The notes: generated by a model from the letters alone, not told the origin. A stretch of DNA of 64,000 nucleotides from an uncultured bacterium (GCA_963825135.1 CAWGRW010000009.1:2048001-2112000), one strand, 5' to 3'; numbered from the stretch's first letter, positions 1 to 64,000 are shown. Numbers and translations are program-made.

Positions 1-3000
1 GATAATGCGCTACTTCTATCCCATTGAGACCATTTATCTGGAGTCCAAGGGGATGAGCAAGAAAGTAAACCACGATGTTATTCCCTACCAGAGGTCAAGC
101 GCCGACATCATTGACCCGGGGACAAAAGAGGTAGTGGTAAAGAAAGGGAGAAGGTTTGTCAGGAATATTATTGAAAAGCTGAAGCGGGCGAATATAGAAC
201 GGATACCGATTGATCCGTCCGAACTGACCGATAAATTCGCGGCTGAAGATATAGTGGATAAGAAGACCGGCGAGGTAATCGTCAATTTTAACGAGCTGAT
301 TACCGAGCAGAAGATGGAGCAGATAAAAAAAGCGGACATCGGGGAATTTAACGTATTCTATATAGATAACATTTCTGTCGTAGCTTCACTCAGGAATACA
401 ATCCTTGCGGATAAGATAAAAACCCGCGAGGAATCGATAACGGAGATTTACAAGAAGTTCCGACCGACAGACCCGCCCACGCTTAGCGTGGCCGAGTCTT
501 TCTTTGACAATATGTTTTTCAACCCCGACACGTACAGGCTCTCACAGGTCGGGCGTCTAAAAATAAACTACAAGTTGAATCACGGCATCCCGGACGACGT
601 ATCCACCCTCACCAAGGAAGACATCCTGGAGACGGTGAGATACCTTCTGGCGCTGAGAGGCGGCAGGGGGACGACCGACGACATAGACCACCTGGGAAAC
701 AGGAGGGTGCGGACGGTTGGGGAGCTTATAGAAGACCGGTTTTATCACGGACTCGAAAGGCTCGCCCGCTCTGTTAAGGAGAAGATGGGATATCAGGCCG
801 TCGAGAACCTGATGCCGAGCGAGCTGCTCATACCGAAGACGGTAATTGCCGTGGTAAAGGAGTTTTTCGCCACGGGTCAGCTCTCTCAGTTTATGGACCA
901 GACCAACCCTCTTTCGGAAATCACGCACAAGCGGAGATTGAGCGCCCTCGGGCCCGGAGGTCTTACGAGGGAGAGGGCGGGGTTTGAAGTGAGGGATGTG
1001 CATTCTTCGCATTACGGTAGGATCTGCCCGATCGAGACCCCCGAGGGACCGAACATCGGACTCATTTCGAGTCTCAGCACATATGGAAAGATAAACGAAT
1101 TCGGATTTATTCAGACTCCCTACAGGGTGGTCAAGGGCGCAAGGGTTACCGACGAAATTGTTTATATGAACGCCCTTGCTGAGGAAAAGTACATAATCGC
1201 TCAGGCAAACGCGCCTCTGGACAAAAACGGCAACTTCACATCGGATTTTATTTCTGCGAGACACAGCGGCGAGTTTCTGATGGTGGAACGTGAAAAGGTT
1301 GAGCTTATGGACGTTTCCCCCTCGCAGCTCGTATCGGTATCGGCTTCGCTCATACCGTTTCTCGAGCACGACGACGCGAACAGGGCTCTCATGGGATCGA
1401 ACATGCAGCGTCAGGCGGTACCTCTCATTCGTACGAGCGCCCCTATCGTAGGCACGGGTTTTGAAAGCACTGTCGCCAAGGATTCGGGAGTTACGGTGCT
1501 CGCGAAGAGAGACGGTATCGTCGAATACGTTGATTCGGCGAGAGTGGTTGTTAGCTCGACAGGAGACAGCTCCGACACGGAAGCCGGCGTGGATATGTAT
1601 AGCCTCTTAAAATTTCAGAAGTCGAACCAGAGCACCTGCTGGAATCAGAAGCCGATCGTAACAAAAGGTCAGCGTATTGAGGCTGGCCAGGTCATAGCGG
1701 ACGGGCCTTCCACGGATTTCGGGGAGCTCGCTCTCGGACAGAACGTACTTGTGGCGTTCATGCCCTGGGGAGGATATAACTTTGAAGACGCCATTCTTAT
1801 GAGTGAAAGGCTTGCCAAGGAAGACAGCTTTACTTCTATACACATCGAAGAAGTCGAATGTATAGCCCGTGAAACAAAGCTCGGCAGGGAAGAGATTACG
1901 AGAGACATCCCCAACGTGAGCGAGGACGCTCTCAGGAATCTGGACGAGAGCGGAATAATCAGGATAGGCGCCGAGGTGAAGCCGGGGGATATAATCGTGG
2001 GGAAAATTTCCCCCAAGGGTGAAACCCAGCTCTCTCCCGAGGAGCGCTTGCTGAGGGCCATATTCGGAGATAAGGCCGGGGACGTCAAGGATACGTCCTT
2101 GAGGGCCTCGCCGGGTATTTACGGCACTGTTATAGATGTGAAGATGCTCATATCCAGGGTAGTCGATAAGGACGAGAGGGCTAAGAGCATTGAGGATTTT
2201 GAGGTAACCCGTCTCAAGCAGGACAGGGAAGATGAAATCAAGATATTGAAAGACGACGCTTTCGAGCGGATCAAATCGCTTGCTGCAGGGAAGACGTCCT
2301 CCGCGAAGCTTACGGTTTCAAGGAAGACCGTGCTCAAGAAAGGGGACAAAGTAACTGAAGATATACTCAGGACCATCCCGTTTGAGAAGTTTGCGGATTT
2401 AACCATAGAACGGGGGGACGAGATAGAGGCTGAAATCAAGCGGATAATCGAAAGAACGCTTGAGCAGATCGACCTGACTAATGTGGTTTACGACCAGAGG
2501 ATTTCAAAGCTGACGAAGCCTGACGAATTGCCGCCGGGCGTCTTGAAGGTAGTGAAGGTGAACATCGCCGTAAAGAGGAAGCTGCAGGTCGGGGATAAAA
2601 TGGCCGGAAGGCACGGCAACAAAGGTGTAATTTCGAAAATTCTAGCCGAGGAAGACATGCCCTATCTTCCGGACGGAACTCCGGTGGATATGATTCTTAA
2701 CCCTCTCGGTGTCCCTTCGAGGATGAACGTTGGTCAGGTGCTGGAGACACACCTCGGATGGGCGGCAAAGGAGTTCGGCAATCAGATTAACGAAATAATG
2801 GAAAGGGAGTTTAGCCCGCAGGCCCTGAGGTCGAAGCTGAAGGACGTATTCAAGTCTTCGGAGACCGGCAAGCTGATAGAGAAGCTCGATGATGAGGACG
2901 TAATACTGGTCGCTCAGAGGCTCCGGAACGGCGTCCCGGTCAAGTCTCCCGTATTCGACGGGGCGTCTGAGGAAGAGATCAAGACCATGCTGGCGGAGAC

Positions 3001-3439
3001 GGGTCTGCCAGAAAACGGGAAGACCATTCTCTTTGACGGCCAGACCGGGGAACCGTTTGACCAGAAGGTGACGGTCGGAGTTATGTATATGCTGAAGCTC
3101 CATCACCTTGTGGAGGAAAAAATCCACGCGAGGGCAATCGGTCCGTACTCGCTTGTGACTCAGCAGCCTCTGGGCGGTAAGGCTCATTTCGGCGGACAGC
3201 GTCTCGGGGAAATGGAGGTCTGGGCCCTCGAAGCATACGGGGCTTCCTATACTCTTCAGGAATTTCTTACCGTAAAATCGGACGATGTTATCGGCAGGAC
3301 ACGGATTTTCGATTCGATCGTTAAAGGCGACATGAATTTTGAACCCGGACTGCCTGAATCGTTTAAGGTCCTTCAAAAGGAGCTCCAGGCGCTTGCTCTG
3401 GATGTAGACCTTCTCGAGGAAGAATCAGGAAGGAATTGA
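1..3439 (+). CDS. rpoB: DNA-directed RNA polymerase subunit beta (5' end outside window)
   Basis: Motifs [56 protein letters not shown]. Confidence 0.99.
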
Positions 3440-3464
3440 ATAAAAGATTAGGGAGGGAGTAAAC

Positions 3465-6400
3465 GTGGACGTAGATACCCTATTTGAAAAGCCTAAGAAT
3501 CCTTCGGAGTACTCGGCGGTAAAAATTTCGATTGCTTCTCCCGAAAAGATCAAAGAATGGTCGCACGGGGAAGTCAGAAAACCCGAGACTATAAATTATA
3601 GAACGTTCAAACCCGAAAGAAGCGGTCTTTTTTGCGCAAAGATATTCGGTCCGGTAAAGGATTACGAATGTACTTGCGGAAAATACAAGAGGTTGAAGCA
3701 CAGGGGCATAACCTGTGAGAAGTGCGGTGTGGAGGTTATATCTTCCAAGGTCAGAAGGGAGAGAATGGCACACATCGAGCTTTCGTCCCCCGTTGCGCAC
3801 ATATGGTTTCTGAGGAGCATCCCGTCACGGATCGGCATGCTTCTCGACATGACGCTCAAAGACCTTGAGAAAGCGCTTTACTACGAATCATACGTGGTGC
3901 TCGATCCGGGAGGCACGACCCTTAAATTCGGGGAAGTCTTGAGCGAAGATAAATACAGAAAAACGGTGGAGGAGTACGGCCACAGCTTTAAGGTAGGCAT
4001 GGGGGCAGAGACCATAAGGGAGATGCTGAAGAAGATCGACCTCGTTGAGCTCTCGGACCAGCTGAGACACGAAATGAAAAACACATCCTCTCCCATCAAG
4101 AGGGCGAGGATCGCAAAGAGGTTAAGAATTTGCGAGGCGTTCAGAAAATCGAAGAACCGTCCGGAGTGGATGATCCTGACCAGGATCCCCGTACTGCCGC
4201 CCGATCTCAGGCCGCTTGTGCCGCTTGACGGCGGAAGGTTCGCTACGTCCGACCTGAACGACCTTTACAGGCGCGTAATAAACAGAAATAACCGGCTCAA
4301 AAAATTGCTTGAGCTCGGCGCTCCTGACATCATCGTCAGGAACGAAAAGAGGATGCTCCAGGAGTCGGTAGACGCACTGCTTGAAAACGGCCGCAGGGGA
4401 AGGCCGGTCCTCGGTCACAACCACAGGCCTCTTAAGAGCCTGAGCGATATTATAAAGGGTAAACAGGGAAGGTTCAGGCAGAACCTGCTCGGAAAGAGGG
4501 TGGACTATTCCGGACGTTCGGTAATCACCGTCGGTCCCGAATTAAAACTCCACCAGTGCGGCCTGCCCAAGCAGATGGGTCTCGAGCTTTTCAGGCCGTT
4601 CATATACCAGAAGCTTGAAAAGTGGGGAGCAGCCGCGACTATTAAAATTGCAAAGAAACTCGTGGAACAGGAGGCTCCGATAGTTTGGGACGCCCTCGAC
4701 GAGGTGATCAAGGAGCACCCGGTTCTACTGAACCGCGCCCCGACGCTTCACCGCCTCAGCATCCAGGCGTTCGAGCCGATACTTATCGAGGATAAAGCCA
4801 TTCAGATACATCCGCTCGTGTGTCCCGCTTACAACGCGGACTTCGACGGCGACCAGATGGCTGTACACGTACCGCTCTCCATAGAGGCGCAGACGGAGTG
4901 CAGGGCGCTCGTTATGTCGACGAACAACATCTTGTCCCCCGCGCACGGCAAGCCGATCATTCTTCCTACTCAGGACATAGTCCTCGGAATCTACTACATG
5001 ACGAGAGACATGACATCCGATAAAGGGGACGGCAAGATTTTCTCGAGCATCGATGAAGTGCAGATGGCATACGATTCGGTAGAAATCGGGATACACGCGA
5101 AAATAAAGGTCCGCGTAGGCGGGAAGATTTACGAGACGACGGCGGGGCGCGTACTCCTCTACGACATCATGCCGAAGGACATACCGTTCGAGCTGGTAAA
5201 CAGGGTCATGACGAAGAGGGCCATAGAAGAGCTCGTCGACACCTGTTTCAGAATGGCGGGCGGCAAAAACACCGTGATACTCGCCGACAGGATGAGGACA
5301 CTCGGGTTCAAGTATTCGACCAAAGCGGGTATTTCCATATCGATCGACGATATGAGCATTCCGCTCAAGAAGAAAGAACTCCTCCAGAAGGCTCAGGACG
5401 AGGTCGTAAAAGTCCAGAACCAGTATTCTCAGGGTCTTATCACTGATGGCGAGAGGTACAACAAGGTTATAGACATCTGGGCGCGTACGAGCGACGAAGT
5501 AGCCCAGGAAATGATGAGAGATATTTCTTACGAAGAATATACGGACAAGGACGGCAAAGTACAAAGAGGGGCCAGCTCGAATCCGATATACATGATGATA
5601 GATTCGGGCGCGAGGGGCAGCCAGACCCAGGTACGCCAGCTGGCGGGAATGAGGGGACTTATGGCCAAGCCGTCGGGGGAAATCATAGAGACCCCGATTA
5701 CCTCTAACTTCCGAGAGGGTCTTACCGTGCTTCAGTACTTCATTTCAACGCACGGCGCGAGGAAAGGACTCGCCGACACCGCGCTTAAAACCGCGAACGC
5801 CGGTTATCTGACGAGACGGCTCATAGACGTAGCCCAGGACGTGATGATAAAAGAATTCGACTGCGGCACCGTCGAGGGGATCACGGTCAGCGACCTCGTA
5901 GAGGGCGGCGAGATAATCGAGAGGGTAGGCGAAAGGGTCCTCGGAAGGGCGACGGTCGAAGACATAATAGACCCTGTAAGCGGCGACCTGATAGTAGCGG
6001 CTAATCAAGAAATCGACGAACAGGCTGCGGCAAGAATAGACGAGGCCGGCAGCATCACAGAGGTAAAGATAAGGTCGGTGCTGAGCTGCGAGACGCGCAT
6101 CGGAGTATGCGTATTGTGTTACGGCAGGAACCTCGCGACGGGCAAGCTCGTCAACATAGGCGAGGCGGTCGGAATTATCGCCGCCCAGTCGATCGGCGAG
6201 CCCGGGACGCAGCTCACGATGAGAACGTTCCACATTGGTGGCGCAGCGAGCCAGAGGGCAGCCGAAAGCACCCTAGAGGCCACTCACGAAGGTACTGTTA
6301 AGTTCAATACCGTGAGGACCGTAAAGAGCAAAGACGGAAGCCACGTTGTCATTAACCGTACCGGCACGCTGATTATAGTAGACAATAAGGGCTACGAAAG

Positions 6401-7550
6401 GGAGCGTTACCCGCTCGCGCTCGGGGCCAGGCTAAGGATCGAAGAAGGTCAGAAGGTTAAGGAAGGACAGCTCCTCGCGGAGTGGGACCCGTACACCACC
6501 CCGTTCATTTCGGAATTCGAGGGTAAGGTCAGCTTCGTGGACCTCGAGCAGGGTATAACGCTTAAAGAACAGGTCGACGAGGTAACGGGTATTTATAAAA
6601 AGGTAGTTATGGAATCAAAGAACCTCGACGTCCATCCCGCTCTCGTTATCACCACGGATGACGGAAGGAGCATTCAGTACTCGCTTCCGATCGGGGCGAT
6701 CATCGAAGTCAACGAAGGCGATGAAGTTACCGCTGGCGGTATAGTTGCAAAAATCGCAAGGGCGACCGCGAAAACAAAAGACATCACGGGAGGACTCCCG
6801 AGGGTAGCTGAGCTCTTCGAAGCGAGAATGCCGAAAGACCCGGCGGTCGTTACCGAGATCGACGGTATCGTCACCTATGGTAAGGACCTCAAGGGTAAGA
6901 GAAGAGTGGTCGTAACGCCCGAGATAGGCGAGCCCAAGGAATACCTCGTGCCGAGAGGAAAGCACGTGCTCGTCAGGGAAGGCGAGCAGGTGACTTCGGG
7001 AGACCAGCTGGTAGACGGCTCCGTAAACCCGCACGACATACTGAGGATACGCGGAGAAAGGGCGCTTACCAGATACCTGGTCGACGAAATCCAGGAGGTC
7101 TACAGGCTCCAGGGAGTCAAGATAAACGATAAGCACATCGAAGCAATCGTGAGGCAGATGCTCAAGCGGGTAAGGATTAAAGACCCGGGCGACACCATCC
7201 TGCTCGTCGGAGAGGCCATCGAGAAGCACATCTTCTTCGAGGAGAACGAGAGGGTCGTTGCGCAGGGCGGAAGGCCCGCGTCTGCGGAACCGCTGCTCCT
7301 TGGAATAACCAGGGCTTCACTGAGCACGGACAGCTGGCTCTCCGCGGCTTCATTCCAGGAGACGACGAGGGTGCTCACCGAGGCTGCCTGCGAAGGCAAA
7401 GAGGATCACCTGAGGGGCTTAAAGGAGAACGTCATCATGGGAAGGCTGATACCGGCAGGTACAGGTCTGCCCATTTACAGGAACATAGACGTCGAAGTGC
7501 CCGTTCTCGAAGTGCCCGTACCCACGGCCGCTTCAGCGGACGAAGAATAA
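3465..7550 (+). CDS. rpoC: DNA-directed RNA polymerase subunit beta'
   Basis: [12 protein letters not shown] catalytic motif, N-terminal Zn finger, [16 protein letters not shown] start after GGAGG-like RBS. Confidence 0.99.
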
Positions 7551-7565
7551 ACATAGCGAATAAAC

Positions 7566-7599
7566 CGGGTTCGGTGGCGGTAGAGTGCCCCCGAACCCG
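7566..7599 (+). terminator. GC-rich stem-loop after rpoC (possible terminator or stability hairpin)
   Basis: CGGGTTCGG...CCGAACCCG inverted repeat; U-tract weak. Confidence 0.45.
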
Positions 7600-7630
7600 T
7601 AATCTCGATTCTTTCAATCATTAGTTCAGC

Positions 7631-10340
7631 ATGCCCGACGATAATAAAACCCAGATGGATAAGGTCTACGATCCAAAAAAGGTTGAAGAGAAGTGGTACG
7701 CCGAGTGGATTGAAAAGGGCTATTATAAATCATCGCCGTCCGGCAATAAACCGTACTATTCAATTGTAATCCCCCCTCCGAACGTTACAGGGTCGCTACA
7801 CATCGGGCACGCGCTCAACAACACGCTCCAGGATATTCTCATCCGGTGGAAGAGGATGAAGGGGTTCGATGCCCTCTGGGTCCCGGGCACAGACCATGCC
7901 GGTATAGCGACGCAGATGATGGTTGAGCGCGAGCTGGAGAAGGAAGGCACGTCGAGGGTCCGGATGGGCAGGGACGCATTCGTAGAGCGCGTCTGGAAGT
8001 GGAAGCAGGAATCGGGCGATACCATTACGCGCCAGCTGAGGCGCCTGGGGGCGCTCCCCGATTGGGATATGGAGCGGTTCACGATGGACGAGGGGTTGTC
8101 CCACGCGGTAAGGAAGGTCTTCGTCGATCTCTATAATCAGAAACTCATCTATAAGGACAAGAGGCTCGTCAACTGGGACCCGAAGCTCTGCACGGCGATT
8201 TCCGATCTCGAAGTGGACCAGCGAGAGGTCTCGGGGCATTTCTGGCATTTCAAGTACCCGGTCGAGGGGAGCGGGGATGTATTCATAACCGTCGCCACCA
8301 CGAGACCCGAAACCATGCTCGGCGATACCGCCGTCGCGGTGCACCCCGAAGACCCGCGATACAAGCACCTCGTCGGAAAGAACGCGGTTCTTCCCCTCGC
8401 AAAACGCCTGATACCGATAATCGCCGATGAATACAGCGACCCCGAAAAGGGAACGGGCGCTGTCAAGATCACACCCGCGCACGACTTTAACGACTTCGAG
8501 GTCGGGCGGAGGCACAACCTCCCGATGATAAACATATTCGACGGGACCGCTCACCTGAACGACAACGTTCCGGATAAATACAGGGGGCTCGACAGGTTCG
8601 AGGCGAGAAAGCTCGTAATAGAGGACATGGAGGCGCTCGGGCTTCTCGACAGGATTGAAGGCACGCGGCACACCGTCCCCTACGGAGACAGGTCGGGCGT
8701 CGTGGTCGAGCCCTGGCTCACCGACCAGTGGTACGTGGACGCGGCGGCACTCGCGGCGCCTGCGATCAAAGCCGTCGAGGACGGGAGGATCAGATTCGTA
8801 CCGAAATACTGGGAGAGCACCTACTTCGAATGGCTCAGGAAGATAGAGCCCTGGTGCATATCCCGCCAGCTCTGGTGGGGACATCAGATTCCGGCCTGGT
8901 ACGGGCCCGACGGGGAGATATTCGTCGCCCTCTCGGAGGAAGATGCACAAAAGGCTGCTGATAAACATTACGGAAAGGGAACCGAGCTTAGACGGGACCC
9001 CGACGTTCTCGATACGTGGTTCTCATCCGGACTATGGCCGTTTTCGACCCTCGGCTGGCCCGAGCGGACGCCGGAGCTGGAGAAGTACTACCCGACGAGC
9101 GTGCTGGTGACCGGGTTCGACATCATCTTCTTCTGGGTCGCGCGCATGATTATGCAGGGGCTCCATTTTATGGAAGAAGTTCCGTTCAGGGACGTTTACA
9201 TACACGGGCTGATCCGGGACGAGAAGGGGCATAAGATGAGCAAGACGAGAGGGAACGTTATAGACCCTCTCGACGTCATAGAGGAGAACGGCGCGGACGC
9301 GCTCAGGTTCAGCCTGACCGCGCTTGCCACGCAGGGCAGGGACATAAAGCTCTCCATGCCCGTCATTCAGGGCTACAGGAATTTCATAAACAAGATCTGG
9401 AACGCCTCTCGGTTCCTATTTATGAACCTGGCGGATTATGACGCAAGGGCTGAAACAACGAAGGATGAGCTTTCTACATACGATAAGTGGATTCTCACAA
9501 AGCTCAACGAGACCGTAAAAGAGGTAGGCGACTCGTTCGAGGCCTACGAGTTCGACAAGGCGGCGGGCGCAATATACAGGTTCTTCTGGTCGGAGTACTG
9601 CGACTGGTACATCGAGTCAGTAAAGCCGGTACTTTACGGAGGCGACACAAAGAGCAAACAGAGGACGAAGAGCGTCCTCGTGCGTGTGCTCAAGACCGCG
9701 CTCCAGTTACTTCACCCGATGGCGCCTTTCATAACCGAGGAGCTCTATCAGAGGCTCCGCGGGTTCGGCGTGGAGCTAAGCTCGGTGGACGGCGGTACGG
9801 CTGAGAGCATAGTAATAAGCTCGTTCCCCGAACCTGACGAGACTGAGATTTTCCGGGACGAGCACGACGAAGTGGAGCTTATGAAGGAGATCGTCGTCGG
9901 TGTAAGGAACCTCCGGGCCGTAATCGGGCTCCACCCGTCCGAAAAAGTGAGCGTCGTTCTCTTCCCTGAAACTAAAAAAGCCCGGAAGCAGATAGAGGAT
10001 AACAAGGGGTTTATACTCAGTCTGGCGTCCCTTTCCGGGTTTGAGATCGCGAAGAAAGATAAGCCTGAAAAAGGCGATTGCCCATGTAATCCCGGGGGTC
10101 GAGATATTTCTCCCTGTCGAAGGACTCATCGACGTCGGGAAAGAGACCGAGAGGATAAAAAAAGAGATCGGCAAGATATCAAAAGAATTAGAACGCACCG
10201 AAAAGAAACTATCCAACCCCGAATTCCTCGAACGCGCCCCCGAAGAGGTCGTCAAAAAAGAGCGCGAAATATTCGAGGAGCTTTCCTTCCAGATAAAGAA
10301 GATGGAAGACGTGCTCAGTAAGCTGAGAGAGATCGGCTGA
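7631..10340 (+). CDS. valS: Valine--tRNA ligase (apparent +1 frameshift in A-run at 10068-10072)
   Basis: PPPNVTGSLHIGH and KMSKT motifs; C-terminal coiled coil (AIAHVIPGVEIFLPVEGLID...KKLSNPEFLERAPEEVV) continues in the frame of ORF 10041..10340. Confidence 0.97.
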
Positions 10341-10525
10341 TATTTTCCGTCCCGAAATCCTGTTTGAAACGAAGACCACTGCGGTATTCAGTTCTGGAAC
10401 TCTATAGAAGCAGTTGAGGCCCAATTTCCAATTCCGACTCTCGTGTGGATAGACATCCATGAATTCAAGCCAAACCTGAAGTGTAGGCCGATATTCGGTA
10501 TGACGTTAGTGTCGGGAGGCCCGGA

Positions 10526-11944
10526 TCATCCCCCGAAAAGTCCAAGCTGTTTCTGCTTGGTCTTCTTGAGGTCTGTGAGCTCGACCGGGTATTTGCCCGA
10601 GAAGCAGGCGTTGCAGAAGGTTTCCGAGCCGTCTAGCTTCTTAGTCTCATTGACCGCTTTTATCACGCCTTCCATGGTAAGGTATCCGAGGGAATCCGAG
10701 GTTATGTACTTCCTTATCTCCTCTATTTCCAGGGAATTGGCGATGAGCTCTTCTTTAAGCGGCGTGTCTATGCCGTAATAGCATGAGAACTTGGTCGGCG
10801 GTGAGCTGATCCTCATGTGGACTTCCTTAGCACCCGCCGCGCGTATCATCTTCACTATCTTTCTCGACGTCGTCCCTCTGACTATCGAGTCGTCCACTAT
10901 CACGACCCTCTTTCCGTTCAGCACTTCCCTGATTGCGTTTAATTTCAGCCTCACGCCGAAGTTCCTGATCGACTGCTGGGGCTCTATGAACGTCCTTCCG
11001 ACGTAATGGCTACGTAATAGTCCCAATTCGAGAGGGAGCCCGGATTGCTCGGAGTATCCCATTGCCGCGGGCACTCCGGAGTCGGGCACGGCGACGATAA
11101 TGTCGGCGTCGGCGGGCTGCTCGATCGCGAGCTGCTTCCCGAGCGCTCTCCTGACCTGATAGACGTTCCGCCCGGTGAGGAAGCTGTCGGGCCTGGCGAA
11201 ATAGATGTATTCGAAAACACAGTACGCGTGTTTGGATTCCCCGAATGGCTTATACGATTCGACGCCCTTGTCGTCGACCACGACTATTTCCCCGGGCTCT
11301 ATCTCTCTTACGAATTCGGCCTCTATGAGGTCGAAAGCGCACGTCTCGGACGCGAAGACTACGGAGTCCCCGAGCTTGCCCATGACGAGCGGTCTGAACC
11401 CGTAGGGGTCCCTCGCGGCGACCATCGCTTCCGGCGTGAGGAAGAGGAGCGAGTATGCCCCCTTACACCTGATGAGGGCCTCTATTATCCTTTGCAGGAG
11501 CGTCTCCTCTTTGGATTTTGCGATGAGGTGCACTATGACTTCCGTGTCGGTAGTGGACTGGAATATCGCGCCTTCCTCTTCGAGCTCTTCTCGGAGCGTC
11601 CTTGCGTTGGTGAGGTTCCCGTTATGGGCTATGGCCAGCGCCCCGCGGAAATAATTGATGACTATTGGCTGCATGTTTTTCGCCTGACTCGATCCGGTGG
11701 TCGAATAGCGGACGTGCCCTATGGCGTTCTGGCCTGTGAGGTGAGACAGGATTTCTTCGGTGAAAATGTCTGAGACGAGGCCCATGGCGCGGTGGTTGTG
11801 GAGGTTGACGCCGTCGGATGTGACTATGCCCGCGCTTTCCTGCCCCCTGTGCTGAAGCGCGTGTAGCCCCAGGTACGTGAGGTTCGAAGCCTCGACGTTA
11901 CGGTAAATGCCAAATACGCCGCACTCTTCTTTAAGCTTTGGCAT
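10526..11944 (-). CDS. purF: Amidophosphoribosyltransferase
   Basis: Propeptide then [27 protein letters not shown]; start taken at MPKLKEEC. Confidence 0.97.
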
Positions 11945-14141
11945 AACTTTTAAGGTTATCCTCAAATCCCGCGGCCCAGGCCCTCCTGGCTTCGGCTGCA
12001 GGAATATCTACCAGACCCTCTATTAAAAACCTCGACCCCCCGACCCCGCCGATTACGTTCATGGGTACACTATTGGATGCAGTAATTTTTCTAAGGATTT
12101 CTATGTTCTTGTTGTCGAGTGAAACTACCGCTCTCGCCTGGGATTCTGAAAATAAGAGTGCGTCCCCTCTGATTGCGCCCGGCAGCCTGACCGTAATGCC
12201 CGTAGTGTATTCCGGGGAGAAACAGGATTCTGCGAGCGAAACAGATACCCCGCCCTCGGAAACGTCGTGCGCTGACTTAAGTATACCTCTATCTGAAGCT
12301 TCAAGTAAAGCCCGTATCAGGTTCGATTCGGCTTCGAGATCAAGTCCCGGGGGCTCCCCCGCTACTATCCCGTGGACCTGCTTCAGGTACTCGCTCCCGC
12401 CTAATTCGTCCCTCGTCTCGCCCAGGAGCACGACCGCGTCCCCATCGTCTTTAAACCACTGGGTGATATGCTTTTCGACGTCCGTGATGAGGCCCACCAT
12501 GCCGATTGCAGGCGTCGGATATACGGCGTTCCTGCCCGTCTGGTTATAGAAGCTCACGTTCCCGCTCACGACGGGCGTGTTCAGCCTGACGGCCGCCTGG
12601 GATATTCCCTCTACTGCGCGCTTGAACTGCCACATCACTCCGGGCTCCTCCGGGCTCCCGAAATTGAGGCAATCCGTGATCGCCAGTGGAAGGGCTCCCG
12701 AGCAGGCGAGGTTCCTCGCGCTCTCGGCGACCGCTATTCCCGCCCCGGTAAATGGGTCGAGGTAGCAGTAGGTCGAGTTGCAGTTGACGGTCATCGCCAG
12801 GGCTTTTTTCGTGTTCTTTATCCTGACTACCGCGGCGTCCGAGCCCGGAACCACGACCGTATTCGTCCTTACCATGTGGTCGTATTGCTCCCATATCCAG
12901 CGCTTGTCCGCGAGTGTGGGGGAAGAGAGGAGCGTCAAAAATATTCTGCCGAGGTCCTTCGGGACCGGTATGGCGGATAGATCCCGGCTCCCGGTTTCTT
13001 TAATATACGCAGGCTCGGAGTAAGGCCTGTCGTAAACGGGCGCCTCTTCCGAAATCAGGCTTATGGGGATCTCTGCTACGGTCTTTCCCTCTTCCGCGAT
13101 AACGAGCCTGCCGCTGTCCGTTACCTCTCCGATGACGCTGAAGTCGAGCCCCCACTTCCTGAATATCTTTTCGGAGATATCCTCTTTTCCTTTCTCAAGC
13201 ACTATGAGCATGCGCTCCTGCGATTCGGAAAGCATGACCTCGTACGGGGTCATGGAAGTTTCCCTCCTCGGGACCTTCTCGATGTCTATCCTTATGCCCG
13301 TGCCGGCCCTCTCCGCCATCTCCGTGGAGGAGGACGTGAGACCGGCGGCCCCCATGTCCTGTATACCGACTACTACGCCCGTCTTGAACAATTCGAGGCA
13401 GGCTTCGAGGAGAAGCTTTTCCGTGAAAGGGTCGCCCACCTGAACGGCGGGCCTCTTTTCCTCCGCCTCTTTCGTGAACGTTTCCGACGCCATGACCGCG
13501 CCGTGAATCCCGTCCCTTCCGGTCTTGGATCCCACGTAGATTACGGGGTTCCCGAGTCCCCTGGCGTAGCCCCTGAATATTTCGTCCTTATTCGTTATGC
13601 CGAGGGCGAATACGTTGACCAGCGGGTTCCCGTTGTAGCATTCGTCGAAGTAGACCTCGCCGCCCACAGTCGGAATCCCTATACAGTTTCCGTATCCCGC
13701 GATGCCGGAAACGACGCCTCCGACCAGGTATTTCGTCTTGGGAAGGGAAGGGTCGCCGAACCGGAGCGAATCGAGGACAGCTATGGGCCTCGCCCCCATC
13801 GTGAATATATCCCTCAATATGCCGCCCACCCCTGTCGCGGCGCCCTGATAGGGCTCTATGAATGACGGGTGGTTATGGCTCTCCATCTTAAAGACGGCGC
13901 ATTGCCCGTCGCCGATGTCTATAATGCCTGCGTTCTCTCCGGGGCCCTGTATGACCACTTCGCCCGTCGTGGGGAACTTCCTCAGATGGATTCTCGAGCT
14001 CTTGTAGGAACAGTGTTCGGACCACATAGCGGCCAGGATGCCCAGTTCGGTAATGTTGGGCTCCCTGCCGAGCGTATCCACTATCTTATTGTATTCTTCT
14101 TCTGTCAGCCCGTGGTCAAGAGCGGTCTTCAGGTTGGACAT
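11931..14141 (-). CDS. purL: Phosphoribosylformylglycinamidine synthase subunit PurL (small type)
   Basis: [33 protein letters not shown]; overlaps the purF start. Confidence 0.98.
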
Positions 14142-14391
14142 TTAGTCTCGGTCACTCTCTATAGATTAATATACCAGTTATTCGGGGTTAAATCACTGAA
14201 CGGACTTCATACGGCCGCCTTTAAGCGCGGGATAAATTAATTTGACACCAATTTCGGCATTGTCAAAACCGATACGCCGCATGTGTCCGGTTTCCTTAAA
14301 ATATTCCATTCCAGCCGTGCCGTGCGTCCGTCCGGGCGCTCCCGGGCTTCTTGCAATCATCGTTCTCGGATACTAATATGATTATAAATTT

Positions 14392-15384
14392 ATGGACCAC
14401 GCGATTATTTTCGTTTCATTGATAGTTGCAGTCGCCCCGGTGGTGGCGATTCTGTTTTTTATATGGTGGATCGACCGCTACGACAGGGAGCCCCTTAAGT
14501 ACGTTTTCGCGGCCTTCCTGTGGGGCGGTCTCGGGGCAATCGCCCTGTCCATACTCGGTACGGAAGCCGGTATAAGGATGCTGGGCAGGTTCGCCGACTA
14601 TTCGGGCTTCGATTTTCCGGCCGTCGTCCTGGCTCCCTTCATAGAGGAATTAATGAAGGGCCTCGTGGTGTTTTTCCTGCTGAGGTACCGTCAGTTCGAT
14701 AACGTAACGGACGGGCTCGTTTACGGCGCTGCCTCCGGTCTCGGGTTCGGAATGACGGAGAATTTCATGTATTTCACCCAGTTCGCGGGCAATTCCCCCG
14801 GATACGAGTGGCTTAACCTCCTCTTCATCAGGAGCATGATGACCGCGAATATGCACTGCGCCGCGAGCGCGACTTTCGGCGCGGGCATAAGTAAATTGAA
14901 AGACGGAGGGAAAAACGCCTGGATGTCCATGGGCGGGTTCTTTCTTCTGGCTGTCTTCCTCCATGCCACATGGAATTTTCTCGTTACGTCGAGGGACGAG
15001 GCTTACTGGGGGTTAGCGGTGCTCATCCTTCTTATTTACATCATTTTTATATTCGTAATTTTTGTGAGGGGCATTATGGGGGAGAGGAAGCAGCGGGAGG
15101 TGGTGCTCGTCGAGGAATTCGACCTGGGCGTCCTGCCTGCCGGCCATAAACAGATATTGATGTCATACAGGGCAATGAGAAAAGGGAACTGGTTCCCTGA
15201 CTACCTTAACAAAAACAAATACCTTTCGCTCGTCGGGCGTCTCGCGTTACGTAAAACCTCCTATTACAGGTCGGAGGGTAACCGTCAGGCCTCCCTTCAA
15301 AAAGAGATAGTGGAGCTGAGAAAGGAGCTCAAGAGGTTCGCAGATTTGATTCAGCGGCTGCAGCAGGAAAATACCGTTACGTAG
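14392..15384 (+). CDS. prsW: PrsW-family intramembrane protease
   Basis: DRYDREP, APFIEELMK, GLGFGMTEN, LHATWN motifs; multiple TM segments. Confidence 0.85.
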   Translation: MDHAIIFVSLIVAVAPVVAILFFIWWIDRYDREPLKYVFAAFLWGGLGAIALSILGTEAGIRMLGRFADYSGFDFPAVVLAPFIEELMKGLVVFFLLRYRQFDNVTDGLVYGAASGLGFGMTENFMYFTQFAGNSPGYEWLNLLFIRSMMTANMHCAASATFGAGISKLKDGGKNAWMSMGGFFLLAVFLHATWNFLVTSRDEAYWGLAVLILLIYIIFIFVIFVRGIMGERKQREVVLVEEFDLGVLPAGHKQILMSYRAMRKGNWFPDYLNKNKYLSLVGRLALRKTSYYRSEGNRQASLQKEIVELRKELKRFADLIQRLQQENTVT

Positions 15385-15535
15385 AGGGCGTGTCGTTGTT
15401 CACGGGCCGCGAAATACCTCCGGAATTCTGAATTTTAAAGAGCCGCTTTAGGGGCCCTCCCTATTGTATAAATTTCAGACCCCCTGTATCCTTACCTGGA
15501 TAATTGAAATACGGGTTTAACCATATAAAGAAAAA

Positions 15536-16597
15536 ATGAACATCAAGGATTTGAGTCCCGGGGAACTGGAAAAATTCGTTACTGATAAGGGGTTAGAGCC
15601 GTTCCGTGCGCGCCAGCTGGGCAAGTGGCTGTACAGGAAGGGCGCTTCGTCTTTCGACGAGATGACGGATCTATCGAAGGACACGAGGGAGCTGCTCAAG
15701 AGCTCTTTCTCTGCCGGGGATTCCATGGAGCTGGCGGAGGAGCAAATCTCGACCGACGGCACGAGGAAGTACCTGTTTAAGCTCCGGGACGGGAAGCAGA
15801 TAGAAAGCGTGCTCATACCGGACAAGAAGAGGCATACCCTGTGTATATCTTCTCAGGTCGGGTGCGCCCTCGGATGCACTTTCTGTCTTACGGGCACGAT
15901 TGGTAAGATAAGGAACCTGACCCCCTCCGAGATTCTGGACCAATACCTGCTCGTTAACCGGTTCAGCGGGGGCTCGGTGACGAATATCGTATTCATGGGT
16001 ATGGGGGAGCCGCTCGACAATCTTGAAAACCTCGTAAGGGCGCTCAAGACAATGACGGATGAAAATTTCCTGGGCCTGCCGCCGAAGAGGATAACGGTTT
16101 CGACTTCCGGTATCGTCCCCAAAATAAAGGAGCTCGGTGAGCAGGTCTCGGTCAACCTCGCAGTTTCACTCAACGCGCCGCGGGATGAACTGAGGGACGT
16201 CCTCATGCCTATCAATAAAAAGTATCCGATAAAGGACCTCCTTAAAGCGAGCGTGAAATTCCCCGTCCCGCCGAGAAAGCTGCTTATGTTCGAATACGTC
16301 CTTTTGAGCAAGGTCAACGACTCCGACAGGGACGCCTACGACCTGGGCCGCCTGCTTCGCGGTATCAATTGCAAGGTCAACCTGATTCCGTTCAACGAAG
16401 CGGGCCCCCTGCCTTACCGCTCGCCGACGAGGGAGAGGGTGCTCGGTTTCCAGGACATACTTATTTCGTTCGGTATAAACGTCAGGATAAGAAAGAGCCG
16501 CGGGAGCGATATCCTCGGGGCATGCGGCCAGCTGGCCGCCGAATACCCGGCCAGAAAGATAAAGAGTGAAAAAAGCGCCGCCCGGGCTGCTATATAA
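15536..16597 (+). CDS. rlmN: 23S rRNA m2A2503 / tRNA radical SAM methyltransferase
   Basis: CISSQVGCALGCTFC, FMGMGEPL, ACGQL. Confidence 0.96.
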   Translation: MNIKDLSPGELEKFVTDKGLEPFRARQLGKWLYRKGASSFDEMTDLSKDTRELLKSSFSAGDSMELAEEQISTDGTRKYLFKLRDGKQIESVLIPDKKRHTLCISSQVGCALGCTFCLTGTIGKIRNLTPSEILDQYLLVNRFSGGSVTNIVFMGMGEPLDNLENLVRALKTMTDENFLGLPPKRITVSTSGIVPKIKELGEQVSVNLAVSLNAPRDELRDVLMPINKKYPIKDLLKASVKFPVPPRKLLMFEYVLLSKVNDSDRDAYDLGRLLRGINCKVNLIPFNEAGPLPYRSPTRERVLGFQDILISFGINVRIRKSRGSDILGACGQLAAEYPARKIKSEKSAARAAI

Positions 16598-16626
16598 GAT
16601 AAAACGGACACAGGGTTTTCAGATAA

Positions 16627-19260
<2,634 letters not shown>

Positions 19261-19273
19261 TTTGCCGGGCCGC

Positions 19274-20170
19274 CTACTTGTTTATTCCCTTTTCTTCTAG
19301 TACTTCTTTAATCTTCTTGAGAGCGGCGCTCTCTATCTGCCTGACTCTTTCTCTTGATATCTTGAATTTGCTTCCGAGCTCTTCGAGCGTAAGGGGCTGA
19401 TCGGACAATACGCGCTTCTCGATAATGTACCGCTCCCGGTCCTTGAGGGTTTTCATGGCGACCGCCATTCCCTTCCTCACCCGCTCGTCTTCCTCCGCCC
19501 TTGTAAGGAACTCTTCCTGGCTGTCTTCTCCCCCGGTGAGGAAGTCCAGATGGGACGCGTCCTTCTCGCTCGTGAGCTCGGCGTCGAGCGACAGGTCCTT
19601 GCTCCCCATCCTCTGCTCCATTTCGATGACGGCTTCGTCGGGCACGTCGAGCTTCTGGGCGAGCTCTCTGTAATCCTCGGCGCTCAGGGTATCTCCGCCC
19701 ATTTCGAGCTCTTTTTTCGTCGAACGCAGTTTATAGAAGAGCTTTCTCTGGGCCTGCGTCGTGCCTACCTTCACGAGGCTCCAGCTCTTGATTATGTAGT
19801 TCTGGATATACGCCCTTATCCACCAGACGGCGTAGGAAATTAGACGGTAGCCTTTGGTCGGGTCGAAACCCTTTACCGCGTGCATGAGCCCGACGTTCCC
19901 CTCCTGGATTATGTCCATCGTGTTGATGCCGTAGTTCTTATATTCGTTCGCCACCCTTACGACGAATTTCAGGTTGGACGTGACGAGCTTCCGCGCGGCG
20001 TCGAGGTCGCCGTCGCTTCTGTATTTCATGGCGAGCTTGTATTCTTCATCCCGGCTCAGCACGGGGTAGTTGCTCAGTTCGGCGAGGTATCTGTGGAGGG
20101 ACGTCGTATGGGCGGGTAGAAGCGTGCTCGCGTGTTTCTTTTCTTTCTTTTTTTCTGAATCCTGAGACAT
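19274..20170 (-). CDS. rpoH: RNA polymerase sigma-32 factor
   Basis: Sigma70 regions 2 and 4 plus RpoH box QAQRKLFYKLR. Confidence 0.93.
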   Translation of the reverse strand: MSQDSEKKKEKKHASTLLPAHTTSLHRYLAELSNYPVLSRDEEYKLAMKYRSDGDLDAARKLVTSNLKFVVRVANEYKNYGINTMDIIQEGNVGLMHAVKGFDPTKGYRLISYAVWWIRAYIQNYIIKSWSLVKVGTTQAQRKLFYKLRSTKKELEMGGDTLSAEDYRELAQKLDVPDEAVIEMEQRMGSKDLSLDAELTSEKDASHLDFLTGGEDSQEEFLTRAEEDERVRKGMAVAMKTLKDRERYIIEKRVLSDQPLTLEELGSKFKISRERVRQIESAALKKIKEVLEEKGINK

Positions 20171-20297
20171 TTGGCCCGTTTTATCGCTTGAAGAGTATTA
20201 AGTAGTATACGTTTCAGGGGGATGCTAATCAACCGGGGATTTCTTTGGCGGCGTAACGCGCCGTAGTCGTTATACATATGAAATTGACTAAAAACTC

Positions 20298-20326
20298 TTG
20301 ACTCATATACTCCTTATGTATAGATT
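20298..20326 (+). promoter_or_regulatory. Sigma70-type promoter for tRNA-Asn
   Basis: TTGACT-N17-TAGATT about 33 bp upstream of the tRNA. Confidence 0.6.
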
Positions 20327-20359
20327 ATTCTGTTTAACTCAGAGCTTATAAAAATCGGT

Positions 20360-20435
20360 TCCGGCGTAGCTCAGCTGGCAGAGCGGGTGACTGTTAATCA
20401 CCATGTCGGGAGTTCGAATCTCTCCGCCGGAGCCA
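20360..20435 (+). tRNA. tRNA-Asn (GTT)
   Basis: 76-nt cloverleaf TCCGGCG...CGCCGGAGCCA; anticodon arm GGTGA-CT-GTT-AA-TCACC; GTTCGAATC T-loop; encoded CCA. Confidence 0.97.
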
Positions 20436-20558
20436 ATTATATTCAATAAATTCAAACAATGATATTTTCATCCCGAATTATGAACTTTTTATGGAATAGA
20501 ATGTCAGTGAATTTGTAAGTAACTCGGCAATAGGGTTAGCCAAAATTTATATACTTAT

Positions 20559-21263
20559 ATGAGGATTGCTAGTTTAAATATAAGGCATGTTGGTGGTAAT
20601 AGGGTAGATAGAATTTTGAATACTCTGGATAGTTATAAGTCCGATATTCTTGTATTATGTGAATTTAGAAGTAATTCCATAGGACAAAGAATCCGAAATG
20701 ATTTAAACCGGAAAGGATACGATTATTTTGTCACGGCTAAGGCTCAAAAATTCTATATTAATAGTGTATCGATTATTTCGAAATCTCCGTTTGAAATTAA
20801 ATCTAGCTGTTTTGATTTAGGAGTTCATTCTCACCGGATTATTGAGGTTGATTTTCAAAACTTTAAAATATTGGCGGTTTATTTCCGCAACAAAGAAGAA
20901 AAAAAACCGGTATTTGATTTTTTGATGGAGTATTGTTTGGAAAATCTAAAAGATAATGTAGCAATAATAGGTGATTTTAACACGGGTAAACATTATATCG
21001 ATGAGAAAAAGAGTATTTTTCTGTGCGCTGATTATATTAGCAGAATGGAAGATATGGGATGGATAGATGGATGGAGAAGATTTCATAATGACAAAAAGGA
21101 ATACACATGGTATAGCAGCAAGGGAAATGGATTCAGAATTGACCATATTTTTTGCACGCCTAGCTTCGGCAAAGTTTTGAAAAACGTCGTGTACTCACAT
21201 CAAGTAAGAGAAGATAAGATTACTGACCATTCAGCTTTAATTATTGACTTAGATTTCTGCTAA
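20559..21263 (+). CDS. Endonuclease/exonuclease/phosphatase (Xth-like) family protein
   Basis: SLNI, DILVLCE, IGDFN, YTW, RIDH, TDHS motifs; markedly AT-rich compared with flanks. Confidence 0.88.
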   Translation: MRIASLNIRHVGGNRVDRILNTLDSYKSDILVLCEFRSNSIGQRIRNDLNRKGYDYFVTAKAQKFYINSVSIISKSPFEIKSSCFDLGVHSHRIIEVDFQNFKILAVYFRNKEEKKPVFDFLMEYCLENLKDNVAIIGDFNTGKHYIDEKKSIFLCADYISRMEDMGWIDGWRRFHNDKKEYTWYSSKGNGFRIDHIFCTPSFGKVLKNVVYSHQVREDKITDHSALIIDLDFC

Positions 21264-21289
21264 ATTTCATCGGCGACTGATATTAAAAT

Positions 21290-21492
21290 CTAATGTTCAA
21301 GCCGGTTGAATTTTTCAGAAAGTGAATCCAATAATGGCCTCGAAAGCGATTCAACAGCCTCAACTAAAGAGTTTTCCTGGTGAGAATATCTTATAGTGGT
21401 TTTTAAGTCAGCATGGCCGAGAATTTTACTAACGGTTACTATATCTCTAGATTTTCAATTATCCTAGTGACTGCTGTATATCTGAGGTCGAG
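21290..21492 (-). pseudogene. Tyrosine recombinase/integrase C-terminal remnant
   Basis: Manual translation gives LDLRYTAVTRIIEN (degenerate HxLRHT box), a frameshift, then DIVTVSKILGHADLKTTIRYSH (LGH and catalytic Y); no N-terminal part. Confidence 0.8.
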
Positions 21493-21541
21493 ATCCCTCT
21501 GATGAGCTCCTCGGATTCCCCATGTAATATATTGACACCTC

Positions 21542-21832
21542 GTGGATCAATTCAACCGGACTGTTAACAAAGCTATGTTTGAAGGTCGTTATTTGAAATG
21601 GATAATCATCTTGGGATTGGCTTTATTATTTTCAGGCTGTTTCGGCATATCCAAAGAGGACAGGGCCGTGGAATATCAGTTACGATACCAAAAGAGGCTC
21701 GACTGTACGCAGACAAAGAACACGAGCGAAAGCGCCAATGTTACTCAATGCCCGAAGGCAAGGCCGGGTTCTACACCAAGACCGACGCCGACATCAACAC
21801 CAAAACCAAAACCAACTAATTCTGCTAATTGA
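21542..21832 (+). CDS. Small putative lipoprotein with Pro/Thr-rich tail (true start probably TTG at 21593)
   Basis: Hydrophobic stretch ending in lipobox LFSG-C; PTPTSTPKPKP tail. Confidence 0.6.
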   Translation: MDQFNRTVNKAMFEGRYLKWIIILGLALLFSGCFGISKEDRAVEYQLRYQKRLDCTQTKNTSESANVTQCPKARPGSTPRPTPTSTPKPKPTNSAN

Positions 21833-21864
21833 TCCCGCCGCATGATTTCATCAAGATAAGAAAA

Positions 21865-24581
21865 TCACCCCTCCTTCTTATACACCTGTGCGCCGCCGCG
21901 GGGGACTTCGAGGATAAGCTCGCTGTTTATGTGTCCGTACATCTGTATGAGCTTTGCGACGAGGCCCGACCAGCCCGTCTGATGGCTCGCGCCGATGCCC
22001 GCGCCGTTGTCCCCGTGAAAGTACTCGTAGAATAAGATGTAGTCCCTGAAGTGCGGGTCCGTCTGGAATTTCTCTGTATCCCCGTAAACAGGCCTCCTCC
22101 CTTTTTCATCCTTCCGGAATATGCTCACGAGGCGTCTGGATATTTCCTCGGCGGCTTCGTAGAGGGTCATGAATTTCCCGGAACCTGTCGGGCACTCGAC
22201 CTTGAATTCGTCGCCGTAGTATTTATAGAGGTGAATGAGCGCCCTTATTATCATGGCATTGATCGGGAACCATATCGGGCCCCGCCAGTTGGAATTACCT
22301 CCGAAGAGGCCGGAGGAGGATTCGGCGGGCATATACTCGACCTTATACTCCTCGCCGTGGACTTTGAATATATAAGGGTGTTCCTTGTGGTAGCGGGAGA
22401 TGGAGCGTATCCCGTAATCGCTCAGGAACTCGTTCTCGTCGAGCATCTTCGAAAGCACGCGCTTGAGCTTGTCTTCGTTGAGTATGGATAGAAGATACCT
22501 GTTCGCGTACCCGAGCTTGTCGGGCGGGTGGATGGTGGCAAGCAGGTCCGGCATCCTGCTGAGGCGTCTCGCCAGACGCTCCTTGAATTTCGGGAAGCGT
22601 TCCACCATATCATAATCGTAAACAGTCGAAGCGCAGAGCGGCAGGAGGCCGACGAGCGACCTGACTTTTAAACGCTTGGCACTCCCGTCGGGGAACCGCA
22701 GCAGGTCATAGAAGAATCCGTCCTCTTCGTCCCACATCTCGTCGTGATGCTCTCCCGCGCGGTCCATCGCGGAGGCGATCCAGAGGAAATGCTCCGCGAA
22801 CTTCAAGGCCATGTCTTCATAGGTCGGATCGAACTTCGAAAGCTCAAACGCGATCTCGAGCATGTTCTGGCAGAACATCGCCATCCACGCCGTTCCGTCC
22901 GCCTGCTCGAGGAAGCCCCCGGTCGGAAGCGGCGAGCTGCGGTCGAATACTCCGATGTTGTCGAGGCCGAGGAACCCGCCTTCGAAGACATTCTTTCCGT
23001 GACGGTCCTTCCTGTTCACCCACCACGTGAAGTTGAGCACGAGCTTGTCGAATACCTGTTTCAGGAATTCGACGTTCCCCTTTCCGTAAACCACTTTCTG
23101 CGTGTGATAGAGGAATAGGCACGCGAACGCGTGTACGGGAGGGTTCACGTCGCTGAAGTTCCATTCGTATGCCGGTATCTGGCCGTTCGGGTGGAGATAG
23201 ACCTCGCGCAGCATGAGCTCGAGCTGATCCCTTGAGAAGTCGGGGTCGACCATGTCGAGCGCCAGGGTATGAAAGCCGAGGTCCCATGCGGCATACCAGG
23301 GGTATTCCCACTTGTCGGGCATGGATATCACGTCGTCGTTTATCATGTGGAACCATTCCCAGTTCCTGACGTTCTTTCCGGGACTGACGGCCCTGATGTC
23401 GGCGCCGTGCTCTCTCAGCCATGTGTCGAGATCGAAATAGTAGTACTGCTTTGACCATAGCATACCGGCCAGCGCCTGACGCATCACGTTTCTTCGAATC
23501 TTCGTCTATGGAGGGCGGGGTGATCGAGCCGTAAAACTCGTCCGCTTCTGTCTTTCGCGCGGTCACGGTCTTGTCGAAGGTCCTGAACGGGTTCTTCCCG
23601 GCGAGCTCCGGGGATTTGACCGAGAGGATGAGGCGCACCTTCTTTTCTTCTCCGCCTGCGATCGAGAGCGTATAATGGGCCGATACCTTCGTGCCGGTAT
23701 TGCCGGGGTTGACGGATTCCTTTCTCCCTTTCACAATATAATCGTTGATGCCGTCCTTTACGTAGGGACTGCCGTTAGGGTGTCCCGAATATCCGCTCCG
23801 TGTTCGTTTCGTTCTCCGTAAAGAGGAGCTTTGCGCCGCCTTCGCAGTAGAGGTACCTTTGCCCGAGGGTCTCGTGCGACGCCTCGGCCGCGGTGAATTC
23901 CTCCCCCGTGTTCGTCTGCTTAATGACGGGTTTTGGCGTCGGTTCGGACCATGACCAGGTGTTCCTGAACCAGAGTGTGGGGAGAATGTGAATCTCCGCG
24001 GTCTCTTTTCCCCGGTTGACGACGTTGACGCTTATAAGGATTTCTTCGGGGGATTCCTTCGCATATTCGACGAATACGTCGAAATACCCATCGTCGTCGA
24101 ATACGCCCGTATTTATGAGCTCGTATTCGAGCTCGTATCGGGTCGCCTTTCTGTTTTTCTCCACAAGGTCCCTGTAGGGGTACGCGGACCGGGGGTATTT
24201 ATAGAGGTACTTCATGTACGAGTGCGTCGGCGTGCTGTCTATATAATAGTAGTACTCCTTCACGTCTTCGCCGTGGTTCCCTTCGCTGTTCGTAAGGCCG
24301 AAGAGGCGTTCTTTTATGATGGGGTCTTTGCCGTTCCAGAGGGCGAGCGCGAAGCAGAGTGTCTGCTTGTCGTCGGAGATGCCGGCGAGCCCGTCCTCTC
24401 CCCACCTGTAGGCGCGTGAGCGGGCATGGTCGTGCGGAAAGTAGTCCCACGCCGTGCCGTGTTCGCTGTAGTCCTCCCTCACCGTACCCCACTGCCTCTC
24501 GCTCAGATAGGGGCCCCACTTCTTCCAGGGTACGATCTTCTCACTCGCATCTTTAAGGCGCTTTTTCTCAATACTGTCCAC
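21865..24581 (-). CDS. GH63/MGH1-like glucosidase, interrupted by two +1 frameshifts (about 23778 and 23490)
   Basis: Three consecutive frames (23775..24581, part of 22844..23734, 21865..23487) align to the intact paralog at 38447..41143 ([29 protein letters not shown]). Confidence 0.9.
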
Positions 24582-25229
24582 GGGTACCCCCTTATAATAC
24601 CTGCAGAGCGTGTTGATCGGACGGATTCATGGTCATATCGATCCGGCGCTCACACAATTTATTCCACGCGATAATTTTTGGAATCGGCCGATGGAAATAA
24701 TACTATTTACTACTCGTATTTACCACCGGATAGAAAAGAATGACTGCGAGCTTTACGGGTTTTATCGTGGGGTCGGAGGGTCTCCCGGTCATAATCGGAG
24801 GTAACGGAAATTCACTTATCCCGAGATAAATATCGGGAATAAAGAGCAATAATAAGTGTAGAACCACTGTAAATACAACTAATTTACTTGCATATATTTA
24901 TCATGCATGCTAGCATGAAACTATATTACATATGGATTGGGCTATAGGTACGGGGACCTCTTAAATTGTTGCTGTAATTTAACTTATCATCAACGGGGGG
25001 GTGATTAAGTTTATTACGATAATCAAGAGCGGCAGGTACGGCCTGTTGCGGCGGAGCCCTTTGCACTTACCAGCTAAGAAAGTCCACTTGTCGATCAGCG
25101 GCTATGCGGGGAGGGTTCTCCATATGATGCATCCTTTGATCTTCTGTACCCTCTCTTGAAGATTCCGGTAAATAAAAAACAACAGAACAAACGATGGAAT
25201 TATAAAAACTAACAAATATATCTGGAGGT

Positions 25230-25676
25230 GTGGTCGTGAAAAAATCGAGTGTATTTCAAATTTATCTGTTTTTATTCGTTTTTAGTATCGTCATTGCTGT
25301 ACCGGTTCTCCGGGCGTCCGCAGAAGAAACGGTAGCGGAGGCGGTAGCGAAGGAAATGCCGGTGTTAAAGGGCGACCAGTGGGTGGCCATGGACGAGAAT
25401 GCCAAGGTCGCATTTATCTGGGGTGCAGGTCACGTCATTACGATCGAAGAGGTGATAATGGAAAAATATCCCGACCAGAAGCGAGATACGTTCGTGACGA
25501 AGGTAGTCGAAGCCGCTTCGAATACTCCTATGACTATGAGTCAGGTCGTAGCCATGGTCGATAAGTTCTATAAGGATAATCCCGATAAGACTGATACGCC
25601 TGTGATGGCCGTTATATGGGACACGATGATTAAGCCCAACATTAAAACCGGTATAGGGGGCAAGCCGTTGAATTAA
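25230..25676 (+). CDS. Secreted hypothetical protein
   Basis: GGAGG RBS; signal-peptide-like N-terminus. Confidence 0.7.
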   Translation: MVVKKSSVFQIYLFLFVFSIVIAVPVLRASAEETVAEAVAKEMPVLKGDQWVAMDENAKVAFIWGAGHVITIEEVIMEKYPDQKRDTFVTKVVEAASNTPMTMSQVVAMVDKFYKDNPDKTDTPVMAVIWDTMIKPNIKTGIGGKPLN

Positions 25677-25706
25677 TCTGACAGGACTTCAAAAAGGAGA
25701 TCAAAA

Positions 25707-26625
<919 letters not shown>

Positions 26626-26840
26626 CCGGGTAACTCATCCGGACGATCCGTAATTCCTTATCGATATACGTGTATTGAGGAAATAACACTGAAGCCCGGG
26701 GTTTTGTTTGATGAGTCTCGACGGATAATGTCGAGAGATTAGGACGTTTCGGGTATTGTAAGAATCTGTACTGAGAGCATTTATGCTGAGAGGTATGTAA
26801 ATTTGCAATTTGGAGTTGAAATAAATTACGGGGGTGTGTT

Positions 26841-27659
26841 ATGAAGAGACTGGCTTTCAATAAGTGCACATGGGCTTTTTTTCTTTTTCTCTTGCTCGCT
26901 TTGCCTGCGCTTTCGCAGACTGAGCAAGGGGTCGAGGTAAAGGACGCGCCCAGGATCGATCCCGAATCCATATCGGACCTTGTGGAATCTCTGGAATTCC
27001 TCTCGAAGGCCGGCAGCTTCAGCTTCACGGCGGAGCAGGAGTACGACGCTCTCCAGGGAAACGGCCAGAAGATAGAGTTCGGAGGCGTCCACAAGCTCAC
27101 GGTGGTGCGTCCCGATAAGGTGCGCTCCTACATAGTCTCGAGGGACGGGAGTAACAAGCTGTTCATATTTGACGGCAAAGACATCTATTACTCCGACCTC
27201 GAACAGAACGTCTATGCGAGCGTACCCAGGCCGGGGGACATCAACCAGGCCATGGATTACTTTACCGAGAATCTGCAAATGCCGCTCCCGCTCGGACAGC
27301 TGATATCGAGCGACACGTACGAGTGGGTGAAGAAGGAGATATATGCTGGGGGATTCGTCGACCAATCGACGATAAACGGGGTATTGTGTGACCACCTCGC
27401 GTTCAGGACCAAAAATATTGATTTTCAAGTCTGGATCGCGGCCGAGGGCGACCCTCTCCAGATGAGGCTCGTCATCGATTACAAGAATGCCCCCGGAGAG
27501 CCTCAGTTCCGGGCTGCGTTTAGAGACTGGAACATGAACCCAGAAATATCCGATTCGCTCTTCGTGTTTAAACCGGCAGAGAATATGCAGAAGATCGCGT
27601 TCGCGCCGGTGCTGCGCACGGAGATAAAAGCTGAAGAAAAAGAGGGAGAGAAGAAATGA
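26841..27659 (+). CDS. DUF2092-family periplasmic protein
   Basis: Signal peptide; GQKIEF, VRPDK, CDHLAFR, DFQVWI pattern typical of DUF2092. Confidence 0.8.
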   Translation: MKRLAFNKCTWAFFLFLLLALPALSQTEQGVEVKDAPRIDPESISDLVESLEFLSKAGSFSFTAEQEYDALQGNGQKIEFGGVHKLTVVRPDKVRSYIVSRDGSNKLFIFDGKDIYYSDLEQNVYASVPRPGDINQAMDYFTENLQMPLPLGQLISSDTYEWVKKEIYAGGFVDQSTINGVLCDHLAFRTKNIDFQVWIAAEGDPLQMRLVIDYKNAPGEPQFRAAFRDWNMNPEISDSLFVFKPAENMQKIAFAPVLRTEIKAEEKEGEKK

Positions 27660-28348
27660 GAACCGACAACAAGCATATAATGAAATTTTTATTATTCGCC
27701 GTCATGTTTTTATTCCTTGTTGGCGCTTTAGAGACCTATGCAAGGGGCAGAGGGTCTGGCAGAAGCGCCAACAGAAGCAGCAACAGGAATATAAGCAGAC
27801 AGGGACCGGCCCGGACGGGATCGATGAAATCGAGCGATTTCGGCAGTCAATCGAACAGATCGAGCTCCCGGAACGTACAGCGGAGCAGCAGCAATACAGG
27901 CAGCCAGACTCAGAGGAAACAGAAGGCACAGGACTACAAGGCCGCAAACCCGGACAAGGCGAAAGACTTCCAGGACAAGCGCGCGGATAATGCAAAGGAA
28001 TTCCAGGACGACCGTCAGGACTACCAGACGGACAAGCGTGAGGACTGGCAGGACTATGGTAACAATGCCCGAAATGACCGTCAGGATTTTTACGATGACA
28101 ATAACAACTACAGATATGACGACGATTGGGATTGGGGCGACAACGTCGAATACCCGTATGCCGCGGCGGCCGCAATAGCCGTCGGTACAGCGCTGACCGT
28201 TTCCGCGTACAATTCGATGGCCTGTAACCCGACAACGGTTTACGTGAACGGAGTGACGTATTATCAATGCGGCTCGACGTGGTATAACCAGGCGTATCAG
28301 CAGGGAGACGTCGTCTATGTAGTTGTCGACAGACCGTCCGGGTACTGA
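27656..28348 (+). CDS. Secreted low-complexity protein with C-terminal YYQCG domain
   Basis: 4-bp overlap with the DUF2092 gene; signal peptide, R/S/N- and Q/D-rich middle, C-terminal VNGVTYYQCGSTWY. Confidence 0.75.
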   Translation: MRTDNKHIMKFLLFAVMFLFLVGALETYARGRGSGRSANRSSNRNISRQGPARTGSMKSSDFGSQSNRSSSRNVQRSSSNTGSQTQRKQKAQDYKAANPDKAKDFQDKRADNAKEFQDDRQDYQTDKREDWQDYGNNARNDRQDFYDDNNNYRYDDDWDWGDNVEYPYAAAAAIAVGTALTVSAYNSMACNPTTVYVNGVTYYQCGSTWYNQAYQQGDVVYVVVDRPSGY

Positions 28349-28507
28349 GGTTCTTTTCGGTGCCGGCACCTTACACAATCGGCATTTACAGGTAATCGAT
28401 TGCCGGCCGGGGACATTGATTTAATACCTACGTTCGATAGTTATATCCCGATGTTCCATAAGCAACCGGAAGGGTTGCGGTTATCCTGAAATAGACGCCG
28501 GGGAACA

Positions 28508-30217
28508 TCAGGCGGGATTGGCTTCGACGGCGGAGCTCTTTACGAGAGCAAGGAACTCGGTGTAGCTTTTTATTTTAAGCACCCTCTCGGTCATTCCGTA
28601 CACACGGAAAAGCTTGGCCAGCTCCGCTGTGATTTCGAGCTGCGTATCCGGAGCGTCGACGGGGGTGAGTATAAGGAATATCACGTATGCGGGCTTATCG
28701 TCGGGCGCGTCGAAGTCGATTCCCCTATCGGAGACGCCGACGGTCACTACCGGCTTGCTGATTCCTTCGATACGGGCATGGGGCAGCGCAACCCCGTTGC
28801 CGATTCCCGTGGGAAGGGTTTCTTCCCGTTCCCATACCGCGGCTTCCACCTCGCTCGTGTTGAGGCCCGACGCCTCACATGCCATGGCCGTGAGCTCGTG
28901 TATCGCCATGCGGCTCGAGAAGGCCTGGAGATCGCGCGTAAAGAGCCTTGAGGACAGGACGTCCTGGAGCGTCCGTTTCTTGCCGAGACGGAGTATGAGC
29001 CGTATAGCCGGCCCGCTTATCATGGACGTGACGATGGCCATGATAACAAGAGCGACGAACAGGCGCGGACGTATAATTCCCGCTTGAAGGGCGAGCAGGC
29101 CGAGGATTATCTCCATTGCGCCCCTTGCGTTCATCGCGAACCCGACCGCCCAGGCGTCACGCTTGGGGAGGTTCCCCCACCTTGCCCCGAGTATTCCTCC
29201 TGCGAGCTTGCAGACGCATGCGATCAGCAATACCGTCAATACGGGCACGAGATCGAAGTGTGTGATGAAATTGACTTTCAGTCCTATGCTCGCAAAGAAG
29301 ACCGGCGCGAAAATGAAGGAGACGAATTCATCGATCATTACCCTGGTGCGCTCACGCAGATGCGAGGAATCGCCCACCGACACTCCGACGATGAAAGCGC
29401 CGAATATAGCGTGAATTCCGATCCATTCGGTAAAAGCGGCTCCGAGGAGCGCGAGTACCAGTGCGAAGCTCAGCACGCCGCCCGGCCATCGCGTATAGGC
29501 CTGCAAAAAGGGTAGAGTCCTGTGAATGAGCGAGCGTCCCACGGTGAGCATAACCCCGGCGAAAGCCAAGGTAAGCGCGATCGTTAACAGAATATTGCTC
29601 GCATGCCCGGATTCGGCTCCTATGAGGCCGAGGATTATAGCGAATATTATCCATCCTATGAGGTCGTTCAAGATAGCGGCGCTGATTACAATCATTCCAA
29701 AATCACTTCGGTAAAGGTCGAGGTCCATGAGCGTCTTTGCAATTACCGGAAGAGCGGAAATAGACAGGGCCGTCGCGAAAAAGAGGCCGAATACCATCGG
29801 GTTGGCATCGACATGTCTGCCAAGGGCTTGAGGGGCAAGCAAGGCCACGATCAACCCCAGGAAAAACGGGATTACCATGCCGGCGGTACCGACCTTGAGT
29901 CCGATTCTGCCCTGTCTCCAGATGGTGGAGAGGTCGACTTCCATACCGGCCACAAGCATAAGCAGTGAAACGGAGAGGGTAGTGAACGCGTTGAGCGCAA
30001 CGGAATTAGGACCCTCTTGCGGGAATAAAAAGGCGCTCGTTTCGGGAGCCAGGCTCCCGAGGACCGTCGGACCCAGAATCACGCCCGCGAGGATCTCTCC
30101 CAATACTGCGGGCTGGTGTAACCTCTGAGCGAGCTCTCCCAATACCCGCGCAACGCCGAGCAACAAGCCGAGTGACAGGAAGAAGACCATTATATTGTCC
30201 TGTGTGAGACTATGCAT
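28508..30217 (-). CDS. Cation:proton antiporter (CPA2-like) with C-terminal PTS EIIA-like domain
   Basis: QPAVLGEILAGVILGP, SISALPVIAK, MNARGAME; C-terminal TGIGNGVALPHAR and FDAPD. Confidence 0.9.
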   Translation of the reverse strand: MHSLTQDNIMVFFLSLGLLLGVARVLGELAQRLHQPAVLGEILAGVILGPTVLGSLAPETSAFLFPQEGPNSVALNAFTTLSVSLLMLVAGMEVDLSTIWRQGRIGLKVGTAGMVIPFFLGLIVALLAPQALGRHVDANPMVFGLFFATALSISALPVIAKTLMDLDLYRSDFGMIVISAAILNDLIGWIIFAIILGLIGAESGHASNILLTIALTLAFAGVMLTVGRSLIHRTLPFLQAYTRWPGGVLSFALVLALLGAAFTEWIGIHAIFGAFIVGVSVGDSSHLRERTRVMIDEFVSFIFAPVFFASIGLKVNFITHFDLVPVLTVLLIACVCKLAGGILGARWGNLPKRDAWAVGFAMNARGAMEIILGLLALQAGIIRPRLFVALVIMAIVTSMISGPAIRLILRLGKKRTLQDVLSSRLFTRDLQAFSSRMAIHELTAMACEASGLNTSEVEAAVWEREETLPTGIGNGVALPHARIEGISKPVVTVGVSDRGIDFDAPDDKPAYVIFLILTPVDAPDTQLEITAELAKLFRVYGMTERVLKIKSYTEFLALVKSSAVEANPA

Positions 30218-30666
30218 AGTTATAATTCCGAAATTATACGTAAATTGTCCGGCATAAGCAGGACTAACGCGCGTAGGATTTTTTCGTGCCGAATCCGGGA
30301 TTGTTGCCGTACTTTGGTCTCAGGTCATAACCCTGAAGGGCGGGACCCGTTTGCCAGTCTTCGTAATTGTGCCGGGTAATTCCCGGTAAATCAATCTGAA
30401 ATTGCGTGCGGGAATCATTTAGATTTTTTCCGGTCTGCTATTCAATTCGCGGTGTGTTTGGCGGGTTAGCTTCGATTTCTTCCATATCTGAGAACCCTCA
30501 TTTCTGATACAGTCGTAATGACATTACTGATGCTTTCACTCTAGTGCGAGAATGCAGGAGATAATCCGTCACGGAAAGAGGTCAGTTAAGTCCGCCTGTA
30601 TTCCGGATGCCCGTTCCGGCATAGAAGGGAAGGGCATCCGTATTCATGACGTTGGCAGTACGCTTA

Positions 30667-31683
30667 TCATTTGGCTGATTTTTCCAGGTGTCCGCCGAAC
30701 TCGTAGCGCATGGCCGAGAGCAGCCTGTTCTGGAATTCCGCATCGCCTCGGGAGCTGAACCGTGCATAGAGCGCAGTCGACAGGACCGGCACAGGTACTG
30801 CTTCGTCGATCGCGGCCTTGATGGTCCAGCGTCCCTCACCGGAGTCCGAAACCCGCCCGGCGAAGTTGGAAAGGGCCGGGTCCTCGAACAATGCGGTCGC
30901 GGTCAGGTCGAGGAGCCAGGACGCAATGACGCTTCCGCGCCGCCATACCTCGGTGATGTCAGGGAGATTCAGGTCGTACTGGTAATGCTCGGGGTCGCGA
31001 AGGGGAGTAGTTTCGGCGTCGATCTCGCTCTTCTGCTTCCCTATATTAGCCGCTTTGAGCACGCCCAGCCCCTCGGCGTACGCGGCCATTATTCCGTACT
31101 CGATGCCGTTATGTACCATCTTTACGAAGTGCCCCGCGCCGTTAGGGCCGCAGTGCAGGTAGCCCTGCTCCGACGTGCCGCCAACCTTGTCTCTTCCCGG
31201 AGTGCGGGGAATGTCGCCAATCCCCGGCGCCAGTGTGGCGAAAACCGGGTCAAGGCGCTTTACTATCTGATCTTCACCCCCGATCATCATGCAGTATCCG
31301 CGCTCGAGTCCCCAGACGCCGCCGCTCGTTCCCACATCCACATAATGTATGCCTTTCGCAGCGAGCCCCTTCGCCCGCCTGATATCATCCACATAATAGG
31401 AGTTGCCGCCGTCGATCAGTATGTCCCCCGGCTCCAATAACGGAACGATCTCGGAGATCATCTCGTCGACAACCGCCGCCGGGACCATCATCCAGATCGC
31501 CCGAGGCTTGTCAAGCTTCTTCGTGAATTCCTGTAATGAGGAGGATCCGACTGCCTTTTCCTGTACGAGTCCCTGTACTGCTTTCTGCGACCTGTCGAAA
31601 ACCACACACTGATGCCCCCCGTTTAAGAGTCGTCTCACCATATTTGCGCCCATTCGGCCTAGTCCAATCATCCCAAGCTGCAT
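30667..31683 (-). CDS. gnd: 6-phosphogluconate dehydrogenase, decarboxylating (short type)
   Basis: GLGRMG, IDGGNS, GAGHFVKMVHNGIEYG, DSGEGRW, FGGH. Confidence 0.95.
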   Translation of the reverse strand: MQLGMIGLGRMGANMVRRLLNGGHQCVVFDRSQKAVQGLVQEKAVGSSSLQEFTKKLDKPRAIWMMVPAAVVDEMISEIVPLLEPGDILIDGGNSYYVDDIRRAKGLAAKGIHYVDVGTSGGVWGLERGYCMMIGGEDQIVKRLDPVFATLAPGIGDIPRTPGRDKVGGTSEQGYLHCGPNGAGHFVKMVHNGIEYGIMAAYAEGLGVLKAANIGKQKSEIDAETTPLRDPEHYQYDLNLPDITEVWRRGSVIASWLLDLTATALFEDPALSNFAGRVSDSGEGRWTIKAAIDEAVPVPVLSTALYARFSSRGDAEFQNRLLSAMRYEFGGHLEKSAK

Positions 31684-31956
31684 AATTGTCTCCTTATTGA
31701 TATGAGATTTAGATATTTCGCATTAGAGTTTAGTGCACGTCTTGGTTGATGACAAGCCCGTTAGGTTCGGGTTCATCTCACGTTCATACAGAGAGACGCC
31801 AATCGGAGCTCAGAACTCGTTGGGGGGATACGGGTACATAAAAATGGGTTTTCCCGGATGTCTCCACTGCCCGGTCTCATTTAAGCACCGTTTTATATCG
31901 GGGCTTGAATTTAAAGGCTTTTACGGTTGAATTGGAATACTATCGGTTTGGAGGTG

Positions 31957-31983
31957 AAAAAGAAGGGAGATGCGTCATCTCCC
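31957..31983 (-). terminator. Intrinsic terminator downstream of the 32004..32357 gene
   Basis: GGGAGATG-ACG-CATCTCCC followed by TTCTTTTT on the minus strand. Confidence 0.7.
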
Positions 31984-32003
31984 CCCTTTTATGATTCTAC
32001 AGC

Positions 32004-32357
32004 CTAGTCTACAAGAAGAACCCAGCCGTAATTATTGCCTTCGATCTTCCCGGTCATTGTGACATTCTCTCTCTGAGGCATCATGGATACCTTCATGAGT
32101 CCGTCCTGAAGACCTTGAATTGTATAGACGGTGCCGTCCTTCGTCATAAGTATGTGCTGATGCGGCGGTAAGGTGTTACAGGGCCCTGTGGAGATTACGG
32201 GTGTAACTGTGCCTTTCTTGTAATCCGGTATCAGACAAATTACGGTTCCCGTAATTGTCTTCGTGCCCTCATCCGCTGCAAAAGAACGGACCGTGAAAAG
32301 ACCGGCCAAAGCTACTGCGATTACTAACGACATTATAACTAGTCTAAATCCTTGCAT
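32004..32357 (-). CDS. Small secreted hypothetical protein with two Cys and an HQH motif
   Basis: GGAGGT RBS before ATG at 32357; signal peptide. Confidence 0.75.
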   Translation of the reverse strand: MQGFRLVIMSLVIAVALAGLFTVRSFAADEGTKTITGTVICLIPDYKKGTVTPVISTGPCNTLPPHQHILMTKDGTVYTIQGLQDGLMKVSMMPQRENVTMTGKIEGNNYGWVLLVD

Positions 32358-32395
32358 TTTTAATACCTCCCTAAGGTGATTTTTACTTATGTTAT

Positions 32396-32424
32396 TTATA
32401 CGCTGGGAATGTGAGAATGGATTC
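32396..32424 (-). promoter_or_regulatory. ECF-type promoter motif, copy 1
   Basis: GAATCC-N16-CGTATAA upstream of 32357. Confidence 0.65.
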
Positions 32425-32469
32425 ATTTTTATAGCGTCGAAATAATATTTGAAAAATACAGGGAAATCC

Positions 32470-32685
32470 TTATTTCTCCTGAAGAAAGCTTTTGGTAAGC
32501 TCTATCGTCTTTTTGTATGTATTGAGGAAGGCCACGCAGTCGGGGCATATTCCCAGGTGCTTCTCGAACTCCGCTTTGGTCTCCGGACTCAGCTCTCCGC
32601 TCAGGAAGTCCAGTATCAGGTTCGTCGCGTCCCTGCATGTGTCCACGTTCTCTGGTTTGTTCGTTGGAATTGATCGTATGGTCAT
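32470..32685 (-). CDS. Stand-alone zinc-binding (zf-HC2/ZAS) anti-sigma factor
   Basis: C...FLSGELS...HLGICPDC (HxxxCxxC); no TM segment; next to the ECF sigma gene. Confidence 0.88.
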   Translation of the reverse strand: MTIRSIPTNKPENVDTCRDATNLILDFLSGELSPETKAEFEKHLGICPDCVAFLNTYKKTIELTKSFLQEK

Positions 32686-32705
32686 GTTATCCCTTTTTTA
32701 TACGG

Positions 32706-32734
32706 TTAGACGTATAGAAAAAAGAATAGGATCC
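32706..32734 (-). promoter_or_regulatory. ECF-type promoter motif, copy 2
   Basis: GGATCC-N16-CGTCTAA upstream of the anti-sigma gene. Confidence 0.75.
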
Positions 32735-32827
32735 AAAATTAATATATATGTATGCAAATGCGAAGAATAGTCCGTTTCCAGTTTCGTGTAAATGCCCCGA
32801 TTTCCAGTGCCAACAGGCATTTATGAG

Positions 32828-33496
32828 CTATACAGCAGAATATCCAAGCTGTACCGCCAGTTTTGACCGGAGATATAGCCTTGCCCTGTGGAGTCTGCCT
32901 TTTACGGCCAGCACGCTCAGCCCCAGGACGTTTCCTATCTCCGGATTCGTCAGCTCTTCGATTTCACTCAGGACTATGACGGTCCTGTCCAGCGGCGAGA
33001 GCTCTTGCATCGCACTCTCTATTATCGTCTTTAGCTCCTTGTCGGCAACCTTCTTTTCAACCTCCTGCGACCAGTCGATCACAGGCCTCTCCGCGTGGTG
33101 TCCGTCGTCATCGAACCTCGGCATGTAGTCGTCGAGCGAGACAGTTCTCTCTCTCTTATTTTTTCTTAACTTGGAGATGGCTTCGTTTGTGATAAGCCTG
33201 TACAGCCAGGTCGAGAACTTGGAATCGGTGCGGAAGGTGTGGGCTTTTCTATAAATCGTAAGCGATACCTCCTGCACCACGTCCTCTGCGTCGGAATGGT
33301 CGTTAGTTACTTTCAAGGCCGTCCGGTAGATTCTTTCCCTGTACCGTCTGAGAATTTCATTGAGTGCTCCCTCGTCCCCGCCTTCTGCGATCAGGCCAAT
33401 CAGGCTCTCGTCAGCGACATTCGATATATCAGAGATTCGATCTCTGATCTTAAGACTCTCATTCCTTTCTACATTCCTATTATCGACCATGCTCAT
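32828..33496 (-). CDS. ECF-family sigma-70 factor
   Basis: DAEDVVQE, SKFSTWLYR, EIGNVLGLS..AVKGRLHRAR. Confidence 0.93.
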   Translation of the reverse strand: MSMVDNRNVERNESLKIRDRISDISNVADESLIGLIAEGGDEGALNEILRRYRERIYRTALKVTNDHSDAEDVVQEVSLTIYRKAHTFRTDSKFSTWLYRLITNEAISKLRKNKRERTVSLDDYMPRFDDDGHHAERPVIDWSQEVEKKVADKELKTIIESAMQELSPLDRTVIVLSEIEELTNPEIGNVLGLSVLAVKGRLHRARLYLRSKLAVQLGYSAV

Positions 33497-33522
33497 GATG
33501 TGCTACCCCCTGGATTTTTGTT

Positions 33523-33804
33523 TTATATCCGCTCATTGTCCACAAGATCGTTTAAAAGGGTCTTGATGAAAGCAGAGCATTTGACTATCTCCATGCGCTC
33601 GTCCTTTAACTTCGATAGCGCTTCCAAACCTTCGTCGTCAATAAAAGTCACGCCGGAAAAATCGAGTGTTATCGTTTTTTTGTTTCTGGCGCACGCGCAG
33701 TTGCAGGCTTGCTCCAGCTCCTCTACATACGGACCTTCAATTTTTCCGTCTATCTTCAGCGTGAGATTTTCGCTGTCCTGTTTTATTTTTGAAATCATAA
33801 GCAT
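33523..33804 (-). CDS. Small STAS-domain protein
   Basis: LKIDGKI...LDFSGVTFIDDEG STAS signature. Confidence 0.8.
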   Translation of the reverse strand: MLMISKIKQDSENLTLKIDGKIEGPYVEELEQACNCACARNKKTITLDFSGVTFIDDEGLEALSKLKDERMEIVKCSAFIKTLLNDLVDNERI

Positions 33805-33876
33805 TTATTCACCTTTCCTCGTTTTCTGGTTTTAATCCTGACTCACTATTCTGTGATGTCATTTGATGACTATAAG

Positions 33877-33892
33877 TGCAATTGCTGTGCCA
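33877..33892 (-). promoter_or_regulatory. Sigma54 (-24/-12) promoter driving the STAS and ECF sigma genes
   Basis: TGGCAC-AGCAA-TTGCA, an exact match to the TGGCAC-N5-TTGC consensus, about 70 bp upstream of the STAS start. Confidence 0.85.
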
Positions 33893-34192
33893 ATCGTAAA
33901 TTATTGTGTCTTGGCAGTCGTATCTCCCTTATATCATTCAACTATTGTCCATTCTTCGAAAATCAGCCGGAAAGATGTGACCAACCTTATCCATGAAATA
34001 TGGTGACAGTTACGAAATATCGTGGTTTTCAGGAAGAAGAAGTGGTATGCTATTTTACTAAATGGTCGTTTCAAACCGGCGCATCTTTTCTAAGCTATCT
34101 ATACAGAAGTCTTTTTAGTGAACGATATATGTATTCCTGTAATTGTTTTGATACACCGGGGCGTAAGGAATCCAAATAGGGGGTTTAGACAT

Positions 34193-36364
34193 ATGAGCGA
34201 TAATAGGCAATTAGAAGAAACTCACAATAGAGCGGAGATCGTATTCTCACAAAACCTCCCGGATTTACGCTCGAACGGAAATGACTATTATAAGGATCTC
34301 GAGATACTGAATCATCTCGCTCAGGGCACTGCTTCGGTCGTGGGCTCCAATTTCTTTAACTCGCTCGTTCATCACCTGGCATCGGCGATGAAGGTTCGTT
34401 ACGCGTTCATAGCCCAGTGCACGGACGACACGTTCACCAGGGTAAGGACTCTATCCTTCTGGGTGGATAACCATTTCGGCGAGAACATAGAATTCGAGCT
34501 TAAAGGCACTCCTTGCGAAAATGTTATCGCCGGAAACGTAAGCGTGTATCCCGACAGGCTCCAGTCGCTGTTCCCGGAGGATACGGGCCTGGTCGATATG
34601 AGCGCTCAGAGCTATCTCGGAATACCGATAAGGGACGCATGGGAAAATGTTCTGGGTCACATTGCCGTAATAGACGATAAGCCGATGGGTCATGAGCCCT
34701 TGGGTATAAACGTGCTGCAGATTTTCGCGGCCCGCGCGGGCGCCGAAATAGAGCGCAAGCGCGCCGAGGATTCCCTCAGGGAAAACTATATGGTGCTTGC
34801 GAAGAAGAACCGTTACGAAACCATAATAGGCAACGTCACGCGGATGGTGCATCAGTCCCTGAAGCCCGAAGAGGTTTTCGAGAACGCAGTCGATGCGCTC
34901 AGCAAGAATATAGAAAAGGTGAACTGCGCGGGAATATATTTGATAGAGGGGGATGAGGCCGTACTCAAGGCGCAAAGAGGGTACCCGGTAAAGTATCTGG
35001 AGTTCACGAGCCGGATCGTGCGTCCGAAAGGGTTTACTTGGGAGACCATAACGAAAGGGGAGCCGAATTATTGCCCCGATCTGGATACGGTGGCCGCGGC
35101 GAGCGTCGCTAGAAGGGCGGGGGTTAAAAGTTTTCTCTGTGTTCCCATCAGGAGCAGAGGGGGGGTTATTGGAACTCTGGATATAACTTCCTTCCATAAG
35201 AATGCTTTTGATGAGGACGAGCTAAAGCTCCTGGAAATCGTATCGAGGCAGATAGAGACGGCGGTGAACAATGCGAGACAAACAGCCGAGCTTAGGGAGT
35301 CTCAGCTGTCGCTGCAGATGGCGCTGGCAGAGGTCGAGGAGCTTAAAAACAGGCTTCAGATTGAAAACGTCTATCTGCGTGAAGAAATAAATACGGAGAA
35401 TAATTTCGAGGAGATCGTAGGCAGGTGCGATGAGATCAAGCGTGTTCTGGTCAGTGTCGGGCAGGTAGCGCGAACCGGGACGACAGTGTTGATTCATGGA
35501 GAGACAGGGACCGGAAAGGAGCTCGTCGCGCGCGCGATACATAACCTGAGTGACAGAAAGCACAGGACCCTCGTAAAGGTCAATTGCGGGGCTATATCGG
35601 CGGGGCTCGTGGAGAGCGAGCTCTTCGGCCACGAGAAAGGGGCGTTTACGGGTGCGCTGCAAAAGAGGGTCGGCAGGTTCGAGCTTGCTGACGGCGGTAC
35701 GATATTTCTGGATGAAGTGGGGGAGCTTCCTCCCGATGTGCAGGTGAAGCTGCTCAGGGTACTCCAGGAAGGCGAATTCGAAAGGGTAGGGAGCAGCGAA
35801 ACGATTAAGGTCGACGTAAGGGTTATAGCGGCCACAAACAGGGACCTCGAAGAAGCGGTAAGGGATAAATCATTCAGGTCCGACCTTTATTACAGGCTCA
35901 ACATCTTCCCTATATACGTACCTCCGCTTCGCGAGCGGAAACCGGACATCCCGCTGCTCGCTAATTTCTTCCTGACTAAATTTTCGAAAAAACTTGGCAA
36001 GGATTTTACCGGATTCTCCAATGGCACTCTGGACAGACTTCTCGATTACCACTGGCCGGGAAACATCAGGGAGCTCCAAAATATTGTGGAAAGGGCGGTC
36101 GTGATATCAAATTCACCCGTGATCGATATAGATGACTCGGTGCTCGGCAACGCGAATGGTTCATCCGCAAGCGCGGCCGAAGATAATAAGTCCCTCGAGG
36201 ATGTGGAACGTAATCATATAATCAGCGTGCTGGAGGAGTCAGGCTGGGTTATTGACGGCAAGAGGGGGGCTGCTACGGTGCTCAATATCAACCCCAATAC
36301 GCTCAGGTCTCGGATGAAAAAACTGGGCATAACCAAGCCCGAGCGTATGAACCGCGGCCTGTGA
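34193..36364 (+). CDS. Sigma54-dependent enhancer-binding activator (FhlA-like; GAF-GAF-AAA+-HTH)
   Basis: GETGTGKE, ESELFGHEKGAFTGA, FLDEVGE, DLYYRL, WPGNIREL, C-terminal HTH. Confidence 0.95.
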   Translation: MSDNRQLEETHNRAEIVFSQNLPDLRSNGNDYYKDLEILNHLAQGTASVVGSNFFNSLVHHLASAMKVRYAFIAQCTDDTFTRVRTLSFWVDNHFGENIEFELKGTPCENVIAGNVSVYPDRLQSLFPEDTGLVDMSAQSYLGIPIRDAWENVLGHIAVIDDKPMGHEPLGINVLQIFAARAGAEIERKRAEDSLRENYMVLAKKNRYETIIGNVTRMVHQSLKPEEVFENAVDALSKNIEKVNCAGIYLIEGDEAVLKAQRGYPVKYLEFTSRIVRPKGFTWETITKGEPNYCPDLDTVAAASVARRAGVKSFLCVPIRSRGGVIGTLDITSFHKNAFDEDELKLLEIVSRQIETAVNNARQTAELRESQLSLQMALAEVEELKNRLQIENVYLREEINTENNFEEIVGRCDEIKRVLVSVGQVARTGTTVLIHGETGTGKELVARAIHNLSDRKHRTLVKVNCGAISAGLVESELFGHEKGAFTGALQKRVGRFELADGGTIFLDEVGELPPDVQVKLLRVLQEGEFERVGSSETIKVDVRVIAATNRDLEEAVRDKSFRSDLYYRLNIFPIYVPPLRERKPDIPLLANFFLTKFSKKLGKDFTGFSNGTLDRLLDYHWPGNIRELQNIVERAVVISNSPVIDIDDSVLGNANGSSASAAEDNKSLEDVERNHIISVLEESGWVIDGKRGAATVLNINPNTLRSRMKKLGITKPERMNRGL

Positions 36365-36380
36365 TAGTTCTCGAACACCC

Positions 36381-38387
36381 TCAGCCCGTTTGCTGGTCGT
36401 TTTGATATTTTTCTATTTCTGTCCAGGCTCGTATAACCTCAGCCACGGTCCATGCTTGCGCGATGCACCCTCTGGGCGTCATCGGAGCGTCACCGTCGAA
36501 GATTTCACTCAGGCTGCCCACACCGTGCGAGCGCAGCTGTCCCAGCATGGGTATTAAAAAGCCCTTGGCCTTTTCTGTCTCCCCGTATGCTCTCAGGTGC
36601 GCCAGAGCAAAATGCCCGAGGAGCCAGCCCCATACGGTGCCCTGGTGGTACGCGCCGTCCCTCGACCTCGAATCGCCTCCGTAATGCCCTTTGTAGTCGG
36701 GGTGATCGGGCGAGAGGCTCCTGAGCCCGTGTGATGTCAGTAGGCTGAGCGCGCAGGCTTCGACGACTTTTTTCTGCCTATCCGAAGAGAGAGGGCTTTC
36801 CGGAAGGGATACGGCGAACAGCTGATTCGGTCTTAAAGACGGGTCATCGCCGGCCGGCCCGTCGATCACGTCGAAGCAGTAGCCGGTTTTTTCGTTCCAG
36901 AAGCGTGAAAACCCTTCAAGTGCTCTGGCTGCCGCGGATTCGTATTTTTTTGCGGGTTTTTCCAGTTGCCCGGCGAAACTCGCCATAGAGCGGAGGGCGT
37001 TGAACCAGAGGGCGTTTACCTCCACGGGTTTGCCGATACGGGGAGTGACCACCCAGTCTCCCACCTTGGCATCCATCCATGTGAGCTGCACCCCCGCCTC
37101 TCCCGCATAGAGGAGACCGTCTGTCGGATCGACCTTGATGTTATAACGGGTCCCCTTACTGTGCCAGTCGATTATTCCGTCCAGTATCGGAAACATCTCT
37201 TCGAGAAACGCTCTGTCTTTCGTGTCTTCGAAGTATGCGCGTACCGCCTCGAAATACCAGAGCGTCGCGTCGACCGTGTTGTATTCGGGCTTTTCCCCCG
37301 CGTCCGGGAAACGGTTGGGCAGCATCCCCATATCGACATAGGCTGAAAAGGTTTTGATTATCGACCTCGCGATTTCCGGGCGTCCCGTGGATATGGTCAG
37401 TCCGGGCAGGCTTATCATCGTATCTCTTCCCCAGTCCCCGAACCAGTGATACCCCGCTATGACGCTTTTGCCGTCTTTGTCCTGTCCGGAGGGCCTCCTT
37501 ACGATGAACTGATCCGCGGCCAGGGCCAGATGGCCGAGACCGGCATTTGTTTCCGCATAGTTGTTCTTTTGTTTGACTCTGAATCTTTTATTGATTTGTT
37601 CTTCATATTCCTTCCTCTGTCCGAGCGCCTTGTTTCCGTCTGTATCGGAAGATTGTTCCGTGCTGGCCGCGATATTGAAAGACTCGCCTTCCCGGAGTGT
37701 GCATGTCAGGTTCGCGGCGTGGAGGTGGTCTTCCAAATGATCGAGCCCCCTGTATTCTTCGAGCGCCAGATTGAAGCCGTAATACCAGTCGTCCGCCGTC
37801 TCCGTCTCCGCTTTATCCGTAAGGATACAAAAAGGCACGGCGCCGTCATAGGCGGTTATTCGTATTCCATTGCCGGTTCTTTCAACCTTCATCCTCCAGC
37901 CGCCCGCATGAGTCGAGCCGTGGTAATCCCTGTAGTTCACATATGCTTTTACGCTCATGCTCAGGGGCCGCGAGGCCCTTTTGAGCTCGTACCTGATATA
38001 TGTCGTATTGCTCCCCTGCGCCATCCATATTCGCTTCTCAAGGAGGGCGTCGGCGCAGGCGAAATCCCAGACGGGGATTGCGCCGTCGAGGTAAAACCTT
38101 TCGATGTTTACATACCCTTCGGGGCTGACCGTGCCGTCTGCCCACCGGTTTGAGCTGAGCGGATAATTCTTCCCTCCGTAAGTGACCGTCTCGTCAAGTT
38201 TCGTTACGAGAAGGTTCCTGCCGAGAGGGGGCTTGAGCGCCGCCACCAGGAGTCCGTGATATCTTCGAGAAAGTAAACCCGCGACCGTACCGGAGGCGAA
38301 CCCCCCTATACCGTTTGTCACGAGCCATTCCCTTTTTTCCGAGATTCCCGGCTCGCAGCTGATCTCCCTTCCGAATTCAATCGCCAT
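36381..38387 (-). CDS. Amylo-alpha-1,6-glucosidase / glycogen debranching enzyme (archaeal-type)
   Basis: EWLVTNGIGG, AGYHWFGDWGRDTMISLPG, LTWMDAK, AYHQGTVW, QAWTVAE. Confidence 0.92.
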   Translation of the reverse strand: MAIEFGREISCEPGISEKREWLVTNGIGGFASGTVAGLLSRRYHGLLVAALKPPLGRNLLVTKLDETVTYGGKNYPLSSNRWADGTVSPEGYVNIERFYLDGAIPVWDFACADALLEKRIWMAQGSNTTYIRYELKRASRPLSMSVKAYVNYRDYHGSTHAGGWRMKVERTGNGIRITAYDGAVPFCILTDKAETETADDWYYGFNLALEEYRGLDHLEDHLHAANLTCTLREGESFNIAASTEQSSDTDGNKALGQRKEYEEQINKRFRVKQKNNYAETNAGLGHLALAADQFIVRRPSGQDKDGKSVIAGYHWFGDWGRDTMISLPGLTISTGRPEIARSIIKTFSAYVDMGMLPNRFPDAGEKPEYNTVDATLWYFEAVRAYFEDTKDRAFLEEMFPILDGIIDWHSKGTRYNIKVDPTDGLLYAGEAGVQLTWMDAKVGDWVVTPRIGKPVEVNALWFNALRSMASFAGQLEKPAKKYESAAARALEGFSRFWNEKTGYCFDVIDGPAGDDPSLRPNQLFAVSLPESPLSSDRQKKVVEACALSLLTSHGLRSLSPDHPDYKGHYGGDSRSRDGAYHQGTVWGWLLGHFALAHLRAYGETEKAKGFLIPMLGQLRSHGVGSLSEIFDGDAPMTPRGCIAQAWTVAEVIRAWTEIEKYQNDQQTG

Positions 38388-38446
38388 AATCGAGTCTCCC
38401 TCCCGTTCCTGTCATCCGTATGCTGTGGATAATGGATACCATCAGA

Positions 38447-41143
38447 TTATGTGTGATCCCATTTTACCGCAATCCTTTTTTTATCCGTTTCGAGAGGCTG
38501 TGAGTATTCCGAGGTCTGCTGAATGAGCTTGGCAACCAGGCCTGTCCATCCGGTCTGGTGGCTCGCTCCGATTCCCGCTCCGTTGTCGCCGTGGAAATAT
38601 TCGTGGAAAGGTATATAACCCCTCCACTCAGGGTCGGTTTGAAACTTCTCTGTCCCGCCGAAAACAGGTCTCTTTCCCTGATCGTCCGTAAGGAAAATGC
38701 GTGTCAGCCTGCGGGAAATCTCTGCAGCGACCTCCCATAGTGTCATGTAGTTACCGGATCCGGTCGGACACTCTACTTTAAAATCGTCCCCCAGGTAATA
38801 GTGGAATTTCTGAAGGGATTCAATTATCAGGTAGTTAACCGGGAACCAGATCGGCCCGCGCCAGTTGGAATTTCCGCCGAAAAGTCCGCTCGTGGATTCC
38901 GCGGGCTCGTAATCGACCCTGTACTCGTTCCCGTTCACATGGAACCTGTAGGGATTATCTTTGTGAAACCTCGAAAGTGCGCGGATGCCGTAGGGACTGA
39001 AAAACTCCGACTCATCGAGCATCTTTTTCAGCATCCTTCTCAGCTTGCCCTCGTCCACGATCGAGAGGAGCCTTCTTTCGCGCATACCTTTGGTTTTCAT
39101 GCAGGCGACGTTTTCCCTCAGATCCGGGCGGTTTTCTATAAACCAGGCGAGCCTCCCGTTAAAACCCTTCAGGCTGTCGAGCACTTCGGGCTCGAGCGTC
39201 TGGATCGCGAACAGGGGTATAAGACCCACCATGGAGCGTACCTTCATGGGCAGGTGCTTGCCGTCCGGAAGGTGAAGCACGTCGTAGTAAAAGCCGTCCT
39301 CTTCGTTCCAAAGGCCGTCCATATCCCCGCCCAGGAGGTTCATGGCCTTCGCTATATAAAGAAAATGCTCATAGAATTTACTCGCTATGTCCTCGTAGCT
39401 CGGGTTCTCCTTCGCCAGCTCGAGCGCTATTGCCAGCATGTTAAGGCAGTACATACCCATCCAGCTCGTACCGTCGGCCTGTTCGATGTGACCGCCCGTC
39501 GGGAGCTGCGCGCTTCTGTCGAAGACGCCTATGTTGTCGAGCCCCAGAAAGCCTCCTTCGAAAACGTTTCTCCCCTCCCGGTCCTTCCTGTTCACCCACC
39601 AGGTGAAGTTAAGGAGGAGCTTTTGAAAGACGCTCTCCAGGAAGCGAAGGTCCTTCCTGCCGTACATTTTCTTTTCTATATTGTAGACCCTCCATGCCGC
39701 CCAGGCATGTACCGGCGGGTTTACGTCGCCGAACGCCCACTCGTAGGCGGGAATTTGCCCGTTGGGATGCATATACCATTCCCTCGTAAGCAGGGTCAGC
39801 TGACGCTTCGCGAATTCGGGATCGATAATCGCAAGTGGTATCGTATGGAATGCCAGGTCCCAGGCTGCGAACCACGGGTACTCCCATTTGTCGGGCATCG
39901 AGAGTATGTCGTCGTTATAGAGGTGCGCCCATTCACGGTTCCTGCCGTTTCTACGTTCGGGAGGAGGGGAGGGGTGATTGGGGTCTCCCTTGAGCCAGTC
40001 CTCTATGACATAGTAATAGTACTGCTTTGTCCACAGCATCCCCGCGAATGCCTGTCTCTGAACTGCTTTCGATTCTTCGCCGGCGTTGAAAGGGTTGATA
40101 CGCTCATAGAACTCGTCCGCCTCCCGCTTACGGTCCTCAAATACCTTTTCGAACTCCTGACCGAAGGGCGACGTGAGCTTGTTCGAATCGCTCAAGCGGA
40201 GCCTGATTATTTTTGTCCCTCCGCCGGGGATCTCTCCTGCGTATTGTGCGGACATTTTGGTCCCGGTCCCTGCAGCGTTCACCGCTTCTTTTTTCCCATC
40301 CACTATATAGTCATTGATGCCGTCCTTGACATAAGGTGAAGCGTTTTTGATTCCAAAGAGCTTCTCCGAATTGGTCTCGTTTTCCGTAAATAGAATCTCG
40401 TCCGGGTTCTCTATATAGAGCCATCTGTTTCCCAGTGTGGGGTGGTTGGCCTCGACGCGATTCTCTGCCTTATCAGGCCCGGTTTTGCTCAGAGAGGGCT
40501 TCACCCCGCCGTTCCAGGACCAAGTGTTCCTGAACCAGAGGGTAGGCAGGAGATGGAGTGCCGCGGTTTCGGGCCCTCTGTTGACAGCCGTTATCTTGAT
40601 GAGCACATCGTCGCCTGACGCCTTCGCATATTCGATAAAGATATCGAAATAGCGGTTGTCGTCGAACACCCCGGTGTTAATAAGCTCGTATTCGAGATCG
40701 TGTTTCCCCCTCCGCTTGTTCTCTTCGACGAGCTTTGCATAGGGGAATGCTTCATGGGGGTATTTGTATAAATACTTCATATAGGAATGGGTGGGCGTGC
40801 TGTCGAGATAGAAATAATATTCCTTAACGTCTTCTCCGTGATTCCCCTCGCTTCCGGTAAGTCCGAATATCCTCTCTTTGAGTATCTGGTCCTTACCGTT
40901 CCACAGCGCCAGCGCGAAGCAGAGTCTCTGGTGGTTGTCCGATATTCCGCCAATCCCGTCCTCTCCCCATCTGTACGCCCTCGAGCGGGACTGCTCGTGT
41001 GAAAAATAATCCCAGGCCGTACCGTAAGGACTGTAGTCCTCCCTCACCGTCCCCCACTGCCTTTCGCTCAGGTAAGGCCCCCACCTCTTCCAATGCGCTT
41101 TTTTCTGACTGTCTTCCTCGAGCCTTTTTTCTTCACTGGTCAT
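38447..41143 (-). CDS. GH63/MGH1-like glucosidase (intact paralog)
   Basis: [52 protein letters not shown]. Confidence 0.92.
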
Positions 41144-41190
41144 TTAATTCACTCCTTTTGGTTGCGGCTGGACGTATCATAGGGTCTCCA

Positions 41191-41538
41191 TTATCCGATC
41201 ATATCGAGGACCGTCTCCTCGAGCGACAGGTCCGGGCGGGGTCCGGCCCACGTAGCGGCTGTTTCTTCACCGTGTGTACGCCGGGAAGACTTATCCTCGT
41301 CGGGGAACGACACGATCATCACGACCTTATCCGAGAGCTTGCCGAAGGTCTCATTCTTGAGATGTCTCAGGAATATGAGGAGTTCCGACTTCTTCCCCTC
41401 GACCGTCGCGCCTGACGGGTTTAGCCGGTACCTGAGTCCCATCTCCTCTGAAAGAATAGCTATGGACATTACACAGTCGTTCAGGCTGAACGGCGTATCA
41501 AAGTCCACTGGATAGAGCGTGATTTTAAGACATATCAT
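41191..41538 (-). CDS. Small protein resembling the MTH1187/YkoF thiamine-binding fold
   Basis: ITLYPV...GLRYRLNPSGATVEG...ELL pattern; family call tentative. Confidence 0.55.
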   Translation of the reverse strand: MICLKITLYPVDFDTPFSLNDCVMSIAILSEEMGLRYRLNPSGATVEGKKSELLIFLRHLKNETFGKLSDKVVMIVSFPDEDKSSRRTHGEETAATWAGPRPDLSLEETVLDMIG

Positions 41539-41590
41539 GGCATTTCCCCTTTTTGTAAATAAGTTGTTCCTTGCGGACGTTTGTTATGCT

Positions 41591-41782
41591 TTATTTAGGT
41601 TTCTTCGTCTTCGCCTTAACAAGCTTTTCGGCTTCGAGCCAGTGCTCGAAATCTTTCCCGTCCTCTCTTCCCCTCTCCTCGTAAATTTCATAAGCCTTTC
41701 TTGCTATAGCGTCCGTTAACGCGCTATTGTCTTTACCGGGCTTTCTGCCAATCGGTCCCGTTTTCCTCTTTGTATCCGCCAT
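41591..41782 (-). CDS. DUF2934-domain small protein
   Basis: IARKAYEIYEERGREDGKDFEHWLEAE signature; AGGAG RBS before ATG at 41782. Confidence 0.85.
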   Translation of the reverse strand: MADTKRKTGPIGRKPGKDNSALTDAIARKAYEIYEERGREDGKDFEHWLEAEKLVKAKTKKPK

Positions 41783-41831
41783 TTTTTGTCTCTCCTGTGC
41801 CACCGGTGATTTTTCACAAATATTGCTAAGC

Positions 41832-42014
41832 CTAGTCGGGCTGCCTAACTTCGACGTTTCCGCAATTAGGGCATGTGTGTATTTCCTCGACGACCCCCCC
41901 GAATACGGGATCTGCTTTGCGGCTCCCTTCAACAGTCTCGTAACTGATTTTCTCCGCATGGTTATTCATATCGGCCCCGCACTGGGGACATTTCATTTTA
42001 TTCTTCGGCATCAT
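41832..42014 (-). CDS. Small zinc-ribbon protein
   Basis: CPQCG...CPNCG; GGAGG RBS. Confidence 0.75.
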   Translation of the reverse strand: MMPKNKMKCPQCGADMNNHAEKISYETVEGSRKADPVFGGVVEEIHTCPNCGNVEVRQPD

Positions 42015-42072
42015 GCCTCCTTCCTTATTATCTCACTCAATACAGGTGAGGTTTCATTTATTAGCAGGATTT

Positions 42073-42639
42073 TCATATCTCTATGCTCTCACGTCCGTGC
42101 TTAAGCACCTTCGCCATCCATACGAGCTCTTTTATAAATTTTTCGGCCCGCTTCACAAATGCCTCTTCCTTGAGCTTCCCGGTTTCGTCAAAAGCGTTCT
42201 GCACGGCCGAGAAGTTGACGTCCCAGAAAATGGCGACGAGTCCAAGCTCCCTCATCACGGGAAGGAGGTTCTCGATCACTCTTGTGCCGCCGAAGGGGCC
42301 GGCCGAGACGCCGCAGATGCCCACAGCCTTATGTATATACTCCTTTAAGTTGGTATCGAGGGCGTGCTTCAGGAACCCGGGGTAGCCGTGGTTGTATTCC
42401 GGGGAGACGATGACGAACGCGTCTGCATCCATGGCGATTTTAGAAAATCCCGGGTCCTTTATCTGCTCGCCCGCGTCGTCTGTCGGGAGAGGAATGTTCC
42501 GGATGTCGACTACTTCCGTCTTGACGCCCTCCTGCTTGGCGATCTCCCGTGCCATAAAATTCGCTACGTGCTCGCTCATCCGTCCCTTTCTGACCGTTCC
42601 CAGTATTACGGGTATAAATATTGGTTTTCCGGATTCCAT
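42073..42639 (-). CDS. NADPH-dependent FMN reductase
   Basis: GTVRKGRMS, SPEYNHGYPGFLKHALD, GPFGG. Confidence 0.9.
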   Translation of the reverse strand: MESGKPIFIPVILGTVRKGRMSEHVANFMAREIAKQEGVKTEVVDIRNIPLPTDDAGEQIKDPGFSKIAMDADAFVIVSPEYNHGYPGFLKHALDTNLKEYIHKAVGICGVSAGPFGGTRVIENLLPVMRELGLVAIFWDVNFSAVQNAFDETGKLKEEAFVKRAEKFIKELVWMAKVLKHGRESIEI

Positions 42640-42660
42640 TTCCTGCTCCTTGTAACGTGA

Positions 42661-43701
42661 TTATTTCTCTATGACCTGCATCACATGACCGTCGGGGTCC
42701 CGCACGAGAAATCCCTTTTTAAAACCGAATTCCCCGTCAGGGACTTCCACCGCGCCTCCCGATACCACGGAGTAACCCTTGTCTCTCAGGCTTTGGACGA
42801 GTCCGTCCGGATTATCGGTCTCCAGAGTCGTCTGCCAGTGAACTATATCATTTGCTTTTTCATCGTCAGGTGCGGGACGTCCGCCCCCGGGCGCCAGATA
42901 TTCGAGGAACTCTATACCGGGGCCTTCAGAGGATTTTAATCCCGTTATACGGAGCACCGCGCCGAATACGTTATTGAGGTGCTCCTGCTCGGTTCCGTAA
43001 TTCATACTTTCACCCGCTACCTTCATACCGAGCGCATCCCGGTAAAATTTCAGGCTCTCCTCCGTATCGTCTACGACTATCGCGGTATGGTCTATACCCA
43101 GGAAGAGTTTATCACCATTCCCCTGCCATTTGGAGTTTCCCTTTCCCGGCGGGAAATATATTATTTCGAGGTAGTGCCCGTCAGGGTCCCTGAAGTAAAA
43201 GGCCCTTATCCCGGCTGCCGCCTTATTCGAGGCGGGGATCGTTTGAGGCGCAGTCGAGGCGTACCTTACCTTGTTCTGTCTTAGCTGCTCGAACGCCTTG
43301 TCTATGTCGCTTACTACTATTGCTATGTGCTGAAACCAGAGGTCGTTGCTCCTTGTATCACGGGGGAAGGGTTTACCTTCCGGGGTTAGGTACTCGGTCA
43401 GTTCGATCGTTTCGTCCCCGAGCTGCATGTGTACGACCCTGATCCTGAGCCCGAATACCCCGAGTAAATGCTCATACTCGTCACCGTATACCTCGGTGTC
43501 GGAAACCTTTTTAAAATTGAGGACTTTGGAATAAAAATCTACGGACCTGTCCATGTCCGAAACCGTCATGCCGACGGCGTCTACCGCGTGCACGGAGGCT
43601 TTATCTTCAGAGTAGGCGGCCGTCAGCCAGGCTAAAGAAATGATGATTATAGCAAGGCATGTCAGAACTTGTCTTCCGGTTTTCAGAGAGACTGCTTTCA
43701 T
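42661..43701 (-). CDS. Secreted VOC/glyoxalase-family protein (two VOC domains)
   Basis: Signal peptide; QHIAIVV, FRDPDGHYLE, DHTAIVV, RDPDGH. Confidence 0.88.
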   Translation of the reverse strand: MKAVSLKTGRQVLTCLAIIIISLAWLTAAYSEDKASVHAVDAVGMTVSDMDRSVDFYSKVLNFKKVSDTEVYGDEYEHLLGVFGLRIRVVHMQLGDETIELTEYLTPEGKPFPRDTRSNDLWFQHIAIVVSDIDKAFEQLRQNKVRYASTAPQTIPASNKAAAGIRAFYFRDPDGHYLEIIYFPPGKGNSKWQGNGDKLFLGIDHTAIVVDDTEESLKFYRDALGMKVAGESMNYGTEQEHLNNVFGAVLRITGLKSSEGPGIEFLEYLAPGGGRPAPDDEKANDIVHWQTTLETDNPDGLVQSLRDKGYSVVSGGAVEVPDGEFGFKKGFLVRDPDGHVMQVIEK

Positions 43702-43758
43702 AAGATTCCCGTCCTCGTGCTCGTTTGCAGTTTATGGTTCATTGTCTTTTCCGGTTTC

Positions 43759-45309
43759 TCACGCGAGTCTTTCGAGCAGATGATCCCCGACGCGCAGGGC
43801 GTTCGCCATTATCGTGAGGGCCGGGTTAACAGCGCCGCAGGAGGGGAAGAAACTCGCATCGACGACGTAGAGGTTATCGAGGTCGTGCGCCTTGCAGTTC
43901 ACGTCGAGGGCCGAAGAAGCCGGGTCTTTCCCGAAGCGTATGGTCCCGTTCTGGTGAGCGACCCCCGCGAGAGGTATCTGCTGACCTATGAAGAGGTTCC
44001 TCGGGATGAGATGCTCCTCGTGGCACCCGATCGCGTTCATTAGGCCCTTGAGCCTGGCGATTAAACGTTTGTGCGGCTCCTGGTTGTTGGGCGTATAAGA
44101 GAGAACGATCTTCCCGTTCGAGTCGAGCGTGACCCTGTTATTCGGATCGGGCAGGTCCTCGGACGTTATCCAGAAATCGAGCGAATGCTTGGCCATGATA
44201 TCGAGGGTCATTCCTGGAACGATAGCCGGGGCTCCTGCTGAAAGCGTCGCCGCGTCCAGCTTTCCGACGAACGATATGTGGCCCATCGGGAATTCGTAAT
44301 CGTCCGAGCCGAAATAAAAATCGTTGAGGGCAAGTGTTTTCTGGAATATTGTCGGATTGGGCTTTTTGGACAAAGCCATGACTATGGAATTCACGTGTCC
44401 CATGTAGTGTCTTCCGACGGTGTCGGAGTTGTTCGCCAGTCCGCGCGGGTGTCTGTCGTTTGCCGACCTGAGGAGAAGCGCCGCCGAGTTTATCGCGCCG
44501 CATGATACCACGACCATTTTCGCCGTATATTCCTCGGTGTTTCCGTTCCTCTCGACTATTACCTTCGAGACCTCGCGTCCGGAGGGACTCGTCTCTAAGC
44601 GTGCTACGTATGAGTTCGTAAGGAGTGTCACGTTTTCATGTTCGAGCGCGGGGTCCACGCAGAGCACCTGAGCGTCTGATTTCGCGTTTACCAGGCACGG
44701 ATGACCGTCGCAAGTGCTGCATCTTATACAGGGGCTCTTCCTGGGGTCGCTCTCGTCGAGCCTCACGCCCACCGGGACGTGGAACGGCTTTAATCCGCAC
44801 TTCTCCAGATCATCGTGAAGCTCCTGCATCCTCGGTTCGTGAGATACCGGAGGGTGGGGGTAGGGCGCGCTCGCCTCGGGTTCGGTCGGGTCTTCCCCGC
44901 GCTTTCCGTGCACATGATACAGGTTCTCCGCTTTTGTGTAATAGGGCTCCAGCTCTTCGTAAGAAATAGGCCACGCGGGAGACATGCCGTCTTTGTGCTG
45001 ATACTCTCCGAAGTCCTCTCTCCTAAGCCTGAAGAGCGCGGCTCCGTAGAATTTGGTGTTGCCCCCGACATAATAATTCGTATGCGGGTGGAGCGGCTTG
45101 CCGTCCTTGTCGTGCCAGATTTCTTTCGTCTGATACTTGCCCTGGACGTTCACGGCGCGGGTGTCCCAGTTGTCTTTTTCGCGGGGCACATAGTTGCCCC
45201 TTTCGAGGAGGAGTATTTTCTTGCCTGAAGGAGCGAGTGCGTAAGCCAGCGTGCCGCCCCCTGCCCCGGTCCCGATTATTATTACGTCGTAATGGTTCTC
45301 TGATGACAT
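43759..45309 (-). CDS. GMC-family FAD oxidoreductase
   Basis: IIGTGAGGG, VGGNTKFYG, CIRCSTCDGHPC, AHQNGTIRFG, VNPALT. Confidence 0.92.
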   Translation of the reverse strand: MSSENHYDVIIIGTGAGGGTLAYALAPSGKKILLLERGNYVPREKDNWDTRAVNVQGKYQTKEIWHDKDGKPLHPHTNYYVGGNTKFYGAALFRLRREDFGEYQHKDGMSPAWPISYEELEPYYTKAENLYHVHGKRGEDPTEPEASAPYPHPPVSHEPRMQELHDDLEKCGLKPFHVPVGVRLDESDPRKSPCIRCSTCDGHPCLVNAKSDAQVLCVDPALEHENVTLLTNSYVARLETSPSGREVSKVIVERNGNTEEYTAKMVVVSCGAINSAALLLRSANDRHPRGLANNSDTVGRHYMGHVNSIVMALSKKPNPTIFQKTLALNDFYFGSDDYEFPMGHISFVGKLDAATLSAGAPAIVPGMTLDIMAKHSLDFWITSEDLPDPNNRVTLDSNGKIVLSYTPNNQEPHKRLIARLKGLMNAIGCHEEHLIPRNLFIGQQIPLAGVAHQNGTIRFGKDPASSALDVNCKAHDLDNLYVVDASFFPSCGAVNPALTIMANALRVGDHLLERLA

Positions 45310-45323
45310 TGTTATGGCCTCCG

Positions 45324-46166
45324 TTATTTGGATGCTGCTAGTGGAGCCGTACCGAAGTTGACGCCGAACCGTTCGCACCATATCGTCACTGAATGGTAGT
45401 CTGCAAGATTTATATCGGACGGTATCTCGTAGTTCTGGTCTCCGACGTTGCCCTTGAGCGGCCCAAGCTCCAGATAGCCGGCTTTGGTGACCGTGTCGTT
45501 ATCGTTCGCATCCTGAGCAGCGCCCAGGAATATGTGCACGTCGGGGCCGTTCGACGTCTCGAAGTCCGTGAGCCTGAGCACGCGCTTCCCGTCGGGGAGC
45601 TCGAATATCGCTGCCGTCCCTTTGGTCTCGTGCGCCACTCCATGGAAGCTGCCCTCGGATATACTTACCGGTCCGGAATTCGCGGCCGGAGCCGTTTTAA
45701 GAGGAGCGGTTCCGAAATTGACGCCGAATCGTTCGCACCAGATCGTCACGGAATTATATTTGCCCAGATCGGTGCCAGGAGGTATCTCGTAGTTCTGGTC
45801 TCCGACGTTGCCCTTGAGCGGCCCAAGCTCCAGATAGCCGGCTTTGGTGACCGTGTCGTTATCGTTCGCATCCTGAGCAGCGCCCAGGAATATGTGCACG
45901 TCGGGGCCGTTCGATGTCTCGAAGTCCGTGAGCCTGAGCACGCGCTTCCCGTCGGGGAGCTCGAATATCGCTGCCGTCCCTTTGGTCTCGTGCGCCACTC
46001 CGTGGAAGCTTCCTGCTTTTATCGTGCTGGTTGAATCGGCGTGCTCAGTGGAAGCGCCCGGCAGACCTTCGTTCACGCTCTTGTTGATAAACAGCTTCTC
46101 GGGCCTGAAAAGATACCAGGCTATCAGAATTACGATTATTCCCAATACTATAATAACTTTTCTCAT
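45324..46166 (-). CDS. Membrane-anchored tandem DM13-domain protein
   Basis: Two copies of GSFHGVAHETKG...NGPDVH...LKGNVGDQNY...IWCERFGVNFG. Confidence 0.9.
   Translation of the reverse strand: MRKVIIVLGIIVILIAWYLFRPEKLFINKSVNEGLPGASTEHADSTSTIKAGSFHGVAHETKGTAAIFELPDGKRVLRLTDFETSNGPDVHIFLGAAQDANDNDTVTKAGYLELGPLKGNVGDQNYEIPPGTDLGKYNSVTIWCERFGVNFGTAPLKTAPAANSGPVSISEGSFHGVAHETKGTAAIFELPDGKRVLRLTDFETSNGPDVHIFLGAAQDANDNDTVTKAGYLELGPLKGNVGDQNYEIPSDINLADYHSVTIWCERFGVNFGTAPLAASK
45421..46010. repeat. Near-identical 230-bp direct repeat (45421-45650 and 45781-46010), 360-bp period
   Basis: Direct comparison shows 2 mismatches in 230 bp. Confidence 0.95.
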
Positions 46167-46242
46167 CTCAGTGAAGCCTCCGTTTAATTTTGTAAGAGGC
46201 ATAAGCTGCTCATTGCCCATGCCGTACTTCGGATTTGGTACG

Positions 46243-46271
46243 TTAGACGCATGAACCTAATCGAGGGATTT
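46243..46271 (-). promoter_or_regulatory. ECF-type promoter motif, copy 3
   Basis: AAATCC-N16-CGTCTAA upstream of the DM13-GMC-VOC-FMN reductase operon. Confidence 0.75.
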
Positions 46272-46480
46272 ATGGGTGTGTTAAGGCCGGATTAATGTTG
46301 ATAAAGGAGAAATCAACTAACCATGATTATTTGGGTCCGGACCGAGGGGCCTAAAGCCAGCCTATCTCGTATTTAGCGTGATTCTATTGAGGGGGACACG
46401 CCTGTCTTTAAAATGCCGGGGAGCGCCCCATCCGGGGAGAATATGTAAGCTACAGGGTCAGGCCCCCGGTTGAGTGTTAA

Positions 46481-46527
46481 TAGAAAGGCTGCTGCATATG
46501 CCATTATAATGATCGTGTGCAGCAGCC
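46481..46527 (-). terminator. Stem-loop terminator after msrB
   Basis: GGCTGCTGCA...TGCAGCAGCC stem followed by TTTCTA on the minus strand. Confidence 0.6.
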
Positions 46528-46569
46528 GGATTGCCAGTTTACATGACTATATTTTATGTGTCTGCAAGA

Positions 46570-47184
46570 CTATTCGAATAAAACAACGAATTCTGCATAG
46601 CCGTTTTTTTTGAGATCTTCTTTAGGTATGAATCGGAGCGACGCCGAGTTGATGCAGTACCTCAGGCCTGTCGGGGGAGGGCCGTCGTCGAAGACATGGC
46701 CGAGATGCGAATCGGCCGCCTTGCTCCTCACTTCAAATCTCGTGATTATGAGACTGTTATCCTTAACTTCGACGAAATTTTCCGGAACGAGGGGTTTCGT
46801 GAAGCTAGGCCAGCCCGTGCCGGAATCGAATTTGTCTTTCGAGCTGAATAGCGGCTCGCCCGAGACTATGTCTACGTATATACCGTCTTTATGGTTGTCC
46901 CAGTATTCGTTGTTGAAAGGCTTTTCAGTCCCGTTTTCCTGTGTGACTTTATACTGTATCGGGGTGAGCTCCTTTTTGAGCTCGTCTTTGGAGGGTTTAA
47001 CGAACCCACCGCTCTCCTGACCCGTATTGACCGCCTGTCCGTTGCCGGCTTTATCTGTTCCGCTATCGCTCGCCGAGCTTGCCGGGGTGGTCTCGGCCCT
47101 CATCATCATGTCCATGTCGAGCCAGTTCAATGCAACAAAAATGGCAATAACGGCTGTAACTACAATAAGCGTAGTTTTAATCAT
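46570..47184 (-). CDS. msrB: Peptide-methionine (R)-S-oxide reductase with N-terminal signal/anchor
   Basis: [33 protein letters not shown]. Confidence 0.95.
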
Positions 47185-47225
47185 GTTTTGTCCCTCTCCA
47201 TATTGATTTGTACATCTTATCCATA

Positions 47226-47254
47226 GTATACGGAACCCGGGCGCTTTTGGATTT
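47226..47254 (-). promoter_or_regulatory. ECF-type promoter motif, copy 4
   Basis: AAATCC-N16-CGTATAC upstream of msrB. Confidence 0.65.
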
Positions 47255-47296
47255 CTCTTTTTTGCCGGGATGCCTCGAAATCCCTCAAGTTAATCT

Positions 47297-47929
47297 TTAT
47301 CTCTGTGTTTCTCGCGGCGTCAGCCTCCCCGTGAGCGTATAAAACGGAAGCAGGAGCGCGTAGACGATCAGGAGTATCTCGATACTCCAGAAGCACAACA
47401 GCATTGTGATCGTCGCTATTATCGGTATGATGAGAAACCTGAACCGGACCGAATCCGCGTACTCGCGGGTTACAAAATCAGCGATAAGGTCGGGCTTAGA
47501 GCTCGCGTAAACCCACTGAAAATAAAGCGTCCAGCCTATGAGCGTGAGGTTAGCGCCGAAGAATAACGGGGCTATCTGTGTCTGGCCGAACGAGTTTATG
47601 AGGCTCGTGGAGAAAGGCAGCAGGGAGACGAACATAAAGAATAGTATGTTGAGCCAGAGCAGCACCCGGTCCGAATGCTTTATCGAATGGTACATGTAGT
47701 GATGCGCCACCCAGTAGATTCCGAGTCCGATGAAGCTCACTATATAAGAAAGGAACTTGGGCCACATATTGAAGAGCGCCGGGGCAAGCTGAACGTTAGA
47801 CGCGTGCTGGGGAAGATCCGATGTCTTGAGCTCGAATATGAGGAGCGTCATCACGATCGCGAATATGCCGTCGCTCAGCGCCTCGATTCTGTTCTTGCCT
47901 AATTCAAAGGGTTTGGCCCGGGTATCCAT
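47297..47929 (-). CDS. TMEM175 (DUF1211) family potassium channel
   Basis: RIEALSDGIFAIVMTLL, SFIGLGIYWVAHH, LLPFST. Confidence 0.88.
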   Translation of the reverse strand: MDTRAKPFELGKNRIEALSDGIFAIVMTLLIFELKTSDLPQHASNVQLAPALFNMWPKFLSYIVSFIGLGIYWVAHHYMYHSIKHSDRVLLWLNILFFMFVSLLPFSTSLINSFGQTQIAPLFFGANLTLIGWTLYFQWVYASSKPDLIADFVTREYADSVRFRFLIIPIIATITMLLCFWSIEILLIVYALLLPFYTLTGRLTPRETQR

Positions 47930-48009
47930 GGGTGTTACTCCTCCCTGTTAACAAGCGCTTCCCAGCGCATAGATATCGTTGTTTCCCTGCTGTGCCTGAT
48001 TGGCCTGGG

Positions 48010-49014
48010 CTAGGCTGTTTTGCGGGCGAGGTCTTCGTACCTGATATTCCAGTCCGCCTGCATGCCTATGTTTTTCAGTGTCGATAGCACGCGTCCCGGT
48101 TCACCGAGATCGCTCCATTGTACGTCCTTCACGGCAAGGACCATGAGGTTGTCGGTGGATATCTCGAGCACTCTCTGTGAGAAATTGGCCTGGGTAATTT
48201 TTTCGTAGATATAATCCACTGCGTCGCTTTCCGAAGGGGTGCCTATCATATCGGACGACCTCACGAAATCGCGGTAGAGCACGGGGAGAGACCTGCTGAT
48301 CATGCCGAGGAAGGCAGATACCCTTCCCGTCATGACGAAACTATTCCAGAGACAGCCTCCTTGCAGCAGCTCGACGGCGGTTTTTTTGTCCGGCTTCTCC
48401 CAGAACCGTCTGACCCGTTTTGGAGCTGCCGGGGATTCGCTTGCGAGTCCGGTGCAGGGCTCGATCCATCCGTATTCCGTTTCGGCCGAGCTCGGGGTGA
48501 TCCCGAGCAGTACCACCATATCCTGATTGCGCTCTACGGCTTCGAAAGCCGTTTCGACCTGTCCCATGAACACCTCGTCATCGGACAGATAATGGTCCGA
48601 AGGGAAAAACGTGACGGACGCATCGGGGTCGACCCTGGCGATCCGGAGCAGGCTGTAGAGAATCGCGGGAGCTGTTCCCAGGTTCGCGGGTTGATCCACG
48701 ATCTGGTCGGGTTTGAATCTGTCGAAGAGGTAATTATAGAATCTTTCGTGGGTACGTGTGACGGACAGGAGTATATTACCGCTCTGTATGCGGGCCCTCA
48801 CCCGTTTAATCGTCCTCTCTAGAAGAGACTCTTCCCCCAGAATGGGACAGAATTGCTTCGGTCTCTCGTCTCCCGTTATCAGTTTCGTCATGGAGCGGAG
48901 CCGTGTACCGTCGCCGCCTGCCAGAATAATCCCCCACCTGTGGAGCTCGGATTCCTTTTTAATCTCCTTTCCGTCTTCGTCCCCGATCCTGTGAGTAGTC
49001 GGATGTTTTTTCAT
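48010..49014 (-). CDS. Sugar-phosphate nucleotidyltransferase (mannose-1-phosphate guanylyltransferase-like)
   Basis: ILAGGDGTRL, PKQF, FPSDH, EYGWI, FWEKP, WSDLG. Confidence 0.88.
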   Translation of the reverse strand: MKKHPTTHRIGDEDGKEIKKESELHRWGIILAGGDGTRLRSMTKLITGDERPKQFCPILGEESLLERTIKRVRARIQSGNILLSVTRTHERFYNYLFDRFKPDQIVDQPANLGTAPAILYSLLRIARVDPDASVTFFPSDHYLSDDEVFMGQVETAFEAVERNQDMVVLLGITPSSAETEYGWIEPCTGLASESPAAPKRVRRFWEKPDKKTAVELLQGGCLWNSFVMTGRVSAFLGMISRSLPVLYRDFVRSSDMIGTPSESDAVDYIYEKITQANFSQRVLEISTDNLMVLAVKDVQWSDLGEPGRVLSTLKNIGMQADWNIRYEDLARKTA

Positions 49015-49048
49015 GAGTGTGTCCTTGTGGTTCCGTTTCTTTTTTTGT

Positions 49049-50689
49049 CTAATTATAATGCGCATTCGCTCCCTGTATACCGAGGCGCATCATATATAAT
49101 CCGCTCTGGGCGCATAGAAAGAGCGTCTTTCCGTCTTCCCCGCCCCAGGCCATGTTGTGTACGTGCCTGGGAGCGATAATGGTCCCTATGTGCTTTCCGC
49201 CCGCTGAAATCACCCAGATACCGCCCGGGCCCGAGACATAGAGGTTCCCCCGGGAATCGACTTTTATACCGTCGATTGCGTCCTCACCCGGGGCTTCCGT
49301 CATATCGAAGAAGCGCTCCCCCTCCGATAACGTGCCGTCTTTTTTAACTTCATAGCGCATTACGACTTTGTTTTCCGGGTCCCAGTTCCCGACGTAGAGA
49401 TGCTTTTCATCGGGCGAGAATGCTATTCCGTTGGGCCCCTTCAACTCCTTATTCAATAAGACGATTTGACCGTCAGGAGATATCCGGTATACCCCGCTCC
49501 AGGGGATTTCTTTCCTGGGGTCGTTCTCGAACATCGGAAGTCCGAAGGGCGGGTCCGTGAAGTATAGGGAGCCGTCCGACTTGTAAACGAGGTCGTTGGG
49601 GCTGTTAAGCCTCTTGCCCTCGTAGCTGTCGGCAAGCACCGTGACTGCCCCGTCCTTCTCGATTCTCGAAACCCTGTGGTTTCCGTGCTCGTCGATTGTG
49701 AGTCTGCCTTCTTTATCGAGAGCGAGGCCGTTTGATCCGGGCTGCTTAAATTCGGCTATGTCGGAGCCTGAATACCCGCTCGGTTGACGGAATATGGAGA
49801 GCTCCCCGTCCTTCGAGATTTTATAGATAATATTGCTGTTGGGGTCGCTGAAGAGAAGGTATTCACCGTCGTTTACCCAGACCGGGCCCTCGGTGAATTT
49901 GAATCCTTCGGCGAGCTTGAATATCTTCGGGTTAGGCCCGGCTATAGCGTCCATAGCGGGATCGAGCCTTACTACCTCTACATTCACCTCTGAAGGCGTT
50001 ACCGCTATCGGCGCCTCGCTCCCCTCGTAGAACTCAAGCTTTGCCTCCCTCATCCATATGAAATTGGTCGGCGGGTTGGATATAGGTCCGTTAATGCCGA
50101 AGACCGCGAGCTGGATGGTATCTCCCGGCTTCACGTCTCGCCCTATTACAAGCCTGTTGGCTGCGTTCCATCCCGCTATAACGGAGCCGCCCGCCTGACC
50201 GAGGTACCGGGCGAGCTCGCCGTTTACCCAGACCTCTGCGTAGTCGTCAATCGCGGTCTCGAATACGACTGTCGAACCTTCGGTAGCGAAACCGCCGACG
50301 CTTTCAGGGATCGTTACCCTGATCCGGTACCAGTTGAAGCATATCCTGCCCGTCGAACGGCGCTGGCTCAGGGTCTCGGGCGCGATCTTTTCCCATTTCG
50401 AGTCGTCGTAATCGGCGCCGCCCGCTTTTGGCGTGTAGTCATATGTTTTGACGGGGGCCCCCGTGGGCTGATTGTCGGTCCCCGGGCCCTTGAAATCGAC
50501 TTCGGTTATCTTGACGTCGCTGTAGAGCCACTGCCCTTTTACCTCCTCTGCCCCCTCCGAAGTAGCGAGATCGATGACGGCGGCGGGCTTCCCGTTCGGA
50601 ACGTCAACAGGCTCGACACTGCGGGCGACGAGCGCAGATATGATGGATAAAAGAAATACGGCCGTGTATATGATGGATTCGAGTATCAT
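49049..50689 (-). CDS. Secreted SMP-30/gluconolactonase-family protein with N-terminal sugar-binding-like domain
   Basis: FTEGPVW, LNSPND, YFTDPPFG, PNGIAFSPD, DGIKVD; N-terminal WYR...IDDYAEVWVNG jelly-roll. Confidence 0.88.
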   Translation of the reverse strand: MILESIIYTAVFLLSIISALVARSVEPVDVPNGKPAAVIDLATSEGAEEVKGQWLYSDVKITEVDFKGPGTDNQPTGAPVKTYDYTPKAGGADYDDSKWEKIAPETLSQRRSTGRICFNWYRIRVTIPESVGGFATEGSTVVFETAIDDYAEVWVNGELARYLGQAGGSVIAGWNAANRLVIGRDVKPGDTIQLAVFGINGPISNPPTNFIWMREAKLEFYEGSEAPIAVTPSEVNVEVVRLDPAMDAIAGPNPKIFKLAEGFKFTEGPVWVNDGEYLLFSDPNSNIIYKISKDGELSIFRQPSGYSGSDIAEFKQPGSNGLALDKEGRLTIDEHGNHRVSRIEKDGAVTVLADSYEGKRLNSPNDLVYKSDGSLYFTDPPFGLPMFENDPRKEIPWSGVYRISPDGQIVLLNKELKGPNGIAFSPDEKHLYVGNWDPENKVVMRYEVKKDGTLSEGERFFDMTEAPGEDAIDGIKVDSRGNLYVSGPGGIWVISAGGKHIGTIIAPRHVHNMAWGGEDGKTLFLCAQSGLYMMRLGIQGANAHYN

Positions 50690-51183
50690 TGTTTCTCTCC
50701 TGGATTTTCGGTCTCGCTTACCGCCGATGCTCCGACTATTGCGATATCTTCGTCTTCCTGCGGGGTGTTTCCGCTGACGCCGATTGCGCCCGCCACCTTG
50801 CCGCTAATGATGATCGGTATCCCTCCCTGGAGAGGCGTCGCACCCGGAAGCGCGAGCGCCGCAACCCGGCCCTCGCGAATCTGGTCCTCGAATACCTTGC
50901 TCGGCCGCCTGAATATGGCGGCTGTGCGCGCCTTACCTATCCCCACTTCGACGCTCGCCACCTGAGTATCGTCCAGGCGCTCGAGGAGTATCAGATGCCC
51001 GCCGTCGTCGACGACCGCTATCACCACTGTCGCGCCTCTCCTGGCCGCTTCCTTCTCCGCGGCCTCGACCGCTTTCTTCGCTGCTCCCAGGGTGAGGATC
51101 GGTTTTACTGGAGTCTCGGCTTCGGCCGCGAGCACAGCGGGTATCGTCAGAATTAATAGAAGAGTGGATATTATTTTTTTCAT
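50686..51183 (-). CDS. GlcG/HbpS-family heme-binding protein (secreted)
   Basis: IAVVDDGG, GKARTAA, LQGGIPI, GAIGVSG. Confidence 0.88.
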   Translation of the reverse strand: MKKIISTLLLILTIPAVLAAEAETPVKPILTLGAAKKAVEAAEKEAARRGATVVIAVVDDGGHLILLERLDDTQVASVEVGIGKARTAAIFRRPSKVFEDQIREGRVAALALPGATPLQGGIPIIISGKVAGAIGVSGNTPQEDEDIAIVGASAVSETENPGEKQ

Positions 51184-51201
51184 TTTCGCTCTCTCCCCGA
51201 C

Positions 51202-52062
51202 CTAACCAACCTTGACTACGTAATAGAGGAGCGGACCGTTCACTGTCTTAAACCAGTGAGGGACGCCGGCCGGCACGATGATCACGTCACCGGGCTTGAT
51301 CTCGCGCGGCTCACCCCCTGAGATCTCTTTCCCTCGTATCTCATCGGGCGCAATTGACTTGCCTTCGACGACTGTCCCTTCCGTCACGAACATGGCGGAC
51401 CCTTCGAGGACATAGATGATGTCCGTATCTTTGGTATGGACCTCCGCGACGCCCGGCTCGGTTCTGCGGCTCGCATGTACTTTGTAGCCGGCCGTCTCTG
51501 TGAGCGGCATGCCCTTGGCGAATGCAGCCTTGACCTCACTATTGTCGAAGTAAGTGACGGGAGCGGTGCTCATCTCTGCGGATGAACCGTTCATTAGCGC
51601 GCCGGCCCCTGCGAGCGCGAGCTCTTCGTCCTGCTGTGCGCTGGATGCACCGCTCACTCCGACGGCTCCCACAATCTCCCCGTTGATCGTTATCGGCACC
51701 CCGCCCTGGAGGGGGGTGAAGTCCTGAAGGGCGACCATGCTGGTGCGCCCGTTCTTGATTACGTCTTCAAAAAACTTGGTCGGCTTCTTAAAAAGAGCGG
51801 CCGTCCTCGCCTTTCCGATGGAAATATTCGCGCCTGCCGCAAACGTCCCGTCGATACGCTCAAGCGCCATCAGGTTTCCGCCGTCGTCCACGACCGCTAC
51901 TACCGCGCCCGGAGCGTTCAGTCTTTTTGCCTCGGCCATGGCCGCTGCGATCACGATATCGGCGCCCTCGAGCGTGAGTGATTTCTTCTCCGCCACCTGC
52001 GCCTCCGCTGACACGGCGCACGTAAAAAGCAGTATTGCCAAAACCAGTTCGATAATCTTCAT
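51202..52062 (-). CDS. GlcG/HbpS domain fused to a cupin domain (secreted)
   Basis: GlcG motifs followed by AEVH...YVLEG...GDVIIVPAGVPHWF. Confidence 0.85.
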   Translation of the reverse strand: MKIIELVLAILLFTCAVSAEAQVAEKKSLTLEGADIVIAAAMAEAKRLNAPGAVVAVVDDGGNLMALERIDGTFAAGANISIGKARTAALFKKPTKFFEDVIKNGRTSMVALQDFTPLQGGVPITINGEIVGAVGVSGASSAQQDEELALAGAGALMNGSSAEMSTAPVTYFDNSEVKAAFAKGMPLTETAGYKVHASRRTEPGVAEVHTKDTDIIYVLEGSAMFVTEGTVVEGKSIAPDEIRGKEISGGEPREIKPGDVIIVPAGVPHWFKTVNGPLLYYVVKVG

Positions 52063-52095
52063 TATTAATCCCTCCCGGAATTTATCTGACTCTGA

Positions 52096-52135
52096 ACGGC
52101 CGGCTTGTCTCTCGATATGAAACACGGCCGGCCGT
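52096..52135. other. Intergenic stem-loop within the operon
   Basis: ACGGCCGGC...GCCGGCCGT inverted repeat. Confidence 0.5.
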
Positions 52136-52155
52136 CACATGATTTGATTCACTGT

Positions 52156-52569
52156 TTAATTCATCGCCGCTGCGAACGGAGCCTCGCCGAGCAGGGCTTG
52201 CGCGTATGCGCACCAGATCTGGACCTTTGCTACATCGTGCACGTATGAGGGCACCGTGATTGACTTATTAATCTTGTCACCCTTTATGGGCAGGCGCTCC
52301 AGCAGGTAAACGTTGCCTTTCGAATCCACGACCTGCCAGTGTGGGTCGGGGGTCCCCGGTACTACGAAATCGTCGGAGAGCGTAAGGACGGTTTTGCCCC
52401 CGTCTTTCGTGAGCGTCACGGTACCGCCGTTTACCTTAGCGCCCGAGAACGGCTGCGAAGTCATCTGATCCGCGGCGTAGCCGGCCGCTGCCCCGATTAT
52501 CAGCACGAGAAGCATAACGATCGAAACAACGCCTGATTTAATACTCGTCGACTTAAAAGAGCTAAGCAT
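52156..52569 (-). CDS. Secreted DM13-like small protein
   Basis: Signal peptide; LSDDF..PGTPDPHW...VQIWC...LLG resembles a divergent DM13 domain. Confidence 0.65.
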   Translation of the reverse strand: MLSSFKSTSIKSGVVSIVMLLVLIIGAAAGYAADQMTSQPFSGAKVNGGTVTLTKDGGKTVLTLSDDFVVPGTPDPHWQVVDSKGNVYLLERLPIKGDKINKSITVPSYVHDVAKVQIWCAYAQALLGEAPFAAAMN

Positions 52570-52603
52570 TTTACTTCCTCCTGTGTTAGTGTTTTTAAAT
52601 CTT

Positions 52604-53437
52604 CTAAATTAAGCTTCTTACTTTTTCCGTCGCCAGATTCATATTCTCGGACTTTACCTCTCCCGGATACCCGCAGTGAATGCACCGCTTGTTGTTCTGA
52701 TGGTGGAGCTTCGCGCACGATACCGCGTTCGCCCCTTTAACGCGGACATAAACCTCCGCGGCCAGCAGCATCCCGAATAAAGGAGCCGTAAAGTAGATCC
52801 ATAGCCCGCTATGGTTGTTCGCGAAGAGGCTCGAGCCGAGAGAGCGCGCCGGGTTCATGCTCATTCCCGAGATCGGGGCCTCGAACGTGATGTAAGTCGC
52901 TACGAGCAATCCGGCGAAGAGCCCCGTGTACCTCGCGATGCTCGGGGTGTTCGATACGGTGAGCACGACCGTCATGAGGATGAACGAGATGACCGCCTCC
53001 GCAATAAAAGCGATTATCACCCCTTGCATACCCGGAAAGGTGGCTGCGTAGTTCACGTGGGGGTGCGATGCGATCCTGCCGATTAATATGTGAGCGATAA
53101 GCACGCCTGCCGCCGCTCCTGCGAACTGGGCTATTACGTAAAACGCCGCGTCCCAGGCCTTTACCTTGCCGAGCCTGAGGAATGTGAGGGTTACTGACGG
53201 GTTGATGTGCGCGCCTGACTGCTTGCCCCAGGGAGAATAGATGATGGATATCGCGGTCAGACCCATTGCCATACCCATCAGCACTCTCCTGGTCATCGGG
53301 TCGGGTATTGCGCCATGGACCGGAGAAGAGGGGTGCTCTAGAAGCGCCACGAATAAGCACGCGGATATCATAAAGAACCCGAGCCCGGCGGCTTCGATCA
53401 GGTATTCGGGCCAATGATTTTTCAGTATTGTCAGCAT
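52604..53437 (-). CDS. MIP/aquaporin with Cys/His-rich C-terminal tail
   Basis: SGAHINPS and GMSMNPARS; tail CAKLHHQNNKRCIHCG. Confidence 0.9.
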   Translation of the reverse strand: MLTILKNHWPEYLIEAAGLGFFMISACLFVALLEHPSSPVHGAIPDPMTRRVLMGMAMGLTAISIIYSPWGKQSGAHINPSVTLTFLRLGKVKAWDAAFYVIAQFAGAAAGVLIAHILIGRIASHPHVNYAATFPGMQGVIIAFIAEAVISFILMTVVLTVSNTPSIARYTGLFAGLLVATYITFEAPISGMSMNPARSLGSSLFANNHSGLWIYFTAPLFGMLLAAEVYVRVKGANAVSCAKLHHQNNKRCIHCGYPGEVKSENMNLATEKVRSLI

Positions 53438-53455
53438 GGCGGTATTGACCCTATT

Positions 53456-54562
53456 TCAGTTAAGCGGAGCTACTTCGCAGAAGACTTTAATCGCGCCTTT
53501 CGCGTTTGTGAGGGTGTTCATGAGCTCTTTGTAGTTTTCGAGTCCTTTGACCGGGTGAGTGAGGAAATTGGAAATCCACCCCGGCCATTCATGCTCCGCG
53601 TGCGAAATGTCTTTTACGCCCATCTCGAAGTATTCGCGGTTCGCGTTGACGGTTCCCACGACTACCTTGTTACCCAGGACGAATCCGAGGTTTATCATGT
53701 CGCAAGGCACTTCGACCTTCCGGTCCCCTCCCGTAACGCTCGAGAGCACGAGGACGCCGTTCTTACCAAGGCAATTCATCGCCTCGAACACGATTGGAGA
53801 GAAGCCCGTCGCCTCGAAGATTATGTCGAAAGGACCGTGTTTGTCCGCCGCTTGCATAATATTTATTTCGTCTGTCGTGTGGTAATGCGCACCGATCTGT
53901 TCTATCAGGTCCGAGTTCAGGTACGGGGCTTTGGTCCTGCCGAATACATGTACCTGCATACCCCTCAATCTGAGGGCCATGGCGGCGAGGAGACCGATGG
54001 TCCCGGCTCCCAGCACCGCCGCGCGCTTCGGGCGCCAAACGCGGAGGCGTCTCTGTATCTCGTAAGCCTGGGCAATGCCCTTTTCGATGACACTCGTGGG
54101 CTCGAGGAGAACTCCGAATTCCTTCAAGCCCCTAGGGACTTTCACGAGGTATTCGGGATCCTCAACATAATATTCAGTCAGGAAGCCGTGGAGGAGGTTT
54201 ATTCCATGCTCAAAGTAGTTGTCGTCGGTCGTCGTATCGTACTTGCCAATTTTGTCGTAGATGCTTCCGCCGGGTCTCCTGACAGTGGCCGTGACGTAGT
54301 CTCCGGGGACGAACTCCGTGACGTTCTTTCCCACTTCCTCGACTATCCCGAAGCTCTCGTGTCCTATCACCAGAAAATCGTATCCGGTAGGCGCGGCCCC
54401 GTACTCGGCGGCGTTTATCTCCTTATCCGTTCCGTCCACCCCCACGCGCAGTACTTTCACCAACACCCCGCGCCCGTCCGGTATCTCGTTTATATTGGGC
54501 TTCGGGAGCTCCGTAAGGTGAACGCTGCCCGGCTTGCCCGGAATGACTCCTATCGCTTTCAT
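53456..54562 (-). CDS. Zn-dependent (MDR) glucose 1-dehydrogenase, archaeal-like
   Basis: GVDGTD, GHESFG, VRRP, GAGTIG, EATG, GTVNA. Confidence 0.85.
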
Positions 54563-54595
54563 AAATCCGCTCTCCTTGGTACTAAAGTTGCCAAG

Positions 54596-54624
54596 TTAGA
54601 CGAACGTATGGCGGGGATGGATTT
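54596..54624 (-). promoter_or_regulatory. ECF-type promoter motif, copy 5
   Basis: AAATCC-N16-CGTCTAA upstream of the glucose dehydrogenase operon. Confidence 0.75.
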
Positions 54625-54686
54625 ACGGCATGGCTATGTGGAGCTGATCGCTAAAGGCGGCAGGGCGATATAGGGCAGGGAGAGTA

Positions 54687-55457
54687 TCAAACCCCTCTTT
54701 CCAGGAGTATCTTCGAGGGCTTCGGGACCTTCCTCAATTTTATACCGAACTTGTCGACGATGTTCTTATGAATATAGGCGACGGCTTCATCGACCGAATC
54801 GGTGAACACGAGGAAGCCGAGGTCGTTCTCGTCTATCGTTTGTTCCATGACCATCAAATCGAGAAAATCCATGAGGGGCTTGAAATAATCCCTACCCAGG
54901 AGGATTATCGGAAAGTTGTAGATCTTCTTTGTCTGGATCAGGGTCAGCGTTTCAAAGAGCTCGTCCATTGTCCCCGCGCCGCCCGGCAGCACGACGAACG
55001 CATACGAGTATTTAAGGAGCATGAGTTTCCTGACGAAGAAATACTTGAAAGTTACCATTATGTCGAGGTAGGGGTTCGGCTTTTGCTCCATCGGGAGCTT
55101 GATATTACAGCCTATCGATTTTCCGCCCGCTTCCTTCGCCCCCCTGTTGGCCGCTTCCATGATGCCGGGCCCGCCTCCGGTCATTACGGCGAAGCCCATG
55201 TTCGCGAGCTCGTACCCCATCTTCCGTGCGAGCTCGTACTTCGGGTTCCCTTCCTTCGTTCTCGCCGATCCGAAGACAGTGACGACCGGGCCTACGAAAT
55301 GGAGTATCCTGAACCCCCTTAAGAACTCCCGCATTACGCGGAATAAAAACCAGAGCTCCCTCAGCCTCGAGTGCGGCCCTTCGATGAACTGCATCTCCTC
55401 CGTGCGGGGTTTTACGCTCTTTTGCCTGTAAAAGAATTCCCTGAGGTCCTTTAACAT
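54687..55457 (-). CDS. LOG-family (TIGR00730-like) nucleotide phosphoribohydrolase
   Basis: VFGSAR, TGGGPGIMEA, FFVRK, PGGAGTMDE. Confidence 0.9.
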   Translation of the reverse strand: MLKDLREFFYRQKSVKPRTEEMQFIEGPHSRLRELWFLFRVMREFLRGFRILHFVGPVVTVFGSARTKEGNPKYELARKMGYELANMGFAVMTGGGPGIMEAANRGAKEAGGKSIGCNIKLPMEQKPNPYLDIMVTFKYFFVRKLMLLKYSYAFVVLPGGAGTMDELFETLTLIQTKKIYNFPIILLGRDYFKPLMDFLDLMVMEQTIDENDLGFLVFTDSVDEAVAYIHKNIVDKFGIKLRKVPKPSKILLERGV

Positions 55458-55598
55458 GTTCGTATTATCCCCGTAGATATTTAAACGCTACAGCCGCCAC
55501 GCTCTGGAGTCTATCTCTTAAATACATCAATATAGTGGATTGTGTCAATAGATTCCGGGGTTTCGGTTATGATTTCGACCGGCGTTCTCCGGCCGCTT

Positions 55599-56762
55599 TC
55601 AGTAAACGGCTTTATCGGCCGGCTTGGCGGATCCGATAACGAAGCTGTTAATAATTGTCCGGGCGTATTCTTGACCCTGCGCCCTGTCGTACACGCCGCC
55701 CTCGGCCAATCTGTCTGAGTATTCGAACAGGTATTCGTATAGTTTTTTATCCTGATAGCTATTTTTCAATCTTAGAGTCGGGTTTGACTTAATCGCTTCT
55801 TCCCACACCTGTCTCACATCAGCCCAGAACGGCGCGGTCCGCTCCCAGTATTCTCTGGCGGCCGAGTCGTTAAAACCGGACAACCGTTCATACCGGTCGA
55901 GCCCGATCTCTTTTGCGAGGTAGGGGTCGTTCCCGAGCTCCTTACCGTCCCCGTCCACGACCATTTTGAGGTTGTCCTGTTCATGCGCCCAGCCGGTGGG
56001 AGTGATGGTTATGCGGTTCACGCCCGAGAGCACGTTATAATCGTCCCTCACGCTGAATTCCCGCCTCGGCAGCGGGCGCCATGTGACGGGGCTCGTCCAG
56101 GTCACATCGTTCCCGTCGTACACCCATTCCGCGAGCGCTTCGTATCTGGGCGTATCGTCTACCTGATAGACCGCCTGGGACCATTTCCCGGCGGCTTGGT
56201 CCCTGGGGACTTTGACCGTTTGCCAGGTGTTGTTGCCTCTGTACTCCAAAATCTCCTCGTCCTGATAAGTCCAGTCCTGACGCCAGTGTTTGGTTACTGA
56301 CGGGCCCTCCACTTTCCCGTTTTCGTCCAGGAAATACATTACGAGTATGTGCTGGAGACTTATGAAGCTGCCCGTGTCCTCGATCACCTTTATGTATTCA
56401 GTCGCCCAGGACTGATAGGGGCGGTCAACCTTGTATCCGGTACGGAGCGGTATTGTCTCGATGAAATTGAACGTGACCCTGTATGTTCCGGCCATCGACA
56501 GAATGGCTCTTCTGTCGCGCTCGTACTTCGTGATGCCGGGTTCCCGTACGGCGATCAATCCGGGGTTCGGGGATTTGTCCAGTATGACGGGCGCGCCCGC
56601 GGTCACGCCGCCCCTGGGCTTCATAGAGTCGTTATCCGAGTATTCCCAGCTGAAGGTGAATTGCTTCTCCGCCGGCGGGTTTTGTTGAACGGCAGTCTTC
56701 GCGGCGCAGCCGCTTACTGCGATCGGCAAACAAATGAGTAAGGGCAGCAGTTTTTTCGTCAT
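55599..56762 (-). CDS. DUF6607-like lipoprotein
   Basis: Lipobox VSG-C after ATG at 56762; ISLQHIL, KHWRQDW, YQVDDTPRY, WRPLPRRE, HEQDN. Confidence 0.75.
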   Translation of the reverse strand: MTKKLLPLLICLPIAVSGCAAKTAVQQNPPAEKQFTFSWEYSDNDSMKPRGGVTAGAPVILDKSPNPGLIAVREPGITKYERDRRAILSMAGTYRVTFNFIETIPLRTGYKVDRPYQSWATEYIKVIEDTGSFISLQHILVMYFLDENGKVEGPSVTKHWRQDWTYQDEEILEYRGNNTWQTVKVPRDQAAGKWSQAVYQVDDTPRYEALAEWVYDGNDVTWTSPVTWRPLPRREFSVRDDYNVLSGVNRITITPTGWAHEQDNLKMVVDGDGKELGNDPYLAKEIGLDRYERLSGFNDSAAREYWERTAPFWADVRQVWEEAIKSNPTLRLKNSYQDKKLYEYLFEYSDRLAEGGVYDRAQGQEYARTIINSFVIGSAKPADKAVY

Positions 56763-56986
56763 GACCCGGCTTGCTCGCAAGAAACGTTTAAAGATTACCC
56801 AAGCCGAAGAAAGATTCGAAATTAAGCCGGATTTTTGTAAATATCCCGGGAAGATAATTTTAATGATAAATATTAATAAAGTTCCTGATATTCGCCCGTA
56901 CCCGAGCTGAAAGTTCAATTGAGCTGTATATTTTGCCTATGGCAACGGTCGGAAACACGCCTCAAAACCGATTGAAGGAGGAAGTG

Positions 56987-57673
56987 ATGAGCACTCGTAT
57001 CTTTCTTATAATTATATATTTAGTTTTTGTAATATTAGTCTCGGCATCTATAGACTCGCGAGCCGATGTGCTTTGCGCCAACGAAAGAAGCGGAGTCGTC
57101 AGAATCCGCCCTGAGGAATGCGAGCCTGATGAGACTGTAGTGGATTTGAGCGGAATTGCGCAGTCCCCCGCGGTCAAGCCGCCCCGGTGGAGATGGCTGG
57201 GCGAGGGCGAGGGGACCTACTGGTACGTACCAAAAGCAAACCTGCCCGCCGTAGAATGGGATACATCCGATCCCGAGAGCTATTCGCCCGTAATTGACCA
57301 GACGGTATGGCATATCGATCATTACGCGAACGGATATTTCTCAGGAACCGTAGTCGCGCAGATAGGGGTGCATCCGCCGCAGTGTCAGTACCTGATTGGG
57401 TCCGTAACTCCGAACGGCACGGTCTATATCACCTTCAATTCTCTTGCTGCTGTGCCTGTGGGCTCGCCTGCGTTGACGACTGGGGTGGGGACAATGGTGC
57501 TTAAGGGAAACGACTGGACATTCAACATGCAGATGGCCTCGGGTCAAGCCTCTAGCCAGATCACACACTGGGCTTACATGCTCGAGTGCACGCCGGATGA
57601 GAAGTGCTGGACGGACCTGCCCGGGATACAGACGAGCCTGCCTGATTTTGTCGCCGAATGCGGTACCCAATAG
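56987..57673 (+). CDS. Secreted Cys-containing hypothetical protein
   Basis: AAGGAGG RBS; signal peptide; TYWYVP, DQTVWHI, HWAYM. Confidence 0.7.
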   Translation: MSTRIFLIIIYLVFVILVSASIDSRADVLCANERSGVVRIRPEECEPDETVVDLSGIAQSPAVKPPRWRWLGEGEGTYWYVPKANLPAVEWDTSDPESYSPVIDQTVWHIDHYANGYFSGTVVAQIGVHPPQCQYLIGSVTPNGTVYITFNSLAAVPVGSPALTTGVGTMVLKGNDWTFNMQMASGQASSQITHWAYMLECTPDEKCWTDLPGIQTSLPDFVAECGTQ

Positions 57674-57914
57674 CCTCGCTGGGGACCACAATAGGCAAAG
57701 CCCAATAACGATTTGTAAAATACGGGCGGGAGCCGGTCCACGCTCGCATTCTGCATCGGAGATTGCCTGCCGGGCCCGGGCTTGGCGACGCTATCGGGCT
57801 TCTATGTAAATATTACATTAAGGGGAGTGTATAACCTTAACAACTTTCCCGTAATGACTTATACTAACTTTTGGTCTCAGGTTATGATGATATGAGCCTT
57901 TACCCCGAATCGTA

Positions 57915-60587
57915 ATGAATAAAGTCGATAAAAAGAAACCCGGGAAAACAAATAAGTCCGTAATTGATTCCGGAAACCATCTGTTGGCGGTTCTCGATAC
58001 GGTGGGGGAAGGGATTGTGACGATCGATTCCGAGGGCACGGTTATCATGGTCAACAGAGAATTCGAAAATATCTGGGGTTATCAGCGCGACGAGATAATC
58101 GGAGTCAACCTGACGATTCTCATGCCGGAGAAATACAGGGGCGCTCACAAAGCCGGTATGAAGCGCTACCTCTCGACAAGAGAGGCTGTCGTTCTCGGCC
58201 GCAGGCTTGAGCTCGAGGGTCTCAGAAAAGACGGGTCCGTCTTCCCTCTCGAAATCCGCATAACCGAAACGGAGATAAACCGTGACGTCTATTTTACCGC
58301 GGCGGTTCGGGACCTTACCGATCTTAAAAAAGCGGCCAAGCTCCTGCACGACGAAGCGCAGCTAAGGAGGCAGAACGAAGTTCTTCTGGAGCTTGCAAAG
58401 AGCGAAGCGATCGAAGCGGGAGACCTCGACGCGATCCTGATAAAGATAACTGAAGCAGCGACTAGAACACTGGGAGTCGAGAGGGCTAATATATGGTTAT
58501 ACGATGAGGCGCGGACCCGGATCCATTGTATCGAGCAGTATGAGGCCGGGACCGGAAAGCACTCCGACGGAGCCGAGTTGTCAGCCTCCGACTACCCGAC
58601 GTACTTCAAGGCTCTGGAGAACGAAAGAATTATTGCCGCGCACGACGCCGCAACCGATCCAAGGACGTCGGAGTTCGACGAAACGTATCTCAAACCGTTG
58701 GGTATCACTTCCATGCTCGATGCCCCGGTAAGGCTTAAGGGGCGAATGATAGGACTGATATGCCATGAGCACATGGGGCCGCAGAGGACGTGGACCCTCG
58801 AAGAACAGAACTTCGCGGGATCTGTCGCAGACCTGCTTTCGCTCGCTCTGGAAGCGAGAGAGCGGAAAAGGGTGGAGAAATCCCTGAGAGAGAGCGAGGA
58901 AAAATTCCGCACATTAGTTGAAAATACATATGACTATATCTATGAAGCGAGCATCGACGGCAAATTCCTTTACCTGAGCTCCAAACACAAGGATGTCCTC
59001 GGTTATGATCCCCAGGAATTTATCGGCAGTGATATATTTGAGCTGATCTACCCGGAAGACCGTCCGGCGGTGATGGAGGTATTTCAAAAGATTATTAATA
59101 CCTCGACCTCGGGACACGCCGTATACAGGTACCGGCACAAGAACGGTGACTGGCTCTGGTTTGAAGCTACCGGCAGGCCATACGTAACTATGGGCGGTAA
59201 GACGCGGATACTCATCTTCAGCAGGGAAATCACGGAGAGGAAGAATGCCGAGGAAGCCCTCAAAGAGACGCTCGGCCAGCTCTCCAGGAAAAACAGATAT
59301 GAGACTATAATCAGCGCGGTTACCAGGAGCGTTCACCAATCGACGGACCTGGAAAACGTGCTTGAAAACGCCGTCCAGGCGATATTCGAGAACATAGAAA
59401 AGGCCGATAGCGTATCTATTTATTTTGTAGAAGGGGAGGAAGCCGTTCTAAAAGCGCACAGGGGTTATGTCGACTGGTATATAAAGAGGGTAGCCAGAAT
59501 CCCATATCCCCGCGGATACGCATGGAAGGTGATTATGGATGAAAATCCGAGGTATTGCCCGGATACGGAGATGGATACCGTGATAGGGCCCGCGGGAAGA
59601 GAGTTAGGAATAAAATGCTATTTGTCCCTTCCGATCCTTTATGCGGGTAAGACTATAGGTACGATAAATATTAACTCGTTCCAGAAGGGGGCGTTCGATG
59701 AGGAGGAGCTGAAACTCCTCGAGATAGTGGGTGATCAGATTTCGGTCGCGATAGGTAACGCCAGGCAGAAAGGGGCGCTCCAGGAAGCGATGTCCGAAGT
59801 TGAGCTGCTAAAAAAGCGGCTTAAGAATAATAAGCTCTTTTTGCCCGAGGAAGAAACGCGCGAGCTGCATTTCGAAGGGATCATAGGCAAATGCTCTCCG
59901 CTGCGCAAGGCGATGTTCATGGCGGAGCGGATCGCTCCCACGGATTCTGCAGTGCTGATCAAGGGCGAGCCGGGCACGGGCAAGCATTTATTCGCGGAGA
60001 CTATTCACAGGATGTCTGTGAGGGCCGAAAACCCTTTCGTGAAAATCAACCTTAAGGGCCATGAGGGAGGCCTTGCCGAGGTTCGGATGTTCGGGTTTGA
60101 AGAAAAGGGTGCCGACAGCACCGCTATTTCCCTTTCCGTAGGCAGCGTGGAGCTCGCAAATAACGGCACTGTATATATTAAAGATATCAGCGGGTTGTCC
60201 ATAAATATACAGAGAATACTATTGTCCATATTACAGGAAGGGGAGTTCGTTCGTCCCGGCAGCTCGCGTGCAATTAAAGTGAATGTCAGGGTCATTGCGG
60301 GGACGAACGGGGAACTGGAGAAGTCGGTGGAGGACGGACTATTTCTCGAAGACCTGTTTCATGAGCTCAGCGGGTCTCAGATTATACTACCGCCGTTGAA
60401 AGAGAGGTTGGAAGATATCCCACTTCTTGCCCAGCATTTCTTATTAAAGCACGGTAAAAAGCCCGGGAAGGAATTGAAATCCATATCACAGCATCTGCTG
60501 GACAATTTTGATTCTTATGATTGGACGGATAACGTCAGGCAGCTCGAAAGAATAATAAAAGACGCCGTTGCCGCATCCGGCACCTGA
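57915..60587 (+). CDS. PAS-GAF-PAS-GAF sensor with degenerate sigma54-activator-type AAA+ domain and no HTH
   Basis: PAS (GLRKDGSVFP; RHKNGDWLW), two GAF domains, Walker A GEPGTGK; GAFTGA replaced by GADSTA. Confidence 0.88.
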   Translation: MNKVDKKKPGKTNKSVIDSGNHLLAVLDTVGEGIVTIDSEGTVIMVNREFENIWGYQRDEIIGVNLTILMPEKYRGAHKAGMKRYLSTREAVVLGRRLELEGLRKDGSVFPLEIRITETEINRDVYFTAAVRDLTDLKKAAKLLHDEAQLRRQNEVLLELAKSEAIEAGDLDAILIKITEAATRTLGVERANIWLYDEARTRIHCIEQYEAGTGKHSDGAELSASDYPTYFKALENERIIAAHDAATDPRTSEFDETYLKPLGITSMLDAPVRLKGRMIGLICHEHMGPQRTWTLEEQNFAGSVADLLSLALEARERKRVEKSLRESEEKFRTLVENTYDYIYEASIDGKFLYLSSKHKDVLGYDPQEFIGSDIFELIYPEDRPAVMEVFQKIINTSTSGHAVYRYRHKNGDWLWFEATGRPYVTMGGKTRILIFSREITERKNAEEALKETLGQLSRKNRYETIISAVTRSVHQSTDLENVLENAVQAIFENIEKADSVSIYFVEGEEAVLKAHRGYVDWYIKRVARIPYPRGYAWKVIMDENPRYCPDTEMDTVIGPAGRELGIKCYLSLPILYAGKTIGTININSFQKGAFDEEELKLLEIVGDQISVAIGNARQKGALQEAMSEVELLKKRLKNNKLFLPEEETRELHFEGIIGKCSPLRKAMFMAERIAPTDSAVLIKGEPGTGKHLFAETIHRMSVRAENPFVKINLKGHEGGLAEVRMFGFEEKGADSTAISLSVGSVELANNGTVYIKDISGLSINIQRILLSILQEGEFVRPGSSRAIKVNVRVIAGTNGELEKSVEDGLFLEDLFHELSGSQIILPPLKERLEDIPLLAQHFLLKHGKKPGKELKSISQHLLDNFDSYDWTDNVRQLERIIKDAVAASGT

Positions 60588-60605
60588 GGGCCGGGAATAG
60601 TTTAA

Positions 60606-63452
60606 ATGAAGAAAAATTATAGGAACCTGAATCAGGCGCTTCTTACAGCGCTCATGACTTATTCCGGGAGAATTTGTTACAAGTCCAAGCGGGAGGGAGA
60701 GTTCCGGGATATATCGTTCGGGGATTTTAAGAAGCTGGTCCTCCGGTTGTCGGCATATCTTCTCGGCAAGGGGTTTGAACCCGGGTCGAGAGTAATAATT
60801 TTTTCGGAAAATTCGCCGGAGTGGATGGCTGTCTGTATAGCGTCCCTGTTTTCAGGCGGGATTGTCATTCCCGTAGCCGCGAATTCCAAGCCCGAACTAT
60901 TGAACCGCATACTAAAAGATTCATCGGCGTCGCTAGTGTTCGTGCAAAACGTTTTTCAGGCGGCCGGTGTCGGGAATATGTGTGAGAACAAACCTTCTAT
61001 AATAGTTATGGAGGATATCGACGGAAGCGGGGATCGGACGATGCACCTCACTTCTATTGGTAAAGGCTCAATTACGGAGGAGGATGTCAAAGCGGTAAAG
61101 ATACGCGCCGAGAGCGTAAACCCGGAATCTACTGCCCTAATTTTCTACACCGCCAAAGAGACAGGGGTTCCGAGGGGCGTCGTGTTCTCACACGGCAGGA
61201 TGCTCGATACACTCACCCACGTTTCGGAATGGTTTGGTCTGGACGAATTCGACCTGGGGTTCACATCTACGAACTGGAGCAATTTCCAGAGTTTCGTGAT
61301 CGCCCTCGAATACATATATTCAGGCATTGGGAATGCGCTCTCCCAGAGCATAGATACCGTATTCGAGGACCTTCAGCAGACGAGTCCCACTGTCACCATG
61401 ACAAGCCCATTTGCCCTGGAGTATATTCACAGACGAATTATGCACGAGCTTGACGAGATGCCTGAGTCGAGGCGGAAAATTTTCCAGTGGGCGCTTGCAC
61501 TTGGAAGGCAATACCGCTCCGAGGAGTCCACGGCGTCAAAGGAGCTGCGTGAGCAGTATACCCGCGCAGATATGGCATTTTTCGGGAGGATGAGGGCGAT
61601 ACTGGGAGGGAGGCTCCTGCGGATTTATTGCGCGGGTGCTCATTTGTCGAGGGAGCTCGCCGGTTTCGCCGAGGCCATAGGACTGTTGCCCCTGAACGTT
61701 TATTCAATCGTTGAGGCTGGCGGCTTTCCTGCCTTGAGCCGCCCTTACGCCCGCAGGATGGGTTCCTGCGGTCAGGTCGCTCCGGGTTTCCAGATAAGAA
61801 TCTCGGACGAAGGCGAAGTCCTGGTGCGAGGAGAAACGGTTTCCGCCAGTTACTGGAACTCCCAGGAGCAATATGAGAATCTCTTTGACAGGGACGGGTG
61901 GTTCCGTACCGGAGATTTGGGGAAGTTCGACCAGGACGGGTATCTGTTCCTGACCGGTCATAAGGAGTCAATTTTCCTCCTGTCAAACGGCCATAAAATC
62001 GTACCGTCCAAAATTGAGAACTATATCGCGGACAACCCCTTCATAACGCAAGCCCTCGTATTCGGCGAAGGTAAATCCTATGTGTCTGCTTTGATCGTTC
62101 CGAATTTTCAGGTAATCGGGGAATATCTAACCGCTTATGAATCTTCACAACAAAACGGCGACATGCCTATCGATACGTTTAATCCGGCGGTTAAGGCGCT
62201 CATAGATAAAACGGTCTCGGATGTAAATAATCAGCTGAACGTGTGGGAAAAGATACAGGCGTATACGATGATCGATAAGCCATTCAGCGGGTATGGTTCG
62301 GATTCGGCGGAGCTCGAAAGGAGCGACCGGGCCGAAGTTCTAAAGAAATACTCGCTCTATATCAACGCTATGTATCCCGACACCCTCAAGATCGATAACG
62401 ACGATATAAAGCTCGTGCAGCTCGATCCCGACCAGCTTCGCGACCTTCTCGAAAAGCAGGACATTCTGACCGCATGGATGGAAGAAGCCGGCATCGGGTT
62501 TTTGCTGGATCTCGCGCGTTCCAAAGGCATTGACGCACTATCCATGGTGAACATTTGCGAGACCGCGACCAGCATCGCGCAGATGCAGAGCGAGGAAAAA
62601 CCTATATCCACCGCTCTTATCGTTGGCGATCCGACGCACATATCCAGCGTGCTGCCCGACGGGGAGATACAATTTCACCGTTTCGATCATATAAGGCGTA
62701 TGCAGCAGGTGGTTATCGCCCTGGCGAAAATAGTCGACGGTGTGGTGCTGGGTTACGGGATAGATAAATACGGGTATCTGAGGCGTGTCCATAAGCTGGA
62801 AATAGATGCGGATGGTCCGTCTAACTTTCTCCTGGGTCCGCAGTTCAGGAAGCATGCCGCGATATCGAGCAAGTGCGATGCGATTGTATTCTATGTGCCG
62901 GTAGGCGGCAGGCAGGTGCGGGTATTTTCGGACGGGCAGATGGTCGCGAGGTATTCGAACGGGAACTGGATGGCCGAGAACTTTCCGCACATCGACGAGA
63001 CCGTCGAAAGGCTTGCTCTCAAAAAGAGCTATGACGTCGAACTCCTGAGGCGAATTTTTCGTTGTGCTTTCCTGATGTCGGAGAGGAACCTGGGAGCTAT
63101 TTTCGTTGTCGGTGAGTCTGATAAAATATTGAAGAAGTCGGACCCTCCTGAAATAAGCCCTTACGCGACGATAACCAATGCTTATATAGGCAAATTGACG
63201 GACAGCGAGATAATAAATTTTGCGAAACAGGACGGGGCGACTATAATAGATTCGGCCGAAGGCGCGTTTCGGGGCTGTATGGTACTTCTACGTCCCAGCG
63301 CCGATACCCAGGCGGAGATAGGGATAGGCAAGGGCTCGAGACACTCGAGCGCGTCAAAAATGAGCGCAGAGGCGGGGTGTCTTGCAATCACTGTATCCCA
63401 GGACGGTCCGATCACCGTGTACGACAGCGGGGAGCGTATTATGACCATATAG
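60606..63452 (+). CDS. AMP-binding (long-chain acyl-CoA synthetase-like) domain fused to DisA_N/diadenylate cyclase-like domains
   Basis: SENSPEW, GEVLVRG, GWFRTGDLG, SNGHKIVP; C-terminal GAIFVVG, QDGATIID, GSRHSSA, VSQDG. Confidence 0.85.
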   Translation: MKKNYRNLNQALLTALMTYSGRICYKSKREGEFRDISFGDFKKLVLRLSAYLLGKGFEPGSRVIIFSENSPEWMAVCIASLFSGGIVIPVAANSKPELLNRILKDSSASLVFVQNVFQAAGVGNMCENKPSIIVMEDIDGSGDRTMHLTSIGKGSITEEDVKAVKIRAESVNPESTALIFYTAKETGVPRGVVFSHGRMLDTLTHVSEWFGLDEFDLGFTSTNWSNFQSFVIALEYIYSGIGNALSQSIDTVFEDLQQTSPTVTMTSPFALEYIHRRIMHELDEMPESRRKIFQWALALGRQYRSEESTASKELREQYTRADMAFFGRMRAILGGRLLRIYCAGAHLSRELAGFAEAIGLLPLNVYSIVEAGGFPALSRPYARRMGSCGQVAPGFQIRISDEGEVLVRGETVSASYWNSQEQYENLFDRDGWFRTGDLGKFDQDGYLFLTGHKESIFLLSNGHKIVPSKIENYIADNPFITQALVFGEGKSYVSALIVPNFQVIGEYLTAYESSQQNGDMPIDTFNPAVKALIDKTVSDVNNQLNVWEKIQAYTMIDKPFSGYGSDSAELERSDRAEVLKKYSLYINAMYPDTLKIDNDDIKLVQLDPDQLRDLLEKQDILTAWMEEAGIGFLLDLARSKGIDALSMVNICETATSIAQMQSEEKPISTALIVGDPTHISSVLPDGEIQFHRFDHIRRMQQVVIALAKIVDGVVLGYGIDKYGYLRRVHKLEIDADGPSNFLLGPQFRKHAAISSKCDAIVFYVPVGGRQVRVFSDGQMVARYSNGNWMAENFPHIDETVERLALKKSYDVELLRRIFRCAFLMSERNLGAIFVVGESDKILKKSDPPEISPYATITNAYIGKLTDSEIINFAKQDGATIIDSAEGAFRGCMVLLRPSADTQAEIGIGKGSRHSSASKMSAEAGCLAITVSQDGPITVYDSGERIMTI

Positions 63453-63533
63453 ATTGGACCGGCTCACTCTGATTTCTTTGAGTGAGACGGTATCCGGCGG
63501 CCAAGCAAAAAAGAGCCTGAAATATTATTAAAG

Positions 63534-63562
63534 TTGACGGCAGGATTTAAATAAGTTAAAAT
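63534..63562 (+). promoter_or_regulatory. Sigma70-type promoter for the cold-shock gene (long 5' UTR)
   Basis: TTGACG-N17-TAAAAT about 100 bp upstream of the ATG. Confidence 0.6.
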
Positions 63563-63664
63563 ACAGTTAAGGTTGCAGTAGTTCTTGTCAAATGTAAGAT
63601 TACCATCTGAAAGCGATTTTGAACCACTTGCATAACCCAATTTAAAATAGGAGGTAGCACCCTA

Positions 63665-63874
63665 ATGGCAGAACGTAAAATTGGCACTGTAAAGTGGTTC
63701 AATTCTACAAAAGGTTTCGGTTTCATTGAGGTAGAGAACGGCGAAGACGTTTTCGTACATTACAGTGAAATTAAAGCGACCGGCTTCCGCACGTTGGAAG
63801 AAGGTCAGCGCGTAGAGTTCACCGTTGTAAAGGGACAGAAAGGTCCCCAGGCTCAGAATGTAGTACTGGCTTAA
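63665..63874 (+). CDS. cspA: Cold-shock protein
   Basis: GTVKWFN, KGFGFI, DVFVHYS; GGAGG RBS. Confidence 0.97.
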
Positions 63875-63886
63875 CGGAAAAAATTG

Positions 63887-63922
63887 GTGAGCCGGATACC
63901 CCGGCTCACTTCTTTCCTTTTA
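63887..63922 (+). terminator. Intrinsic terminator after the csp gene
   Basis: GTGAGCCGG-ATACC-CCGGCTCAC followed by a T-rich tract. Confidence 0.8.
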
Positions 63923-64000
63923 TTAACCCCTGTCTACTCAAAAGCTCTTATGCTTCCGATCTTAAACTTCTGGTTTCCGGTGATCTGATTAAATTCCACC

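Follow-up and report, generated by a model that had tools for sequence, protein, structure and literature searches.

The window, a 64,000-nucleotide stretch of DNA from an uncultured bacterium, encodes an ECF sigma factor, here termed W, together with a small soluble anti-sigma factor, a stand-alone STAS protein and a divergently transcribed sigma-54 activator (Table 1). W is a group 4 (ECF) protein, a type of about 200 residues with only sigma2 and sigma4 domains: it matches PF04542 and PF08281 but neither region 1.2 nor region 3, and scores 104 bits against TIGR02937 (cut-off 42.9). The anti-sigma factor consists of a zf-HC2 domain with no further domain, and its C17, H43, C47 and C50 are invariant in an alignment of 24 sequences. 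SpoIIAA/RsbV anti-anti-sigma factors carry a conserved serine that can be phosphorylated, and pair with an anti-sigma factor that is a kinase. The STAS protein is not of this type: its FIDxxG segment (here FIDDEG) holds no conserved serine in 22 sequences, the locus encodes no kinase, and its score against TIGR00377 is 20.6, below the cut-off of 53.45.

Further genes lie on the minus strand in two putative operons and two separate units. The first operon encodes DM13, a GMC oxidoreductase, a glyoxalase, an FMN reductase, a DUF2934 protein, a thiamine-BP-like protein, a GH63/MGH1-like protein and a glycogen debranching enzyme. The second encodes a glucose dehydrogenase (GDH), a MIP channel, a hypothetical protein, two HbpS-like proteins, an SMP-30/gluconolactonase, a nucleotidyltransferase and a TMEM175-like channel. 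The units outside these operons are msrB and a gene for a 117-residue, presumably secreted protein, whose orthologues align from residue 1. Pfam assigned no secretion genes among the predicted targets.

Table 1. Genes and predicted regulatory elements in the window (positions counted from its first nucleotide).
Feature	Position	Strand	Details
117-aa protein	32004..32357	-	signal-peptide-like N-terminus (read by eye); no Pfam family
A-class ECF promoter site (predicted), GAATCC-N16-CGTATAA	32396..32424	-	5' of secreted-protein gene
Soluble zinc-finger anti-sigma factor (zf-HC2), 71 aa	32470..32685	-	PF13490, 44 bits
C-class site, GGATCC-N16-CGTCTAA	32706..32734	-	between sigma and anti-sigma genes; predicted feedback promoter
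ECF sigma factor W, 222 aa	32828..33496	-	F88/S92 loop, S108, K199-G200-R201-L-H203-R204
STAS protein, stand-alone, 93 aa	33523..33804	-	PF01740, 26.5 bits
Sigma-54 -24/-12 element, TTGGCAC-N5-TTGCA	33877..33893	-	sole match in window, chance 0.01
Tandem imperfect repeat, predicted enhancer (UAS)	33992..34024	-	~100 bp upstream of sigma-54 element
GAF-AAA+-HTH sigma-54 activator, divergent	34118..36364	+	GAFTGA and Walker A intact
Putative C-class operon, DM13 to glycogen debranching enzyme	36381..46220	-	same strand, short gaps, Pfam
C-class site, AAATCC-N16-CGTCTAA	46243..46271	-	5' of DM13
msrB (SelR)	46570..47184	-	N-terminal signal-like segment; Pfam
A-class site, AAATCC-N16-CGTATAC	47226..47254	-	5' of msrB
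Putative C-class operon, GDH to TMEM175-like channel	47297..54562	-	same strand, Pfam
C-class site, AAATCC-N16-CGTCTAA	54596..54624	-	5' of GDH

A conserved motif with two forms of the -10 element

A sequence-only reading of the window had described five minus-strand copies of RRATCC-N16-CGT(C/A)TA, each just upstream of a gene or operon start, as ECF promoters that define a local regulon. All five copies were recovered with the 16-bp spacer, and each ends 21-42 nt before a start codon. Shuffled windows contained on average 0.09 matches (maximum 2), and none of 100 shuffles reached five. In the whole genome, the strict pattern occurs 17 times at spacer 16, about 12 times upstream of genes, compared with 1-6 matches (mean 2.8) for each of 17 other spacers between 8 and 25 (Poisson p 7e-9). 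The window, 2% of the genome, holds 5 of these 17 matches (p 2e-5). Among the 12 outside it, seven lie directly upstream of a gene, encoding a DUF547 protein, an EgtD-like methyltransferase, an alpha/beta hydrolase, a fasciclin, a second MsrB, a secreted protein and a SnoaL protein; four fall within ORFs, and the last is followed by no gene. All nine same-genus genomes carry 8-16 copies, with 0-1 for reversed-pattern controls. The motif is real and conserved in relatives at all five sites, and its interpretation as ECF-type promoters is supported. A purely local regulon is ruled out by the genome scan, which places most strict matches elsewhere.

A PWM built from 49 regex-selected C-class sites, and so no independent test, revealed no additional credible site in the window; its only weak match there, at 47824, lies inside a gene. 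A large second regulon based on RRAACY-N16-CGTMTA was rejected, as its count did not exceed the reversed control. Pattern counts in Binatia-type genomes were 1-2, the control level, and indicate no large regulon there.

The five sites differ at one base of the -10 element, which reads CGTC in the three C-class and CGTA in the two A-class sites. Across genus orthologues, C is kept before the anti-sigma gene (9/9), DM13 (5/5 scored) and GDH (8/8) while the spacers diverge, and A is kept at the 32396 site (9/9) and before msrB (8/8), fasciclin (9/9) and DUF547 (4/4). The GDH site accompanies its gene after rearrangement, and the DM13 site is also present in G003, beyond the five scored, and in other genera. 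At the 32396 site, -34 is G in 8/9 genus orthologues; in other genera this site takes the C form, and island sites there comprise 20 C and 1 A. The base also changes elsewhere: the EgtD promoter has C in this genome and A in 3/3 relatives checked, the second msrB promoter A in two genomes and C in one, and a lipoprotein site C within the genus and A in G049. Sites adjoining SigK/RskA- and ChrR-type ECF genes read CGTATA, with one CGTCCA exception. Because A or C is fixed per promoter and CGTATA adjoins SigK/RskA- and ChrR-type loci elsewhere, the five sites probably represent two regulons rather than one. The proposal that the ECF encoded at 32828-33496 reads all five, tying genes over 22 kb into a single response, is therefore retained in part: W probably reads the three CGTCTAA sites, and the two with a conserved A more likely belong to another sigma factor.

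A predicted sigma-54 relay and anti-sigma feedback

The earlier reading overlooked that W has no motif copy upstream of its own gene. Neither the 350 bp upstream of W nor the region before the STAS gene contains an RRATCC/CGT site, so that W lacks the target promoter before the sigma gene or operon that marks canonical autoregulated ECFs; it lies instead behind the sigma-54 element and predicted enhancer. TGGCA and TGC of this element are invariant in 18/18 aligned loci, 21/26 STAS-bearing loci contain a match, and the genome encodes rpoN. The tandem repeat has a single match in the genome and is conserved as far as Binatia-labelled loci. The input domain of the activator gave generic GAF matches only. 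These elements lead us to predict that W is switched on via a sigma-54 relay. One exception is G013, in which GAATCT-N16-CGTACA lies upstream of W and both STAS and activator genes are absent from the locus.

The site behind the gene is widespread. Among 22 Dadabacteria-type W loci, 18 have an exact match to xxATCH-N16-CGTCYAA in the interval from the sigma to the anti-sigma gene, all with C; two have a site with one mismatch and two have no site. It is conserved across two families, and from it W is predicted to transcribe its own anti-sigma factor. Generic ECFs dominated a scan of metagenomes, in which only 4/80 loci were of W type. Since W's own site lies behind its gene, pipelines that search for upstream motifs would miss its promoter.

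Proposed assignment of sigma factors to the two site classes

We favor, with a probability of roughly 0.55, a model in which two ECF sigma factors share the -35 element RRATCC and differ in the -10 base they accept: W would read CGTCTAA at three sites, and CGTATA at the other two would be read by a SigK-like ECF from another locus. Published work assigns recognition of the -10 base to loop L3 and describes it as highly stringent (PMC8103513). W has an RpoE-like F64/S68 loop, invariant in 26/26 sequences, and is the only one of three F64/S68 ECFs in the genome with a CG-favoring residue at position 84, where dataset S3 of PMC7776599 lists a CG preference of 0.46 for Ser and 0.08 for Met; the other two, C9:990168 and C9:461842, have Met84. 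In the published ECF recognition code, Arg175 goes with T at -32. The SigK-like ECFs C9:462754 and C9:222337 have this arginine, whereas W has histidine at RpoE position 175 (His203; 26/26), a point against the model, and falls outside the ECF11/18/19 pattern. As the reader of A-class sites, C9:462754 is the best candidate. An RskA-type anti-sigma factor at +1 (PF10099 at C9:463888, 79.7 bits) makes it ECF19-like, its C-terminal domain has no cysteine and hence not the two conserved sigma4 cysteines of ECF18, and its closest structures are 2q1z and 4nqw.

For the C class, co-occurrence across genomes supports the model. Outside the genus, C-class counts were 2.69 in 13 genomes with W and 0.84 in 25 without (controls 1.15 and 1.00), with the reservation that kin are not independent. 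C-class counts do not follow SigK-like sigmas and stay at background where these occur without W; most sampled C matches in W-less genomes are inside ORFs. Conversely, A-class counts do not follow W, and they show no clear link to the presence of SigK-like sigmas (7.1 vs 5.7, p 0.14). A high A-class count in G041 (15) was discounted, most of 13 checked sites being inside ORFs. GDH co-occurs with W, and four genomes with W and no SigK-like match (G023, G036, G042, G043) have C sites before GDH, DM13, MIP or anti-sigma genes. Three genus members (G001, G004, G009) carry an assembled deletion of W. GDH is lost or truncated in all three and DM13-GMC lost in two, while msrB and the secreted-protein gene are retained and A-class counts (11, 12 and 18) are no lower than the 10-16 of other members. 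The C sites are still intact in these genomes. Identity of the remnants to proteins of this genome (80-89%) resembles that of intact orthologues, which points to recent losses; site persistence therefore says little about W and was set aside as proof against it. G006, a 500-contig assembly without the whole region, is uninformative.

A single tolerant sigma is one alternative. W might accept CGTMTA, read all five sites and govern some 12 promoters spread over the genome in this genus, leaving an ordinary ECF regulon with sigma-54 input. The two classes have the -35 box and spacer length in common, the C/A flips at four orthologous promoters would also be explained, G013 has its GAATCT-N16-CGTACA site upstream of W itself, and high motif numbers are confined to the genus in which W is ancestral; moreover, G036 and G045 have ATCC-N16-CGTAAA, an A-type site, before msrAB, and no SigK-like sigma was found in either. 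We nevertheless consider this reading less likely, given a -10 base fixed per promoter for seven genes across 4-9 genomes, the adjacency of A-type sites to SigK/ChrR loci, the undiminished A-class counts and surviving A-class genes of W-deleted genomes in which GDH decays, and the stringent -10 pockets reported for ECFs (PMC8103513). The opposite assignment, in which an Arg175-bearing SigK-like ECF (C9:462754 or C9:222337) reads every site and W uses another promoter, was initially favored on the Arg175/T-32 rule. It would also accommodate the persistence of every site after W deletion and the motifs and gene neighbors described for ECF11/18/19. It was demoted, and now seems improbable, on account of the W/anti-sigma intergenic site conserved across two families, the C sites that precede these genes even where W occurs and no SigK-like match was found, and background C counts in genomes with SigK-like sigmas alone.

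The two Met84 paralogues are very improbable readers of either class despite their F64/S68 loops, as the dataset assigns this residue no CG preference. C9:461842 has a conserved RRAACY-N16-CGTATA upstream, but several members of the genus keep the site while lacking the gene at this locus; no motif recurs beside C9:990168 orthologues. In G047 and G049, related F64/S68 ECFs from a different clade adjoin AAATCC-N16-CGTATAT, which would suggest that the loop rule is not absolute unless these sites belong to the neighboring SigK-like gene. That the sites are chance matches, or bind a regulator other than a sigma factor, is scarcely credible: about 5 of the 17 genome matches do look like chance, but enrichment is specific to spacer 16, and the boxes are conserved across diverged spacers at a fixed distance from the start and move with genes through rearrangements.

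Under the two-sigma model, for which we infer promoter assignments and physiology from the observed sites, conservation, C/A split, layout and co-occurrences, a signal would activate the divergent GAF-AAA+ protein, which would bind the tandem enhancer and open the sigma-54 promoter of the STAS-ECF unit. W would then transcribe both putative operons (GDH and DM13-GMC) and a small number of distant genes. Transcription of its zinc anti-sigma gene would add negative feedback in place of the usual self-amplification. Judged by Pfam names, the outputs may convert stored glucans or glucosides to glucose and on to gluconate for reducing power, with detoxification enzymes and channels accompanying glucose oxidation. 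The genes for MsrB, the secreted protein, fasciclin and DUF547 would be under the SigK-like sigma. More tentatively, and at less than even odds, Dadabacteria may maintain two ECF stress regulons with a shared -35 element and -10 elements one base apart, swapping genes (EgtD, second msrB, secreted-protein gene, lipoprotein) by one-letter changes; one sigma would be a sigma-54-driven pulse generator that makes its zinc anti-sigma factor but not itself, supply the missing ECF270 promoter, and read T at -32 with His175 as an exception to the published code. Such natural promoter pairs could be used in testing the ECF specificity code and in the design of orthogonal switches, and the locus offers, in an uncultured phylum, a promoter and regulon that can be tested for an ECF lineage without an experimental member.

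Relation to known ECF systems

Within the sources cited here, the closest parallel in regulatory logic is HrpRS-sigma-54-HrpL of Pseudomonas syringae (ECF32), in which enhancer-binding proteins and sigma-54 likewise drive an ECF that serves a promoter set and an ECF-dependent product gives negative feedback (PMC5376354, PMC8999054). At the sequence level, a sigma-54 promoter, enhancer and activator likewise lie ahead of W. HrpL, however, is listed among ECFs without an anti-sigma factor, its feedback acting through HrpV on HrpS and promoter occlusion, and it controls type III secretion; W has a zinc anti-sigma factor (ZAS) at +1 with its own predicted ECF-type promoter, a STAS gene leading the operon, and sugar-oxidation and stress genes as predicted targets.

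W shares with E. coli RpoE/ECF02 an FRxDS loop and a flipped -10 base that is C (PMC6648896, PMC8103513), but differs in an RRATCC rather than GAACTT -35 element, a soluble ZAS rather than RseA, and no site before the sigma gene. ECF11, ECF18 and ECF19 (Rhodobacter RpoE-ChrR, LitS, SigK-RskA) are described with ATC at -35, CGTA or CG at -10, and fasciclin, SelR and DUF4331 neighbors (PMC7826278), a pattern that fits the A-class sites and C9:462754 and C9:222337, except that -34 is A, not G, in many of the A-class sites. W departs from them by His175, its F64/S68 loop and a stand-alone ZAS.

W has in common with ECF270 a soluble ZAS at +1; soluble ZASs also occur in ECF271, ECF293 and ECF12. 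ECF270 ranges over Deltaproteobacteria, Ignavibacteriae and Nitrospirae, and W homologues are labelled Deltaproteobacteria and Ignavibacteriales. No conserved upstream promoter is reported for ECF270 (PMC7826278), as expected of a non-autoregulated sigma, and its description there mentions neither a sigma-54 activator nor a STAS gene nor a promoter motif, unlike the W locus. The locus would combine known modes of regulation, an HrpL-like cascade and zinc anti-sigma feedback, possibly provide the first promoter for an ECF270-like sigma, and extend the HrpL design, as a conserved sigma-54/ECF/anti-sigma chain, beyond plant pathogens.

Motif copies in the window, the genome and relatives

All five copies of RRATCC-N16-CGTMTA that the sequence-only reading had assembled into one local regulon are present in the window at the positions given, against 0.09 expected by chance, and each ends 21-42 nt ahead of a start codon. 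Across the 3.13-Mb genome, a spacer of 16 yields 17 matches and 17 other spacers yield 1-6 each, and each of the nine same-genus genomes (9/9) carries 8-16 copies, compared with 0-10 in the other 31 relatives. The motif is genuine, conserved and of ECF promoter type. The word "local" proved too narrow: five copies do lie in the window, but 12 further matches lie elsewhere in the genome, of which a genome scan places 7 directly 5' of genes. Pfam names four of these targets (DUF547, an EgtD-like methyltransferase, fasciclin, SnoaL) and translation the others (an alpha/beta hydrolase, a second msrB, a secreted protein); the remaining five matches look chance-like. No motif copy was found at the second GH63/MGH1-like, second MIP and DUF2092 genes near the island that comprises the W locus and the DM13-GMC, msrB and glucose dehydrogenase (GDH) genes.

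Features of the window and of other loci discussed (C9, contig CAWGRW010000009.1; L, fetched loci)
Feature	Position	Strand	Remark
STAS gene	33523-33804	minus	
ECF sigma factor W	32828-33496	minus	
Zinc anti-sigma, 71 aa	32470-32685	minus	
Secreted-type protein, 117 aa		minus	last in STAS-W-anti-sigma row
GAF-AAA+-HTH sigma-54 activator			divergent from STAS-W
Sigma-54 element	33877-33893		sole one in window
Second GH63/MGH1-like gene (possibly two pieces), second MIP, DUF2092	21865-24581 and 25999-27659		
rpoB-rpoC	5-10321		directly followed by class I tRNA synthetase gene (leuS-like)
SigK-like ECF	L002 3177-4922 (C9:221175-222921)		range spans this gene and its divergent rskA
Tandem pair of ECF genes	L001 2715-5295 (C9:461714-464294)		ahead of rskA
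Fasciclin locus	L144 9115-10289 (C9:1185114-1186290)		
RpoD-like gene	C9:1788862-1790019		sigma-54 element 141 nt upstream
Sigma-54/STAS/ECF module of a relative	L056 13416-14502		

The W locus and its predicted sigma-54 input

W has close homologues in Candidatus Dadabacteria and Thermodesulfobacteriota records. No motif copy was found 5' of W or STAS; a sigma-54 element is present instead, and its pattern is matched in 21 of 26 STAS-bearing loci (the misses are L235, L241, L124, L126 and L127). The TGGCA and TGC of this element are invariant in 18 aligned loci, all picked from the pattern-matching ones. The genome contains rpoN, and the activator retains GAFTGA and Walker A. A tandem repeat approximately 100 bp farther 5', which occurs once in the genome, is kept as far as Binatia-labelled loci. 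Because no terminator-like site was found between the W and anti-sigma genes, the anti-sigma may be made from the sigma-54 promoter as well as from its own site. In Binatia-type loci, the gap between the two genes is just 12-22 bp and lacks an internal site, so the feedback promoter looks Dadabacteria-specific.

A conserved serine is a feature of anti-anti-sigmas; the STAS protein lacks it. Relatives carry more sigma-54/STAS/ECF modules (L056, L260, L261, L327) with ECFs from other clades, which indicates that the STAS gene travels with activator and sigma and not with the zinc anti-sigma. Binatia- or delta-labelled loci (L121-L129) contain the same activator-STAS-ECF-anti-sigma block followed by a second zinc anti-sigma gene, GDH and MIP. 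The sigma encoded there carries Thr172, and A is frequent at -32 in the sites close by.

Proposed assignment of C-type and A-type sites

The genome encodes 22 sigma-70 proteins in 3.1 Mb, nine of them ECFs beside eleven RpoD-like and two RpoH-like proteins, and adjacency is therefore insufficient to assign a reader. The claim that W reads all five sites is likely to hold for the three C-type sites (RRATCC-N16-CGTCTAA) and is probably wrong for the two A-type sites (CGTATA). Across genus orthologues, the differing -10 base is fixed per gene: C at the anti-sigma (9/9), GDH (8/8) and DM13 (5/5 scored; the G003 row, lost at a locus edge, is also C when checked apart), and A at the secreted-protein gene (9/9), msrB (8/8), fasciclin (9/9) and DUF547 (4/4), rows without a value being orthologues absent from the fetched loci. 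Island sites of other genera are C in 20 cases versus A in one. Of 22 Dadabacteria-type loci, which represent two families, 18 hold an exact C-type site in the W-to-anti-sigma gap; two others have a one-mismatch site there and two have none. Next to SigK/RskA-type and ChrR-type ECFs the sites read CGTATA in all cases but one, and the genes around these ECFs (fasciclin, SelR, DUF4331) match the neighbours given for ECF18 in the portion of the PMC7826278 supplement covered.

At L002, a conserved TAAACC-N16-CGTATA site is directed at rskA only, making its ECF a candidate second sigma that produces only its anti-sigma. The first ECF of the tandem pair is absent from this locus in several relatives, with the upstream GAAACC-N16-CGTATA site retained. 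An ECF with a ChrR-cupin anti-sigma lies 5' of fasciclin in 7 genus members and is absent from this genome (G000) and G004; in G000 the downstream msrB-DUF4331-TPR genes are also absent, and the promoter sites remain (L144 versus L135, L136, L138, L139).

Among 38 genomes outside the genus, drawn from two families whose members are kin and not independent (72 genomes of other families left out, the split W gene of G023 counted), the mean C-class count is 2.69 with W (n=13) versus 0.84 without (n=25). C-class counts do not follow SigK-like sigmas, nor A-class counts W. In 20 stretches checked, C matches of W genomes lie mostly before GDH, DM13, MIP or the anti-sigma, including genomes in which no SigK-like sigma was found; in W-less genomes most lie within ORFs. 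Of 19 W genomes, 17 have a GDH orthologue, as do three genomes in which W was not detected. Where W is removed by assembled deletions (genomes G001, G004, G009), GDH is lost or truncated in 3/3 and DM13-GMC in two is lost, with msrB and the secreted-protein gene kept in 3/3. The island is decaying there through deletions and frameshifts (L040, L041, L042, L043), and 3/3 retain an undamaged zinc anti-sigma gene though the sigma is gone.

Recognition residues, numbered as in RpoE via alignments, bear on both possible readers. In the parts of PMC7776599 covered, T at -32 goes with Arg175, and positions 64 and 68 are linked to the -10 base. The SigK-like ECFs at C9:462754 and C9:222337, with RskA neighbours, have Arg175 and W has His175, which initially pointed away from W. 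Its loop is invariantly F64/S68 and RpoE-like, a -10 pocket described as strict for one base in the covered parts of two reviews (PMC8103513, PMC6648896); of three F64/S68 ECFs in the genome, only W has a CG-favouring residue at position 84. Four Binatia-type loci with Thr172 have A at -32 in the -35 box (one with a 15-bp spacer), and of the others three show GGCATCC-N17-CGTAGAA and one nothing; as one phylogenetic contrast, this is only a lead.

A strict pocket would not suit the alternative that W tolerates C and A and reads every site. That alternative draws on C/A flips at four orthologous promoters, an A-type site before msrAB in two genomes without a SigK-like match, and A-class counts that show no clear relation to SigK-like sigmas (p 0.14). 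Two sigmas also sit uneasily with F64/S68 ECFs adjoining CGTATAT sites in genomes G047 and G049, sites that are also beside a SigK-like gene or RskA remnant, and with C sites persisting after W deletion; His175 with T at -32 departs from the published rule (PMC7776599, as covered) and counts against W as reader. Given these observations, a single tolerant sigma keeps a lower but appreciable probability.

Proposed circuit and known systems

The most likely account, to which we assign a probability of roughly 0.55, is a sigma-54-driven W circuit beside a separate SigK-like regulon. A signal would act through the GAF-AAA+ activator on the sigma-54 promoter of STAS-W. From there W would drive expression of its own anti-sigma, which would make the response self-limiting, as well as of the GDH and DM13-GMC operons and of some genes farther away. 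For msrB, the secreted-protein gene, fasciclin and DUF547 the reader would be a SigK-like ECF, most plausibly C9:462754. Pfam names, the sole basis here, suggest that C-class genes mobilise stored glucans or glucosides as glucose, which is then oxidised for reducing power, and that they include detoxification functions and channels.

No account of such a circuit appeared in titles and abstract openings on Dadabacteria sigma factors or sigma-54-driven ECFs with anti-sigma feedback, nor in literature on the motif with its genes or ECF270, of which subscription papers are largely outside coverage. An ATCC -35 is absent from all 8 'CGTCT' promoter descriptions in the covered portion of the PMC7826278 supplement. 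W fits the description of ECF270, in the part covered a group with a soluble zinc anti-sigma at +1, no conserved promoter and no experimental data; the comparison is by description only. The proposed cascade would work like HrpRS/sigma-54/HrpL as portrayed in the covered parts of PMC5376354 and PMC8999054, yet W is not HrpL, because W is paired with a zinc anti-sigma that has a predicted promoter to itself.
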